Program-made: the position numbers and the translations under genes | NCBI GenBank assembly: GCA_043803945.1 | Contig: JAZDJN010000067.1 | Coordinates: 1-26,156, forward strand | DNA: 26,156 nt | Source: a bacterium | GTDB lineage: Bacteria; Bacteroidota; Ignavibacteria; UBA10030 | Reading direction: 5' to 3' | The notes under the pieces: generated by a model | Told to the model about the DNA's origin: nothing | Database searches by the model: none | The model's input: only the letters and a program-made list of their open reading frames with translations | Part shown: piece by piece, positions 1 to 26,156 of the stretch | How positions within the stretch are numbered: the stretch's first letter is position 1 | Layout of the letters: every line of letters begins with the position of its first letter

Positions 1-202
1 TAAAGGAAACAGCGCGGATGCATTTGGTGGATCAGCCTTATTGGCAGCCAGCCCGGATAACACAAAGGCATTGAGCGGTGTGGCTGGTGGAACAGGTACA
101 GGCAACTACTATGTGTTTGTTGGTGGTTCAGTGACGGCAGCGGTTGCACAGACTCCCGGAACATATACCGGTACCTACACTGTCGGCGTCGCATACAGAT
201 AA
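1..202 (+). CDS. DUF4402/Csu-like fimbrial subunit, C-terminal part (5'-truncated); possibly the major pilin
   Basis: Not in the ORF track. Frame 2 is open from base 2 to TAA at 200-202: ...GTGNYYVFVGGSVTAAVAQTPGTYTGTYTVGVAYR*. This aligns with the C-termini of the next three ORFs (GTGNYYIFVGGSITIP...AIYLGSFTLTVTYQ). Confidence 0.8.
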   Translation, partial: KGNSADAFGGSALLAASPDNTKALSGVAGGTGTGNYYVFVGGSVTAAVAQTPGTYTGTYTVGVAYR

Positions 203-214
203 GAACAGAGGAAG

Positions 215-274
215 CACACTTCGCCCACGGCGAGACGGAGAGAGAAGCGGAGGTATCCCGTGGGCGAATGTGTG
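215..274 (+). terminator. Intergenic stem-loop (mRNA stabiliser or partial terminator) after the first pilin
   Basis: CACACTTCGCCCACGG (215-230) pairs with CCGTGGGCGAA-T-GTGTG (258-274): 16 bp with one bulge and a 27-nt loop. There is no U-tract. Confidence 0.5.
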
Positions 275-352
275 AATCAAGAGTTTGCCAGCGATATTTA
301 GAAGATGTGTTGCAAAAATTAAAACGAATCACCAAGAATCCAATAAAGCATA

Positions 353-883
353 ATGTTTGCCGACCAAAATAAAAGAAAACTTGTAAGAAGGAACATCAGC
401 CTGCTGTTTGGGTTGATTCTTCTGTGTACTAATGTACACGCGCAGCTTTCGACCTCGGCAAGTGTCACAGCAACAGCAACGGTCCTTCAAGCACTTTCGA
501 TAGCGGCAAGCGGCGGTACCTTCAGTGATGGAGTGTTGGATTTCGGCAATCAATCGCTTAATACCACAACGACAATTAATCCCAAAACTAGTGCCGATGC
601 CATCCTTCTGACGATTGCCGGTGCGGCAAATGCAAATATTAAGATCGACTATATAAAAGTCGATCCAACAGATGGTACAATCTCAGTACCTTTTACACCG
701 GATGTTCGGGGCCATACCGTCAACAATAGTGCTCCCTCGACCGCTCTTGCGAGCGGAAGTATTCGCGCAATTAACGGGACAGGCAACTATTATATTTTTG
801 TCGGTGGGTCAATCACGATTCCCGCCGGCGCTCCAACAGCGATTTATCTTGGTTCATTTACGTTAACAGTGACATATCAATAG
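353..883 (+). CDS. DUF4402/Csu-like fimbrial subunit
   Basis: Signal peptide ending VHA|Q. Alternating N-terminal strand STSASVTATATVLQALSI, LDFG motif, C-terminal YYIFVGGSITIP...IYLGSFTLTVTYQ as in chaperone-usher pilins. Lies upstream of chaperone and usher genes. Confidence 0.8.
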   Translation: MFADQNKRKLVRRNISLLFGLILLCTNVHAQLSTSASVTATATVLQALSIAASGGTFSDGVLDFGNQSLNTTTTINPKTSADAILLTIAGAANANIKIDYIKVDPTDGTISVPFTPDVRGHTVNNSAPSTALASGSIRAINGTGNYYIFVGGSITIPAGAPTAIYLGSFTLTVTYQ

Positions 884-886
884 TAA

Positions 887-1435
887 ATGTGGATTCTCTC
901 AATGGAAAACGAACGACAATCATTCAATAAAGTTCTGATCATGATTCTCCTTCTCGGAGGTCTTGAAATGAATTCGAATGCGTACGCTCAAAGTTCGCTT
1001 TCAAGCAATGCGACCGTTAAGATTTCGGCGTTGAATGGATTGACAATTCTCAAGGTTCGTGATCTTAATTATGGAATAGTACCGCAAAATTCGACAGCGA
1101 CAATTGCGGTAACAGATGCACAGACAGGGAAATTTACCGTTGTTGGTACTAAGACCAAGAATGTTATCACAACGCTTACGCCTCCAGCAACCCTCACGAA
1201 TGGATCAAACTCGATAACCTATACCGCACAAGCCTCATTTAATAATCTTGCCGATAATCCGGCAACAGCCACTGAATGGATTCCCGCTTCCGGTGTAAAA
1301 GCCGGATTTAGGCCATCGGCAAATACCAGTGGCAACATTGGAGAATTTTATATATATATATATGGTTCAATAACAGTCGGAAATGTTCCGGCTGGAACCT
1401 ATACAGGTGTTTTTACAGTCTCTGTCAGTTATTAG
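887..1435 (+). CDS. DUF4402/Csu-like fimbrial subunit
   Basis: Signal peptide ending AYA|Q (start may be a later Met at 902 or 941). SSNATVKISALNGLTI strand, DLNYG motif, C-terminal PAGTYTGVFTVSVSY. Confidence 0.8.
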   Translation: MWILSMENERQSFNKVLIMILLLGGLEMNSNAYAQSSLSSNATVKISALNGLTILKVRDLNYGIVPQNSTATIAVTDAQTGKFTVVGTKTKNVITTLTPPATLTNGSNSITYTAQASFNNLADNPATATEWIPASGVKAGFRPSANTSGNIGEFYIYIYGSITVGNVPAGTYTGVFTVSVSY

Positions 1436-1503
1436 TCCATCAATGAGGAGGTGTTCTGATACCTCCAAACTTCCTATATCGGATCAATCTTCCACTTATC
1501 GTT

Positions 1504-1944
1504 ATGATCGTCATTTGCACGATCTGTAATGTCCAGCACTCTGTTGCTCAGCCAATAACTCTGCAAAAACTGCTCGATCTCAATTTCGGCACCATTATCG
1601 CCGGGACAAATGCATTGGTCAATCACACTGATCCGACTGCCGCGAAATTCAGGGTTCGTTATTCTAAAAACGCCGCATTGCAGGTGACTTTTTCGCTACC
1701 AACGAATTTAAGCACCGCCTCAAGCAATTTGATGCCCGTTGCATTCCCGGCAGGAGCTGCAGCATGGGCAGATAAGGATCAGCTCACAGGAAGAACGACG
1801 TTCAATCCCCAAACAGGAACTTCATTTACCATGCCCAAAGATAAGGATATCTATCTCTGGCTGGGAGGATCGCTTTCTCCTCCAAGTTCGCAACAGGCAG
1901 GAACATACTCTGCCGTTGTTACCATTATTGTTACAGTATTATAG
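1504..1944 (+). CDS. DUF4402/Csu-like fimbrial subunit lacking the N-terminal extension
   Basis: SVA|QPITLQKLLDLNFG; C-terminal IYLWLGGSLSP...AGTYSAVVTIIVTVL. The true start may be upstream (CTG 1456 or ATA 1459, after GAGGAGGT at 1445-1452). Confidence 0.75.
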   Translation: MIVICTICNVQHSVAQPITLQKLLDLNFGTIIAGTNALVNHTDPTAAKFRVRYSKNAALQVTFSLPTNLSTASSNLMPVAFPAGAAAWADKDQLTGRTTFNPQTGTSFTMPKDKDIYLWLGGSLSPPSSQQAGTYSAVVTIIVTVL

Positions 1945-1951
1945 AGAGTCC

Positions 1952-2785
1952 ATGATCAACCTAACTTTCCGTTGCTTGATGTTTACTGCGCTCGTTCTCA
2001 TTATTGTGATGAACTCATTCGCACAGATCACGATTGCACCAACCTTAGTCATGATGAGCGACAAGAATCCGTATGGAATCTTCTTTGTCGCAAATGAAAC
2101 AACGACGGCGCAGGAGGTGACGGTCACATTCAGGTTTGGGTACCCTACTTCAGACACTCTTGGGAATGGCTATATGCAATATGTTGATTCTCTTGCGGAG
2201 CGTCAGTATTCCATCAACACCTGGATCCGTGCATTTCCCCAACGATTTGTCGTACAGCCTAATCAGCGTCAGATGATTCGAATTGTAGCCCGGCCTCCGA
2301 GACAAATTCAGCCGGGGCTTTACTGGACCCGTATTATCGTGGGATCGCAACCTGCCTCAACGCGGATTGATACGTTGACCGCTGGAATTTCGACACAGAT
2401 TACGTTTCGCCTGGAACAGATTACGACAGCCGCGTATAAACGTGGAACCGTTCAAACAGAATTATCGCTCGGGGATTTCCAGGTGCTGCAGGATACCGGA
2501 GCAGTTCACATTCTTGTTCCGATTAAACGGCTTCAGAATTCACCATTTTACGGGACGATATCCCTCCGTGTTCTCGATTCCACTGGGAAGGTGGTGGCGG
2601 AAGATTTTGAGGTCTCCTCAGTCTATTTTAATTACACCAAACGTTTTTCAATTCCACGAGGGAAGTTCGTCGGGAAAGAGTTTGAAGCTGAATTAAAGAT
2701 TATTTCTGAGCGATCTGACATTCCCAAGCAGGATGTTCCTCAGATTGCTCCGCTAACAAAAAAAATCAAGTTCACTCTGCAGTGA
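1952..2785 (+). CDS. Periplasmic fimbrial chaperone, PapD-like
   Basis: ATG 1952 gives a signal peptide (MINLTFRCLMF...SFA|Q). PapD-N-like motifs ITIAPT, FFVANET and WIRAFPQRFVVQPNQRQMIRI. About 277 aa, two-domain size, located between pilins and usher. Confidence 0.8.
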   Translation: MINLTFRCLMFTALVLIIVMNSFAQITIAPTLVMMSDKNPYGIFFVANETTTAQEVTVTFRFGYPTSDTLGNGYMQYVDSLAERQYSINTWIRAFPQRFVVQPNQRQMIRIVARPPRQIQPGLYWTRIIVGSQPASTRIDTLTAGISTQITFRLEQITTAAYKRGTVQTELSLGDFQVLQDTGAVHILVPIKRLQNSPFYGTISLRVLDSTGKVVAEDFEVSSVYFNYTKRFSIPRGKFVGKEFEAELKIISERSDIPKQDVPQIAPLTKKIKFTLQ

Positions 2786-2788
2786 TTC

Positions 2789-5413
2789 TTGCAACGACTC
2801 TTCTTCCATCATCTGGCCATTCTTCTGTTGTTCCTTACTGGACCTGCAGGACGGGTTCAGGCGCAGGATCGTCCTCAAGGGCAGCCTCAGGAAATTTTCC
2901 TGGAGTTTCGATTTAGCTCTGCGAACACAATTATCAATGCGTACCTTTATCGGGACACGATCTATCTTCCCATCGGCGAACTCTTTACTGCTCTGAAAAT
3001 CGATCATACAGTATCGATCGACAAGCGAACCGTTGCGGGAACCTACCTCGATCTCGAATCCTCGTTCCACATCGATTTGGCTCAGCATACAGCTGAGTAC
3101 CGCAGTAAGCAAACTCCAATCAGCGATTCAGAAGTACTCGTCACCGATGCAAATATATTTTTAACACCGCGTTTATATTTCGAGATCTTTAAAATGAAAT
3201 TCCTGCCGGATCTTTCCAATTTAAGCCTGGCCCTCGAATCGCCTTATCCGATGCCAATCGAGGAAGAATTTCAACGTGAGCTACGTCGAAAATCATTGGC
3301 TGTGCCCTTTGCCGTTCGACCATTTGCCCCCTTGTTGTTCACACCTCAGCGGGCGTTCTTTGATGGGGGATTCCTGGACTATAATGTTGTGGCGGCATTC
3401 AATCCCCAGAACCAGTCTATCACCTCCCAATTACGGGGCGGCAGTGAACTACTCGGCGGAGGACTTGAAATTGAATATCTCGGCTCTATTATCAATCAAA
3501 GAAGTCCAAGCTCCGCTGCGTTGGCACGCTGGAATTACATCTTTGAGCCAAATAAGCTCCTCACAGAGGTGAACATCGGGAACCTCAGTTCCGGGGGACT
3601 CAATCAGCATCAGTATCGGGGAATCGCACTCTCAAACGAACCAACGGAGATTCGAAGGTTTTTTGCCTTCTACCAGATAGAGAAAATTCTCTCTCCAGGT
3701 TGGGATGTGGAATTGTTTCTGAATAATCAACTTGTCTCATTTGCCAAACTCGATTCTGCAGGAAAATACGCGACTGAAATTCCTTTAGGATATGGAAGCA
3801 ATCAATTGGAGCTGCGATACTTTGGACTGAAGGGTGAACGGGGTGTTGAAACCAGGAGAATTGATATTCCCATGTCGCTTCTCCCAGCAAGAGAGTTGAT
3901 CTATGCTCTAAGCTTGGGGGAAGTATCGTATAGCGGTACGCGGATGGCTCAGGGAAACCTGATGTATGGTTTAACAGATTTCCTGACCACGACCGTAGGA
4001 GTCGACTATCTCTCCGAAACGAAATTCTCAAAACCGATTTTCTATCAAATGCTCTCCAGCCGTTTCTGGACATCCTATCTGGTGAATCTCGAGTATGCAT
4101 CCTCTTTACGATATGGCGGCAGATTGCGGGCGATCTATCAATCAAATGCAGGGTTCGAGGTTTCATATCTTAACTACCTGCACAACCTCTACTACAATCC
4201 CGCTGACCGAACATCCGAAATCAACGCATCAGGATTTTTCCCCACGATGATCGCTGGTATTCCATTCAATTATCGGATCACCGGTAATTTGACGAAGTTC
4301 GAACGGTTCTCACAATATCAATACAATATTGACGTCTCAAGTGCTTTCTACCCCTGGTATCTCGGCGCGGGATTGCAGCGCTATGCTAATCGAGGGATTT
4401 CAGACCGTTGGTTCGGAACAAGCAGCATCAGGACATTTGCGATCTATAGCGTTTCCTCCCAAGCCGGTGCCTTTGAATTTCTGAATGGTGCAATCATCAA
4501 TGGAACAGCTGATTTTTCCGTTTCCACCGGAACCCTTGAACGGATGAGTATCGATGGCGCTCAATCATTCCTGCCTCATGGAAGGATCCGGTTATCGCTT
4601 GATCATGATTTCCGGCTGCACTCGTCGGGTTTTTTTCTACTCCTGACCTTTGACCTGCCCACTACCTACTACACAACATCAGTGAGTGCTGCTCATACCA
4701 ACGCCTCACTGTATCACACTTTTAATGGGACCATCGGATATGACAGCAACCACGGAGAACTGCTTTTTCATAATCGGGGGGGAGTGGGGCGTTCGGCAGC
4801 AACATTTCTCATGTATGTGGATGCGAATGGCGATGGACAGTTCAACCAAGGAGAACAAATACTCCCGGATGTGAATTTCAATTTAAGTCAGTCAGTGGTC
4901 ATTGATAAGTACCCATCAGGAATGACACGTGTGCGGGAATTACTTCCCTATAATCGCTATAATGTGGAGATAAGCGATGCTTCAGAAGAGAATCCACTTA
5001 TTGTTCCCTCTGTGAAGGCGTTTTCATTTCTTACTCCCCCCAATCGTTATCTTCCCATCGATTTCCCTTTTTACACCTCTGCGATTTTTGAGGGTACCAT
5101 TCAGCGGAGCAGAGGGGGACAGTTCCTCCCGGTGCCGGGATTGAACGTCCATATTAGGGGAGCCAAGGAATTCCATAAGGAGATTCTGACCTTCTCCAAC
5201 GGGAGCTTTTATTATATGGGAGTCCCCCCTGGGGAATACATTGTCTCCCCGGATTCCGCGCAATTAAGAATTTTAAATGTGACGGCTGATCCGCCGCAGA
5301 GAACGATCACCATTGGATTCGGTGGTGAGGGTCAGTTCTTTACCTCCCTGGACTTCATTCTCTCCGATCGTGGTGAAACGAAACGCATTCCCGAGGGTGA
5401 AGCGAAGCGGTGA
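2789..5413 (+). CDS. Outer-membrane usher-like protein with C-terminal SdrD-B/carboxypeptidase-regulatory-like domains
   Basis: 874 aa, TTG start, signal peptide VQA|Q. Usher-like FFDGGFLDYNV and YRGIALSN motifs, and plug-like GWDVELFLNNQLV...EIPLGYGSNQLELRYFGLKGE. Long amphipathic aromatic beta-strand region, then YVDANGDGQFNQGEQ and TFSNGSFYYMGVPPGEYIV. Confidence 0.75.
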   Translation: MQRLFFHHLAILLLFLTGPAGRVQAQDRPQGQPQEIFLEFRFSSANTIINAYLYRDTIYLPIGELFTALKIDHTVSIDKRTVAGTYLDLESSFHIDLAQHTAEYRSKQTPISDSEVLVTDANIFLTPRLYFEIFKMKFLPDLSNLSLALESPYPMPIEEEFQRELRRKSLAVPFAVRPFAPLLFTPQRAFFDGGFLDYNVVAAFNPQNQSITSQLRGGSELLGGGLEIEYLGSIINQRSPSSAALARWNYIFEPNKLLTEVNIGNLSSGGLNQHQYRGIALSNEPTEIRRFFAFYQIEKILSPGWDVELFLNNQLVSFAKLDSAGKYATEIPLGYGSNQLELRYFGLKGERGVETRRIDIPMSLLPARELIYALSLGEVSYSGTRMAQGNLMYGLTDFLTTTVGVDYLSETKFSKPIFYQMLSSRFWTSYLVNLEYASSLRYGGRLRAIYQSNAGFEVSYLNYLHNLYYNPADRTSEINASGFFPTMIAGIPFNYRITGNLTKFERFSQYQYNIDVSSAFYPWYLGAGLQRYANRGISDRWFGTSSIRTFAIYSVSSQAGAFEFLNGAIINGTADFSVSTGTLERMSIDGAQSFLPHGRIRLSLDHDFRLHSSGFFLLLTFDLPTTYYTTSVSAAHTNASLYHTFNGTIGYDSNHGELLFHNRGGVGRSAATFLMYVDANGDGQFNQGEQILPDVNFNLSQSVVIDKYPSGMTRVRELLPYNRYNVEISDASEENPLIVPSVKAFSFLTPPNRYLPIDFPFYTSAIFEGTIQRSRGGQFLPVPGLNVHIRGAKEFHKEILTFSNGSFYYMGVPPGEYIVSPDSAQLRILNVTADPPQRTITIGFGGEGQFFTSLDFILSDRGETKRIPEGEAKR

Positions 5414-5539
5414 TCTGATACAACTTCAAATTTGTTGACCTCATCCTCCATTCTGAAAGAAATCCTAAGTTTTATCCCTGTTCGTACACCCCCTTTAAAA
5501 AAAAATATTCAAAATAGCCAGATAACCGTAAATATTTGC

Positions 5540-5568
5540 TTGCAACTCATATGAGATATTCTTATTCT
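5540..5568 (+). promoter_or_regulatory. Candidate sigma70-type promoter for the 5666 gene
   Basis: TTGCAA (5540-5545), 17-bp spacer, TATTCT (5563-5568) in AT-rich intergenic DNA. The spacer contains the palindrome CTCATATGAG. Confidence 0.3.
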
Positions 5569-5665
5569 TTTCTCGGCGAGCCTATTAGGCAAAAACAACA
5601 TAACTCAAAAGCTGTCTCCTTGTTTCCATCAAGCACGGATTCACACACGTATTTGGGGCAAGGCC

Positions 5666-6001
5666 ATGAAGCTTTTTCTATTACTCTTCTTAATCTTGTT
5701 ACCGATAGGATTGATGGCGCAAACAAGTGCGCGGGGTATAGCACTCGTAAGTGCAATCGTTGTTCCGGCTGTCTGGGTAGAAGTGTCCCCGTCCGAAAAA
5801 AATCCCTCTTCAAAAATTGTGGCAAATCAGTCCTGTCACGAGATTACTTTTCAAGGTTCCGCGACTATTCAAGTTGAGTTTCAGGATCATCAATCGATCC
5901 AGCAAAAGAATCTTTCTTTGAAGGCTGGCATAAGTACCAGTGTACATCTTCCATCGCAGAAAAAGACTCAGACCATTCGTATTACCCATCTCAGTAATTG
6001 A
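5666..6001 (+). CDS. Small secreted protein with a pilin donor-strand-like N-terminus
   Basis: Clear signal peptide MKLFLLLFLILLPIGLMA|Q. Mature start QTSARGIALVSAIVVPAV resembles the pilin N-terminal strand. No pilin C-terminal motif. Confidence 0.7.
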   Translation: MKLFLLLFLILLPIGLMAQTSARGIALVSAIVVPAVWVEVSPSEKNPSSKIVANQSCHEITFQGSATIQVEFQDHQSIQQKNLSLKAGISTSVHLPSQKKTQTIRITHLSN

Positions 6002-6026
6002 CAACCTGATGGAAAATATTTAAGCT

Positions 6027-6077
6027 AGATGACCGGCACCTCAGCATGGATTGAACGCGTTTAGGTGACGGTCATCT
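6027..6077 (+). terminator. Stem-loop downstream of the 5666 gene, possible terminator
   Basis: AGATGACCGGCACCT (6027-6041) and AGGTGACGGTCATCT (6063-6077) form a 15-bp inverted repeat with one mismatch and a 21-nt loop. The U-tract is weak. Confidence 0.45.
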
Positions 6078-6209
6078 CTTCATATACTATTCCTCACCCA
6101 TCATTTCTCATCAAAACCTCCCATTGCTCAAATTCCTCTTTTTTCGACAATTATCCCTTCCTCATTTCCTACCCATCTACGGTGTAGACTGTAGATCACT
6201 ACGTACCTC

Positions 6210-6231
6210 ACCGTATTTTTAAAAATACGGT
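6210..6231. promoter_or_regulatory. Perfect 22-bp palindrome, candidate operator
   Basis: ACCGTATTTTTAAAAATACGGT is its own reverse complement and lies about 100 bp upstream of the first receiver gene. Confidence 0.45.
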
Positions 6232-6327
6232 CTTCCATCGATATCGTAAGTGGACATTTCATCGGATTATTATAGCAACCCCTAGTAATGGGAGAAGTCC
6301 ATTTTTTTTTAAGTGAAAGGTAACTGT

Positions 6328-6735
6328 ATGAAACCTGTCAGAATTCTCATCGCCGACGATCATAAAGATTTTCGCAGTGTGGTTGAGAGGTTTCTCCGCA
6401 ATCTTCCATCTGTAATGGTTGTCGGCGAGGCTTCCGATGGCGTGGAAGTTGTTGAGAAGGTCGAGGAATTGAAACCCGATCTCGTGTTGATGGATATCGC
6501 GATGCCCCAGCGCAGCGGACTCGAAGCGACGCGCATCATCAAGCATCAGTGGCCGGGTGTGCAGGTCATCATCACAACAATGTATGACTATCCGATCTAC
6601 CGGATGCAGGCGCAAGAGGTGCATGCGGATCAATTCGTACTGAAGTCGGCATTGAAATCGAATCTCGAATCTGTCCTTGGCATTCCGCCGAATGGTACAA
6701 AAACAGAAGAATTCGTACCGCCACTTATCAAGTGA
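6328..6735 (+). CDS. Stand-alone response-regulator receiver protein (NarL/FixJ-type REC, no HTH)
   Basis: ATG 6328 follows GAAAGG. Motifs ILIADDH, VVGEASDG, PDLVLMDIAMP (phospho-Asp), Thr in IITTM and Lys in FVLKS. The protein ends shortly after the REC domain. Confidence 0.9.
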   Translation: MKPVRILIADDHKDFRSVVERFLRNLPSVMVVGEASDGVEVVEKVEELKPDLVLMDIAMPQRSGLEATRIIKHQWPGVQVIITTMYDYPIYRMQAQEVHADQFVLKSALKSNLESVLGIPPNGTKTEEFVPPLIK

Positions 6736-6814
6736 TATCCGTCCATTAAGTCAGAGTCAACAATGATTGCGACGGATAGAATACCATATAATTCAATTCA
6801 GAAAGGAGATCAGC

Positions 6815-7219
6815 ATGTCTGCTCTCAAAGTGCTCGTTGTAGATGATCACGCAGGATTTAGAAAATCACTGGCTAAATTTCTTCAGTCACAACGGAATGT
6901 CGAGGTGGTCGGAGAAGCAGTCGATGGTGCAAATGCCATTGCACAAACAGAACGACTGAAACCGGATCTTGTCATTCTCGATCTGGAGATGCCTGATCGT
7001 GATGGATTTGAAACGGCTCAGGTCATTAAGCGACAATACCCGGGTACATACCTTGTTCTTCTCTCGATGCATGGGAATGACATCTATCGGCTCAAAGCTC
7101 GTCAATGCATGGTCGATGGATTTATTCACAAAACCCACTTGAAGGAGGGTCTTCTGATGATTCTTCGAAATCGAGAAAACAACATGGTGTCTACTGCACA
7201 GTATGCAAGTGTTGCCTAG
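6815..7219 (+). CDS. Stand-alone response-regulator receiver protein (NarL/FixJ-type REC, no HTH)
   Basis: ATG 6815 follows AAGGAG. Motifs VLVVDDH, VVGEAVDG, PDLVILDLEMPDRDG, Ser in LLSMH and Lys in FIHKT. No output domain. Confidence 0.9.
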   Translation: MSALKVLVVDDHAGFRKSLAKFLQSQRNVEVVGEAVDGANAIAQTERLKPDLVILDLEMPDRDGFETAQVIKRQYPGTYLVLLSMHGNDIYRLKARQCMVDGFIHKTHLKEGLLMILRNRENNMVSTAQYASVA

Positions 7220-7301
7220 GTGAGGATGTCCTCAGTAATGAACAGCATTCAATATCATAGATGCTTTGCTTTGATGTCGATCTTCATCAGCAAGCTAATG
7301 A

Positions 7302-10300
7302 ATGGTTAGGAGACGATCCATATCGCCAACGCAGGACCGAAGATCTGCCGCTACGCATCGCGAAGCGGTGTGGTTGATCGGATTGGTGTTGTCTCTCATT
7401 GAGAACTTGTTAGAACGATTCAGTCGGTCCACGACGCTATCGCGAAGATCACTCCTTCCGTTTGTGCTCCTCCTTTTCGTTTTAGGGATGACTGCAGAAG
7501 CGCTTGGACAAGCAGTATTCCAGGCGAATGCTGGCGGTGGTCTCTGGAATAATTCGGGGACATGGACACTTGCCTCTGGAACAGATGCCGACGGGATACC
7601 CGATGCCGATGATCAGGTAACAATTGCCGGAGGAAATCTTGCAGTCACGCTGAATGGAAATGAGGCGTGTTCATCGTTGCTGGTGCAAAACACTGGGGCG
7701 AATAGCACTTCCACCAGACTCGAGATCGGTTCTTATACGCTTGCAGTCGCGGGCAATGTTACAATTACGGGGGGTGGTGGCAATGGATCCAAGATAGCAC
7801 AGATCAATGTCGGCAATGGTATCTTAATCGTTAGCGGTAATCTCACGATCAGCGCAGTAAAAGGCAGTGAATTAAATCTTAATCTTGGCACCAGCACTCT
7901 GAATATAAGCGGCAGCATGACCGGAGGAACCAATGCCGTGTTAAATGCCGGAACTGCCAGCACAGTCAACCTGAATGGAACGAGTGCACAGACTCTCAAT
8001 CTCGTCGATTTTATTTTTGCCAACGTCACTCTCAATAATTCTGCCGGAGTAACAGCAAATGCAGCCATCACCGCAACAAATATCACCGGCGACCTTCGTG
8101 TAGAAACCGGCACCTTCGCAAGCGGTGGATTTGCCATCGCCGGAAATGGAGCAAAAACTTTCGAAGTAGCCGGCAACGCTTCGTTCATCACCACGACAGT
8201 CAACCCATCGGCTTTTCCAACAGGATTCTCAATCTCGTTGAATGCCAACAGCACCGTCGACTATGCCGGACTCACGGGAACGACGCAGACCGTATCAGAC
8301 CAGACCTATGGAAATCTCAAGCTCTCCGGTGGAGGCACCAAGTCGGCCGGAAGTGCTATTAGTGTTGCAGGGACACTCACGCAGACAGAAGCAACAACTA
8401 CAGCAACTCTCTCAGGGACAACAGGACACGATCTTACAGTCGGAAAATTCGACCTTCAGGCAGGTTCGTTTAATGATAATGGCCGCACCATTACAGTTAC
8501 AGGAACAGGTTCTGCAGTCTGGACGAAAGCAGGCACCTTTAACCCAACCGGCACCACAATCTTTACCGGTGCGGCGCCACAAATAGGCGCTTCGAATTTT
8601 GCAGCCCTTCAAATCAACGTTGGGTCAGGGAATAGTGCTCTAGCCAATGGTATCCTAACGGTTACTAACTTTGCACTCTTGTCCGGTACTTTTAATCCGG
8701 GCCTCTTCGCTCATACGATCTCAACGAATTTTTCTTTAGGCAGCGGCAGTACCCTTCTGGTACGCACTGCATTATTTACCGGCAATTACAGCAAAAATCC
8801 GACAAGTGTAGCTAATGGCAGTACCGTGGATTATCAGGGGACTAATAGCTCGCTGGCCAACTTTACTCATTCGAATCTCATTGTGAGCGGCAGTATCACC
8901 GGCAGTTCAAATGCAACAGTCGATGGTGCCTTTACCGTGACCGGTTCGTTCACCCCAAGTGTTGGTGCGGTGCGTTTAGGCAACTCTACCATTGTCAATT
9001 CAGGAACCCTGCAGTTCAGAGGTCTTGAACTTACGGCAGGTGCCTTTGTTCAGAGTTCGAGCAATTTCTTGATCGATAGTGCAATGACACTCCTGAGTGG
9101 CGCTTCATTTAGTCCCACAGGAACAATCACTCTGAACAACGGTGTCACGCTGGCAAACGCTGGAACGATGATCTTCCATAATCTCACGCTCAACAGCGGT
9201 GCACTTATTGCGAACACCGATTACTCCGTGAATGGAACCCTGAGCGGTGCCGGAACATTCAACGCCACTGCTGGAACAGTGACCTTCGGTAATTTATCCT
9301 CGTTAACAATTAGCGGCCTTTCTTTCCAGAATCTGACATTCAGCGGCGCGGTTACCGCAAATGTCGATATGACAGTGAAAGGTACGTTGACCATCGGTGG
9401 CGCCGGAGTCTTCAATCCTTCCTCGGGAACCGTCACCATTCCCGCAGGCGGCAGCATCGTCAACAGTGGAAGTCTCTCATTCAATAATCTGAATACCAGC
9501 GGCACCGGTTCGGTGACGATGAATACAAGCTTCACGCTGAAAAACTCTTTCACGAATATGTCTACAATTACCATTAATCAGACGTCAGGAGTTCTGACCA
9601 CTATCAGCGGTGCTTCGATCAACAATTCGGGATCTCTCACGCTGAGCAATGTTACTATTGGCGGGACCACAACTGCCAATGGAACAGTGACTGTAAACGG
9701 TGCTGTAACGCTGAATGGAAATCTGACAGTGTCTGGCGGTGCACTGATTATGGGAAGCAGTGCGACGACAAATGGAACATTTGATATCATCGGAGGAGTG
9801 CGGCGCGGAGGATTTATTATCGGCACTACATATTCCTTTGGCAACCCATTCACGACGCTCACATTCGATACAGGCGGAACACTCCCCGACTCCATCACCT
9901 ATACGATCCAGATTGGAAGCGCTCCGGTTGAAAAGACCGATGCGGTCCAGAGGTCTTATTCGATCGCCATTCTCAACGGTTCCGGATATTCTGCCTCGTT
10001 CCATCTGCACTATCGTCATGGAGAGCTCAATGGGAACTCAGAGAGTGCGATGTATCTGTACAGAAAGAACGGATCGGTATATCAACCAGCCGGTCGAAGC
10101 GCATTCAATACAACCGATGATTGGATAGGACTGAATAATGTCTCAACGATTGCGGGCGATTGGGCTATTGCAAATAAACCGGCTCACATCTTTACCGCTA
10201 GTAACGATGGTGCGTGGAACAATCCGGCGACGTGGGGTCTCTCCGGAACGCCTTCCGAAGGTGAAACGTACCCCGGGCCGGTCGACAGTGCATATATCGG

Positions 10301-13300
10301 CAATGATTTTGAGGTAGCGCTTACGGGAAATCACTCTGCGTACTTCGTATCAGTCAATGCGCCAGGCAATTCTGGAACAACATTACTCGATATCGGAACA
10401 TTTTCCCTGAGTATCGGAGGTACAGGCCTGAATATTGAGGGAAATGATGCCGATGATCGCATTGCACGCGTACGCGTTGCAGGCGGAACACTGTCGGTAT
10501 CGGATAACATTCGTTTTATTGCAAGCACCGATGCCAGGGTCGTACTGGACATCAGCTCCGGTGCGAGTACACTTAATATCGGGCGTGCGATGGTAAAGAA
10601 CACTGCCGGAACGTTCTCTCCCGGCATCTCAAGCACTGTCGTGTTCAATGGTTCATCCGCCCAATCGATTAATCTCTCGGGCTTCACGTATGCCAATGTG
10701 ACGGTGAATAATAACGCCGGAATCTCACTGCTTGGAAATGTGACGTCGGCTAACATAGCCGGAAATCTTCGTGTAGTGGGTGGCACACTCAATAACAATG
10801 GATACTCTATAAATGGAGATCCTCTCAAGACATTTGAAGTAGCAAACGGCGCAACGTTTATTCTCGGTTCTACCTCGGCATTTCCAACCGGGTTTGGGAC
10901 GGTCTCACTCGGAGCGACAAGTACCGTCAACTATAACGGTACCAATCAGACAATTAGTGAAGAGTTATATGGAAATCTGACACTCGGTGGGAGCGGCAGC
11001 AAGACGATCCAATCGCCGCTTGCCATCCAGAGAACACTCCATCAGACAGGAACTACAACCTCGTCGCTTTCCTCGACTTCAGGGTACGATATCATTGTCG
11101 GGAAGGTTTTGATTGACGGAGGAACCTTTATTGACAACGGTCGCACGATCGAGGTTACCGGAACCGGATCCGGAACATGGACAAAAACGGGTGGGACATA
11201 TACAGCAAACGGCACCACGGTATTTTCCGGCAGTGCACCGGAGATCGGGGCATCGAATTTTAGCACGCTCCAAATCTATGTCGGATCCGGAAATGTTGCA
11301 ACTGCTGTTGGTGCATTGACTCCGAATACTCTCACCCTGACGAGCGGAACATTTGATCCCGGATTGTACACCCACACAGTAAGCTCAAACCTCTCTATCG
11401 AGGGGGGATCAAAATTGTTAGTTCGCTCAGCATTGTACAGTGGAAATTACTCCCTCATTCCCACTATGATTCAATCGGGCAGTACGATAGAATATACAGC
11501 TACAGGTGCAACGGTTGCCGCTGTCTCACCGGAACAGTATGAGAATCTCACAATCAGCGGCACAGTCACGGGTGCTTCTACTGCCACTGTCAACAGTACG
11601 TTCCTGGTCTCCGGAACGTTTACACCATCGGGTGGGACGATTACTTTCGGAAACGGGTCATCGCTTAGCGGTACAGGTACTACGCAATTTTCAAGTCTCT
11701 CCATTGCAAATAGCGCAACGGTCACGGCATCAAATGTCTTTAGCGTTGGTGGAACATTGTCCGTCGGCTCGGGAGCAAGCTTCTCTCCCTCGAACACGGT
11801 GACTCTGAACAGCGCCACGATCGTAAACTCAGGAACGCTCACATTCCAAAATGTTTCGCTTATCGGTACGGTCACTGCGAACACCAGCTTTACGCTTAGT
11901 GGATCGATGTCGGGTGCCGGTACTCTGAATGCAACCAGCGGGACAATCACCTTCGGTAACGGATCATCACTCGCAACAAGCGGGAGTGTCTCCTTCAATA
12001 ATCTGACCATCAATGGTACCGTTGTAGCGAACACTTCGTTTGGTGTGAAAGGGACGTTAAGTGTTAATGCAGGTGGTGTTCTTAATCCTACGAGCGGCAC
12101 TGTTACCCTGTCGAATGGAAGCAGTATCAGTAACAGCGGTACTCTCTCATTCAAAAACCTTAGCAGCAGTGGTACAGTCAACATCAACTCAAACTTTACA
12201 CTCAAAGGAACCTTTACTAACACCGGTACGATTAATCAGACCTCGGGGATATTCTCGACGGCCGCCGGCGCAGTGATGAATAACAGTGGTACGTTATCGC
12301 TCAACAACCTTACAATCGGCGGTGCAACCACATTGAACGATAATGCAACTGTGAGTGGTACTCTGACCCTGGACGCGAATCTTACGGTGGTTGGAGATTC
12401 ACTAACAATGTCTTCCAGCGCAGTTACCGGTGGAACCGCTGATGTCATCGGCAGAATCCGTCGTACGCCCTTCACAACGGGTACGGCATATACGTTCGGT
12501 AATCAGTATACGACGATCACCTTCAATAGTGCAACCGTACTGCCGAGTTCAATTGTTGTGAAGGCCGCGATCGGTTCCTCCCCGATTGAAAAATCCGACG
12601 CTGTCCACCGGTACTACGAGATTACCGAAACGGGAGGAAGCGGATTTAATGCGACGCTCCGGCTGCATTATCTCGACTCCGAATTGAATTCAAACTCGGA
12701 GGGAATACTCTCACTCTGGAAAAAGAGCGGTACCACGTATGTCGAGGAAGGAAATATTTCTCGAGATCAGACCGCGAATTGGATTGAGCAATCTGCTGTC
12801 GATACGCTGACGACAACCTGGACGCTGGCAGTTGAGACGCCGACTGGATTCACAGCGGCCACAGACGGTTTCTGGGATGCGCCTGCAACCTGGGGTCTCA
12901 CCGGCACTCCGCAAGAGGGCGTGAACTACCCCGGTGTCAACGACAATGTCAACATCAGTAATAACTATACTGTCACGCTCCGTGCCAACCAGTCGGCAAA
13001 GAAAATTATCTTGGTCTCTGCCGGCGCAAATGGTACGTCAACATTGGCTGTCGGTTCGTATACACTTACTGTAGGCACAGGAGGAATCGAACTTCGCGGC
13101 GGCCGCCAGAACGGACGAAAAGTTCTGATCACGGTCGGCGGTGGTATTCTGAATATTGCGGGGAACATCTTTATCGATGCCAAATCAATCGCGCAGGCTC
13201 AAATTGATCTGACTGGGGGAGTCGGTAGCCGAATAAATATTACGGGAGATATTTCGCGGAATGACGACAACGACGGAGCGTTAACATTCAATTCTACCGG

Positions 13301-16300
13301 TATTATCAATTTCAATGGAACATCCGGCGGCCAGACTCTCGATGTTACCGGATCAATCTATGCAAATATTTATCTCAATAATACTTCGAGCGCAGGTGTC
13401 GTACTCGATGGCGCAATCACGACGGTAAATGTTATCGGCGATATTCGTTTACAATCTGGTACTTTTAATACCAATGGATTCGCAAATGCGGGGAATACCG
13501 GTAAAACGTTTGAACTCACAAATGGCACAACGCTCTACCTCTCCGGTGTGAGTACTTTCCCCACCGGTTTCACTCCATCGATCGGAAGTACCAGTACAAT
13601 CAATTATAGCGGTGGTGCCCAGACCATCTCCGATCAGGCCTATGGACATCTGACACTGAGTGGAACCGGTGCCAAAACTATCAACTCCTCCATCAGTGTT
13701 ACAGGCAACTTTACTTATTCCGCAACTGCCACAACCTCACTCTCTGCGACCGCCGGACAGAACCTGACCGCCAGCATGTTTACACTGTCGGCTGGTACGT
13801 TTATCGATAGTGGTCGAACAATCACCGTGACAGGTACTGGTGGACAAGTTTGGACAAAAACGGGCGGTACTTTCACAGCGACAGGTATTGTGAATATTAC
13901 CGGAGCGGCAGCGCAAATCGGATCCTCGAATTTTGCCACACTCAGTATCAACGTCGGCATTGGAAATACGGCTCTCGCGAATGGTGCGTTGAGCACCGCC
14001 ACCTTTACCCTCACGACGGGCGCGTTTGATCCGGGCACGCATACACACACCATCTCCGGATCATTTACGGTTGGTGATGGAACAACACTTCTGGTACGCA
14101 CAACAACGTTTCCCGGAAACTATAGTTCTAATCCCACCACTCAGCCCGGAAGTATTATCGAATATACCAATGCGGCCGCTTCGATCAGTAATGCGTTCAC
14201 CTATCGCAATCTGAAAATTTCCGGTAACGTTACCGGGGCAGCATCGGCAACAGTGATCGAACAATTTATCGTGTCAGGCTCGTTTACACCTGCCACGGGC
14301 AAGATGATCTTTAATAATGGTGCATCGATTGTCAATAGCGGTGCTGTAACATTCCGCAAACTACAAATATCGAATAGCGCGACAGTCACTACCGCAAGTT
14401 CCTTCAGCATCACCGATTCATTGATCGTGGGACAAAATGCCATCTTCCAGCCGTCCGGGACTGTCTCCTTTGTAACAAGCGGTTCCATCGATGTCAACCC
14501 TACATTGTTGAACGAGGGCATCCTGACATTTAATAATCTCTCAATTTCAGCGCCTGTGCATACCTCCTCATCGTTCACGATCGGAGGCACATTGGACATT
14601 CTCGTGAACGGCGAATTGAATCCAACCGGAGGCACGACAACGATGACAGGCGGTTCGTCGATCGTAAACTCCTGGATTCTTTCCTTCTATAAATTGCGCA
14701 TTACAGGTTCGGTCACGGCGAATACCAACTTCAGTGTCAAGGATTCACTCATCGTCAGTGCATCTGGTACATTGCAGCAGACAAGCGGTACGGTGACCCT
14801 GGAGAATGGTGCCAAAGTTGGCAACAGCGGATCGCTCACATTCTACACCTTATCCATTGCGGGCGCAGTGTCTGCCAATACCAGTTTTTCTATTGCATCT
14901 TCACTCTCAGTCACTTCCTCAGGAAATCTTACTTCGACGGCAGGAACTGTGACGATGAACAGCGGTACTTCCATTTCCAATCTTGGTACACTCAATCTGA
15001 ATAATCTGACGATTGCAGGCGGGACCATTACGGGGAATAATAACTTCTCCATGCAAGGCGTCTTGCAATTGGATGGAAATTTAGCAATGGGCTCGAATAC
15101 ATTCGAGTTTGGCAGCACAGCAACTAGTGGTGGAACTGGAGATGTGACTGGAAGAGTAAAACGTGCTCACGTATTTACTGCTTCCACAGCGTACGCATTC
15201 GGCAGTCAGTATACAACGGTAACATTCACATCGCTCACATCAGCACCTGGATCGATAACTATCAATATCATCAAAGGGTCTACACCGCCGGAAAAAGTGG
15301 ATGCCATTCAACGGTACTATGATATTACAAGTTCGGGTGGAACGTATGCCGCAACATTGCGTCTCCGCTATCTGACAGGCGAGCTCAACGGCAATGATGC
15401 ATCAACACTATCACTCTGGGCCAAAGTCGGTGTGAGTTCCTATGCCGATTCAGGGAAAACCACTAATGATCTGGTAAATAATTGGGTGGAAGATGCCGGC
15501 ATCACGTCGATTGTAGGCACCTGGACGCTCTCCCGGCAAAATCCAATCGGCTTCACCGCTGTTGCAACCGGAAATTGGAATGACCCGGCAACCTGGGGAC
15601 GGAGTGGTATACCGACAGAAGGAGTGAATTATCCCGGTCCGAGCGATAGCGCCAACATCATCAACAACGTGACGGTAACACTCACGGGTAATCATTCTGC
15701 CAAGAACCTCCGGGTGGAAGCTCCAACGCTCGATGGAACTTCTCGGTTGGATGTCGGCGCTTACACATTGAATGTCGGATCGAGCGGATTGAAGATAGCA
15801 GGCGGAACCTCCGATGCGAGGATTGCCACAGTGACGATAGCAAGTGGTAAGATTTCCGTCCTTGGAGATGTGACGTTACAGGGAAGCAGTGCAGTACGGT
15901 CCGTTCTCGACATGAGCCTGGGTGCAAACAGCATTCTGGAAGTTGGTGGATCGCTCTCGAAATCCGGATCGCCGACATTTACTCCGGGCAGTTCAGGCAT
16001 TGTGAACTTCAATGGAACCACAGCCGGACAGATCGTCAATGTTACGAGCTTCGTGTATACCAACCTTCGATTGAATAATACCAGCGGATCCGGCGTTACC
16101 TTAAGTGCTGCGATAACAGGAACGAACGTCACCGGTGACGTTCGAGTCCAAAGCGGCATTTTCACGAACAGCGGCTATGCAATTACAGGAAATAGCGGGA
16201 AGACGTTTGAAGTCGCGAACGGTGCGTCGTTCTATCTCACCGGAAGCAGTGCCTTCCCGACCGGATTTGGATCGATCTCTCTAGGTTCCACAAGCACGGT

Positions 16301-19300
16301 AAATTACAGCGGAGGGAGCCAGAGCATTTCCAACCAGTCGTATGGAAACCTTACCCTGAGCGGAACCGGAAATCACAACATCACTTCCTCGCTCTCTGCC
16401 GCAGGCACATTAACCTACTCCAGTTCCGGTGCAACATCGCTTTCCGGAACAGCGGGACACAACGTAACGGCAGCAAAGTTCAACCAGACATCCGGTACGT
16501 TCAATGTTAATAGCAGGACGATTACCATTACGGGAACCGGTGCAAGTACATGGTCAAAGACTGGCGGTACCTTTGCTGCTACCGGTGAGGTGATCTTTAC
16601 CGGTTCAGCTCCGGAAATTGGTGCATCGAATTTCGATCTCTTGCGTATCAACCTTGCTTCCGGCGGCGTTGCCACAGCAACGGGAATCTTGTCCGCGACG
16701 AATTTTTACCTCACATCAGGAACGTTTGATCCCGGTACGTCGCTTCACACCATTACAACAAACTTTACACTTGCCGCTGGAACAACAATGAAGGTGAAAA
16801 CCTCAACGTTTGGCGGTAACTACTCGAAAGCACCGACGACAATTACGACTGGTTCTACGATTGAGTATACAAATACGACTTCGACTCTTGCGACGCTCAC
16901 CTCGCCGACCTACTCAAATCTCAAAGTGAGCGGAACGGTTACAGGATCTTCAATCGCTTCGATTAACGACACCTTAATCGTGAGCGGCACCGTTATCAAT
17001 CCGGGTGGCACAATAACGCTGAACAACGGCGGACGAATCCGCGTCGACGGTGGAAGTCTCACCTTCACCAACCTTACGACTGCTGCAAGTGCAACGGCGG
17101 GATCGGCATCAAACTTTGCTGTGGCCGGTACTCTGACGGTTGGCGCTGCGAGCACCGCATCCTTCACCGGAACTGTGACGATGAATGGCGGTTCGATAAT
17201 CTCCAACACCTCGGGAGCCCTGACCTTTGGTACACTTTCAATTTCCGGAACGGTCACAGCGAATACGAACTACACGATTTCTACCGCCCTCTCCGTTGGA
17301 TTGAGTGGTGTGCTGAGTCCCACAAGCGGCACCGTGATCTTCAGCAATACATCTTCGATAACGAATCAGGGAGTCCTCGAGCTATATGACGCGACATTTA
17401 GCGGTATAACCTCGACCTCTTCGAATTTCTCCGTGAAGAATGCGTTCAGCGTTTCAGCAAGCAGCAGCTTTGCGGCTTCGGGCGGGACAGTCTCAATGCT
17501 CAGCAGTTCCTCCATTACGAATTCCGGTACACTGACATTCTCTGGTTTGCGCATTGACGCCGGCACGGTAACCTCTTCGAGCAGCTTCAGTATCTCAGGC
17601 TTATTGACCGTTGCATCCGGAGCGACCTTCAATCCTGCGGCTCCCTGTACGATTACAATGAACAATGGCGCCTCAATCACGCGCGATGGAACATCAACAT
17701 TCACCAACCTTGCGATAGCTGCCGGAACGGTAACGGGAAATACCAACCTCGCTGTCAGTGGAACACTGACACTCAACGGCACCCTTGCAATGGGATCGAA
17801 TATCCTCGATCTCACGGCGGCTACTGCGGCAATTGCCGGAACCGGAGATGTAACGGGTAATGTCCGCCGTCAGCACGCGTTTGCATCCTCAACTTCGTAT
17901 GCGTTTGGCAATCAGTTTACGACACTCAACTTCGCGAGCGGCACGTTGCCGACTTCGATCACGTTCACGATAGCGCTCGGAACAGCTCCGGCGGAAAAGA
18001 CCGATGCCATCCAAAGAAAATATTCCGTCAGCGTGACTGGTGGCTCAGGATACTCTGCAACTCTTCGCCTCCATTATCTGGACACCGAGCTGAATGGAAA
18101 TACGAGTTCAACACTGACACTCTGGAATAAGTCAGGAGCATCATATGCCGATCAGGGCAGGACCGGCTCGGTGGATGAAACGAATAAGTGGGTCGAGAAA
18201 GCATCACTGACCTCATTGATTGGCGATTGGACGCTGGCCAATCAACCCTCGGTGGGATTTACAGCAACGGTGACTGGTAATTGGAATACCCCTGCAACAT
18301 GGAGTCTTACCGGTTCTCCGCAGGAGGGTGTGAACTATCCGGGTCCGACGGACATCGTAAATGTTAATGGTGGTTTCACCGTTACCTTGACGGCAAACCA
18401 CTCGGCACAGCGGGTGAATATCACCGGTACGATCGCAGGAGCTGCAATAATCAATGTTGGTGCGAATACACTCAGCGTCGGCAGCGGAGGGATCACACTT
18501 ACCGGCGGAAGTACCGATGCAAGGTACGCCTGCATCAACGTCGATGGTGGAACTCTCAATGTGACAGGCAATATTGTTTATTCGACAGGAATAGCAGCGA
18601 GGGCGGTCGTAAATCTGGGAGGTGTTGGAGGATCTGCAGCGAGCACAATGAATCTCGGCGGTGTGATGTCCAAGAGTACTGCCGGCACATTCACACCAGG
18701 TAGTGCCAGCGTTGTGAACTATAACAGCTCGGCGCTCAATCAAACGGTCGATGTCATCAACTTTACGTACGCCAACCTGCATATCAATAATATGAATGCA
18801 TCGGGTGCCTCACTCAACGCTGCAGTCACGGCAGTAAATGTGACCGGCAACCTGCGTGTCCAATCGGGACAATTCTCGAACAGCGGTTTTGGGATTGCAG
18901 GGAATCCCACTATGACATTGGAGGTTGCAGCGGGTGCGACATTGAAGCTCACCGGAACATCAACGTTCCCGACTGGATTCGGAACGATCTCGTTGAATGC
19001 CGCCAGTACAGTAGAATATAATGGCGGGGCTCAGACTGTTACCAACCAATCGTACGGAAATCTCATCCTCTCCGGCAATGGAAGTAAGACAATTGCCTCA
19101 GCACTGAACGTCGGAGGGCGGTTCACATATAATAGTTCTGCGGCAACTTCATTAGCCGCGGGCGGATTAACTACTTCGAAATTTACACTGGCTTCCGGAA
19201 CCTTCTCAGCAAACAGCGCAAAGATTACAGTCACTGGAACCGGCGACAGCGTATGGATAAAATCGGGCGGGACATTTACAGCAACTGGTAAAGTGAGTTT

Positions 19301-21998
19301 CATAGGAGCGCTGCCGCAAATCTATTCCTCCAATTTTGATACGCTCGAAATTGCCGTTGGAGCAAGCGGACGCGCAGTTGCCTCGGGCATCCTCAGCTCT
19401 TCGCAAATGTTCTTAACGACCGGCACATACGATCCGGGTGTGTTCGGACATACGATCGTCAATAACTTTATTCTCTCTAATGGCACAACGTTGCTGGTTC
19501 GGGGTGCAGAATTTGTAACGAATTACAGCAAGGTCCCGACGAATGTCGGTGCATCCAGTGCCGTTGAGTATAGCAGTAGTGCAATCCAGACGATCAACTC
19601 GACATTTACGTATGGGAAACTTCGACTCGAGGGCGGCGGCTCCAACGCGAAAAGCGCAGGTGGAGCATTGACGGTGTTGGATAGTACGATCATCAGTTCA
19701 GGCTCGACGTTTAACGGTGTATCGTACAACCATCGGATACGCGGAACCTGGAGGAATGAAGGTACCTACGTCTCCAGCACGGGCACCATCACACTTAATG
19801 GAACTGCTGCACAAACGATCGCCGGAACGAGTGCCACCTCCTTCAATAATCTGGTGATGAACAATACCGCAGGTTTAACGATCAGCACAAGTCCCACCGT
19901 CATCGGTACCTTGACCTTCACGAGTGGCACGATCAACACTGGATCGAACAAGATTACCATTGCTGCGTCGGGAGTAGTGTCACGGACCAGCGGTCATGTA
20001 GTCGGCAACTTCGAAAAATATATTGCCGCCGGTGCAACCACCAGGACATTCGAGATTGGCGATGCAACGAATTATACTCCTGCACAGATTGCTTTTTCGA
20101 GTGTCTCCACAGGTGGCTACCTCACCGCCCGCACAGACCCTGGAGATCATGCCGATATCGCGAACTCTGGAATTGATCCTGCCCTCAGTATCAACCGGAC
20201 ATGGACAGTGACAAATAACGGAATCAGCTTCACGACGTATGGTGCGACATTTACATTCGTTCCGGGTGATCTCGATGGCGGTGTTGTTACGGGTGACATT
20301 GTTCTTGCCAAACTGGATGGCATAACCTGGACCAGCCCGACGATGGGTACTGTTACAGCGACGACTATGCAGGCGACAGGGATTACTGGCTTCAGCAAAT
20401 TCCAGGGGGGCAATCCGAGTGTTGCCGATTTCACCTCGATCACAACAGGCAATTGGAATTCCGCTTCGACCTGGGATAAAAATAGAGTCCCGAAGAAAAA
20501 TGATAGAGTCACCATTGCGGCATCGCACACAGTAACGTTGACGGATGCCAGGGAGATAACAAATTTGAGCGTGGCTGCTACTGGTGAATTTGCCATTGGC
20601 ACAAATACGCTGACCGTTTGGGGCAATATTATCCTGAATGGAACCTGGAGCGGCAGCGGTATGATCGATTGGAGAAACAACGGTACATCACTGGGTGGCA
20701 CCGGCACGACGAGCGGCACGCCCATGCTTCAGGCCAATGGCGATAAATCCATTGATGTTTCTGCAACCCTCACACTCTTCCGCATTGATATACCTGCTGC
20801 AAACGCCGTGACAAATAACGGGGCAATTCAGCTTACACGCCTGACAGGCGGGGTTGCGGGGTCTACCTGGATCAATGCCGCTGGTTCAAGCTTATCAGTT
20901 ATTCAAGATCTTCTGACAACCGGTACACTCACGACCCTTGGTGTGGGGAATACACTCACCTACAGTGGTAACACGGCACAGACGGTTAAAGCTATCACAT
21001 ATCAGAATATTGCATTCAGCGGTTCAGGTACTAAAACTCTTTCTGCCGATCTGACTGTACAGGGAGATTTCATAAACTCGTCAACGGTATCAGTCGGAAC
21101 ACATTCATTGTCTATAAGTGGTACAAGGACAAACTCCGGAACAGTCCAGTTTGCGGGGGCGGCGAATGGAGTGCTCTTTACGGATGGTACGGTAGAGTAT
21201 AACGGCACGAGTGTTACTCAAACAATTGCGAGCGGTATATACAACAACCTCACACTCAGCGGATCGGTAGGAAAGACTGCCGGCGGCGATGTAACTGTTA
21301 ATGGGAATTTCAACAACTCCGTTACGACTTCGGTAGGCAATTCTCTTCTTGTAATATCCGGTACGAAGACAAATAGTGGCACAATGCAATTTGCCGGTGC
21401 GAGTAATGGCATCTTGTTCGCAGATGGCACAGTTGAATACAACGGAACTACTTTAGCACAAACAATCACCATCGGGACGTATAATAATCTCACACTCAGC
21501 GGCACAACCTCTAAAGCAATTCCGGCAGGGACATTAGGGATTGCTGGAATATTCACGGTATCGGGAGTCTCTGTCGATGCTACATCGAATAATTCGACGA
21601 TAGACTATTTTGGCAATGGCGCTCAGTCTATTGCCGCAATCGCCTATCATCATCTGACACTGAGAAATAGCGGAACTAAAACTTTTTCCTCAGGGACAAC
21701 TTACATCGGTGGTAACCTAACGATCAGCGCTCCTGCCGCTGCCAATGCAACGACAAATTCGTCAACGATTGAGTATAACGGTACAACGAGCCAGTCAATT
21801 GCCGGTATGACGTACCATCTGCTCAACTTCTCAGGCAGCGGATTAAAAACTCTTTCAGCAACGATGACTGTAAACTCTCACCTGACTGTCAATGCAGGTG
21901 CATCTGTGCTGGTCACCAACACAGGTCTTATCAATCTTCAGGGTGATTTGTTGAATGATGGATATTTCAGAAATGATGGAACGATAATTCCATTTTAG
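7302..21998 (+). CDS. Giant secreted repeat protein (4898 aa), predicted beta-helix/beta-sandwich modular adhesin or filament terminal subunit
   Basis: Uninterrupted 14.7-kb ORF. Hydrophobic signal region ends ALG|Q (Q at 7509); the exact start is uncertain. Thr/Ser/Gly/Asn-rich. Six G8-like W-x-x-x-x-T-W...P...D-x-V-x-I heads and recurring Y-x-G-x-x-Q...Y-x-x-L-x-LSG-x-G-x-K motifs. Confidence 0.9.
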   Translation: MVRRRSISPTQDRRSAATHREAVWLIGLVLSLIENLLERFSRSTTLSRRSLLPFVLLLFVLGMTAEALGQAVFQANAGGGLWNNSGTWTLASGTDADGIPDADDQVTIAGGNLAVTLNGNEACSSLLVQNTGANSTSTRLEIGSYTLAVAGNVTITGGGGNGSKIAQINVGNGILIVSGNLTISAVKGSELNLNLGTSTLNISGSMTGGTNAVLNAGTASTVNLNGTSAQTLNLVDFIFANVTLNNSAGVTANAAITATNITGDLRVETGTFASGGFAIAGNGAKTFEVAGNASFITTTVNPSAFPTGFSISLNANSTVDYAGLTGTTQTVSDQTYGNLKLSGGGTKSAGSAISVAGTLTQTEATTTATLSGTTGHDLTVGKFDLQAGSFNDNGRTITVTGTGSAVWTKAGTFNPTGTTIFTGAAPQIGASNFAALQINVGSGNSALANGILTVTNFALLSGTFNPGLFAHTISTNFSLGSGSTLLVRTALFTGNYSKNPTSVANGSTVDYQGTNSSLANFTHSNLIVSGSITGSSNATVDGAFTVTGSFTPSVGAVRLGNSTIVNSGTLQFRGLELTAGAFVQSSSNFLIDSAMTLLSGASFSPTGTITLNNGVTLANAGTMIFHNLTLNSGALIANTDYSVNGTLSGAGTFNATAGTVTFGNLSSLTISGLSFQNLTFSGAVTANVDMTVKGTLTIGGAGVFNPSSGTVTIPAGGSIVNSGSLSFNNLNTSGTGSVTMNTSFTLKNSFTNMSTITINQTSGVLTTISGASINNSGSLTLSNVTIGGTTTANGTVTVNGAVTLNGNLTVSGGALIMGSSATTNGTFDIIGGVRRGGFIIGTTYSFGNPFTTLTFDTGGTLPDSITYTIQIGSAPVEKTDAVQRSYSIAILNGSGYSASFHLHYRHGELNGNSESAMYLYRKNGSVYQPAGRSAFNTTDDWIGLNNVSTIAGDWAIANKPAHIFTASNDGAWNNPATWGLSGTPSEGETYPGPVDSAYIGNDFEVALTGNHSAYFVSVNAPGNSGTTLLDIGTFSLSIGGTGLNIEGNDADDRIARVRVAGGTLSVSDNIRFIASTDARVVLDISSGASTLNIGRAMVKNTAGTFSPGISSTVVFNGSSAQSINLSGFTYANVTVNNNAGISLLGNVTSANIAGNLRVVGGTLNNNGYSINGDPLKTFEVANGATFILGSTSAFPTGFGTVSLGATSTVNYNGTNQTISEELYGNLTLGGSGSKTIQSPLAIQRTLHQTGTTTSSLSSTSGYDIIVGKVLIDGGTFIDNGRTIEVTGTGSGTWTKTGGTYTANGTTVFSGSAPEIGASNFSTLQIYVGSGNVATAVGALTPNTLTLTSGTFDPGLYTHTVSSNLSIEGGSKLLVRSALYSGNYSLIPTMIQSGSTIEYTATGATVAAVSPEQYENLTISGTVTGASTATVNSTFLVSGTFTPSGGTITFGNGSSLSGTGTTQFSSLSIANSATVTASNVFSVGGTLSVGSGASFSPSNTVTLNSATIVNSGTLTFQNVSLIGTVTANTSFTLSGSMSGAGTLNATSGTITFGNGSSLATSGSVSFNNLTINGTVVANTSFGVKGTLSVNAGGVLNPTSGTVTLSNGSSISNSGTLSFKNLSSSGTVNINSNFTLKGTFTNTGTINQTSGIFSTAAGAVMNNSGTLSLNNLTIGGATTLNDNATVSGTLTLDANLTVVGDSLTMSSSAVTGGTADVIGRIRRTPFTTGTAYTFGNQYTTITFNSATVLPSSIVVKAAIGSSPIEKSDAVHRYYEITETGGSGFNATLRLHYLDSELNSNSEGILSLWKKSGTTYVEEGNISRDQTANWIEQSAVDTLTTTWTLAVETPTGFTAATDGFWDAPATWGLTGTPQEGVNYPGVNDNVNISNNYTVTLRANQSAKKIILVSAGANGTSTLAVGSYTLTVGTGGIELRGGRQNGRKVLITVGGGILNIAGNIFIDAKSIAQAQIDLTGGVGSRINITGDISRNDDNDGALTFNSTGIINFNGTSGGQTLDVTGSIYANIYLNNTSSAGVVLDGAITTVNVIGDIRLQSGTFNTNGFANAGNTGKTFELTNGTTLYLSGVSTFPTGFTPSIGSTSTINYSGGAQTISDQAYGHLTLSGTGAKTINSSISVTGNFTYSATATTSLSATAGQNLTASMFTLSAGTFIDSGRTITVTGTGGQVWTKTGGTFTATGIVNITGAAAQIGSSNFATLSINVGIGNTALANGALSTATFTLTTGAFDPGTHTHTISGSFTVGDGTTLLVRTTTFPGNYSSNPTTQPGSIIEYTNAAASISNAFTYRNLKISGNVTGAASATVIEQFIVSGSFTPATGKMIFNNGASIVNSGAVTFRKLQISNSATVTTASSFSITDSLIVGQNAIFQPSGTVSFVTSGSIDVNPTLLNEGILTFNNLSISAPVHTSSSFTIGGTLDILVNGELNPTGGTTTMTGGSSIVNSWILSFYKLRITGSVTANTNFSVKDSLIVSASGTLQQTSGTVTLENGAKVGNSGSLTFYTLSIAGAVSANTSFSIASSLSVTSSGNLTSTAGTVTMNSGTSISNLGTLNLNNLTIAGGTITGNNNFSMQGVLQLDGNLAMGSNTFEFGSTATSGGTGDVTGRVKRAHVFTASTAYAFGSQYTTVTFTSLTSAPGSITINIIKGSTPPEKVDAIQRYYDITSSGGTYAATLRLRYLTGELNGNDASTLSLWAKVGVSSYADSGKTTNDLVNNWVEDAGITSIVGTWTLSRQNPIGFTAVATGNWNDPATWGRSGIPTEGVNYPGPSDSANIINNVTVTLTGNHSAKNLRVEAPTLDGTSRLDVGAYTLNVGSSGLKIAGGTSDARIATVTIASGKISVLGDVTLQGSSAVRSVLDMSLGANSILEVGGSLSKSGSPTFTPGSSGIVNFNGTTAGQIVNVTSFVYTNLRLNNTSGSGVTLSAAITGTNVTGDVRVQSGIFTNSGYAITGNSGKTFEVANGASFYLTGSSAFPTGFGSISLGSTSTVNYSGGSQSISNQSYGNLTLSGTGNHNITSSLSAAGTLTYSSSGATSLSGTAGHNVTAAKFNQTSGTFNVNSRTITITGTGASTWSKTGGTFAATGEVIFTGSAPEIGASNFDLLRINLASGGVATATGILSATNFYLTSGTFDPGTSLHTITTNFTLAAGTTMKVKTSTFGGNYSKAPTTITTGSTIEYTNTTSTLATLTSPTYSNLKVSGTVTGSSIASINDTLIVSGTVINPGGTITLNNGGRIRVDGGSLTFTNLTTAASATAGSASNFAVAGTLTVGAASTASFTGTVTMNGGSIISNTSGALTFGTLSISGTVTANTNYTISTALSVGLSGVLSPTSGTVIFSNTSSITNQGVLELYDATFSGITSTSSNFSVKNAFSVSASSSFAASGGTVSMLSSSSITNSGTLTFSGLRIDAGTVTSSSSFSISGLLTVASGATFNPAAPCTITMNNGASITRDGTSTFTNLAIAAGTVTGNTNLAVSGTLTLNGTLAMGSNILDLTAATAAIAGTGDVTGNVRRQHAFASSTSYAFGNQFTTLNFASGTLPTSITFTIALGTAPAEKTDAIQRKYSVSVTGGSGYSATLRLHYLDTELNGNTSSTLTLWNKSGASYADQGRTGSVDETNKWVEKASLTSLIGDWTLANQPSVGFTATVTGNWNTPATWSLTGSPQEGVNYPGPTDIVNVNGGFTVTLTANHSAQRVNITGTIAGAAIINVGANTLSVGSGGITLTGGSTDARYACINVDGGTLNVTGNIVYSTGIAARAVVNLGGVGGSAASTMNLGGVMSKSTAGTFTPGSASVVNYNSSALNQTVDVINFTYANLHINNMNASGASLNAAVTAVNVTGNLRVQSGQFSNSGFGIAGNPTMTLEVAAGATLKLTGTSTFPTGFGTISLNAASTVEYNGGAQTVTNQSYGNLILSGNGSKTIASALNVGGRFTYNSSAATSLAAGGLTTSKFTLASGTFSANSAKITVTGTGDSVWIKSGGTFTATGKVSFIGALPQIYSSNFDTLEIAVGASGRAVASGILSSSQMFLTTGTYDPGVFGHTIVNNFILSNGTTLLVRGAEFVTNYSKVPTNVGASSAVEYSSSAIQTINSTFTYGKLRLEGGGSNAKSAGGALTVLDSTIISSGSTFNGVSYNHRIRGTWRNEGTYVSSTGTITLNGTAAQTIAGTSATSFNNLVMNNTAGLTISTSPTVIGTLTFTSGTINTGSNKITIAASGVVSRTSGHVVGNFEKYIAAGATTRTFEIGDATNYTPAQIAFSSVSTGGYLTARTDPGDHADIANSGIDPALSINRTWTVTNNGISFTTYGATFTFVPGDLDGGVVTGDIVLAKLDGITWTSPTMGTVTATTMQATGITGFSKFQGGNPSVADFTSITTGNWNSASTWDKNRVPKKNDRVTIAASHTVTLTDAREITNLSVAATGEFAIGTNTLTVWGNIILNGTWSGSGMIDWRNNGTSLGGTGTTSGTPMLQANGDKSIDVSATLTLFRIDIPAANAVTNNGAIQLTRLTGGVAGSTWINAAGSSLSVIQDLLTTGTLTTLGVGNTLTYSGNTAQTVKAITYQNIAFSGSGTKTLSADLTVQGDFINSSTVSVGTHSLSISGTRTNSGTVQFAGAANGVLFTDGTVEYNGTSVTQTIASGIYNNLTLSGSVGKTAGGDVTVNGNFNNSVTTSVGNSLLVISGTKTNSGTMQFAGASNGILFADGTVEYNGTTLAQTITIGTYNNLTLSGTTSKAIPAGTLGIAGIFTVSGVSVDATSNNSTIDYFGNGAQSIAAIAYHHLTLRNSGTKTFSSGTTYIGGNLTISAPAAANATTNSSTIEYNGTTSQSIAGMTYHLLNFSGSGLKTLSATMTVNSHLTVNAGASVLVTNTGLINLQGDLLNDGYFRNDGTIIPF
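7518..20429 (+). repeat. Five diverged tandem protein modules within the giant ORF
   Basis: Module heads at 7518 (FQANAGGGLWNNSGTW), 10191 (FTASNDGAWNNPATW), 12849 (FTAATDGFWDAPATW), 15552 (FTAVATGNWNDPATW) and 18258 (FTATVTGNWNTPATW), with a sixth head at 20430 (FTSITTGNWNSASTW). Spacings are 891, 886, 901, 902 and 724 aa. Confidence 0.9.
21000..21479 (+). repeat. Tandem 240-bp (80-aa) duplication in the C-terminal region of the giant ORF
   Basis: ISGTRTNSGTVQFAGAANGVLFTDGTVEYNGT versus ISGTKTNSGTMQFAGASNGILFADGTVEYNGT. Unit-initial Tyr codons fall at 21000, 21240 and 21480. Confidence 0.85.
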
Positions 21999-22070
21999 GT
22001 GATCGAACTATGAAAAAAGAATTTGAGATCAACTCATATGAATAGATTCATTACGGAGAGGAGTACTTCC

Positions 22071-23462
22071 ATGAAAACCTTCTTATCTCACAGAGTGAGC
22101 AAAGCAACCCCATTGTTTTTGTTGCTCACACTTGCTCTAAAAGTGGGATTCGCACAAGGAGTATTGAAGAATAACGGTACGTTCGTTAACACCGGTACCT
22201 CGACTTATACCCGGATTGAAAATTTCAAGACATCAGCAGGAACAATTCTCAATTCGGGTACGCTGAACAGCACCACGACATTTCTCAATCAAAGCGGTGG
22301 ATTAAACGGAAAAGTACTCAATTATATTGGCTCGGGTGGTGGGACGATTAATGTCACCACTAATCTCGATAACAACGCAGCCGGAGCGATCTTTGATAAT
22401 GATAGTCTGACACTTTCAACGGTATTGCGTGTTGGTGGATCCATTACGAATGCAGGGACATTCGATACAGACACAGGGAAAGTAGAGTACAATGGAGCCG
22501 GTGTGCAGACTATTATTGCTACAACGTATGGGGCTCTCGTCACGAGCAATGCAAGCGCGAAATCAATTGCCTCTGGAACGACGACCGTGAGGGATTCCAT
22601 ACGTATCGCCGGTTCGTCAAGCATCGTAACGAGTACTAATACTCTTTCTTTTAGTGGAGCGACTTTTACACTGCAAGGAACAGGCGCCCTGGATGCATCG
22701 TCCGGTACAGTGAATTATTCCGGTGACCGAGACCAGCAGATTATCGCCGGTACATACGGCACACTGATCACTTCCGGCTCAACGACTGCAAGAACGAAGA
22801 CAGCCACCGGTAATGTGACACTCAGTGCTTCCGGTTCCCTGACAGTGGGGAACAATGATACTCTCAGTGTAACAGGGAATCTGAATCTTTCCGCTGCGGG
22901 TGTGACGCTAACGAATAACAATGTCATCAAGATGGGTGGTAATGCGACATTTGTTGGTACGATTACTAGTGTCGGGTCATTCTACTATGCCGGTTCGGGT
23001 TCACAGAACATTGGTACAAATACTTACGCAACTCTTCGGCTGGGTGGCAGCAGCACAAAGACATTTCCTAACGGGACTGTGGCAGTCACGAGTAATTATA
23101 CGATTGACAATGGGAGTGGCAGCCGGGATTACACTTCCAATACGAGCACCTTCCAATTTGCAGGAACCAGCGGTACACAGACGATCTCCGGGCTCTCCGA
23201 AACATTTTACATACTTCAGTTTGCCGGTGCGGCCACGAAACCGATTTCAGGGACATCGCTTGGAGCGGCACGGCTTGATATTCTCGCCACCAGCGGGCTC
23301 GTCACGAATAACGTAACCACGATGACGTTGACTAATATTTCTAACATTAGCATGACGGTAGCTTCTGGAGCATCATTCCAGAACAACCAGGCGATTTTAT
23401 TTAACGGTGATATCGAAAACGATGGAGTCTTTACAAACGCAGGTACGGTTACAGCTAACTAA
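22071..23462 (+). CDS. Secreted beta-helix repeat protein related to the C-terminal region of the giant protein
   Basis: ATG 22071 follows GAGGAG (22058-22063); signal peptide ends GFA|Q. Repeats VEYNGAGVQTIIATTYGAL, VNYSGDRDQQIIAGTYGTL and YYAGSGSQNIGTNTYATL. Ends GDIENDGVFTNAGTVTAN. Confidence 0.85.
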   Translation: MKTFLSHRVSKATPLFLLLTLALKVGFAQGVLKNNGTFVNTGTSTYTRIENFKTSAGTILNSGTLNSTTTFLNQSGGLNGKVLNYIGSGGGTINVTTNLDNNAAGAIFDNDSLTLSTVLRVGGSITNAGTFDTDTGKVEYNGAGVQTIIATTYGALVTSNASAKSIASGTTTVRDSIRIAGSSSIVTSTNTLSFSGATFTLQGTGALDASSGTVNYSGDRDQQIIAGTYGTLITSGSTTARTKTATGNVTLSASGSLTVGNNDTLSVTGNLNLSAAGVTLTNNNVIKMGGNATFVGTITSVGSFYYAGSGSQNIGTNTYATLRLGGSSTKTFPNGTVAVTSNYTIDNGSGSRDYTSNTSTFQFAGTSGTQTISGLSETFYILQFAGAATKPISGTSLGAARLDILATSGLVTNNVTTMTLTNISNISMTVASGASFQNNQAILFNGDIENDGVFTNAGTVTAN

Positions 23463-23467
23463 CGATG

Positions 23468-23754
23468 AACATTCACAACAATATGAAAGGAGGTTCCTAT
23501 GCGAACCGATCAATGCAGACCGCCTTAGGTCAAGGGGAGTCAGCTTCAGCGTTGCTCTCTGAGCAAGAGCAATGTATCTATTCACTATTAATTATTTACT
23601 CGCCTAAAGGTAACGCATGGCGGGCAAGCTATTCACAATTTCAAAAGGAGCTACAACAATGTCGTACAAACAAGAAACACCACAGGGAAAAAGCAACAAG
23701 CATTCACAATTCACCCACAATTCACAAACACATTCTAAAAGGAGTACAGTCATG
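23468..23754 (+). promoter_or_regulatory. Leader region with three ATTCACAA...AAAGGAG...ATG units
   Basis: Units end in ATG at 23499, 23659 and 23752, each 7-8 nt after an AAAGGAG. ATTCACAA or close variants occur at 23471, 23580, 23631, 23702 and 23720. Confidence 0.55.
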
Positions 23755-25377
23755 AATACCAAGTCAATCATCGCAGCCATCGTTACCCTCTTCTTAATCG
23801 TCGGAGTGGCATCTGGACAAAAAATCAAGAACAAATCAACATTTACCAACAATGGTATAATGTCTGTAGGGACGTTCCAGAATTATAATGGAGCTGCTGG
23901 TACATTGGACAACAATAATGGAGCAACCCTCACAGTCTCGGCGCTTCTAGATAACAAGTATAACGCAGCCACAGTCAATAACCTGGGTACGATCACTATG
24001 ACAGGGGCAAGTACATTTGATAATAGTTTGTCAGGTGGAATCGTCTCCAACACAAGTAACGGTCTAATCAACATGTCAGGTGCCACCAGTGTTTATGATA
24101 ACACAGCTGGAACTACAACAAATTCTACCACAGCAGCGGGTAAGGGATTCAGGTTTGTAAATGCAGCTGGAGGGGCATTAGTGCCAGGTTCGGGTTTCAC
24201 AACTTCCTCGGGTAGAGTTGAATATGCCGGTACGGGTGGAACAGTCTATTCAGGAGTTGCAACTGGTACATATGGTAAACTCGAAATTAACACATCAGGA
24301 ACACGAACGATGGATAACTCAATCTCTGTGGGAGATGTGACCCTGACTGCCGGAACCTTCGATGTCGGTAGTGGCTATAAGTTGACAGTAACAGGGGTTG
24401 GAGGGGTAGCAGGAGCTGGTGCTTTGACAGCTAATGGGAGTACGACCACTGAGGTTGATTATGCAGGTCCCGATGGACAACCGATTAAATCTACTACGTA
24501 TGCAAAACTGACTCTGAGTGGTGCTGGCACACGACAAAAGACGATCAGTGGCGATGTGACCGTTGCTAATGCACTTAAAATCGATGCGGGTAATGAACTT
24601 CTTATTCCTGAGACCCCATCTCTCTATACCCTAACACTCAACAGCAGTTCAGTCCTGGACAACTCAGGTTGGGTTCGTATTTATGGCGACATTTCTTTTG
24701 GATCCTCGATGACTCTCACAGCCATTGGTTCATTTGAGTATGGACGAGTAGCTGCAGGTCAAGTTGTAAAGCCATTTTCATATGCTAATTTGACTTTGTC
24801 GGCTGGAGCAAAAACGATGGGTGTCGCTCCTGCTGATGCGATCTCAGTTTCTGGTACATATAATGCAGGCGCAACGGCTGATTATCGCAGCAACACAACG
24901 TCATTCACTTATGCAGGCGGTGGTGCCCAAGATGTCCGTGCCGGTAACTACTATACTTTAGCGATGACGACGGGGGGAGCAAAGTCGATTGGAGCAGGCG
25001 TTGCTGTTGAAGCAAAAACTGTTACAGTTGCCACTGGTGCTCTTACTATTGATGGAACAGGGTCATTACAAGTTGGCTATACTGGACAAAATGGAAGCAT
25101 GTCGATTTCGAGCAACTTCACTAATAATGGTGACTTAACACTCGGACACAACAATGCTTCACCGACATTTTATGCATCCCTCACGTTCTCTGGTGCAACT
25201 CTTACGAATAACTTAAACATAAGAGTATTTGGCAGTGATGCGTTGGGAACGTACTTCTTACAGAACGATGCAACAACTGAATTAGTCAACAGTGCTACGG
25301 GCGTCATTGCATTAAAGGCTGCGGATTTTGTGAACAATGCTTCATTTTCGAATGCTGGCAGTATCACGGTTGAATAG
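23752..25377 (+). CDS. Secreted beta-helix repeat protein, candidate major filament subunit
   Basis: ATG 23752 follows AAAAGGAG and gives a canonical signal peptide MNTKSIIAAIVTLFLIVGVASG|Q. Repeats VEYAGTGG...YGKLEI, VDYAGPDGQPIKSTTYAKLTLSG and FTYAGGGAQDVRAGNYYTL. Ends ADFVNNASFSNAGSITVE. Confidence 0.85.
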   Translation: MNTKSIIAAIVTLFLIVGVASGQKIKNKSTFTNNGIMSVGTFQNYNGAAGTLDNNNGATLTVSALLDNKYNAATVNNLGTITMTGASTFDNSLSGGIVSNTSNGLINMSGATSVYDNTAGTTTNSTTAAGKGFRFVNAAGGALVPGSGFTTSSGRVEYAGTGGTVYSGVATGTYGKLEINTSGTRTMDNSISVGDVTLTAGTFDVGSGYKLTVTGVGGVAGAGALTANGSTTTEVDYAGPDGQPIKSTTYAKLTLSGAGTRQKTISGDVTVANALKIDAGNELLIPETPSLYTLTLNSSSVLDNSGWVRIYGDISFGSSMTLTAIGSFEYGRVAAGQVVKPFSYANLTLSAGAKTMGVAPADAISVSGTYNAGATADYRSNTTSFTYAGGGAQDVRAGNYYTLAMTTGGAKSIGAGVAVEAKTVTVATGALTIDGTGSLQVGYTGQNGSMSISSNFTNNGDLTLGHNNASPTFYASLTFSGATLTNNLNIRVFGSDALGTYFLQNDATTELVNSATGVIALKAADFVNNASFSNAGSITVE

Positions 25378-25650
25378 TTTTAAGAAAAAGATAATTTACT
25401 CTACTTGGAGGGAATGCTAGCATCAGAAGTAGCGCACCTCAAATATGAGTGTTAGTGGAAATCATCATTAAAGAATGATGAAGGAATCATAGGTAGAACA
25501 TATGTACTATCAATGAGACCAAACATATGGAACAACCAATAAGGACCATACCGGCGCGTCCGCACGCGCAGGTTTACGAACTGGCGTTACCTCGTGGGAG
25601 TACTCTGTCCATTAAGCTGGGAGGTCCGGAGGATTCGCCTAATAAGTTGA

Positions 25651-25700
25651 GAGGGAGCTCCGCCATTAAGACGGGCAAGTCCGCTCCCAATCTTCGCGGG
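25651..25700. repeat. REP-like palindromic element A, copy 1
   Basis: GAGGGAGCTCCGCC...ACGGGCAAGTCCGCTCCCAATCTTCGCGGG matches the copy at 26104-26156. Confidence 0.7.
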
Positions 25701-25718
25701 TGTAGTCCGCCCATCCTG

Positions 25719-25975
25719 GAACCTTCCGAAGGTCACAGAGGTGGCCTTAGGAACCTTCGGAAGGGCGGTAAGTTCGCACGCGAAACAATTTCCTGCGCAC
25801 GCGGTGATCCGAAAAACAAACACCCTCTCCTCGTAGGAGAGGGAAAGGGTGAGGTTGCTCCACGCGGTGATCCCGGAAAGATTGAACCTTCCGAAGGTAA
25901 CAGCGGTGACCTTAGGAACCTTTGGAAGGCCGGTAAGTTCGCACGCGAAACGATCGCGAATACGCGCGGTGATCC
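25719..25975. repeat. Two 92-bp direct repeats (REP-like element B) at 25719-25810 and 25884-25975, flanking a third hairpin type
   Basis: GAACCTTCCGAAGGT...CCTTAGGAACCTT(C/T)GGAAGG.CGGTAAGTTCGCACGCGAAAC...CGCGGTGATCC occurs twice with a 165-bp period. Between the copies lies CCCTCTCCTCGTAGGAGAGGGAAAGGGTGAGG (25823-25854). Confidence 0.8.
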
Positions 25976-26103
25976 AAACCTTTTGAATGTCGGTCATCGT
26001 GAGGTTGACGTGGGAACCCCATGGTTGAAGGTAACCTTCAGCTATGGAATATCTCAGAGGAAGGTTACCTTCTTCAGCGCAGAACCGCCTCTGTACCTAT
26101 TGG

Positions 26104-26156
26104 GAGGGAGCCCCGCCAAAATAACGGCGGGCAAGTCCGCTCCCGACCATCGCGGG
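26104..26156. repeat. REP-like palindromic element A, copy 2 (reaches the window edge)
   Basis: GAGGGAGCCCCGCCAAAATAACGGCGGGCAAGTCCGCTCCCGACCATCGCGGG, with nested stems GGGAGC/GCTCCC and CCCGCC/GGCGGG. Confidence 0.7.

Follow-up and report, generated by a model that had tools for sequence, protein, structure and literature searches.

Gene content of the locus

The window analyzed here spans one entire contig (C67; 26156 bp) from a genome of 5.54 Mb in 118 contigs, and all of its listed genes, between nucleotides 353 and 25377, are co-oriented on the + strand, as are the features given below with window coordinates, apart from an unstranded spacer at the 3' end. The gene inventory of the original prediction held for the chaperone, the usher, the receivers, the 4898-aa repeat protein, and the two related proteins of 463 and 541 aa; in place of at least four pilins plus a small protein, three pilin genes and one small pilin-like gene were found. 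Signal peptides were called from sequence alone (positive n-region, hydrophobic core, Ala/Gly followed by Gln), and this reading, made by eye and with no predictor, bore out the Sec-type signal peptides proposed for the exported proteins. Cleavage sites were assigned in the same manner, so the exact free N-termini are equally approximate.

A chaperone-usher pilus operon

The first part of the window (module A; nt 353-6001) opens with three pilin genes. The products of pil1 (353..883; 176 aa) and pil2 (887..1435; 182 aa) are pilin-like, carry signal peptides, share 27% identity, and match DUF4402 under the Pfam cut-off of 25.2 bits (E 0.0015 and 19.7 bits for pil1, E 0.0013 and 19.8 bits for pil2); homologues of pil1 sit 5' of the usher in related loci. 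The 146-aa product of pil3 (1504..1944) is the only pilin over that cut-off, with 34.8 bits (E 3e-8), and pil3 is kept in related usher loci, 9 of 11 of which contain small pilin-type genes homologous to those of the window. Next comes a candidate PapD-like periplasmic chaperone of 275 aa (1958..2785), assigned by gene position and weak orthologue matches: a chaperone gene adjoins the usher in 9 of the 11 related loci, placed between it and the pilins, and PapD_N is matched weakly by 3 of 10 chaperone orthologues (best E 1.2e-4), with no match from the window copy.

Neither this chaperone nor the 874-aa outer-membrane usher (2789..5413) gave a Pfam or NCBIfam match (E <= 0.01 and 0.1), the Pfam Usher family being PF00577, and sequence and profile searches of the PDB with the window proteins returned neither an usher nor a chaperone. 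An AlphaFold2 model of the usher (pLDDT 79.4) was compared with the PDB by Foldseek, and all 15 best matches were FimD or PapC (TM 0.46-0.59), the top one, 9fw9_D, reaching an E of 1.8e-28 over approximately 750 aligned columns. Judged by this model, the usher is genuine despite its invisibility to Pfam. The lineage is common in the class, a profile of the usher family matching 115 of 400 further genomes.

The cluster closes with a small secreted pilin-like protein of 111 aa with a signal peptide (5666..6001), an ORF with a presumptive role and no Pfam or NCBIfam family match; in two related loci, G030 and G016, small ORFs after the usher have similar ...T-I-T-x-L-S C-termini. The absence of a two-domain tip adhesin, pointed out in the original prediction, was confirmed, as the four pilin-like ORFs are all 111-182 aa and none in the cluster is larger. 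Module A is a true chaperone-usher pilus operon whose lineage goes unrecognized by Pfam. With the chaperone-usher pili built by FimD/PapC and PapD, a group to which the archaic Csu type belongs, it shares the pilins-chaperone-usher operon layout, an usher model that aligns with FimD/PapC over the approximately 750 columns given above, and a chaperone family with weak PapD_N matches; it differs from them in having no Pfam Usher or PapD match, no tip adhesin, and DUF4402-type pilins. No literature on DUF4402 or chaperone-usher systems in Ignavibacteria was found. Module A would build a thin pilus of its own, with the 111-aa protein as a fourth subunit.

A second module of beta-solenoid proteins

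Two stand-alone receiver domains, RR1 (6313..6735; 140 aa; Response_reg E 1.3e-25) and RR2 (6767..7219; 150 aa; Response_reg E 2.6e-24), precede the largest gene of the window. Orthologues of RR1 lie immediately 5' of the giant gene in five relatives (G243, G029, G402, G335, and G270), and the position of RR2 is conserved likewise. The giant (7302..21998) is a beta-solenoid repeat protein of 4898 aa, identified by its translation and repeats, in which a signal peptide is followed by approximately 4.6 units of about 920 aa (nt 7539-20138) with 37-48% mutual identity and by a C-terminal module (nt 20499-21998) that resembles the next protein, the last 500 aa aligning with both small solenoids described below. 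Apart from a sub-threshold Amnionless match, the giant has no Pfam or NCBIfam family; its orthologues in relatives measure 1802-4635 aa.

The first small solenoid, bh2 (22071..23462; 463 aa), has a signal peptide and was modeled by AlphaFold2 as an all-beta solenoid (pLDDT 92.0, pTM 0.87), with strands spanning residues 29-462 and no capping element at either end. It has 45 homologues of like length with conserved C-termini and no Pfam domain among them, and Foldseek against the PDB gave no significant match (best E 0.014). One public source labels a homologue "fibronectin-binding autotransporter adhesin." The second, bh3 (23752..25377; 541 aa), is by alignment a bh2 paralogue with 28-29% identity. 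The proposal of a second, filament-type module made up of the three beta-helix proteins is supported. This conserved module (module B; nt 6313-25377, and onward on another contig) would comprise the receivers, the giant, one or more small solenoids, and an adhesin of the Big_1/invasin type.

The next gene encodes a predicted T9SS cargo

The 3' end of the window (25378..26156) is, by repeat analysis, a non-coding spacer with hairpin (REP-like) repeats and no Rfam match; a 210-aa ORF in it (25527-26156) matches no Pfam or NCBIfam family and is read as translated repeat. The last 141 nt of the contig match one end of C65 exactly in reverse complement, and no other contig overlaps. Across this overlap, the next gene after bh3 encodes a Big_1 adhesin, which the original prediction could not see, the contig stopping short of it. 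The adhesin has nine Big_1 stretches (E 2e-64) and matches the sorting-domain model TIGR04183 with 27.3 bits (cut-off 23), as do two orthologues; a locally built profile of the C-terminal sorting domain (CTD) matches at E 1e-25, while PF18962 alone stays just under its cut-off (25.3 versus 27). These profile matches mark the adhesin as a predicted type A cargo for type IX secretion (T9SS), the machinery of which is encoded in the genome (SprA, PorU at 1001 bits, and 149 Por_Secre_tail matches).

The arrangement is conserved. Thirteen related genomes have a strong bh2 homologue, defined as a bh2-profile match at E <= 1e-30, and 12 of them have an adhesin N-terminal module on the same strand, at most 4 kb 3' of the beta-helix genes; in the remaining genome a contig end interrupts the locus. 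Wherever the downstream gene is fully visible, in 13 related loci, it has both the adhesin module and a CTD.

Terminal rungs and their predicted docking

The C-terminal motif that the giant, bh2, and bh3 had been said to share proved real and specific in a strict pattern search. Across 5278 ORFs of at least 150 aa the pattern occurs 43 times, and only three ORFs have it within 22 residues of the C-terminal end, namely the giant, bh2, and bh3, each at a distance of 16. The end of the giant does not fit a looser end pattern, which 16 of the 5252 ORFs in the genome match, and the giant also contains the strict motif at three internal sites; in every relative examined, the giant finishes with a motif of this type. 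The last 16 aa of the giant (21948..21995) constitute a proposed donor end, and by motif position, rungs lie at both ends of bh2 (22164-22199 and 23412-23459) and bh3 (23824-23859 and 25327-25374). Apart from bh2, bh3, and the adhesin, no protein shows the strict rung pattern straight behind a signal peptide. There are, in gene order, three candidate donor ends (giant, bh2, and bh3) and three candidate acceptor ends (bh2, bh3, and adhesin), a layout that relatives keep, and in each of 8 adhesin orthologues inspected the acceptor rung begins within 1-4 residues of where cleavage is predicted.

A complex of bh2 with the N-terminal 250 aa of the adhesin was modeled in one structure-prediction job and scored 0.83 (median of three runs), with contact agreement of at least 98% and partner pLDDT of at least 88; the best of 3 controls, all unrelated proteins with no beta-solenoids among them, scored 0.00. 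Of 157 solved complexes, 116 attain the score mark of the tool, compared with 2 of 215 pairs that are mismatched; these counts are only approximate here because our own alignments were used. The modeled interface joins bh2 residues 444-463 to residues 1-21 of the adhesin and coincides exactly with the two motifs. The model suggests that the C-terminal rung of bh2 docks on the N-terminal rung of the adhesin. Uncapped solenoid ends may stack in silico regardless of their behavior in the cell.

From the observed gene content, folds, synteny, and position and specificity of the motif, we propose, giving it about an even chance of being correct, that module B encodes a head-to-tail beta-solenoid fiber that is anchored, and perhaps exported, through the T9SS. 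The giant, bh2, and bh3 each end in an uncapped helix rung of 16-18 residues that would serve as donor, and bh2, bh3, and the adhesin open with the same rung, right after predicted signal-peptide cleavage, which would serve as acceptor; each C-terminal rung would stack on the N-terminal rung of the next protein, so that the beta-helix continues, in the probable order giant, bh2, bh3, adhesin. The sorting domain of the adhesin would lead to its passage via the T9SS pore and its fixation at the cell surface, and because the adhesin would be fixed there, the proteins without such a signal would be held at its outer tip. The chain could assemble before export, in which case it would travel through the pore together with the adhesin, or afterwards, and the beta-helix proteins would probably lie at the cell surface.

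The rungs might instead be ordinary first and last turns of solenoids and the docking an artefact, in which case the proteins would be independent adhesins, periplasmic or loosely surface-associated, whose linkage with the Big_1 adhesin would reflect only a common regulon. The use of non-solenoid controls in the complex job leaves room for this reading, and the internal motif copies of the giant indicate that the rung is not solely terminal. However, solenoids are usually capped, whereas both ends of bh2 are bare at pLDDT 92; G000 has as many donor ends as acceptor ends, and relatives in which one to five proteins end in a rung show this layout too. The placement of the acceptor rung next to the predicted cleavage site in all 8 adhesin orthologues and the strict gene order in 12 of 13 genomes also argue against it, and we consider this explanation unlikely.

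The beta-helix proteins lack known sorting signals

Searches of Pfam and NCBIfam models with the giant, bh2, and bh3 gave no match to the type A (TIGR04183/PF18962, Por_Secre_tail) or type B (TIGR04131/PF13585, CHU_C) sorting domains and none to autotransporter, TPS-domain, or PATR families. None of the 149 PF18962 matches genome-wide lies on C67, nor does any of the 165 ORFs of the genome matched by the local CTD profile. These HMM scans confirm that a known outer-membrane sorting signal is missing from the beta-helix proteins; the standard T9SS signal that the original prediction had suggested looking for is absent from them and present on the conserved next gene. That their exporter is encoded beyond the window is likewise supported. 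No Omp85-type gene was seen in 15 mapped loci by ORF inspection and our own profiles, and no CsgG, CsgE, or CsgF gene was present in the loci examined. We found no precedent in the literature for a T9SS cargo without a CTD of its own.

In the repeat family, the 150 best representatives include no protein that combines a CTD with a rung end. The short proteins have a rung end in 40 of 47 cases and a CTD in none (0/47); of the long ones, 33 of 103 carry a CTD, 16 of 103 a rung end, 0 of 103 both, and 54 of 103 neither, though many of the last may be fragments. Such exclusion is expected of an alternative signal, and the C-terminal rung could be a new short sorting signal for the T9SS or an unknown exporter, with the beta-helix proteins exported separately and the adhesin merely co-regulated. 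The fixed distance of the motif from the C-terminal end in all family members and the aromatic last residue of most small members are in keeping with this idea, but a C-terminal export signal does not account for the motif's presence at the N-terminus of mature bh2, bh3, and adhesin, the model puts exactly the C-terminal and N-terminal motifs in contact, and the 15 loci examined contain no conserved candidate exporter gene. We regard a sorting signal of this kind as rather improbable.

Distribution of the usher and beta-helix families

The original prediction had joined the beta-helix genes and the usher cluster in one functional unit with export by the usher, and the distribution of homologues supports neither point. 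The usher family occurs in 3 of the 13 genomes with a strong bh2 homologue, each time on a different contig; in the 17 genomes with both families they are never on one contig (0/17), and 0 of 11 fetched related usher loci contain a bh2 or bh3 homologue. Nine related beta-helix loci have DNA visible upstream, and in 8 of them no pilus cluster lies there; two genomes that are 100% complete (G058 and G025) contain the beta-helix module but give no match to the usher. Homologues of the beta-helix proteins thus occur mostly apart from the usher cluster, the finding that the prediction itself had named as speaking against it. Genomes with any bh-profile match do contain the usher family somewhat more often (17 of 39) than the base rate of 115 in 400, relatives not being independent in this comparison. 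In one relative, G243, a cluster of pilin, chaperone, and outer-membrane-barrel genes also occupies the slot that separates the regulators from the receiver-giant genes; it is of a different type, with a related chaperone (E 8.4e-13) and a 998-aa barrel unmatched by the usher profile; the presence of a pilus cluster in this slot in 2 of 10 loci could reflect coupling or co-regulation.

That the beta-helix proteins are usher substrates, their C-terminal strand recognized like that of pilins to give a composite or second filament, would suit the adjacency and co-orientation of the clusters in this genome, the lack of a two-domain tip adhesin, the beta-strand, often with a terminal aromatic residue, that ends pilins and beta-helix proteins alike, and the slot in G243, but it appears already largely refuted by the distribution above and is very improbable. 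What passes through usher pores is single domains of the Ig-like type, held by donor-strand exchange, and not 4898-aa solenoids. The head-to-tail fiber is best read together with a window made of two independent modules that may be adjacent by chance, a view to which we give roughly equal weight for and against.

Comparison of the proposed fiber with known systems

SprB of Flavobacterium is a giant gliding adhesin, and as with SprB-like adhesins and other T9SS cargo, the present organism belongs to the FCB group and has giant repetitive proteins, here predicted to be at the surface. The Big_1 adhesin of module B is standard TIGR04183 cargo, and a CTD is also present in 33 of 103 long relatives of the repeat family, whereas the giant, bh2, and bh3 have no type A or B CTD and a bare helix rung instead. 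A right-handed solenoid adhesin fold is held in common with the passengers Ag43, pertactin, and HMW1 of autotransporter and two-partner secretion systems, and the weak Foldseek matches of bh2 include the Ag43-type proteins 4kh3 (E 0.014) and 7koh; unlike these systems, the window proteins have no C-terminal beta-barrel, the solenoid of bh2 running to residue 462 of 463.

One account of curli describes CsgA subunits that stack head-to-tail on a CsgB nucleator (PMC10192328), and module B would be similar in principle, with beta-solenoid subunits joined end to end on a proposed cell-bound base unit. The CsgA structure 8c50_A was the second-best, non-significant Foldseek match of bh2 (E 0.026). 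In contrast to curli, the subunits of module B are solenoids of 450-4900 aa and not 13-kDa amyloid units, and the chain would apparently be built from non-identical members, arranged as their genes are, on a base anchored by its CTD.

For Tat and peroxisomal import, piggyback (hitchhiker) transport is described, in which partners without a signal are carried along (PMC9251779), and if the chain pre-forms, the likeness would lie in a folded protein without a sorting signal being carried by a signal-bearing partner. Piggyback transport via the T9SS was not described in the literature found and is suggested here by analogy. If the chain forms before export, the beta-helix proteins could ride out bound to the signal-bearing adhesin.

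Gene content of the window

The window spans the entire contig C67 of a 5.54-Mb genome (118 contigs, 46.5% G+C), and all genes of interest lie on its plus strand. The first group, here called module A, comprises the pilin genes pil1 (353-883), pil2 (887-1435) and pil3 (1504-1944), a candidate chaperone of 275 aa (1958-2785), a candidate usher of 874 aa (2789-5413) and a secreted protein of 111 aa (5666-6001). Module B follows with two stand-alone receivers (6313-6735 and 6767-7219), a giant beta-solenoid protein of 4898 aa (7302-21998) and the two smaller beta-solenoid proteins bh2 (463 aa; 22071-23462) and bh3 (541 aa; 23752-25377). A repeat-rich spacer (25378-26156) fills the rest of the contig. 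This inventory confirms the genes named in the original prediction, i.e., pilins, chaperone, usher, receivers, repeat protein and two related proteins. Two further ORFs without a family match, one in a promoter-like leader (3-335, minus strand) and one in the repeat spacer (25527-26156, plus strand), are probably not genes.

Pfam recognized the receivers and placed DUF4402 above the cut-off in pil3 and below it in pil1 and pil2; family scans of the window proteins found no further family, and an Rfam scan of the window and the C65 end gave no matches. The giant consists of approximately 4.6 units of roughly 920 aa with a mutual identity of 37-48% and closes with a C-terminal module, about 500 aa long, to which bh2 and bh3 are homologous over their full length. 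Signal peptides in the window start at 353, 887, 1958, 2789, 5666, 7302, 22071 and 23752. When eight window proteins and the Big_1 adhesin described below were considered together, the likely cleavage site was followed by Gln in seven of nine signal peptides, the exceptions being pil3 and the adhesin. This agrees with the "Q-rule" described for Bacteroidetes, which according to PMC5837995 is not valid throughout the FCB group.

Module A is a chaperone-usher operon

Module A proved to be a genuine chaperone-usher operon. For the 874-aa usher, AlphaFold2 gave a model with a pLDDT of 79.4 from 11 orthologues, and when this model was compared with the PDB by Foldseek, the top 15 matches were all FimD or PapC (best E 1.8e-28, about 750 columns). 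When usher and chaperone were compared with the PDB by single sequence and by profile, no usher or chaperone was matched, and a word-indexed homologue search with the usher returned only itself and one weak match. The chaperone candidate had no sequence match of its own, PapD_N being detected weakly in 3 of 10 orthologues. In 9 of 11 related loci, a chaperone homologue adjoins the usher. The module A cluster lacks a two-domain tip adhesin. Full-text literature searches for DUF4402, and for chaperone-usher together with Ignavibacteria, found nothing.

Because the usher profile matched 115 of the 400 other genomes of the class, this usher lineage is common there. It shows that many Ignavibacteria-type genomes encode chaperone-usher pili that Pfam models overlook, and surveys of pilus distribution therefore undercount them. 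In six relatives, the usher-family operon has large proteins with a T9SS C-terminal sorting domain (CTD) on one or both flanks (L016 in G056, L019 in G045, L020 in G037, L021 in G053, L018 in G016 and L014 in G018). Por_Secre_tail was found in 10 of 13 scanned usher-flanking proteins, and BNR/sortilin, HYDIN-type Ig or PATR domains accompany it. Islands of genes for surface proteins therefore tend to be the setting of the pilus operons. Weak Por_Secre_tail matches also occurred in 3 of 10 chaperone orthologues (alignment A2; best E 2e-4), and these probably reflect a shared Ig-like sandwich, not a sorting signal.

The usher and the beta-solenoid proteins are seldom neighbors

The original prediction held that the beta-solenoid proteins build a composite or second filament, exported by the divergent usher or by a pore encoded outside the window, and proposed conserved synteny as a check. 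Among 11 usher loci from 10 relatives, none had a bh2 or bh3 homologue nearby. A bh2-family profile built from 35 sequences matched 39 of 400 other genomes at E <= 1e-10, 13 of them at E <= 1e-30; only three of these 13 also hold the usher (G029, G221 and G270), always on another contig, and the two families never share a contig in the 17 genomes that have both. Moreover, G058 and G025, both 100% complete, contain the beta-helix module and no usher match. Nine related beta-helix loci have visible upstream DNA (G243, G402, G335, G025, G058, G067, two in G213, and G005), and a pilus-type cluster precedes the module in G243 only. That cluster is of another kind, with a related chaperone (E 8.4e-13) and a 998-aa barrel protein matched by neither the usher profile nor BLASTP. 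It lies at 7418-14735 of L033, in the slot that belongs to the usher operon in the window. Besides the 998-aa protein, in which NPCBM_assoc and CarboxypepD_reg domains were recognized, it encodes four secreted proteins of 169-213 aa, a chaperone-like protein of 270 aa and a further two small secreted proteins.

Two observations count against full independence of the modules: some pilus cluster occupies this slot in 2 of 10 loci, and the usher is somewhat commoner among bh-positive genomes (17/39) than overall (115/400), a comparison among relatives that are not independent of each other. Altogether, the homologues occur mostly without the usher cluster, the very outcome named beforehand as refuting the link, and neither usher export nor conserved synteny is supported. 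What survives of the original prediction, in a sharper and testable form, is a second filament whose exporter is encoded outside the window. Export of the beta-helix proteins by a T1SS/RTX route was rejected on the presence of Sec signal peptides and the absence of any RTX match, and lipoprotein anchoring on the absence of a signal peptide with Cys.

Module B leads to a T9SS adhesin

In relatives, module B follows a recurrent order: often a histidine kinase and a LuxR-type regulator, then one or two stand-alone receivers, the giant solenoid and one to four smaller solenoids. In all of them, an ORF-poor spacer of 0.7-2.5 kb separates the last bh gene from the gene for a 681-2069-aa protein, which carries Big_1 and invasin-type Ig repeats where Pfam-scanned and a T9SS sorting domain in every mapped locus. 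When the N-terminal 250 residues of this adhesin served as a profile, 12 of the 13 genomes with a bh2 match at E <= 1e-30 had a same-strand match at most 4 kb downstream of the bh gene; in G402, the remaining one, a contig end breaks the locus. In all, the profile matched 147 of 401 genomes, a tally that includes the unpublished G404. A related-locus search with bh2 alone found two public loci, labelled Bacteroidota and Ignavibacterium MAGs.

In the genome under study, C67 overlaps with C65 and no other contig, its final 141 bases matching the reverse-complemented C65 end exactly. The first gene on C65 is the adhesin orthologue (Big_1, E 2e-64; TIGR04183, 27.3 bits versus a cut-off of 23). This genome encodes the T9SS parts SprA and PorU and has 149 Por_Secre_tail matches, none of them on C67. 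At the 5' end of C67, no overlap with C55 was detected, and we infer a C55-C67 join from synteny with G243 only. The receivers probably regulate module B. C55 encodes a sigma-54 regulator and a kinase, a pair that is probably part of the pilus module, since comparable pairs are found upstream of both the G029 usher cluster and the G243 pilus-type cluster.

The spacer after bh3 contains palindromic REP-like repeats, in which copies of 95 nt are spaced by 165 nt and the inverted arms measure 43 nt; such repeats were noted at 25378-26156 of the window and at 11157-12728 of L051. A spacer element of roughly 50 nt also occurs on at least 10 other contigs, and Tandem Repeats Finder reported no arrays in the spacer. 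In several relatives (loci in G058, G025, G429, G335, G356 and G368), the adhesin gene is followed by one for a conserved protein of ~250 aa with a C-terminal hydrophobic segment; it is absent at that position in the present genome, where the only similar gene is on C52 (30% identity).

Matching motifs mark the solenoid ends

All 45 bh2 homologues from the first search were of similar length without a Pfam domain, and nearly all end in ...NGDLxNDGxhTNxGTIxV(Y/N/Q); a search for longer bh2 relatives gave one protein, without Pfam domains and uninformative. In the bh2 model (pLDDT 92.0, pTM 0.87), the solenoid extends over residues 29-462, and neither end is capped. Foldseek found nothing in the PDB at E <= 0.001, and the top, nonsignificant matches were mostly solenoids, e.g., Ag43-type proteins and curli CsgA.

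We refer to the conserved helix turn of 16-18 residues at the solenoid ends as the rung, the C-terminal one being the donor and the N-terminal one the acceptor. A strict rung pattern matched 43 times among the 5278 ORFs of this genome. Only three ORFs have it within 22 residues of the C-end, always at distance 16: the giant, bh2 and bh3. Likewise, only three have it directly behind the signal peptide: bh2, bh3 and the Big_1 adhesin on C65. Three donor ends and three acceptor ends are thereby found in gene order. Relatives share this layout: the rung ends every giant and every small solenoid, and the acceptor rung of the adhesin lies 1-4 residues from the predicted cleavage site in all eight orthologues. 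That the motif is a common internal rung of the repeats was rejected, as there are only three internal strict matches in the 4898 aa of the giant. Elsewhere in the genome, C74 (11700 bp; L053 is 6001-11700) is a single ORF of 3900 aa, open at both ends, for another giant repeat protein, of which a 217-aa stretch is 38% identical to a domain of the window giant.

A full HMMER scan with the bh2 profile gave 2292 representative clusters (E <= 0.001), of which 247 reached E <= 1e-30, and the ends were counted in the best 150 representatives. Among the 47 proteins of up to 700 aa, the local CTD profile (165 ORFs recovered in this genome versus 149 with PF18962) found none with a CTD, and 40 had a rung end by a loose pattern that matches 16 of 5252 ORF ends in this genome. 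The 103 longer proteins comprised 33 with a CTD, 16 with a rung end, none with both and 54 with neither, many of which may be fragments. Because none of these best 150 has both, CTD and rung end look like alternative solutions.

Predicted docking of bh2 on the adhesin

Residues 29-463 of bh2, with their own alignment, were co-folded with the first 250 residues of the mature adhesin (8-row alignment). The pair scored 0.83, the median of three runs (0.82, 0.83 and 0.83), compared with 0.00 for the best of three controls; by the tool's own account, 116 of 157 solved complexes attain its mark, as do 2 of 215 mismatched pairs, counts that are only rough with own alignments. Contact agreement among runs was at least 98%, with a partner pLDDT of at least 88. 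The modelled interface joins bh2 residues 422, 425, 432 and 444-463 to adhesin residues 1-21; it coincides exactly with the two motifs, which stack in register. Unrelated proteins, none of them a solenoid, served as controls, and a prediction may stack bare solenoid ends whatever the biology.

A proposed head-to-tail fibre

The most economical reading is a head-to-tail fibre in the order giant, bh2, bh3 and Big_1 adhesin. All functional statements here are based on sequence, predicted structure and comparative genomics. The adhesin CTD would supply T9SS export and surface anchoring, and its acceptor N-terminus would therefore point outward. Assembly of the chain might take place in the periplasm, with later passage through the pore, or outside, and for bh-type units with both ends, polymerization as a shaft is conceivable. 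Curli provide a known example of solenoid subunits stacked end to end (PMC10192328). A more specific proposal, which we consider rather unlikely, is that solenoids without a sorting domain assemble in the periplasm, each C-rung on the next N-rung and ending on the CTD adhesin, and that the rod is drawn through the SprA pore behind this single CTD. Literature searches on piggyback or hitchhiking transport, including the available text of PMC9251779, found no description of signal-less cargo of the T9SS.

If true, hitchhiking would be the first case of a T9SS carrying signal-less cargo and a new, genetically ordered way of building an appendage. The surface fibre so made would be modular: its base would be anchored, its shaft would comprise one or several units, and its tip could measure up to about 5000 aa. 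Should the docking model hold, it would account for how a widespread class of very large surface proteins of the FCB group that lack a sorting domain reach or stay on the surface, in a repeat family of the scale found here. It would also point to a modular "plug-in" principle for T9SS adhesins, and possibly to co-export of signal-less partners.

Follow-up and report, generated by a model that had tools for sequence, protein, structure and literature searches.

A conserved C-terminal rung in a family of exported beta-helix proteins of Bacteroidota and its possible role as a stacking face

Three beta-helix proteins encoded in tandem in a stretch of 26,156 nucleotides (the window) share an 18-residue motif that runs up to their stop codons. 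Our computational analysis shows that this motif is kept at the C-terminus of their relatives, that it is modelled as the last, uncapped turn of a right-handed beta-helix, and that in the small proteins it resembles the first turn of the mature chain in pattern and opposes it in charge, these two turns making up the interface of a predicted homodimer. The most likely reading, which we put forward tentatively, is that the motif is an uncapped face for the head-to-tail stacking of subunits.

Three tandem paralogues and their neighbourhood

All three open reading frames lie on the forward strand with the motif at their C-terminal end (Table 1), and translation reproduces exactly the three ends, flush to the stop, that had been described from the sequence. 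The giant protein, P0001, has a signal-like hydrophobic stretch at its N-terminus, large internal repeats and the rung motif as its end, which scores 19.6 bits with an 18-column profile; translation may in fact begin downstream of 7302. Pfam and NCBIfam searches found no family in P0001, with the sole exception of an Amnionless match below threshold. For the two small proteins, the true starts are likely the ATG codons at 22071 (463 aa, identical to P0004) and 23752 (541 aa, identical to P0094); these match the database versions and are preceded by AGGAG-type ribosome sites. Their signal peptides are probably cut before Q29 in P0002 and before Q23 in P0003, the protein with the most divergent C-terminal rung of the three.

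Table 1. Coordinates of the beta-helix genes, their terminal rungs and the adjoining receiver genes in the window
Feature	Position	Strand	Remarks
Two stand-alone response-regulator receiver genes	6313..7219	+	PF00072, E 1e-25 and 3e-24
Giant beta-helix protein P0001	7302-21998	+	4898 aa ORF
C-terminal rung of P0001, GDLLNDGYFRNDGTIIPF	21942..21995	+	then TAG
Small beta-helix protein P0002	22023..23462	+	479 aa ORF
First rung of mature P0002, QGVLKNNGTFVNTGTSTYT	22155..22211	+	predicted docking partner of C-terminal rung
C-terminal rung of P0002, GDIENDGVFTNAGTVTAN	23406..23459	+	then TAA
Small beta-helix protein P0003	23617..25377	+	586 aa ORF
First rung of mature P0003, QKIKNKSTFTNNGIMSVGT	23818..23874	+	net charge +3
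C-terminal rung of P0003, ADFVNNASFSNAGSITVE	25321..25374	+	then TAG

Immediately upstream of the giant gene lie the two receiver genes, whose proximity to rung-ended genes is conserved in relatives: they adjoin the beta-helix genes in loci L002 and L004, and tblastn detected them in 9 of 12 fetched loci. The family, which ranges over Ignavibacteria-like Bacteroidota and consists of Sec-exported proteins without known domains, occurs as clusters of one giant and one to three small paralogues, the genes adjoining one another downstream of two receiver-domain genes.

The consensus proposed in the sequence-only reading, written as a regular expression, matched three times among the 8219 open reading frames of at least 100 aa in the genome (2,170,906 residues), each time 3 residues before the stop, against 6e-7 matches expected from composition, a circular test, since these same three sequences supplied the pattern. 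A looser core pattern, N-x-[GAS]-x-h-x-N-x-G-x-h, matched 11 times where about 4.9 matches were expected, all within four open reading frames, namely P0001, P0002, P0003 and one on contig C65. By sequence comparison the three proteins are paralogues and do not count as independent: P0002 (479 aa) matches residues 4603-4895 of the giant over a stretch that takes in the motif (E 3e-13), and matches P0003 (586 aa) at 28% identity (E 5e-16). Selection on the terminus had originally been argued from these three proteins, an argument that fails given their common descent, so that the real evidence for it is conservation in homologues from other genomes.

Conservation of the terminal rung

That evidence supports the claim. 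Excluding self matches, the motif forms the end of 52 of the 53 P0002 homologues (the exception, P0043, being a partial record), of all six P0003 homologues and of 8 of the 26 homologues of the giant. Both the motif and the position of the stop, 0-4 residues later, are kept at 30-55% identity in homologues from at least 15 other genomes, which shows constraint on the terminus. The family consensus is G-D-L-x-N-D-G-x-h-T-N-x-G-T-I-T-V-x-COOH, followed by 0-4 more residues; the three ends fit the consensus first proposed, although its F at position 9 and [DA] at position 12 are not conserved across the family. What follows the rung is variable (nothing, GN, GQ, GP, GY, SQ, P, PF or KVGL), and stacking may or may not tolerate these overhangs. 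In an alignment of 37 sequences, the last 18 residues rank second of 446 windows, with 3.39 bits where the protein as a whole averages 2.89, a modest excess, and the first mature rung is the third most conserved among non-overlapping windows of 18 residues.

The terminal form occurs in about ninety relatives besides the three, all of the same bacterial order, and among 401 sampled genomes of the phylum it was found only within that order. Where a genome has two or more terminal matches (G000, G021, G035, G075, G183, G203 and G263), these lie a few kb apart on one contig. Of the 30 genomic matches examined, 23 reach the stop after 0-4 residues and 7 are internal; of the best 150 profile matches, 106 lie inside proteins, which have a median of 3.5 such stretches each. 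The same rung is thus also an internal repeat in other proteins.

Predicted fold and end-to-end contact

The AlphaFold2 models show the 18 residues as one full rung of a right-handed beta-helix, with three 4-residue strands at a period of six residues. In P0002 (pLDDT 92.1, pTM 0.86), the predicted strands begin at residue 29 and close with 435-438, 441-444, 447-450, 453-456 and 459-462 of the 463-aa form, the last three making up the C-terminal rung. In P0003 (pLDDT 78.3, pTM 0.78), strands 24-27, 30-33 and 36-44 directly follow the signal helix and the chain ends with 525-528, 531-534 and 537-540 of 541. Both models thus continue the period-6 strands to the last residue without a cap, as judged from the secondary-structure strings and the list of interface residues, in line with the uncapped last rung that the sequence-only reading gave as one alternative. 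The mature N-terminus of the small proteins opens in the models with a rung similar to the last one; in P0002 it has the same G-x-h-x-N-x hexads, but is basic and not acidic.

Two copies of P0002 residues 29-463 were predicted to form a homodimer, three runs scoring 0.63, 0.66 and 0.00 with a median of 0.63; the reported agreement between runs was 'at least 0%' of contacts. The best of the three controls scored 0.00; these were unrelated proteins and not other uncapped beta-helices, so a general readiness of the predictor to stack the ends of solenoids may enter into the score. Partner pLDDT was 92 or higher. When the tool was calibrated, 20 of 30 true one-chain pairs and 1 of 23 single chains came up to the mark, counts that hold only roughly here because our own alignment was used as input. 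The predicted interface joins residues 425, 427, 432 and 444-462 of one copy to residues 29-47, 53 and 68 of the other, and the residue pairs of lowest error (453-37, 455-39, 456-40, 457-41, 458-42 and 460-44) have an offset of about 416, which we read as roughly in-register stacking of the acidic C-terminal rung on the basic N-terminal rung. Across 60 proteins, which are related sequences and not independent, several of them with N-termini wrongly guessed by our script, the mean net charge is +1.97 for the first 19 mature residues and -2.47 for the last 18. The correlation between the two charges is weak (r = -0.14, n = 60), and in the six proteins whose last rung is uncharged the first rung carries a charge between 0 and +1.

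The models, the matching first rung and the homodimer score of 0.63 lend computational support to the 'uncapped polymerisation face' suggested at the outset. The last complete turn, built of three G-x-h-x-N-x hexads, would end a triangular parallel beta-helix that stops without a capping element, and the free rung would serve as a docking face for the first rung of another subunit. The rungs would stack in approximate register, with Asn, Gly and hydrophobic residues each lying on their own kind and, in the small proteins, acid (D, E, D) facing base (K, R), so that the helix would be continued across the subunit boundary. The small subunits could polymerise head to tail, and could likewise lengthen or cap the giant at its C-terminus; the giant itself has an acidic last rung and lacks a matching first rung, so it could not polymerise by rung stacking on its own. 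We infer that the contact would form in the cell and give fibres in which the giant may participate, and the final location of the proteins is a matter of the same kind of inference.

Alternative readings and known systems

A possible, though rather doubtful, alternative is that the motif is simply how the helix of this family ends: a tight Asn/Gly rung with a charged surface, resistant to fraying and without a partner, where the chain stops because nothing is appended. The rung is indeed the opening part, cut short, of the module that the family repeats internally, the internal matches described above being those in which G-[DN]-h-x-N-x-G-x-h runs on into the rest of the module, and its conservation is only modestly raised. 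PMC13288671 describes solenoid termini as liable to fray and credits electrostatic capping motifs with a stabilising effect, which also favours a structural role. However, such a role gives no reason for a stop held within 0-4 residues of the rung at such low identity, nor does it account for a first mature rung that mirrors the last with opposite charge, or for a dimer prediction that picks precisely these two rungs.

It is less probable still that an outer-membrane component recognises the free last rung, for example by beta-strand augmentation, and so exports or anchors the protein, with the rung standing in for the T9SS C-terminal domain. Sec-type signal peptides are present and the motif is fixed at the very terminus; the T9SS domain PF18962 was not found on this contig, against 149 matches elsewhere in the genome, and 7 of the giant homologues other than the 8 that end in the rung carry it, which makes one ending look like a substitute for the other. 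Upstream in the window there is also a gene for an usher-like outer-membrane protein, with a similar arrangement upstream in genome G001, but tblastn found the usher-like cluster in only 1 of 14 loci, on a contig other than that of the beta-helix genes. Known sorting tags occur on diverse cargo, whereas this motif was found on one homologous family without unrelated cargo domains (24 of 26 carriers scanned had no Pfam family, one had PATR and one a weak Amnionless match). The rung is an integral, confidently modelled part of the fold and not a separate domain or a tag attached by a linker, the residue at its very end varies (Y, N, Q, E, F, or GN, GP and others), the C-terminus has neither a hydrophobic helix nor a basic tail, and the rung recurs inside other proteins. 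The 'new C-terminal sorting signal' of the sequence-only reading is thus unsupported, and while its observation is confirmed, its interpretation as a whole is partly supported. Lastly, that the identical register is a mere by-product of tandem duplication with an unconstrained terminus is very improbable, for although the tandem genes encode proteins paralogous over hundreds of residues including the end, this is contradicted by the motif and stop kept in divergent homologues from other genomes and by a motif window that ranks in the top two of the alignment for conservation.

Stacking of terminal rungs has precedents. According to PMC10192328, open-ended beta-solenoids polymerise by end-on stacking, as curli CsgA does head to tail, while in ordinary solenoids imperfect terminal motifs or blocking domains are said to prevent it; end-to-end association is likewise described for bactofilin in 10.1101/617639. 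The best structural matches of the P0002 model are the right-handed helices of the adhesins Vag8 (7akv_G, Z 14.6, rmsd 4.6, 305 aligned), TibA, Fap2, EtpA and HMW1, and its residues 334-463 match the bactofilin BacA (2n3d, Z 9.5, rmsd 2.1, 99 aligned).

Three tandem beta-helix proteins and their last rung

The translated ends of the giant P0001 and of the smaller P0002 and P0003 are exactly those quoted in the sequence-only reading, at the positions it gave, and the 18-residue element in question (the last rung, a rung being one three-sided turn of a beta-helix) lies flush to the stop codon in all three ORFs (TAG in P0001 and P0003, TAA in P0002). Used as a pattern against the genome's 8219 ORFs (2.17 million residues), the consensus proposed in that reading matches three times only, each time three residues ahead of the stop, although the test is circular because the pattern was derived from the same three sequences. 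The three proteins are paralogues across hundreds of residues, end included, and their common register alone is therefore no evidence of selection. The earlier argument that a fixed distance to the terminus points to selection thus fails on the three paralogues, and what remains of it is carried by the terminal conservation found in homologues.

Features of the window
Feature	Coordinates	Strand	Remarks
Chaperone-usher-like cluster	353-5413	+	three small DUF4402-like proteins, ~270-aa ORF, 874-aa protein
Two stand-alone receiver-domain (CheY-like) genes	6313-7219	+	directly upstream of the giant; Pfam
P0001 (giant), ORF	7302-21998	+	4898 aa
P0001, last rung	21942-21995	+
P0002, ORF	22023-23462	+	479 aa
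P0002, last rung	23406-23459	+
P0003, ORF	23617-25377	+	586 aa
P0003, last rung	25321-25374	+
Spacer after the last beta-helix gene	25378-26156		repeat-rich; contig ends inside
Direct repeats in the spacer	25719-25813 and 25884-25978		95 nt each

The window is one complete contig of 26,156 bp. The real starts of the small proteins are likely to be ATG 22071 (P0002, 463 aa) and ATG 23752 (P0003, 541 aa), both of which lie downstream of an AGGAG-type site and yield the lengths of the database versions. Many database homologues of the small proteins are annotated with a start too far upstream (compare 22023-22070 and 23617-23751 in the window), and the common peptide '...SKRS-x-VMN...' is no protein sequence but a translation of the ribosome-binding region (AAAAGGAGT...ATGAA). 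P0001 and the long form of P0002 stand in one frame, with a single TAG and eight sense codons between them (21996-22071). This looks coincidental, and read-through was rejected: P0002 comes with a ribosome site and a signal peptide of its own, and in a related locus (L002) the two frames are not the same. By eye, the giant consists of about five super-repeats of ~900 residues, which mostly open with a W-x-x-P-A-T-W-type motif followed by 'hypothetical Ig-like' segments (R-x-Y-x-I..., L-H-Y...). Elsewhere in the genome the core motif of the rung occurs in one ORF only, of 2069 aa on the minus strand of contig C65, near the N-terminus (residue 105, LKNNGTINNTGTI); the same ORF has a sub-threshold match to the T9SS tail (25.3 bits).

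Pfam and NCBIfam scans of P0001-P0003 gave no usable family model (Pfam E <= 0.01), no named relative of the 463-aa form of P0002 came from the protein atlas (best score 0.88), and 24 of 26 scanned rung-ended proteins, that is, proteins stopping right after the motif, are without any Pfam family. A limited literature search found nothing relevant on the motif or the family.

Predicted helix ends and stacking

The AlphaFold2 model of P0002 (37 sequences; pLDDT 92.1, pTM 0.86) is all-beta, and its last strands (435-438, 441-444, 447-450, 453-456 and 459-462 of 463) follow each other with a period of six, so that 18 residues make a single three-sided turn that nothing follows. The N-terminal strands start from residue 29, next after the predicted signal-peptide cut, and Q29 is almost invariant; an excerpt of PMC5837995 describes exposure of a glutamine by signal peptidase I as the rule for Bacteroidetes, not across the whole FCB group. 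Both ends of the P0003 model (18 sequences, pLDDT 78.3) are like those of P0002. Judging by the secondary-structure strings and the residues of the predicted P0002 interface, neither model has a cap, which supports the earlier proposal that the last rung would be uncapped.

A Foldseek search of the P0002 model against the PDB gave no match at E <= 0.001. A wide structural search puts it with the right-handed helices of adhesins (Vag8, Z 14.6; TibA, Fap2, EtpA, HMW1 and Ag43b), adhesin passengers being the best matches (Z 12.4-14.6, 219-380 residues aligned). The period of six in the end strands resembles that of the left-handed hexapeptide helix (PF00132), a candidate that was rejected: there is no Pfam match, and LpxD/GlmU-type left-handed chains align only at rmsd 11.7-12.7, against 3.4-4.6 for right-handed helices. 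Residues 334-463 of the model superimpose on the bactofilin BacA (2n3d; Z 9.5), with 99 residues aligned at rmsd 2.1.

The two ends of the helix resemble each other. When an 18-column profile of the C-terminal rung is scored along family members, the C-terminus reaches 10-33 bits in every full member and the next best match, where there is any, is usually the mature N-terminus (6-11 bits, e.g. GTLKNGGVFRNTGTVT). The mean net charge is +1.97 in the first 19 mature residues and -2.47 in the last 18 (n = 60 related sequences, with some N-termini misguessed by the script), and the six proteins with an uncharged last rung have a first-rung charge of 0 to +1; covariation between the two charges is weak (r = -0.14, n = 60). 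Homodimer prediction with two copies of residues 29-463 scored 0.63, 0.66 and 0.00 in three runs (median 0.63), with a run-to-run contact agreement of at least 0% and a partner pLDDT of at least 92; of three controls, which were unrelated proteins rather than other uncapped beta-helices, the best scored 0.00. In the calibration of the predictor, 20 of 30 true one-chain pairs and 1 of 23 single chains came up to the mark; these counts are rough here, because our own alignment was used. The confident interface joins residues 425, 427, 432 and 444-462 of one copy to residues 29-47, 53 and 68 of the other; the predicted contact is thus of the last rung on the first. The residue pairs of lowest error have an offset of ~416, from which we infer the in-register pairs G446/G30, I448/L32, E449/K33, N450/N34, G452/G36, F454/F38, N456/N40 and G458/G42.

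These predictions suggest, with a probability that we put a little short of even, that the motif is a docking face, left without a cap, on which the basic first rung of a partner subunit stacks head to tail, a reading for which the way CsgA stacks head to tail and the end-to-end filaments of bactofilins are precedents. The acidic last rung would stack roughly in register, with complementary charge, on the basic first rung of the next subunit; small subunits could polymerise in this way, and could also lengthen or cap the giant at its C-terminal end. Of the polymerisation face first proposed, the missing cap is supported by two models and the self-association stays a prediction. All functional evidence for the motif is computational. 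The rung could also be a stable helix end that has no partner, which we consider unlikely. In that case the rung would still define an uncharacterised family and its boundaries. The D-x-E-x-D-G of the last rung might be read as EF-hand-like, and a calcium loop was considered as a candidate.

Homologues and genomic neighbourhood

The terminus is kept in homologues together with its distance to the stop. A search with P0002 found 54 proteins, and the motif is the end of 52 of the 53 that are non-self (one of them with one extra residue), the sole exception, P0043, being a partial record; for P0003 it is the end of all six non-self homologues. For the giant, among 26 non-self homologues found with its last 499 residues, eight end in the motif, seven others carry PF18962 (Por_Secre_tail, the T9SS domain), and the remainder end otherwise. 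The family consensus from 30 sequences reads G-D-L-x-N-D-G-x-h-T-N-x-G-T-I-T-V-x. In the 37-sequence P0002 alignment, which has 446 windows, the last 18 residues come second in conservation (3.39 bits; the mean is 2.89), and the first mature rung is the third most conserved among non-overlapping windows.

A 40-position profile built from the C-terminal ends and searched against 1.84 billion representative proteins found 152 at E <= 0.001. On re-scanning the best 150 of these, 44 had a match no more than six residues from the end (median, one stretch per protein) and 106 had an internal match (median, 3.5 stretches). The latter often have an ending of another kind: a hydrophobic helix with basic tail (by a crude pattern, in 13 of the 106), an aromatic last residue, or a T9SS-like end. 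Across the phylum, 22 of 401 sampled genomes, the window's own included, had a match at E <= 1e-5. Besides the window's genome itself they comprise 12 of 17 in its family, members of two further families of its order (4 of 10 and 1 of 8), and 4 listed genomes that belong to other families. Loci were inspected for 30 of the 34 genomic matches listed. The stop follows 0-4 residues after the motif in 23, all from the window's family or one sister family, and the other seven, including all four from outside the order, run on into more helix. Since matches are both terminal and internal, the element is a rung of a general type with which the family's repeat module opens; elsewhere the module continues with x-[FY]-x-G-x-x-x-Q-x-I and beyond. 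Within a single order of Ignavibacteria-like bacteria there is a protein family that ends exactly after this rung. Those relatives that have names are MAGs, under the labels Bacteroidota bacterium and Ignavibacterium album (two related loci, single-protein query).

A secretion or anchoring signal would be in keeping with the lack of any known export route for these proteins and with the T9SS domain and the rung being used as alternatives at the end, but the motif is distributed in a single family and is part of the fold, and we regard this explanation as decidedly improbable. In sortase- and exosortase-type signals (LPXTG, PEP-CTERM and similar) a hydrophobic helix and then a basic tail come after a short motif, and the last 40 residues here are polar beta-strand sequence with neither. 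The C-terminal signal of outer-membrane beta-barrels has a conserved terminal aromatic residue and alternating hydrophobic residues; this signal is absent here: P0001 ends in F, P0002 in N and P0003 in E, and homologues end in Y, N, Q, E, or GN, GP and others. Shared ancestry alone, which might have sufficed for three paralogues, is contradicted by the homologues and has hardly any probability left.

Receiver genes accompany many of the related loci. They adjoin rung-ended genes in L002 (340-1292) and L004 (15005-15942), occur in 9 of 12 further loci by tblastn, and lie as pairs or triplets directly upstream of rung-ended genes in most loci examined, including L037-L040 and L043-L046; the best match to the receiver-domain gene RR1 has 47-63% identity in most loci and 37% in L046. 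They may regulate the beta-helix locus. A giant and a small rung-ended gene occur together in two genomes (G001 and G002), and two or three mid-sized ones lie within a few kb in four others (G021, G075, G183 and G263). That the whole is a new kind of extracellular fibre, with a giant base or nucleator to which small paralogues add by in-register stacking of opposite charges to form one continuous polar helix, without a T9SS domain and controlled by the receiver pair, we hold to be possible and rather doubtful.

The chaperone-usher-like cluster at the start of the window was considered as a dedicated exporter. Among its DUF4402 proteins only that at 1504-1944 is above the Pfam cut-off, and the real start of ORF 1739-2785 is probably near 1973. 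For the 874-aa protein, the atlas model matches clusters of the Usher family (PF00577) at TM 0.53-0.54, one of the nearest being auto-named FimD/PapC usher; among solved structures, phmmer found nothing at E <= 1 with either this ORF or the 348-aa upstream one. An usher-like protein is found by sequence in one of two related genomes (G002), on another contig; in the other (G001) a similar gene arrangement, too divergent to match by sequence, precedes the locus, and tblastn finds the cluster in 1 of 14 loci (L005). Because of this sparse occurrence the exporter idea was dropped.

The gene next downstream in L001 and L002 has a T9SS-like tail. A 1740-aa open frame with a T9SS tail on another contig of the window's genome (C39:3551-3778, minus strand) has the length of that protein, and C39 may therefore be the continuation of the window's contig. 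The two direct repeats of the spacer are 84% identical and have internal palindromes, and spurious ORFs with similar 'KVTF...RKVTF' peptides occupy the same place in L001 (11400-12900) and L002 (10700-12100); Rfam has no match anywhere in the window, spacer included.

Comparison with known systems

If end-stacking is true, it would be a third natural way to build beta-solenoid filaments, beside curli and bactofilin: a polar, electrostatically guided filament built, in a lineage that has been little studied, of large folded helices and not of amyloid repeats. Such subunits could then be recognised in metagenomes by a simple signature, a last rung that abuts the stop and a matching one directly behind the signal peptide. 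It also raises the problem of how proteins of up to 4900 residues without a T9SS domain leave the periplasm of a T9SS-rich bacterium, whose genome has 149 PF18962 matches, none of them on the window's contig.

The T9SS CTD (type A), like the rung, occupies the very C-terminus of large secreted Bacteroidota proteins and is the alternative ending in 7 of the 26 giant homologues. Unlike the 18-residue rung, its Pfam model spans 75 positions, and an excerpt of PMC11285876 describes it as a compact Ig-like beta-sandwich; P0001-P0003 have no PF18962 match at E <= 0.01, and the models stay beta-helical up to the last residue.

Type V adhesin passengers (Vag8, TibA, Ag43, EtpA, HMW1, Fap2) are long right-handed beta-helix surface proteins, and some homologues are named 'fibronectin-binding autotransporter adhesin' by one source. 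By Pfam, however, P0001-P0003 have no C-terminal 12-stranded autotransporter barrel (type Va, PF03797), N-terminal TPS domain (two-partner secretion, PF05860) or PATR repeat, and they end in the rung, modelled as helix in P0002 and P0003. The HMW1 secretion domain (2odl_A) aligns at Z 12.7 and rmsd 3.4 over 219 residues, as would any right-handed helix, and no TpsB-like gene was seen within the window by Pfam. Ag43 self-association is described, in the material available, between two molecules of neighbouring cells and not as end-on continuation of the helix.

The known kind closest to our preferred reading, that of a docking face, is the end-stacking beta-solenoid. In an excerpt of PMC10192328, curli CsgA stacks head to tail by sheet augmentation, last repeat on first, into one continuous solenoid, whereas ordinary solenoids avoid end-stacking through imperfect terminal motifs or blocking domains. 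CsgA, as described there, is a Sec-exported solenoid with open ends, as the present proteins are predicted to be; unlike it, these are three-sided helices of 440-4900 residues, regular in the end rungs only. Pfam finds no Curlin repeat in P0001-P0003, 8c50_A aligns only weakly (Z 9.7, rmsd 9.8), and no csgG/E/F-like genes were seen within the window. Bactofilin filaments, according to an excerpt of 10.1101/617639, arise by end-to-end association of beta-helical domains. Pfam finds no bactofilin match (PF04519) in P0001-P0003; the fold likeness to BacA and TtBac is only local and lies in the triangular right-handed helix, its ~18-residue rungs and the Gly at its corners, whereas bactofilins are cytoplasmic and the proteins described here have signal peptides and a predicted head-to-tail contact.

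Follow-up and report, generated by a model that had tools for sequence, protein, structure and literature searches.

Three β-helix proteins encoded at one locus end in a common 18-residue tail, which AlphaFold2 modelling showed to be the final coil of a right-handed parallel β-helix. We tentatively regard this coil as a putative head-to-tail docking face, which would pair heterotypically with the products of the neighbouring genes.

Three paralogous proteins with a common ending

In the 26,156-nucleotide stretch of DNA analysed here (the window), the flush 18-residue ending was common to all three ORFs (translations 7302-21998, 22023-23462 and 23617-25377) at exactly the positions given by the original prediction. 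The stop codons after the tails of P0001, P0002 and P0003 were TAG, TAA and TAG, respectively, with extra in-frame stops behind each. The giant secreted β-helix protein P0001 (7302..21998, + strand, 4898 aa) carries the tail at 21942..21995 (+ strand) and has no cognate N-terminal coil; its tail was recognized by the consensus, by a score of 64.7 bits with the profile A3 and by its modelled strands. The small β-helix protein P0002 (= P0005; 22071..23462, + strand, ATG at 22071, 463 aa) consists of a signal peptide, an N-terminal coil, a β-helix body and the tail. The first coil of mature P0002 (residues 29-47; 22155..22211, + strand) starts from a conserved Gln past the signal peptide and is basic and cognate to the tail, and the tail itself (23406..23459, + strand) was supported by the consensus, the HMM, the modelled strands and its conservation. 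The second small β-helix protein, P0003 (= P0059; 23752..25377, + strand, ATG at 23752, 541 aa), is homologous to P0005. The first coil of mature P0003 (residues 23-40; 23818..23871, + strand) also starts from a Gln past the signal peptide, contains three lysines and was aligned by BLASTP to the N-terminal coil of P0005, while its tail (25321..25374, + strand), which matched the consensus and scored 56.6 bits with A3, was the most divergent of the three.

Sec signal peptides were present in the tail proteins, and no CTD, barrel or anchor was found in them; no Pfam or NCBIfam family scored above the cut-off on any of the three. Some homologs bear the source label "fibronectin-binding autotransporter adhesin". 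Residues 119-460 of P0005 aligned with the last ~300 residues of the giant, tail included (BLASTP E 9e-15), and P0005 aligned with P0059 at E 5e-15; judged from these alignments, the three tail proteins are paralogs. Their tenfold size difference, originally taken as a sign of selection, does exist, but it has no independent weight because the proteins are paralogous.

The 5.54-Mb genome, translated in all six frames, contains 20,797 ORFs of 60 aa or longer; the strict consensus of the original prediction matched three times among them, always 3 residues before the C-terminus. A tail HMM of 22 columns, trained on 53 relatives only and with the window proteins left out, gave 27.4 bits for P0002 (E 2.3e-6), 12.9 bits for P0003 (E 0.079) and, in a direct scan, 10.0 bits for the giant, while the top unrelated ORF reached 7.6 bits. 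Since the consensus was restricted to three C-termini and the HMM scores lay above those of unrelated ORFs, the motif is real and exceeds chance.

Fold and conservation of the terminal coil

The AlphaFold2 model of P0002 (pLDDT 91.8, pTM 0.86; alignment of 39 sequences) was an all-β right-handed β-helix that spanned the mature protein right up to its final residue, with period-6 strands at both ends. VIA-align matched residues 28-463 at Z of about 12 to right-handed β-helices, including tailspikes, EtpA, HMW1, pertactin and VacA p55, and the model and these matches together supported the earlier assignment of β-helix proteins. The final strands were located at 447-450, 453-456 and 459-462 of the 463 residues. 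For the giant, the last 499 aa were modelled, with pLDDT 89-94 in the final 60 aa and poor values elsewhere (mean pLDDT 61.3), and the tail strands again followed a period of 6 (477-480, 483-486, 489-492 and 495-498). The tail coil was thus shown in the models as three four-residue strands with Asn/Gly turns (N-x-G-x-h-x hexads). Because the strands of P0002 extend to residue 462 of 463, no residues are left for a cap, and with the last strand followed by one residue and then the stop, the tail coil forms a bare end; "uncapped" is used here on the basis of the secondary-structure string and the alignment ranges.

The tail region was free of gaps in the 39-sequence alignment, and 56 of 60 collected proteins ended in N-x-G plus five residues. 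Among the 418 18-mer windows of the small family, the tail ranked 2nd and the mature N-terminal coil 3rd in conservation, so that the most conserved 18-mers of the mature small protein were its two ends. In the phylum scan, all 22 testable matches from the window's family and its sister family of the same order were separated from the stop by 0-1 residue, the ORFs measuring 430-4644 aa, and in orthologs the predicted conservation of both motif and spacing to the stop was thereby borne out. In the remaining families, none of the 14 profile matches was flush with the stop, and internal module junctions were matched instead. The outcome of the original check was split, however, since only 37 of the 79 matches of the tail profile in a library of 1.84 billion proteins were C-terminal; internal module junctions of autotransporters and T9SS cargo elsewhere were matched as well. 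The tail coil corresponds to the coil that opens a widespread repeat module, usually continued by G-T-V-x-F-x-G-x-x-x-Q-x-I, and the proteins of the window's family and its sister family end directly after this opening coil.

Gene order, charge and the docking model

The order giant, one to three tail proteins and a large neighbour with a T9SS-type C-terminal domain was found in 18/18 loci having enough downstream DNA. In the same number of loci (18/18; 12 with the strict pattern and 6 with variants), the downstream neighbour began with a cognate coil directly past its signal peptide. Big_1 repeats and a C-terminal FlgD_ig were above the cut-off in all six neighbours tested, and the tail HMM matched the neighbour at its N-terminus only, with no tail. 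For the window, the neighbour gene lies on another contig, C65 (88947-95156, - strand), linked through a spacer of palindromic repeats at the contig end (25665..26156); the 95-nt repeat unit recurs near the end of C65 at 96475-96569 with 97% identity, and the link agrees with the synteny in the related loci L001, L003 and L004. Directly 5' of the giant, two receiver-only response regulators are encoded (6313..7219, + strand; Pfam Response_reg 1.3e-25 and 2.6e-24) as part of the conserved context, the pair being present upstream of the giant in L003 too and a single one being visible where L002 is cut at its 5' end. The analysis found no conserved transporter gene; a chaperone-usher-like cluster lies upstream, with the usher-like gene in just 1 of the 5 related genomes searched.

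The top non-self match of the tail profile in P0002 was the first coil past the signal peptide (window at residue 30), which scored 34.2 where the background had a mean of -11.8 and an sd of 8.8. The mean net charge of the tails was -2.51, with 70 of 72 negative, while N-coils averaged +1.87 in the small proteins (39/39 positive) and +2.28 in the neighbours (17/18 positive). Across the 418 windows of the small family, the most negative were C-terminal (mean of the P0002 tail -2.77) and the most positive N-terminal (+2.46). Internal cognates elsewhere had a mean charge of just -1.0 (n=14), and the acidity of the tail belongs partly to the generic motif, at its G-D and N-D positions. The giants begin with a different motif and have no N-coil, and in related loci several middle proteins have N-terminal coils that depart from the tail pattern.

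These patterns, together with the models, are consistent with a bare acidic C-terminal coil that would stack rung on rung onto the cognate basic first coil with which the proteins encoded next begin in their mature form. Candidate partners would be the small "adaptor" proteins, with both N-coil and tail, and the downstream protein, which combines an N-coil with a Big_1 Ig-like stalk and the T9SS-type C-terminal domain. Such contacts could build a polar surface fibre in the order cell, anchor, adaptor(s) and giant, with the giant P0001 as the proposed distal element, and hitch-hiking on T9SS cargo would be one possibility for the outer-membrane crossing of the proteins without CTD. Solenoids are described in PMC10727499 as usually capped, which prevents end-to-end association, and those of ice-nucleation proteins as joined end to end via the opposite charges of basic and acidic coils. 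A module-opening coil is, on the other hand, expected wherever a protein opens with a complete module, and the likeness of the N- and C-terminal coils may therefore reflect architecture instead of a mating pair.

The tail could also be a purely structural end with no intermolecular role, in which a minimal 18-residue coil serves as a stable terminator or folding nucleus, much as the autochaperone segment does C-terminally in the passengers of autotransporters. We consider this possible but doubtful. Folding nuclei would be conserved as the two protein ends are, the same type of coil lies inside unrelated surface proteins where modules start, with 31 stretches in a single autotransporter passenger, and the deviating N-coils of some middle proteins also fit; yet a stop 0-1 residue past the coil in all 22 order-level cases, the opposite charges of the two ends, which favour end-to-end contact, and the cognate first coil of the adjacent cell-anchored neighbour in all 18 loci would be left unexplained. 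Homotypic head-to-tail self-polymerization through uncapped faces into an amyloid-like filament seems very improbable: the small proteins do combine a basic N-coil with an acidic C-coil, but the giants lack the former and the anchored neighbour lacks the tail, and a homopolymer would not need a conserved multi-gene order. Of the originally proposed uncapped polymerization face, the bare end fits the model, while the data favour heterotypic docking on neighbouring gene products.

The other original proposal, a new C-terminal sorting signal, was rejected as a general tag: the genome encodes SprA and has 149 Por_Secre_tail (T9SS-CTD) matches on about 140 ORFs, against three paralogous tail carriers confined to one locus, and the same profile matches internal junctions in autotransporters and T9SS cargo. 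A signal dedicated to an outer-membrane machine serving these few proteins, by BAM/TAM-like terminal-strand recognition or as a T9SS accessory, is unlikely. It would suit Sec-exported proteins without CTD, barrel or anchor and a tail flush to the carboxyl end, and the ending of the giant (…G-T-I-I-P-F) presumably resembles a β-signal; against it stand the small number of carriers, the variable last residue (Y 28, N 16, Q 10, G 10 and E 4 of 72), the generic internal use of the coil elsewhere and the failure to find a conserved transporter gene. Slightly less probable still is a relic of gene fission, in which module junctions were the split points of an ancestral mega-adhesin running from signal peptide to T9SS CTD, so that the tail simply marks a break site. 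The order giant, small protein and CTD protein is collinear with one long T9SS adhesin, and the breaks fall at module starts, but the coil occurs on both sides of every break instead of one, every product carries a signal peptide of its own, and the arrangement and exact end are maintained over two taxonomic families at 28-55% identity. Fission would not conflict with a docking role.

Comparison with known systems

Passengers of type V secretion, such as the autotransporters pertactin and Ag43 and the TpsA proteins EtpA and HMW1, share with the tail proteins the right-handed parallel β-helix and the ladders of Asn/Gly turns, and the P0002 model matched 8vba, 2iou_H, 2odl and 8cpk at VIA-align Z of 12.0-12.4. 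Unlike them, the tail proteins have no Autotransporter barrel or TPS domain and end at the helix, with no translocator beyond. T9SS cargo (Por_Secre_tail / CHU_C) occurs in the same organism group and locus, where such a domain closes the downstream partner, and both features are flush with the C-terminus; however, the T9SS CTD is a β-sandwich of 70-100 aa, whereas the tail is 18 aa long and part of the helix.

Chaperone-usher and type V pili use a conserved free-terminus strand to complete or extend the subunit that follows. The tail proteins share this concept, and the chaperone-usher-like cluster lies upstream, but they are β-helices and not incomplete Ig folds, and the usher-like gene is no conserved neighbour. 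In β-solenoids that assemble end to end, such as ice-nucleation proteins, curli CsgA and bactofilin, the terminal coils are important for assembly; curli and bactofilin gave only weak fold or atlas matches here. In contrast to these solenoids, the putative pairing suggested here by sequence and model would be heterotypic, joining the products of neighbouring genes on a T9SS-anchored base.

The common C-terminal coil of three paralogs

The giant P0001 (7302-21998, 4898 aa) and the two small beta-helix proteins P0002 (ORF 22023-23462; likely start ATG at 22071, giving the 463-aa P0005) and P0003 (ORF 23617-25377; likely start at 23752, giving the 541-aa P0059) share an 18-residue C-terminal coil, here called the tail. 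ORF translation returned the three predicted 18-mers at 21942-21995, 23406-23459 and 25321-25374 residue for residue. The stop codons (TAG, TAA and TAG for P0001, P0002 and P0003) were each followed by more in-frame stops, and the three C-termini are therefore true ends. In the 5.54-Mb genome, with 20,797 six-frame ORFs of 60 aa or more, the strict consensus of the original prediction matched three times, each three residues from the end. A 22-column tail HMM built from 53 relatives, all from outside the window, gave 27.4 bits for P0002 (E 2.3e-6) and 12.9 bits for P0003 (E 0.079); the giant reached 10.0 bits when scanned directly, and the top-scoring unrelated ORF only 7.6 bits. The observation of a shared C-terminal 18-mer stands.

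Their alignments identify the three proteins as paralogs. Residues 119-460 of P0005 aligned with the C-terminal ~300 residues of the giant, tail included (E 9e-15), and P0059 aligned with P0005 from the signal peptide onward (E 5e-15). The tenfold size gap came from the N-terminal repeat modules of the giant and, since the proteins are paralogs, it does not independently support a fixed distance to the terminus, as had been argued. The giant (7302-21998) consisted of about five ~870-aa super-repeats, each starting with a W-x-x-P-A-T-W-G-like motif, and of a distinct C-terminal stretch of ~500 aa with homology to the small proteins. Pfam and NCBIfam placed no family on P0001-P0003, the sole Pfam match of the giant being sub-threshold (Amnionless, 17.1 bits; cut-off 30.4), and a PDB sequence search with the family profile A1 gave 0 matches and thus no relative of solved structure.

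The AlphaFold2 model of P0005, calculated from a 39-sequence alignment, was all-beta with a pLDDT of 91.8 and a pTM of 0.86. Its first strands were at residues 31-33, 37-40 and 43-46, and its last at 435-438, 441-444, 447-450, 453-456 and 459-462 of 463. In VIA-align against 48,161 chains, P0005 gave Z about 11-12.4 to right-handed beta-helices over residues 28-463, including phage tailspikes, EtpA, HMW1, pertactin, VacA p55 and PL6 lyases, while Foldseek against the PDB gave none at E<=1e-3 for the same model and the ESM Atlas only unnamed or generic beta-helix clusters. For the C-terminal 499 aa of the giant the model was poor on average (mean pLDDT 61.3), but the final 60 residues reached pLDDT 89-94 and had the same period-6 strands, the last of them ending at residue 498 of 499. 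The modelling showed the tail as the bare last coil of the beta-helix: in the predicted structure it is one minimal coil of three N-x-G-x-h-x hexads with nothing after it to form a cap, the uncapped state being judged from secondary-structure strings and alignment ranges. A calcium-binding reading of the tail (EF-loop-like D-x-E-x-D-G) was dropped, as the acidic residues are missing in P0003 and the model has strands there.

Placement of the tail in relatives and across the phylum

Database relatives numbered 54 for P0002 (28-100% identity) and 6 for P0003, and they kept both the motif and its distance to the stop, as the original prediction had required: N-x-G plus exactly five residues formed the end in 56 of 60 proteins. 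The four exceptions had 4 to 7 residues after N-x-G (P0050 one short, P0056 and P0063 one residue longer, P0064 two longer); P0044, a C-terminally cut fragment, was left out of the count. In the 39-sequence alignment the tail was ungapped and flush to the end, with G446, G452, N456 and G458 invariant and D447, D451 and V462 nearly so. The six loci retrieved from genome contigs with a profile of the 11 closest sequences were all of Ignavibacteria-type MAGs.

In many homologs (P0008, P0013, P0017, P0019 and others; loci L069-L079), 30-45 codons of open frame with an "MKTQ…" start and abundant N, Q, K, S and H preceded the signal-peptide Met, and the "KRS" directly before this inner Met resembled a translated ribosome-binding site. 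This frame, absent from P0002 and variant in P0003 (23617-23751), may represent either a conserved leader or an extension of the signal region.

Of 401 genomes sampled from the phylum, 47 matched the A1 profile, including 13/17 in the family of the window and 9/10 in its sister family, and 38 matched the tail profile A3. In these two families all 22 tail matches, in ORFs of 430-4644 aa, lay 0-1 residue before the stop, against 0/14 in the nine other families. Flushness was counted only where the locus reached the stop, the window's own three matches were excluded from the 22, and 41 tail matches were entered, five of them without a fetched locus, the weakest 13 of the 57 listed being left out. 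The tail was thereby shown to be kept flush in one order-level lineage, where tail-bearing genes adjoin in sets of two to four.

The search of a library of 1.84 billion representative proteins with A3 (40 columns, 14 tails as DNA references) gave 79 matches at E<=1e-3. Those flush to the C-terminus numbered 37, in proteins of 28-4616 aa, and the other 42 were internal or near the N-terminus, often as multiple stretches per protein (up to 31). The profile check proposed with the original prediction was thus answered in two ways, orthologs keeping the flush end but the library matches being C-terminal in fewer than half. Internal carriers included a true autotransporter, T9SS cargo and membrane-anchored proteins, and an internal cognate was also found in P0005 around residues 117-148. 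Because the internal coil continues with G-T-V-x-F-x-G-x-x-x-Q-x-I, it opens a common beta-helix module. The motif by itself thus does not constitute a C-terminal signal; it is an ordinary beta-helix coil.

Oppositely charged end coils and gene order at the locus

Among the 418 18-residue windows of the mature small protein, the tail ranked second by conservation, the first being the window one residue upstream and the third the mature N-terminal window. The best non-self match of the tail profile was the window from residue 30, with a score of 34.2 against a background of -11.8 +/- 8.8 and next windows of 22.8 and 21.5. Since Gln29 was nearly invariant in the 39-sequence alignment and a "Q-rule" value of 77% has been reported for Ignavibacterium album (PMC5837995), the mature small protein probably starts at Gln29, one residue ahead of this first coil (the N-coil). 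The tails had a mean net charge of -2.51 and were negative in 70/72, the N-coils of the small proteins averaged +1.87 (positive in 39/39), and those of the downstream neighbour +2.28 (positive in 17/18). Within the small family the most negative of the 418 windows were the C-terminal ones (-2.7 to -3.1) and the most positive was the N-terminal one (+2.46), the mean of all windows being -0.22 +/- 0.98. These results showed the first coil of the co-encoded proteins to be a counterpart of the tail with the charge reversed.

The neighbour gene of this genome, a 2069-aa ORF at 88947-95156 on the minus strand of a second contig (C65), matched the gene after the small protein in loci L001, L003, L004 and L005. 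The window spans a whole contig, and the palindromic ~95-nt repeats at its 3' end (25665-26156, two copies 165 nt apart) recurred near the end of C65 as a 97%-identical copy (96475-96569, in the C65 stretch 95877-96569); they probably caused the assembly break. Rfam gave no match in the window, repeat spacer included; in related loci the last tail gene was separated from the neighbour gene by a ~0.4-1.5-kb spacer with no convincing ORF. All 18 loci whose downstream DNA was long enough contained the neighbour, L002 and L006 ending too early to be counted. Straight after its signal peptide it carried the coil [Q/G]-[D/N]-[L/F]-x-N-x-G-x-h-x-N-x-G-T-h-[K/R]-[V/I]-[K/R], as the strict pattern in 12 loci and as variants in six. 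All six neighbours scanned with Pfam had 3-10 Big_1 Ig-like stretches and a C-terminal FlgD_ig above cut-off. For the genome's own neighbour FlgD_ig scored 41.8 bits (cut-off 27) and CHU_C 23.5, and Por_Secre_tail 25.3 bits in the genome search (cut-off 27) with no match in the Pfam scan; across the six, Por_Secre_tail was above cut-off in one (L069, 29.8 bits) and below it in four. In L074 the contig end cuts off the C-terminus of the neighbour. From this coil distribution, the locus comprises one tail-only protein, one to three proteins with N-coil and tail, and one with N-coil and a predicted cell-surface anchor domain.

Two receiver-only response regulators lay directly upstream of the giant (6313-7219); such a pair also preceded the giant in L003, and one was found at the cut 5' end of L002, which points to regulation dedicated to the proposed fibre locus. 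In 10/13 extra loci (L069-L081) the gene just downstream of the neighbour encoded a conserved ~250-aa protein whose C-terminal segment is hydrophobic (…PP-x-[DE]-[LF] end), a position beyond the window's contig; the one copy tested had no Pfam family. Further upstream, 353-5413 contained an atypical chaperone-usher-like cluster. Of its three small DUF4402 proteins, one scored above the Pfam cut-off and two below; a secreted protein of ~270 aa (inner start within 1739-2785) occupied the chaperone position, an 874-aa outer-membrane protein had no Pfam match, and a small secreted ORF followed (5666-6001). ESM-Atlas neighbours of the 874-aa protein were named usher FimD/PapC (TM 0.53-0.54 to Usher clusters), its search against PDB sequences gave 0 matches, and a full-text literature search for DUF4402 gave 0 papers. 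A conserved partnership of the tail with this cluster was rejected, the usher-like protein occurring in 1/5 related genomes. In one groundwater metatranscriptome run, three identical contigs of 251-315 nt were found (23428-23742, 23867-24117 and 25418-25661), with none in two further runs; this thin evidence shows that the sequence occurs in an RNA library but does not prove transcription.

Readings of the tail and known systems

Charge and conservation give indirect support to the tail as a putative head-to-tail docking face building an anchored hetero-fibre, a reading that is plausible while falling somewhat short of probable; the divergent N-terminal coils of several middle proteins speak against it. 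The acidic last coil of each protein lacking a T9SS-type C-terminal domain (CTD) would plug onto the basic first coil of the next. The giant and one to three adaptors would then form a chain ending on the putatively T9SS-anchored Ig-stalk protein, and the CTD-less members may exit the cell by riding on this cargo. Such a modular, self-docking surface fibre, with its CTD-less members perhaps exported on the anchored protein, is possible but doubtful; among the papers listed by a literature search for T9SS hitch-hiking or piggyback export, none was specific to it. A purely structural terminator or folding nucleus is likewise a tentative possibility. The internal cognate coils of other families averaged -1.0 (n=14, roughly anchored), so the acidity is partly generic to the motif, but the terminal coils are more acidic.

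A dedicated secretion signal is unlikely. The flush ends would suit it; genome-wide the only tail carriers were the three paralogs at one locus, a general C-terminal sorting tag having many unrelated carriers and always lying C-terminally, and with 42/79 library matches internal the new sorting signal originally proposed was not borne out as a general tag. That the tail is a relic of gene fission is quite improbable. The search for longer homologs gave no fused form and a single protein, P0138, of 1538 aa with 4 residues beyond the tail; this is weak evidence. Homopolymerisation, in which copies of one protein would join to each other, is very unlikely. Two cognate coils bound the mature small protein; giants start with a different, Trp-containing motif.

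If docking holds, it would explain how proteins without an anchor or T9SS domain join the cell surface, show in a natural case how beta-solenoids can be joined end to end in a programmable way, and give a rule (N-coil only, both, tail only) by which the assembly order of such loci could be read. The fibre, if real, would mean that Ignavibacteria-like bacteria assemble and export multi-protein adhesins in a new way. Were the tail a structural terminator only, a lineage-specific family and its end motif would still be cleanly defined.

Compared with known secretion classes, P0001-P0003 had no T9SS C-terminal sorting domain (70-100 aa, Por_Secre_tail/CHU_C) in Pfam or NCBIfam, in a genome with 149 Por_Secre_tail matches and SprA (746 bits). 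They differed from classical type Va autotransporters in lacking PF03797, the last helix strand of P0005 ending one residue before the terminus. As for TpsA proteins, Pfam matched no TPS domain (PF05860) on the tail proteins, Pfam and NCBIfam found no Omp85/ShlB-type gene among the ORFs of the window, and the likeness to TPS domains (VIA-align Z 12) tied with other helices. The tail did not fit the outer-membrane-protein beta-signal, which ends in an aromatic residue within a Po-x-G-x-x-Hy-x-Hy pattern; the last tail residue was Y in 28/72 and otherwise N, Q, G or E, and the protein folds as a soluble helix instead of a barrel. Pfam and NCBIfam do not cover the family, its exact truncation, the mirrored, oppositely charged ends or the conserved locus whose neighbour ends in a T9SS-type domain, and a limited literature search found no paper on the family. 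Both the AlphaFold2 model and VIA-align place P0005 among right-handed parallel beta-helices. Solenoids are normally capped against end-to-end association, and for ice-nucleation solenoids end-to-end joining via opposite charges has been proposed (PMC10727499). The modelled P0005 shares with end-to-end associating beta-solenoids its bare terminal coils, the first strand starting at residue 31 and the last ending at 462 of 463.

Follow-up and report, generated by a model that had tools for sequence, protein, structure and literature searches.

A candidate multi-polypeptide, cell-anchored surface fibre of beta-helical proteins with matching terminal rungs in an Ignavibacteria genome

A gene cluster in a bacterium of the Ignavibacteria (Bacteroidota; lineage UBA10030) on balance probably encodes a multi-polypeptide, cell-anchored and heteromeric surface fibre, composed of a giant tip protein, one or more connectors and a T9SS-anchored stalk. 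In the mechanism that we propose, each subunit would be a Sec-exported right-handed beta-helix with uncapped ends, each end comprising about one helix turn (two x-h-x-N-x-G hexapeptides and a final strand). Stacking would be in register, the C-terminal turn of each subunit lying on the N-terminal turn of its neighbour, such that the helix continues across the interface with Asn placed on Asn, Gly on Gly and hydrophobic on hydrophobic residues, and the polarity of the fibre would follow gene order. The giant, which has a capped head and only a C-terminal end of this kind, would accordingly form the distal tip, while protein A, and here also protein B, with both ends, would act as connectors. 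A further protein of 2012 aa, which has just an N-terminal end and, after it, a stalk of Ig repeats and a T9SS type-A sorting domain, would form the base at the cell surface. The assembled chain would have the head, beta-helix, stalk and sorting-domain layout of the giant's single-chain relatives. We infer that the subunits bind one another in the cell, that they do so in the order of their genes, and that the resulting fibre would lie on the cell surface and serve in adhesion.

Results

Layout of the locus

The window, by which we mean the whole stretch of 26,156 nucleotides that was analysed (contig JAZDJN010000067.1 of assembly GCA_043803945.1, forward strand), carries the genes for the giant, A and B in that order (Table 1). 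The response-regulator pair is also found 5' of the giant in the related loci L004 and L005, and one such gene is visible in L003. The DUF4402 genes at 353-1944 form a separate cluster, and their position next to the giant is not conserved in L005. No PDB sequence relatives were found for the upstream ORFs of 874 and 348 aa, and an Rfam search of the window and of L015, which carries the anchor gene described below, gave no family. One groundwater metatranscriptome run (X1) contained four contigs of 210-315 nt with full identity to segments from the giant, B, the A/B junction and the spacer, which cannot show transcription or rank the genes; two sister runs had no such contigs.

Table 1. Positions of the principal features in the window.
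Feature	Positions	Strand	Remarks
Two single-domain response regulators	6313-6735, 6767-7219	+	directly 5' of the giant; Pfam Response_reg E 1.3e-25 and 2.6e-24
Giant, 4898 aa	7302..21998	+	proposed distal tip
C-terminal rung motif of the giant, LLNDGYFRNDGTIIPF	21948..21995	+	residues 4883-4898
Protein A, 463 aa, double-ended connector subunit (proposed)	22071..23462	+	ATG 22071, RBS GGAGAGGAG
Mature N-terminal rung of A, Q29-N51, QGVLKNNGTFVNTGTSTYTRIEN	22155..22223	+	immediately follows the predicted signal peptide
C-terminal rung of A, G446-N463, GDIENDGVFTNAGTVTAN	23406..23459	+	
Protein B, 541 aa, second double-ended subunit	23752..25377	+	ATG 23752, RBS AAAGGAG
Mature N-terminal rung of B, Q23-Y46, QKIKNKSTFTNNGIMSVGTFQNY	23818..23889	+	
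Relaxed C-terminal rung of B, AADFVNNASFSNAGSITVE	25321..25374	+	
Spacer	25378..26156	no strand	REP-like palindromic repeats abundant; runs off the contig end

A shared motif at the protein termini

The mature N-termini of A (VLKNNGTFVNTGTSTYTRIENFKTSAGTILNS) and B (KIKNKSTFTNNGIMSVGTFQNYNGAAGTLDNN) align without a gap, exactly as in the strings quoted in the preliminary description, with 11 identities in 32 positions and a BLOSUM62 score of 59. Of the 195,774 ways of pairing 32-mers of the two mature proteins without gaps, only 2 score 59 or more, and the N-terminal pairing ranks first of 487 against B. BLASTP of the whole proteins (28% identity, E 5e-15) is likewise gapless from the signal peptide through the N-terminal rung segment. 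The strict motif, [hydrophobic]-x-N-x-[GS]-x-F-x-N-x-G, occurs four times in the 5902 residues of the giant, A and B, always terminally: at residue 4883 of 4898 in the giant, at residues 32 and 448 of 463 in A, and at residue 25 in B, whose C-terminus has the relaxed form FVNNASFSNAG. The giant has three weaker interior variants, none of them at its N-terminus, and the earlier view of it as single-ended with the motif at its C-terminus is upheld. So is the proposal that the first rung of A and B repeats the C-terminal pattern, since the C-terminal 16-mers score against the N-terminal 16-mers equal to or above 97.8-100% of 5652 interior 16-mers. Among the genome's 11,118 six-frame ORFs of 100 aa or more, only the giant, A and B end in the C-motif.

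Both the position and the key residues of the rungs are conserved. The mature N-terminus always lies within 1-3 residues of the first strand, and the proteins stop 5-7 residues past the last N-x-G. N27, N33 and N44 (B numbering) are invariant across 12 divergent double-ended proteins, as are N528, N534 and G536 of B in alignment A3. About 40 orthologues of A were found, at about 50% identity; in 30 of them N34, N40, N51, G446, G452, N456 and G458 are invariant and the chain always stops 5 residues past the last N-x-G. The termini of A are moderately above the interior in conservation (mean top-residue fraction 0.75-0.76 versus 0.67), the terminal windows ranking 2nd and 8th among 417 windows of 19 residues. 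The Gln at position +1 of A agrees with the Q-rule reported for Ignavibacterium album (PMC5837995). The N-terminal motif is degenerate in divergent loci, for example GKLVITGGTFVGTG. A fused ancestor with an internal junction of C-motif and N-motif was sought among 222 fetched proteins, which gave only an unrelated repeat in P0055.

An anchored partner and a recurring gene order

The preliminary description lacked a partner that is single-ended in the opposite sense, an Ig-repeat stalk with the N-motif only and a T9SS anchor. The last 141 nt of the window are identical, in reverse complement, to the end of contig C65, a join that rests on this overlap inside the repeat-rich spacer and on synteny in other genomes, and the anchor gene lies about 1.6 kb further on (G000:C65, L015:2222-8257, minus strand). 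The N-terminus of its product, A/EGGNLKNNGTINNTGTIRVKN, carries a rung of the same kind as those of A and B, and the protein has 11 Big_1 Ig-like repeats (E 1.4e-64). Residues 1925-2009 of 2012 match TIGR04183 at 27.3 bits (cut-off 23) and are, by this sequence criterion, a T9SS type-A sorting domain; PF18962 gives 18.9 bits by hmmscan of the protein and 25.3 bits in a six-frame genome search, both below the cut-off of 27. Judged by its matches to SprA (TIGR04189; a 2285-aa frame, 1016 bits summed) and to Por_Secre_tail (149 in all), the genome has the T9SS machinery.

The same arrangement, in which a large C-motif-only protein is followed by 1-4 double-ended subunits and then by an N-motif protein with a T9SS tail, is kept in all six close and all seven divergent related loci with enough flanking sequence. 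A giant ending in the C-motif precedes A in every one of the 10 loci whose upstream sequence is available, and an N-motif protein follows A in 7 of 7 with enough downstream sequence, ending like a T9SS sorting domain in all five complete cases. The divergent loci belong to other genomes of the class and follow the same logic with 1-4 middle subunits, which are different paralogues in a fixed order; loci of this type were seen in several genera of the class. A gene of about 260 aa that is conserved after the anchor in the divergent loci matches no Pfam family.

These observations bear on the idea of a curli-like polymer, in which A or B would form a homopolymeric shaft of indefinite length, capped at one end by the giant and nucleated or anchored at the other by the T9SS protein. 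We consider this unlikely, even though A and B each have both complementary ends, the giant and A C-ends show no obvious difference in specificity, and the C-terminal 16-mer of A finds its best match in its own N-terminal 16-mer, a score reached by none of the 5652 interior 16-mers; the in-register stacking that it needs is itself supported by the complex model below. Different paralogous middle subunits in a fixed order would be unnecessary if one of them polymerised. B, which had been cast as the shaft, is unlikely in that role: all six close loci with downstream sequence lack a B-like gene between A and the anchor, and only six database relatives of B were found. B is instead a lineage-specific, double-ended subunit. 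Its AlphaFold2 model (pLDDT 76.6) is confident over the N-terminal two thirds, with strands at 24-27, 30-33 and 36-44 in the N-terminal rung, and not over the last ~130 aa, which include the C-terminal rung. Membership of the curli system finds no support in the genome: Curlin_rpt (PF07012) has no match anywhere in it (the E. coli control matches), A and B are without a Pfam family, and CsgG (PF03783) has no match in a genome estimated to be 100% complete, the control matching in 4 of 14 genomes. The presence of an anchor with the N-motif only favours a cell-anchored polar chain over a free curli-like polymer.

The fold of A and a modelled interface

A is, according to its AlphaFold2 model (pLDDT 91.4, pTM 0.87), a right-handed parallel beta-helix of the adhesin type. 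The first strand begins at residue 29, which is the mature N-terminus, the last ends at residue 462 out of 463, and the model has no capping helix or loop at either end. VIA-align superposes it at Z 12-16 on EtpA (8vba, Z 15.8, rmsd 6.9 Å over 395 residues), pertactin (2iou, Z 14.9, rmsd 4.0 Å over 243 residues), MpAFP, tapirin and tailspikes, with HMW1 at Z 12.5; the left-handed LpxD/GlmU rows appear only at an rmsd of about 12 Å. Foldseek against the PDB gave no match at E<=1e-3 and only weak solenoid rows, among them CsgA (8c50, E 0.04). The ESM Atlas gave feature matches at 0.88, below the meaningful level, and structural rows that just repeat the beta-helix. Pfam and NCBIfam returned nothing usable for the giant, A and B, the Amnionless (E 0.0026) and OXA-like (E 0.015) rows lying far below their cut-offs.

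A complex model of A (29-463) with the anchor (45-290) reached ipSAE values of 0.83, 0.82 and 0.83, compared with 0.00 for the best of three controls, which were unrelated proteins rather than other uncapped beta-helices. The ipSAE mark used is reached by 116 of 157 solved complexes and by 2 of 215 mismatched pairs. All contacts (100%) are shared between the runs, which give a partner pLDDT of 90 and place residues 444-463 of A in register on residues 45-64 of the anchor, its first 20 mature residues, pairing N450 with N50, F454 with I54, N456 with N56, G458 with G58 and V460 with I60. This is one of the four proposed interfaces; those between giant and A, A and B, and B and anchor are proposed from motif similarity alone. 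The earlier notion of open beta-solenoid ends stacking head-to-tail, with Asn ladders at the matching rung, is thus borne out in silico, by the uncapped ends of A and by the A-anchor model, and it probably does not extend to a free polymer of the curli kind.

Structure predictors readily stack beta-strand edges, and their tendency to over-predict such stacking leaves room for a reading without any docking between subunits. The rungs would then nucleate or stabilise folding, a role like that of the autochaperone region of autotransporter passengers, the proteins would act separately, and their likeness would reflect duplication of a beta-helix domain. The last ~300 aa of the giant are homologous to residues 119-460 of A (E 3e-13), and the C-terminal module of the giant, A and B are paralogues, such that the end motifs could simply be inherited; the interior is also well conserved, and the subunits without a sorting domain lack a recognised export signal. 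We regard this reading as about as unlikely as the homopolymer. It leaves unexplained why the N-terminus should fall so close to the first strand and the stop at so fixed a distance from the last N-x-G, why the last gene always combines an N-end with a cell anchor and the first has a C-end only, and why the giant itself lacks an anchor when relatives carry a T9SS domain.

The giant, its relatives and export

The giant begins with a long leader ending at EALG/Q, followed by a W-x-x-x-x-W head, and has neither a T9SS sorting domain nor an N-motif. Further copies of the head motif, G-x-W-N-x-(P)-A/S-T-W, are at residues 970, 1856, 2757, 3659 and 4383, the first four of them ~900 aa apart. Relatives of the giant differ in how they end, some with the rung motif and some with a T9SS sorting domain: the same kind of C-motif ends 8 of the 26 other relatives listed at E<=1e-3, and the homologues P0061, P0063-P0065, P0067, P0070 and P0072 carry PF18962.

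For A and B too, Pfam and NCBIfam find no T9SS sorting domain, the 16-18-residue rung motif standing at the end instead, and family searches reveal no known outer-membrane export signal in any of the three proteins. We think it very unlikely that an outer-membrane factor reads the last 18 residues as a new signal for secretion or sorting, with the likeness to the N-terminal rung incidental: some export signal is needed, the extreme C-terminal position and fixed spacing would suit one, and a terminal aromatic residue, with which beta-signals likewise end, is found in 17 of 30 A orthologues (most often Tyr) and in the giant (Phe), but the residue at the very end is not constant (Y, N, E, Q, P, F), the motif is modelled as the last helix turn rather than as a separate element, the same pattern stands at the N-termini of the downstream partners, and no gene conserved across the loci is a candidate for the receptor.

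Under the anchored-chain reading that we prefer, export of the subunits that have no sorting domain might, as a speculation, involve assembly in the periplasm followed by passage through the T9SS together with the anchor. A bolder form of this reading, possible in our view and held tentatively, is a 'spliced' beta-helix fibre, one giant adhesin encoded as 3-6 polypeptides that would join non-covalently in gene order, each completing the helix of its neighbour at the uncapped rungs. With the T9SS sorting domain confined to the final member, the entire rod would form in the periplasm and pass out through the T9SS translocon together with the anchor.

Discussion

A bacterial adhesin built as a fibre from matching open ends would have no described precedent, and no paper describing such a system was found in the full-text collection searched. 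If the docking is real, it would offer a simple and general route to very long fibres from separately encoded beta-helix modules whose ends are uncapped and complementary, with no need of a pilin chaperone, a sortase or an amyloid nucleator. It would also raise the question of whether the T9SS exports pre-assembled complexes with the sorting domain on one subunit, and could provide protein engineers with natural orthogonal or promiscuous beta-solenoid connectors. The 'spliced' form, if true, would amount to a new class of bacterial surface appendage, the first case of T9SS hitch-hiker secretion and a natural set of exchangeable adhesin tips.

Curli subunits are open-ended beta-solenoids that stack through Asn/Gln ladders, and the fibre is attached to the cell by a subunit at its base. 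The likeness to the present locus extends to the stacking principle only. The subunits here are right-handed beta-helices of 435-4800 aa rather than five-repeat solenoids of ~130 aa, the stacking motif is confined to the two terminal turns, and the proposed chain is heteromeric and polar and ends in a T9SS-anchored protein.

A closer comparison is with the single-chain giant T9SS fibrillar adhesins of Bacteroidota, which belong to the same beta-helix repeat family and comprise a head, rod, stalk and sorting domain. Here that layout would be distributed over 3-4 polypeptides with the sorting domain on the last only, complementary terminal rungs replacing the peptide bond. The two-partner and autotransporter adhesins EtpA, pertactin, HMW1, TibA and Fap2 include the best structural matches to the A model but, unlike the proteins of this locus, are single chains with capped or membrane-tethered ends. 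The TPS domain (PF05860), the autotransporter barrel (PF03797) and PATR have no match in the giant, A or B, and no translocator gene of either type was seen in the ORF lists of the locus. Chaperone-usher and type V pili, whose subunits are completed by a strand from a neighbour (donor-strand exchange), were set aside, A and B being modelled as beta-helices and not as Ig-fold pilins.

End-to-end joining of beta-rich rods is also seen in the long tail fibres of phage T4. Ice-nucleation proteins are reported to be rod-like and beta-rich and to associate end to end into longer fibres (PMC10727499). Neither group has any sequence or family relation to the proteins of this locus; ice-nucleation proteins are self-associating products of single genes, and phage fibres consist of trimers that dedicated domains link together.

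The family to which the giant belongs has no member with a Pfam or NCBIfam name and is not rare: among the best 150 representatives of its relatives, 32 end in a sorting domain and 47 in the C-motif.

Paralogous proteins with a shared terminal rung

The window is the entire contig C67 of a genome 5.5 Mb in size that has Ignavibacteriales metagenome-assembled genomes as its nearest relatives. No Pfam or NCBIfam family matches the giant, protein A or protein B with a meaningful score, and on sequence comparison the three are paralogues of one another: A matches B (E 5e-15), residues 119–460 of A match residues 4603–4895 of the giant (E 3e-13), and B matches the giant (E 6e-14). The preliminary description had reported a gapless match between the mature N-termini of A and B and a rung shared with the C-terminal ends, and both are confirmed. 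The N-terminal alignment has 11/32 identities, with a score matched by only 2 of 195,774 gapless 32-mer pairs between mature A and mature B, and the strict motif ([hydrophobic]-x-N-x-[GS]-x-F-x-N-x-G) has four copies in 5902 residues, one closing the giant, one at either end of A and one at the N-terminus of B. The C-terminus of B carries a relaxed copy. Because the C-terminal 16-mers, compared in register, are closer to the N-terminal ones than are 97.8–100% of 5652 interior 16-mers, the likeness goes beyond the generic appearance of a rung. Of 11,118 ORFs in the whole genome, the giant, A and B are the only ones that terminate in the motif.

Features of the window
Feature	Coordinates	Strand	Remarks
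Three tandem DUF4402 genes and two large ORFs without family	353-5413	+	Pfam; third gene E 3e-8, other two below cut-off
Two single-domain response regulators	6313-7219	+	directly upstream of giant
Giant, 4898 aa	7302-21998	+	
Protein A, 463 aa	22071-23462	+	
Protein B, 541 aa	23752-25377	+	
Repeat-rich stretch running off contig	25378-26156		after B

Residues N34, N40, N51, G446, G452, N456 and G458 never vary among 30 A orthologues sharing about 50% identity, and the stop codon always falls five residues past the final N-x-G. In conservation, the windows at the two termini come 2nd and 8th among 417, with an interior that is fairly conserved too (0.67 versus 0.75 for the terminal windows), and the motif Asn is still invariant across 12 far more divergent proteins with the motif at both ends (about 30% identity). 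The mature proteins probably begin at Gln (Q29 in A, Q23 in B), 1–3 residues ahead of the first strand, consistent with the 'Q-rule' reported at 77% for Ignavibacterium album (PMC5837995). Each start is preceded by a good ribosome-binding site. At 22023-22070 and 23617-23751, an in-frame upstream ORF translates the site AAAGGAG as K-R-S and runs into the true Met; many database orthologues (P0006, P0008, P0011, P0012 and others) are annotated 30–45 residues too long, with a spurious '...KRS.VM' prefix in common.

The head motif of the giant, G-x-W-N-x-(P)-A/S-T-W, is repeated at residues 970, 1856, 2757, 3659 and 4383, and an L-H/R-L-H/R-Y...ELNGN segment, which we take to be a beta-sandwich domain, occurs at residues 900, 1786, 2686 and 3588.

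A sorting-domain protein downstream

The window's final 141 nt match the end of a second contig, C65, exactly in reverse complement. About 1.6 kb beyond this overlap, past more dispersed REP-like palindromes, lies the gene for a 2012-aa protein (the anchor) whose mature N-terminus, EGGNLKNNGTINNTGTIRVKN, has the same rung as A and B. The rung is followed by a short beta-helix, a beta-sandwich domain, 11 Big_1 Ig-like repeats (E 1.4e-64), a dockerin-like segment and a T9SS type-A sorting domain (27.3 bits for TIGR04183, whose cut-off is 23; PF18962 scores below its own cut-off). The N-domain contains one ELNGN-type segment (SIKRYYDI...ELNGQ...LWRS), and the genome holds SprA and 149 Por_Secre_tail matches.

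As the join is a k-mer-sized overlap within repeats, synteny was called on as well, using 14 related loci found in public genome and metagenome sequence. In 10/10 loci with upstream sequence (window counted), the gene immediately before the A orthologue encodes a giant with the C-terminal motif, and a protein with the N-terminal motif lies downstream in all seven with enough downstream sequence (window plus C65 counted), the five complete ones all having a T9SS-like sorting-domain ending. Seven more divergent loci in other genomes of the class follow the same logic with 1–4 different middle subunits; there the N-terminal motif is degenerate and the C-terminal h-T-N-x-G-T-h-x-V end is retained.

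The spacer of about 2.4 kb between B and the anchor gene (25378-26156 plus L015:8258-10000 on C65), which broke the assembly, consists of arrayed, imperfect palindromic repeats (hairpins such as CCTTCCGAAGG), in which a 95-nt unit recurs at 165-nt spacing. At least 10 other contigs carry scattered copies, and Rfam gives no match to the spacer. Its counterpart in related loci likewise has no plausible gene and gives odd Arg/Pro-rich ORFs on translation.

Predicted structures and docking

An AlphaFold2 model of A from a 30-row alignment (pLDDT 91.4, pTM 0.87) is all beta, with four-residue strands every six residues at both ends (29–33, 37–40, 43–50; 435–462), neither of which is capped by a helix or loop. 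By VIA-align it groups with adhesin-type right-handed parallel beta-helices, namely EtpA (Z 15.8), pertactin (Z 14.9), MpAFP (Z 13.8), tapirin, tailspikes and HMW1; Foldseek alone returned weak rows only. The B model (12-row alignment, pLDDT 76.6) has the same N-terminal rung pattern as A, and its last ~130 residues are unreliable.

We modelled A (29–463) with the anchor N-domain (45–290), that is, two natural ends with self-made alignments for both. Three runs gave ipSAE values of 0.83, 0.82 and 0.83 versus 0.00 for the best of three controls, the controls being unrelated proteins and not other open beta-helices; this mark is attained by 116/157 solved complexes and 2/215 mismatched pairs. 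Contact agreement between runs was 100% and partner pLDDT 90. The predicted interface sets A residues 422, 425, 432 and 444–463 against anchor residues 45–64, with the lowest-error contacts at N450/N50, F454/I54, N456/N56, G458/G58 and V460/I60. The model supports binding without demonstrating it, and in silico it bears out the earlier proposal that the ends stack, with the helix running on in register across the joint and forming Asn ladders (ipSAE 0.83).

A proposed anchored fibre

We read the locus as encoding a polar, cell-anchored heteromeric fibre. Its base would be the T9SS-anchored Ig stalk of the anchor, followed by one or more double-ended beta-helix connectors, and its tip would be the giant with the W-rich head outward. 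This order follows the genes and is the same as the head, rod, stalk and sorting-domain order of single-chain relatives. Excluding the giant itself, 26 proteins match its last 499 residues at E≤1e-3; eight have the rung motif at their C-terminus, and a precomputed Por_Secre_tail takes its place in at least seven. When 1.84 billion representatives were searched with a profile, 1317 relatives came up at E≤1e-3. Of the 150 best, 47 have the motif at the C-terminus, 21 of which also start with it (typically 450–560 aa), these regular-expression counts being lower bounds that overlook some true cases; 32 end in a sorting domain (ad hoc HMM), and 62, many of them fragments, have neither ending.

The preliminary description had envisaged a curli-like polymer with B as its shaft. 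Stacking survives, in silico, whereas the other two elements do not: the genome, estimated complete, has neither curlin repeats nor CsgG, limiting the likeness to the stacking principle, and B-like genes are absent from all six close loci with downstream sequence. Other genomes have more than one kind of middle subunit, set in a fixed order, which argues for a defined chain. The terminal rungs could instead be folding nuclei only, or the C-terminal motif a sorting signal, but either reading leaves more of the operon's single- and double-ended pattern unexplained than the fibre does.

Export is the weakest point of the fibre reading: all three of giant, A and B carry a Sec signal peptide but no known outer-membrane signal. 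A speculative route is periplasmic assembly, after which the T9SS would export the complex together with the anchor; no relevant paper on hitch-hiking of this kind emerged from a literature search. A full-text search found no description of this multi-protein arrangement, and the system appears to be undescribed and moderately widespread in Ignavibacteria-like Bacteroidota.

Neighbouring genes

In one groundwater metatranscriptome run, four short contigs match 11157-11366, 23428-23742, 23867-24117 and 25418-25661 at 100% identity, which places the same or a very close strain in that sample and is no proof of transcription. The 348-aa and 874-aa ORFs after the DUF4402 genes lack sequence relatives in Pfam, NCBIfam and the PDB; in its layout this cluster is reminiscent of a small fimbrial cluster (subunits, chaperone, usher), and it is not kept next to the giant in the related locus L005.

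In divergent loci, a conserved gene of 252–283 aa without a Pfam family follows the anchor gene (L016:1044-1799, L018:17435-18211, L019:16706-17476, L020:3456-4304, L021:3772-4605); it is not at that position in the window's genome. Its product, which has a hydrophobic C-terminal segment ending ...KK.PP.E, could be an accessory factor. A stand-alone receiver-domain pair also lies directly upstream of the giant at L004:337-1289 and L005:3136-4048, and in L005 a histidine kinase and a LuxR-type regulator come before it; together with these, the response-regulator pair suggests that fibre expression is regulated.
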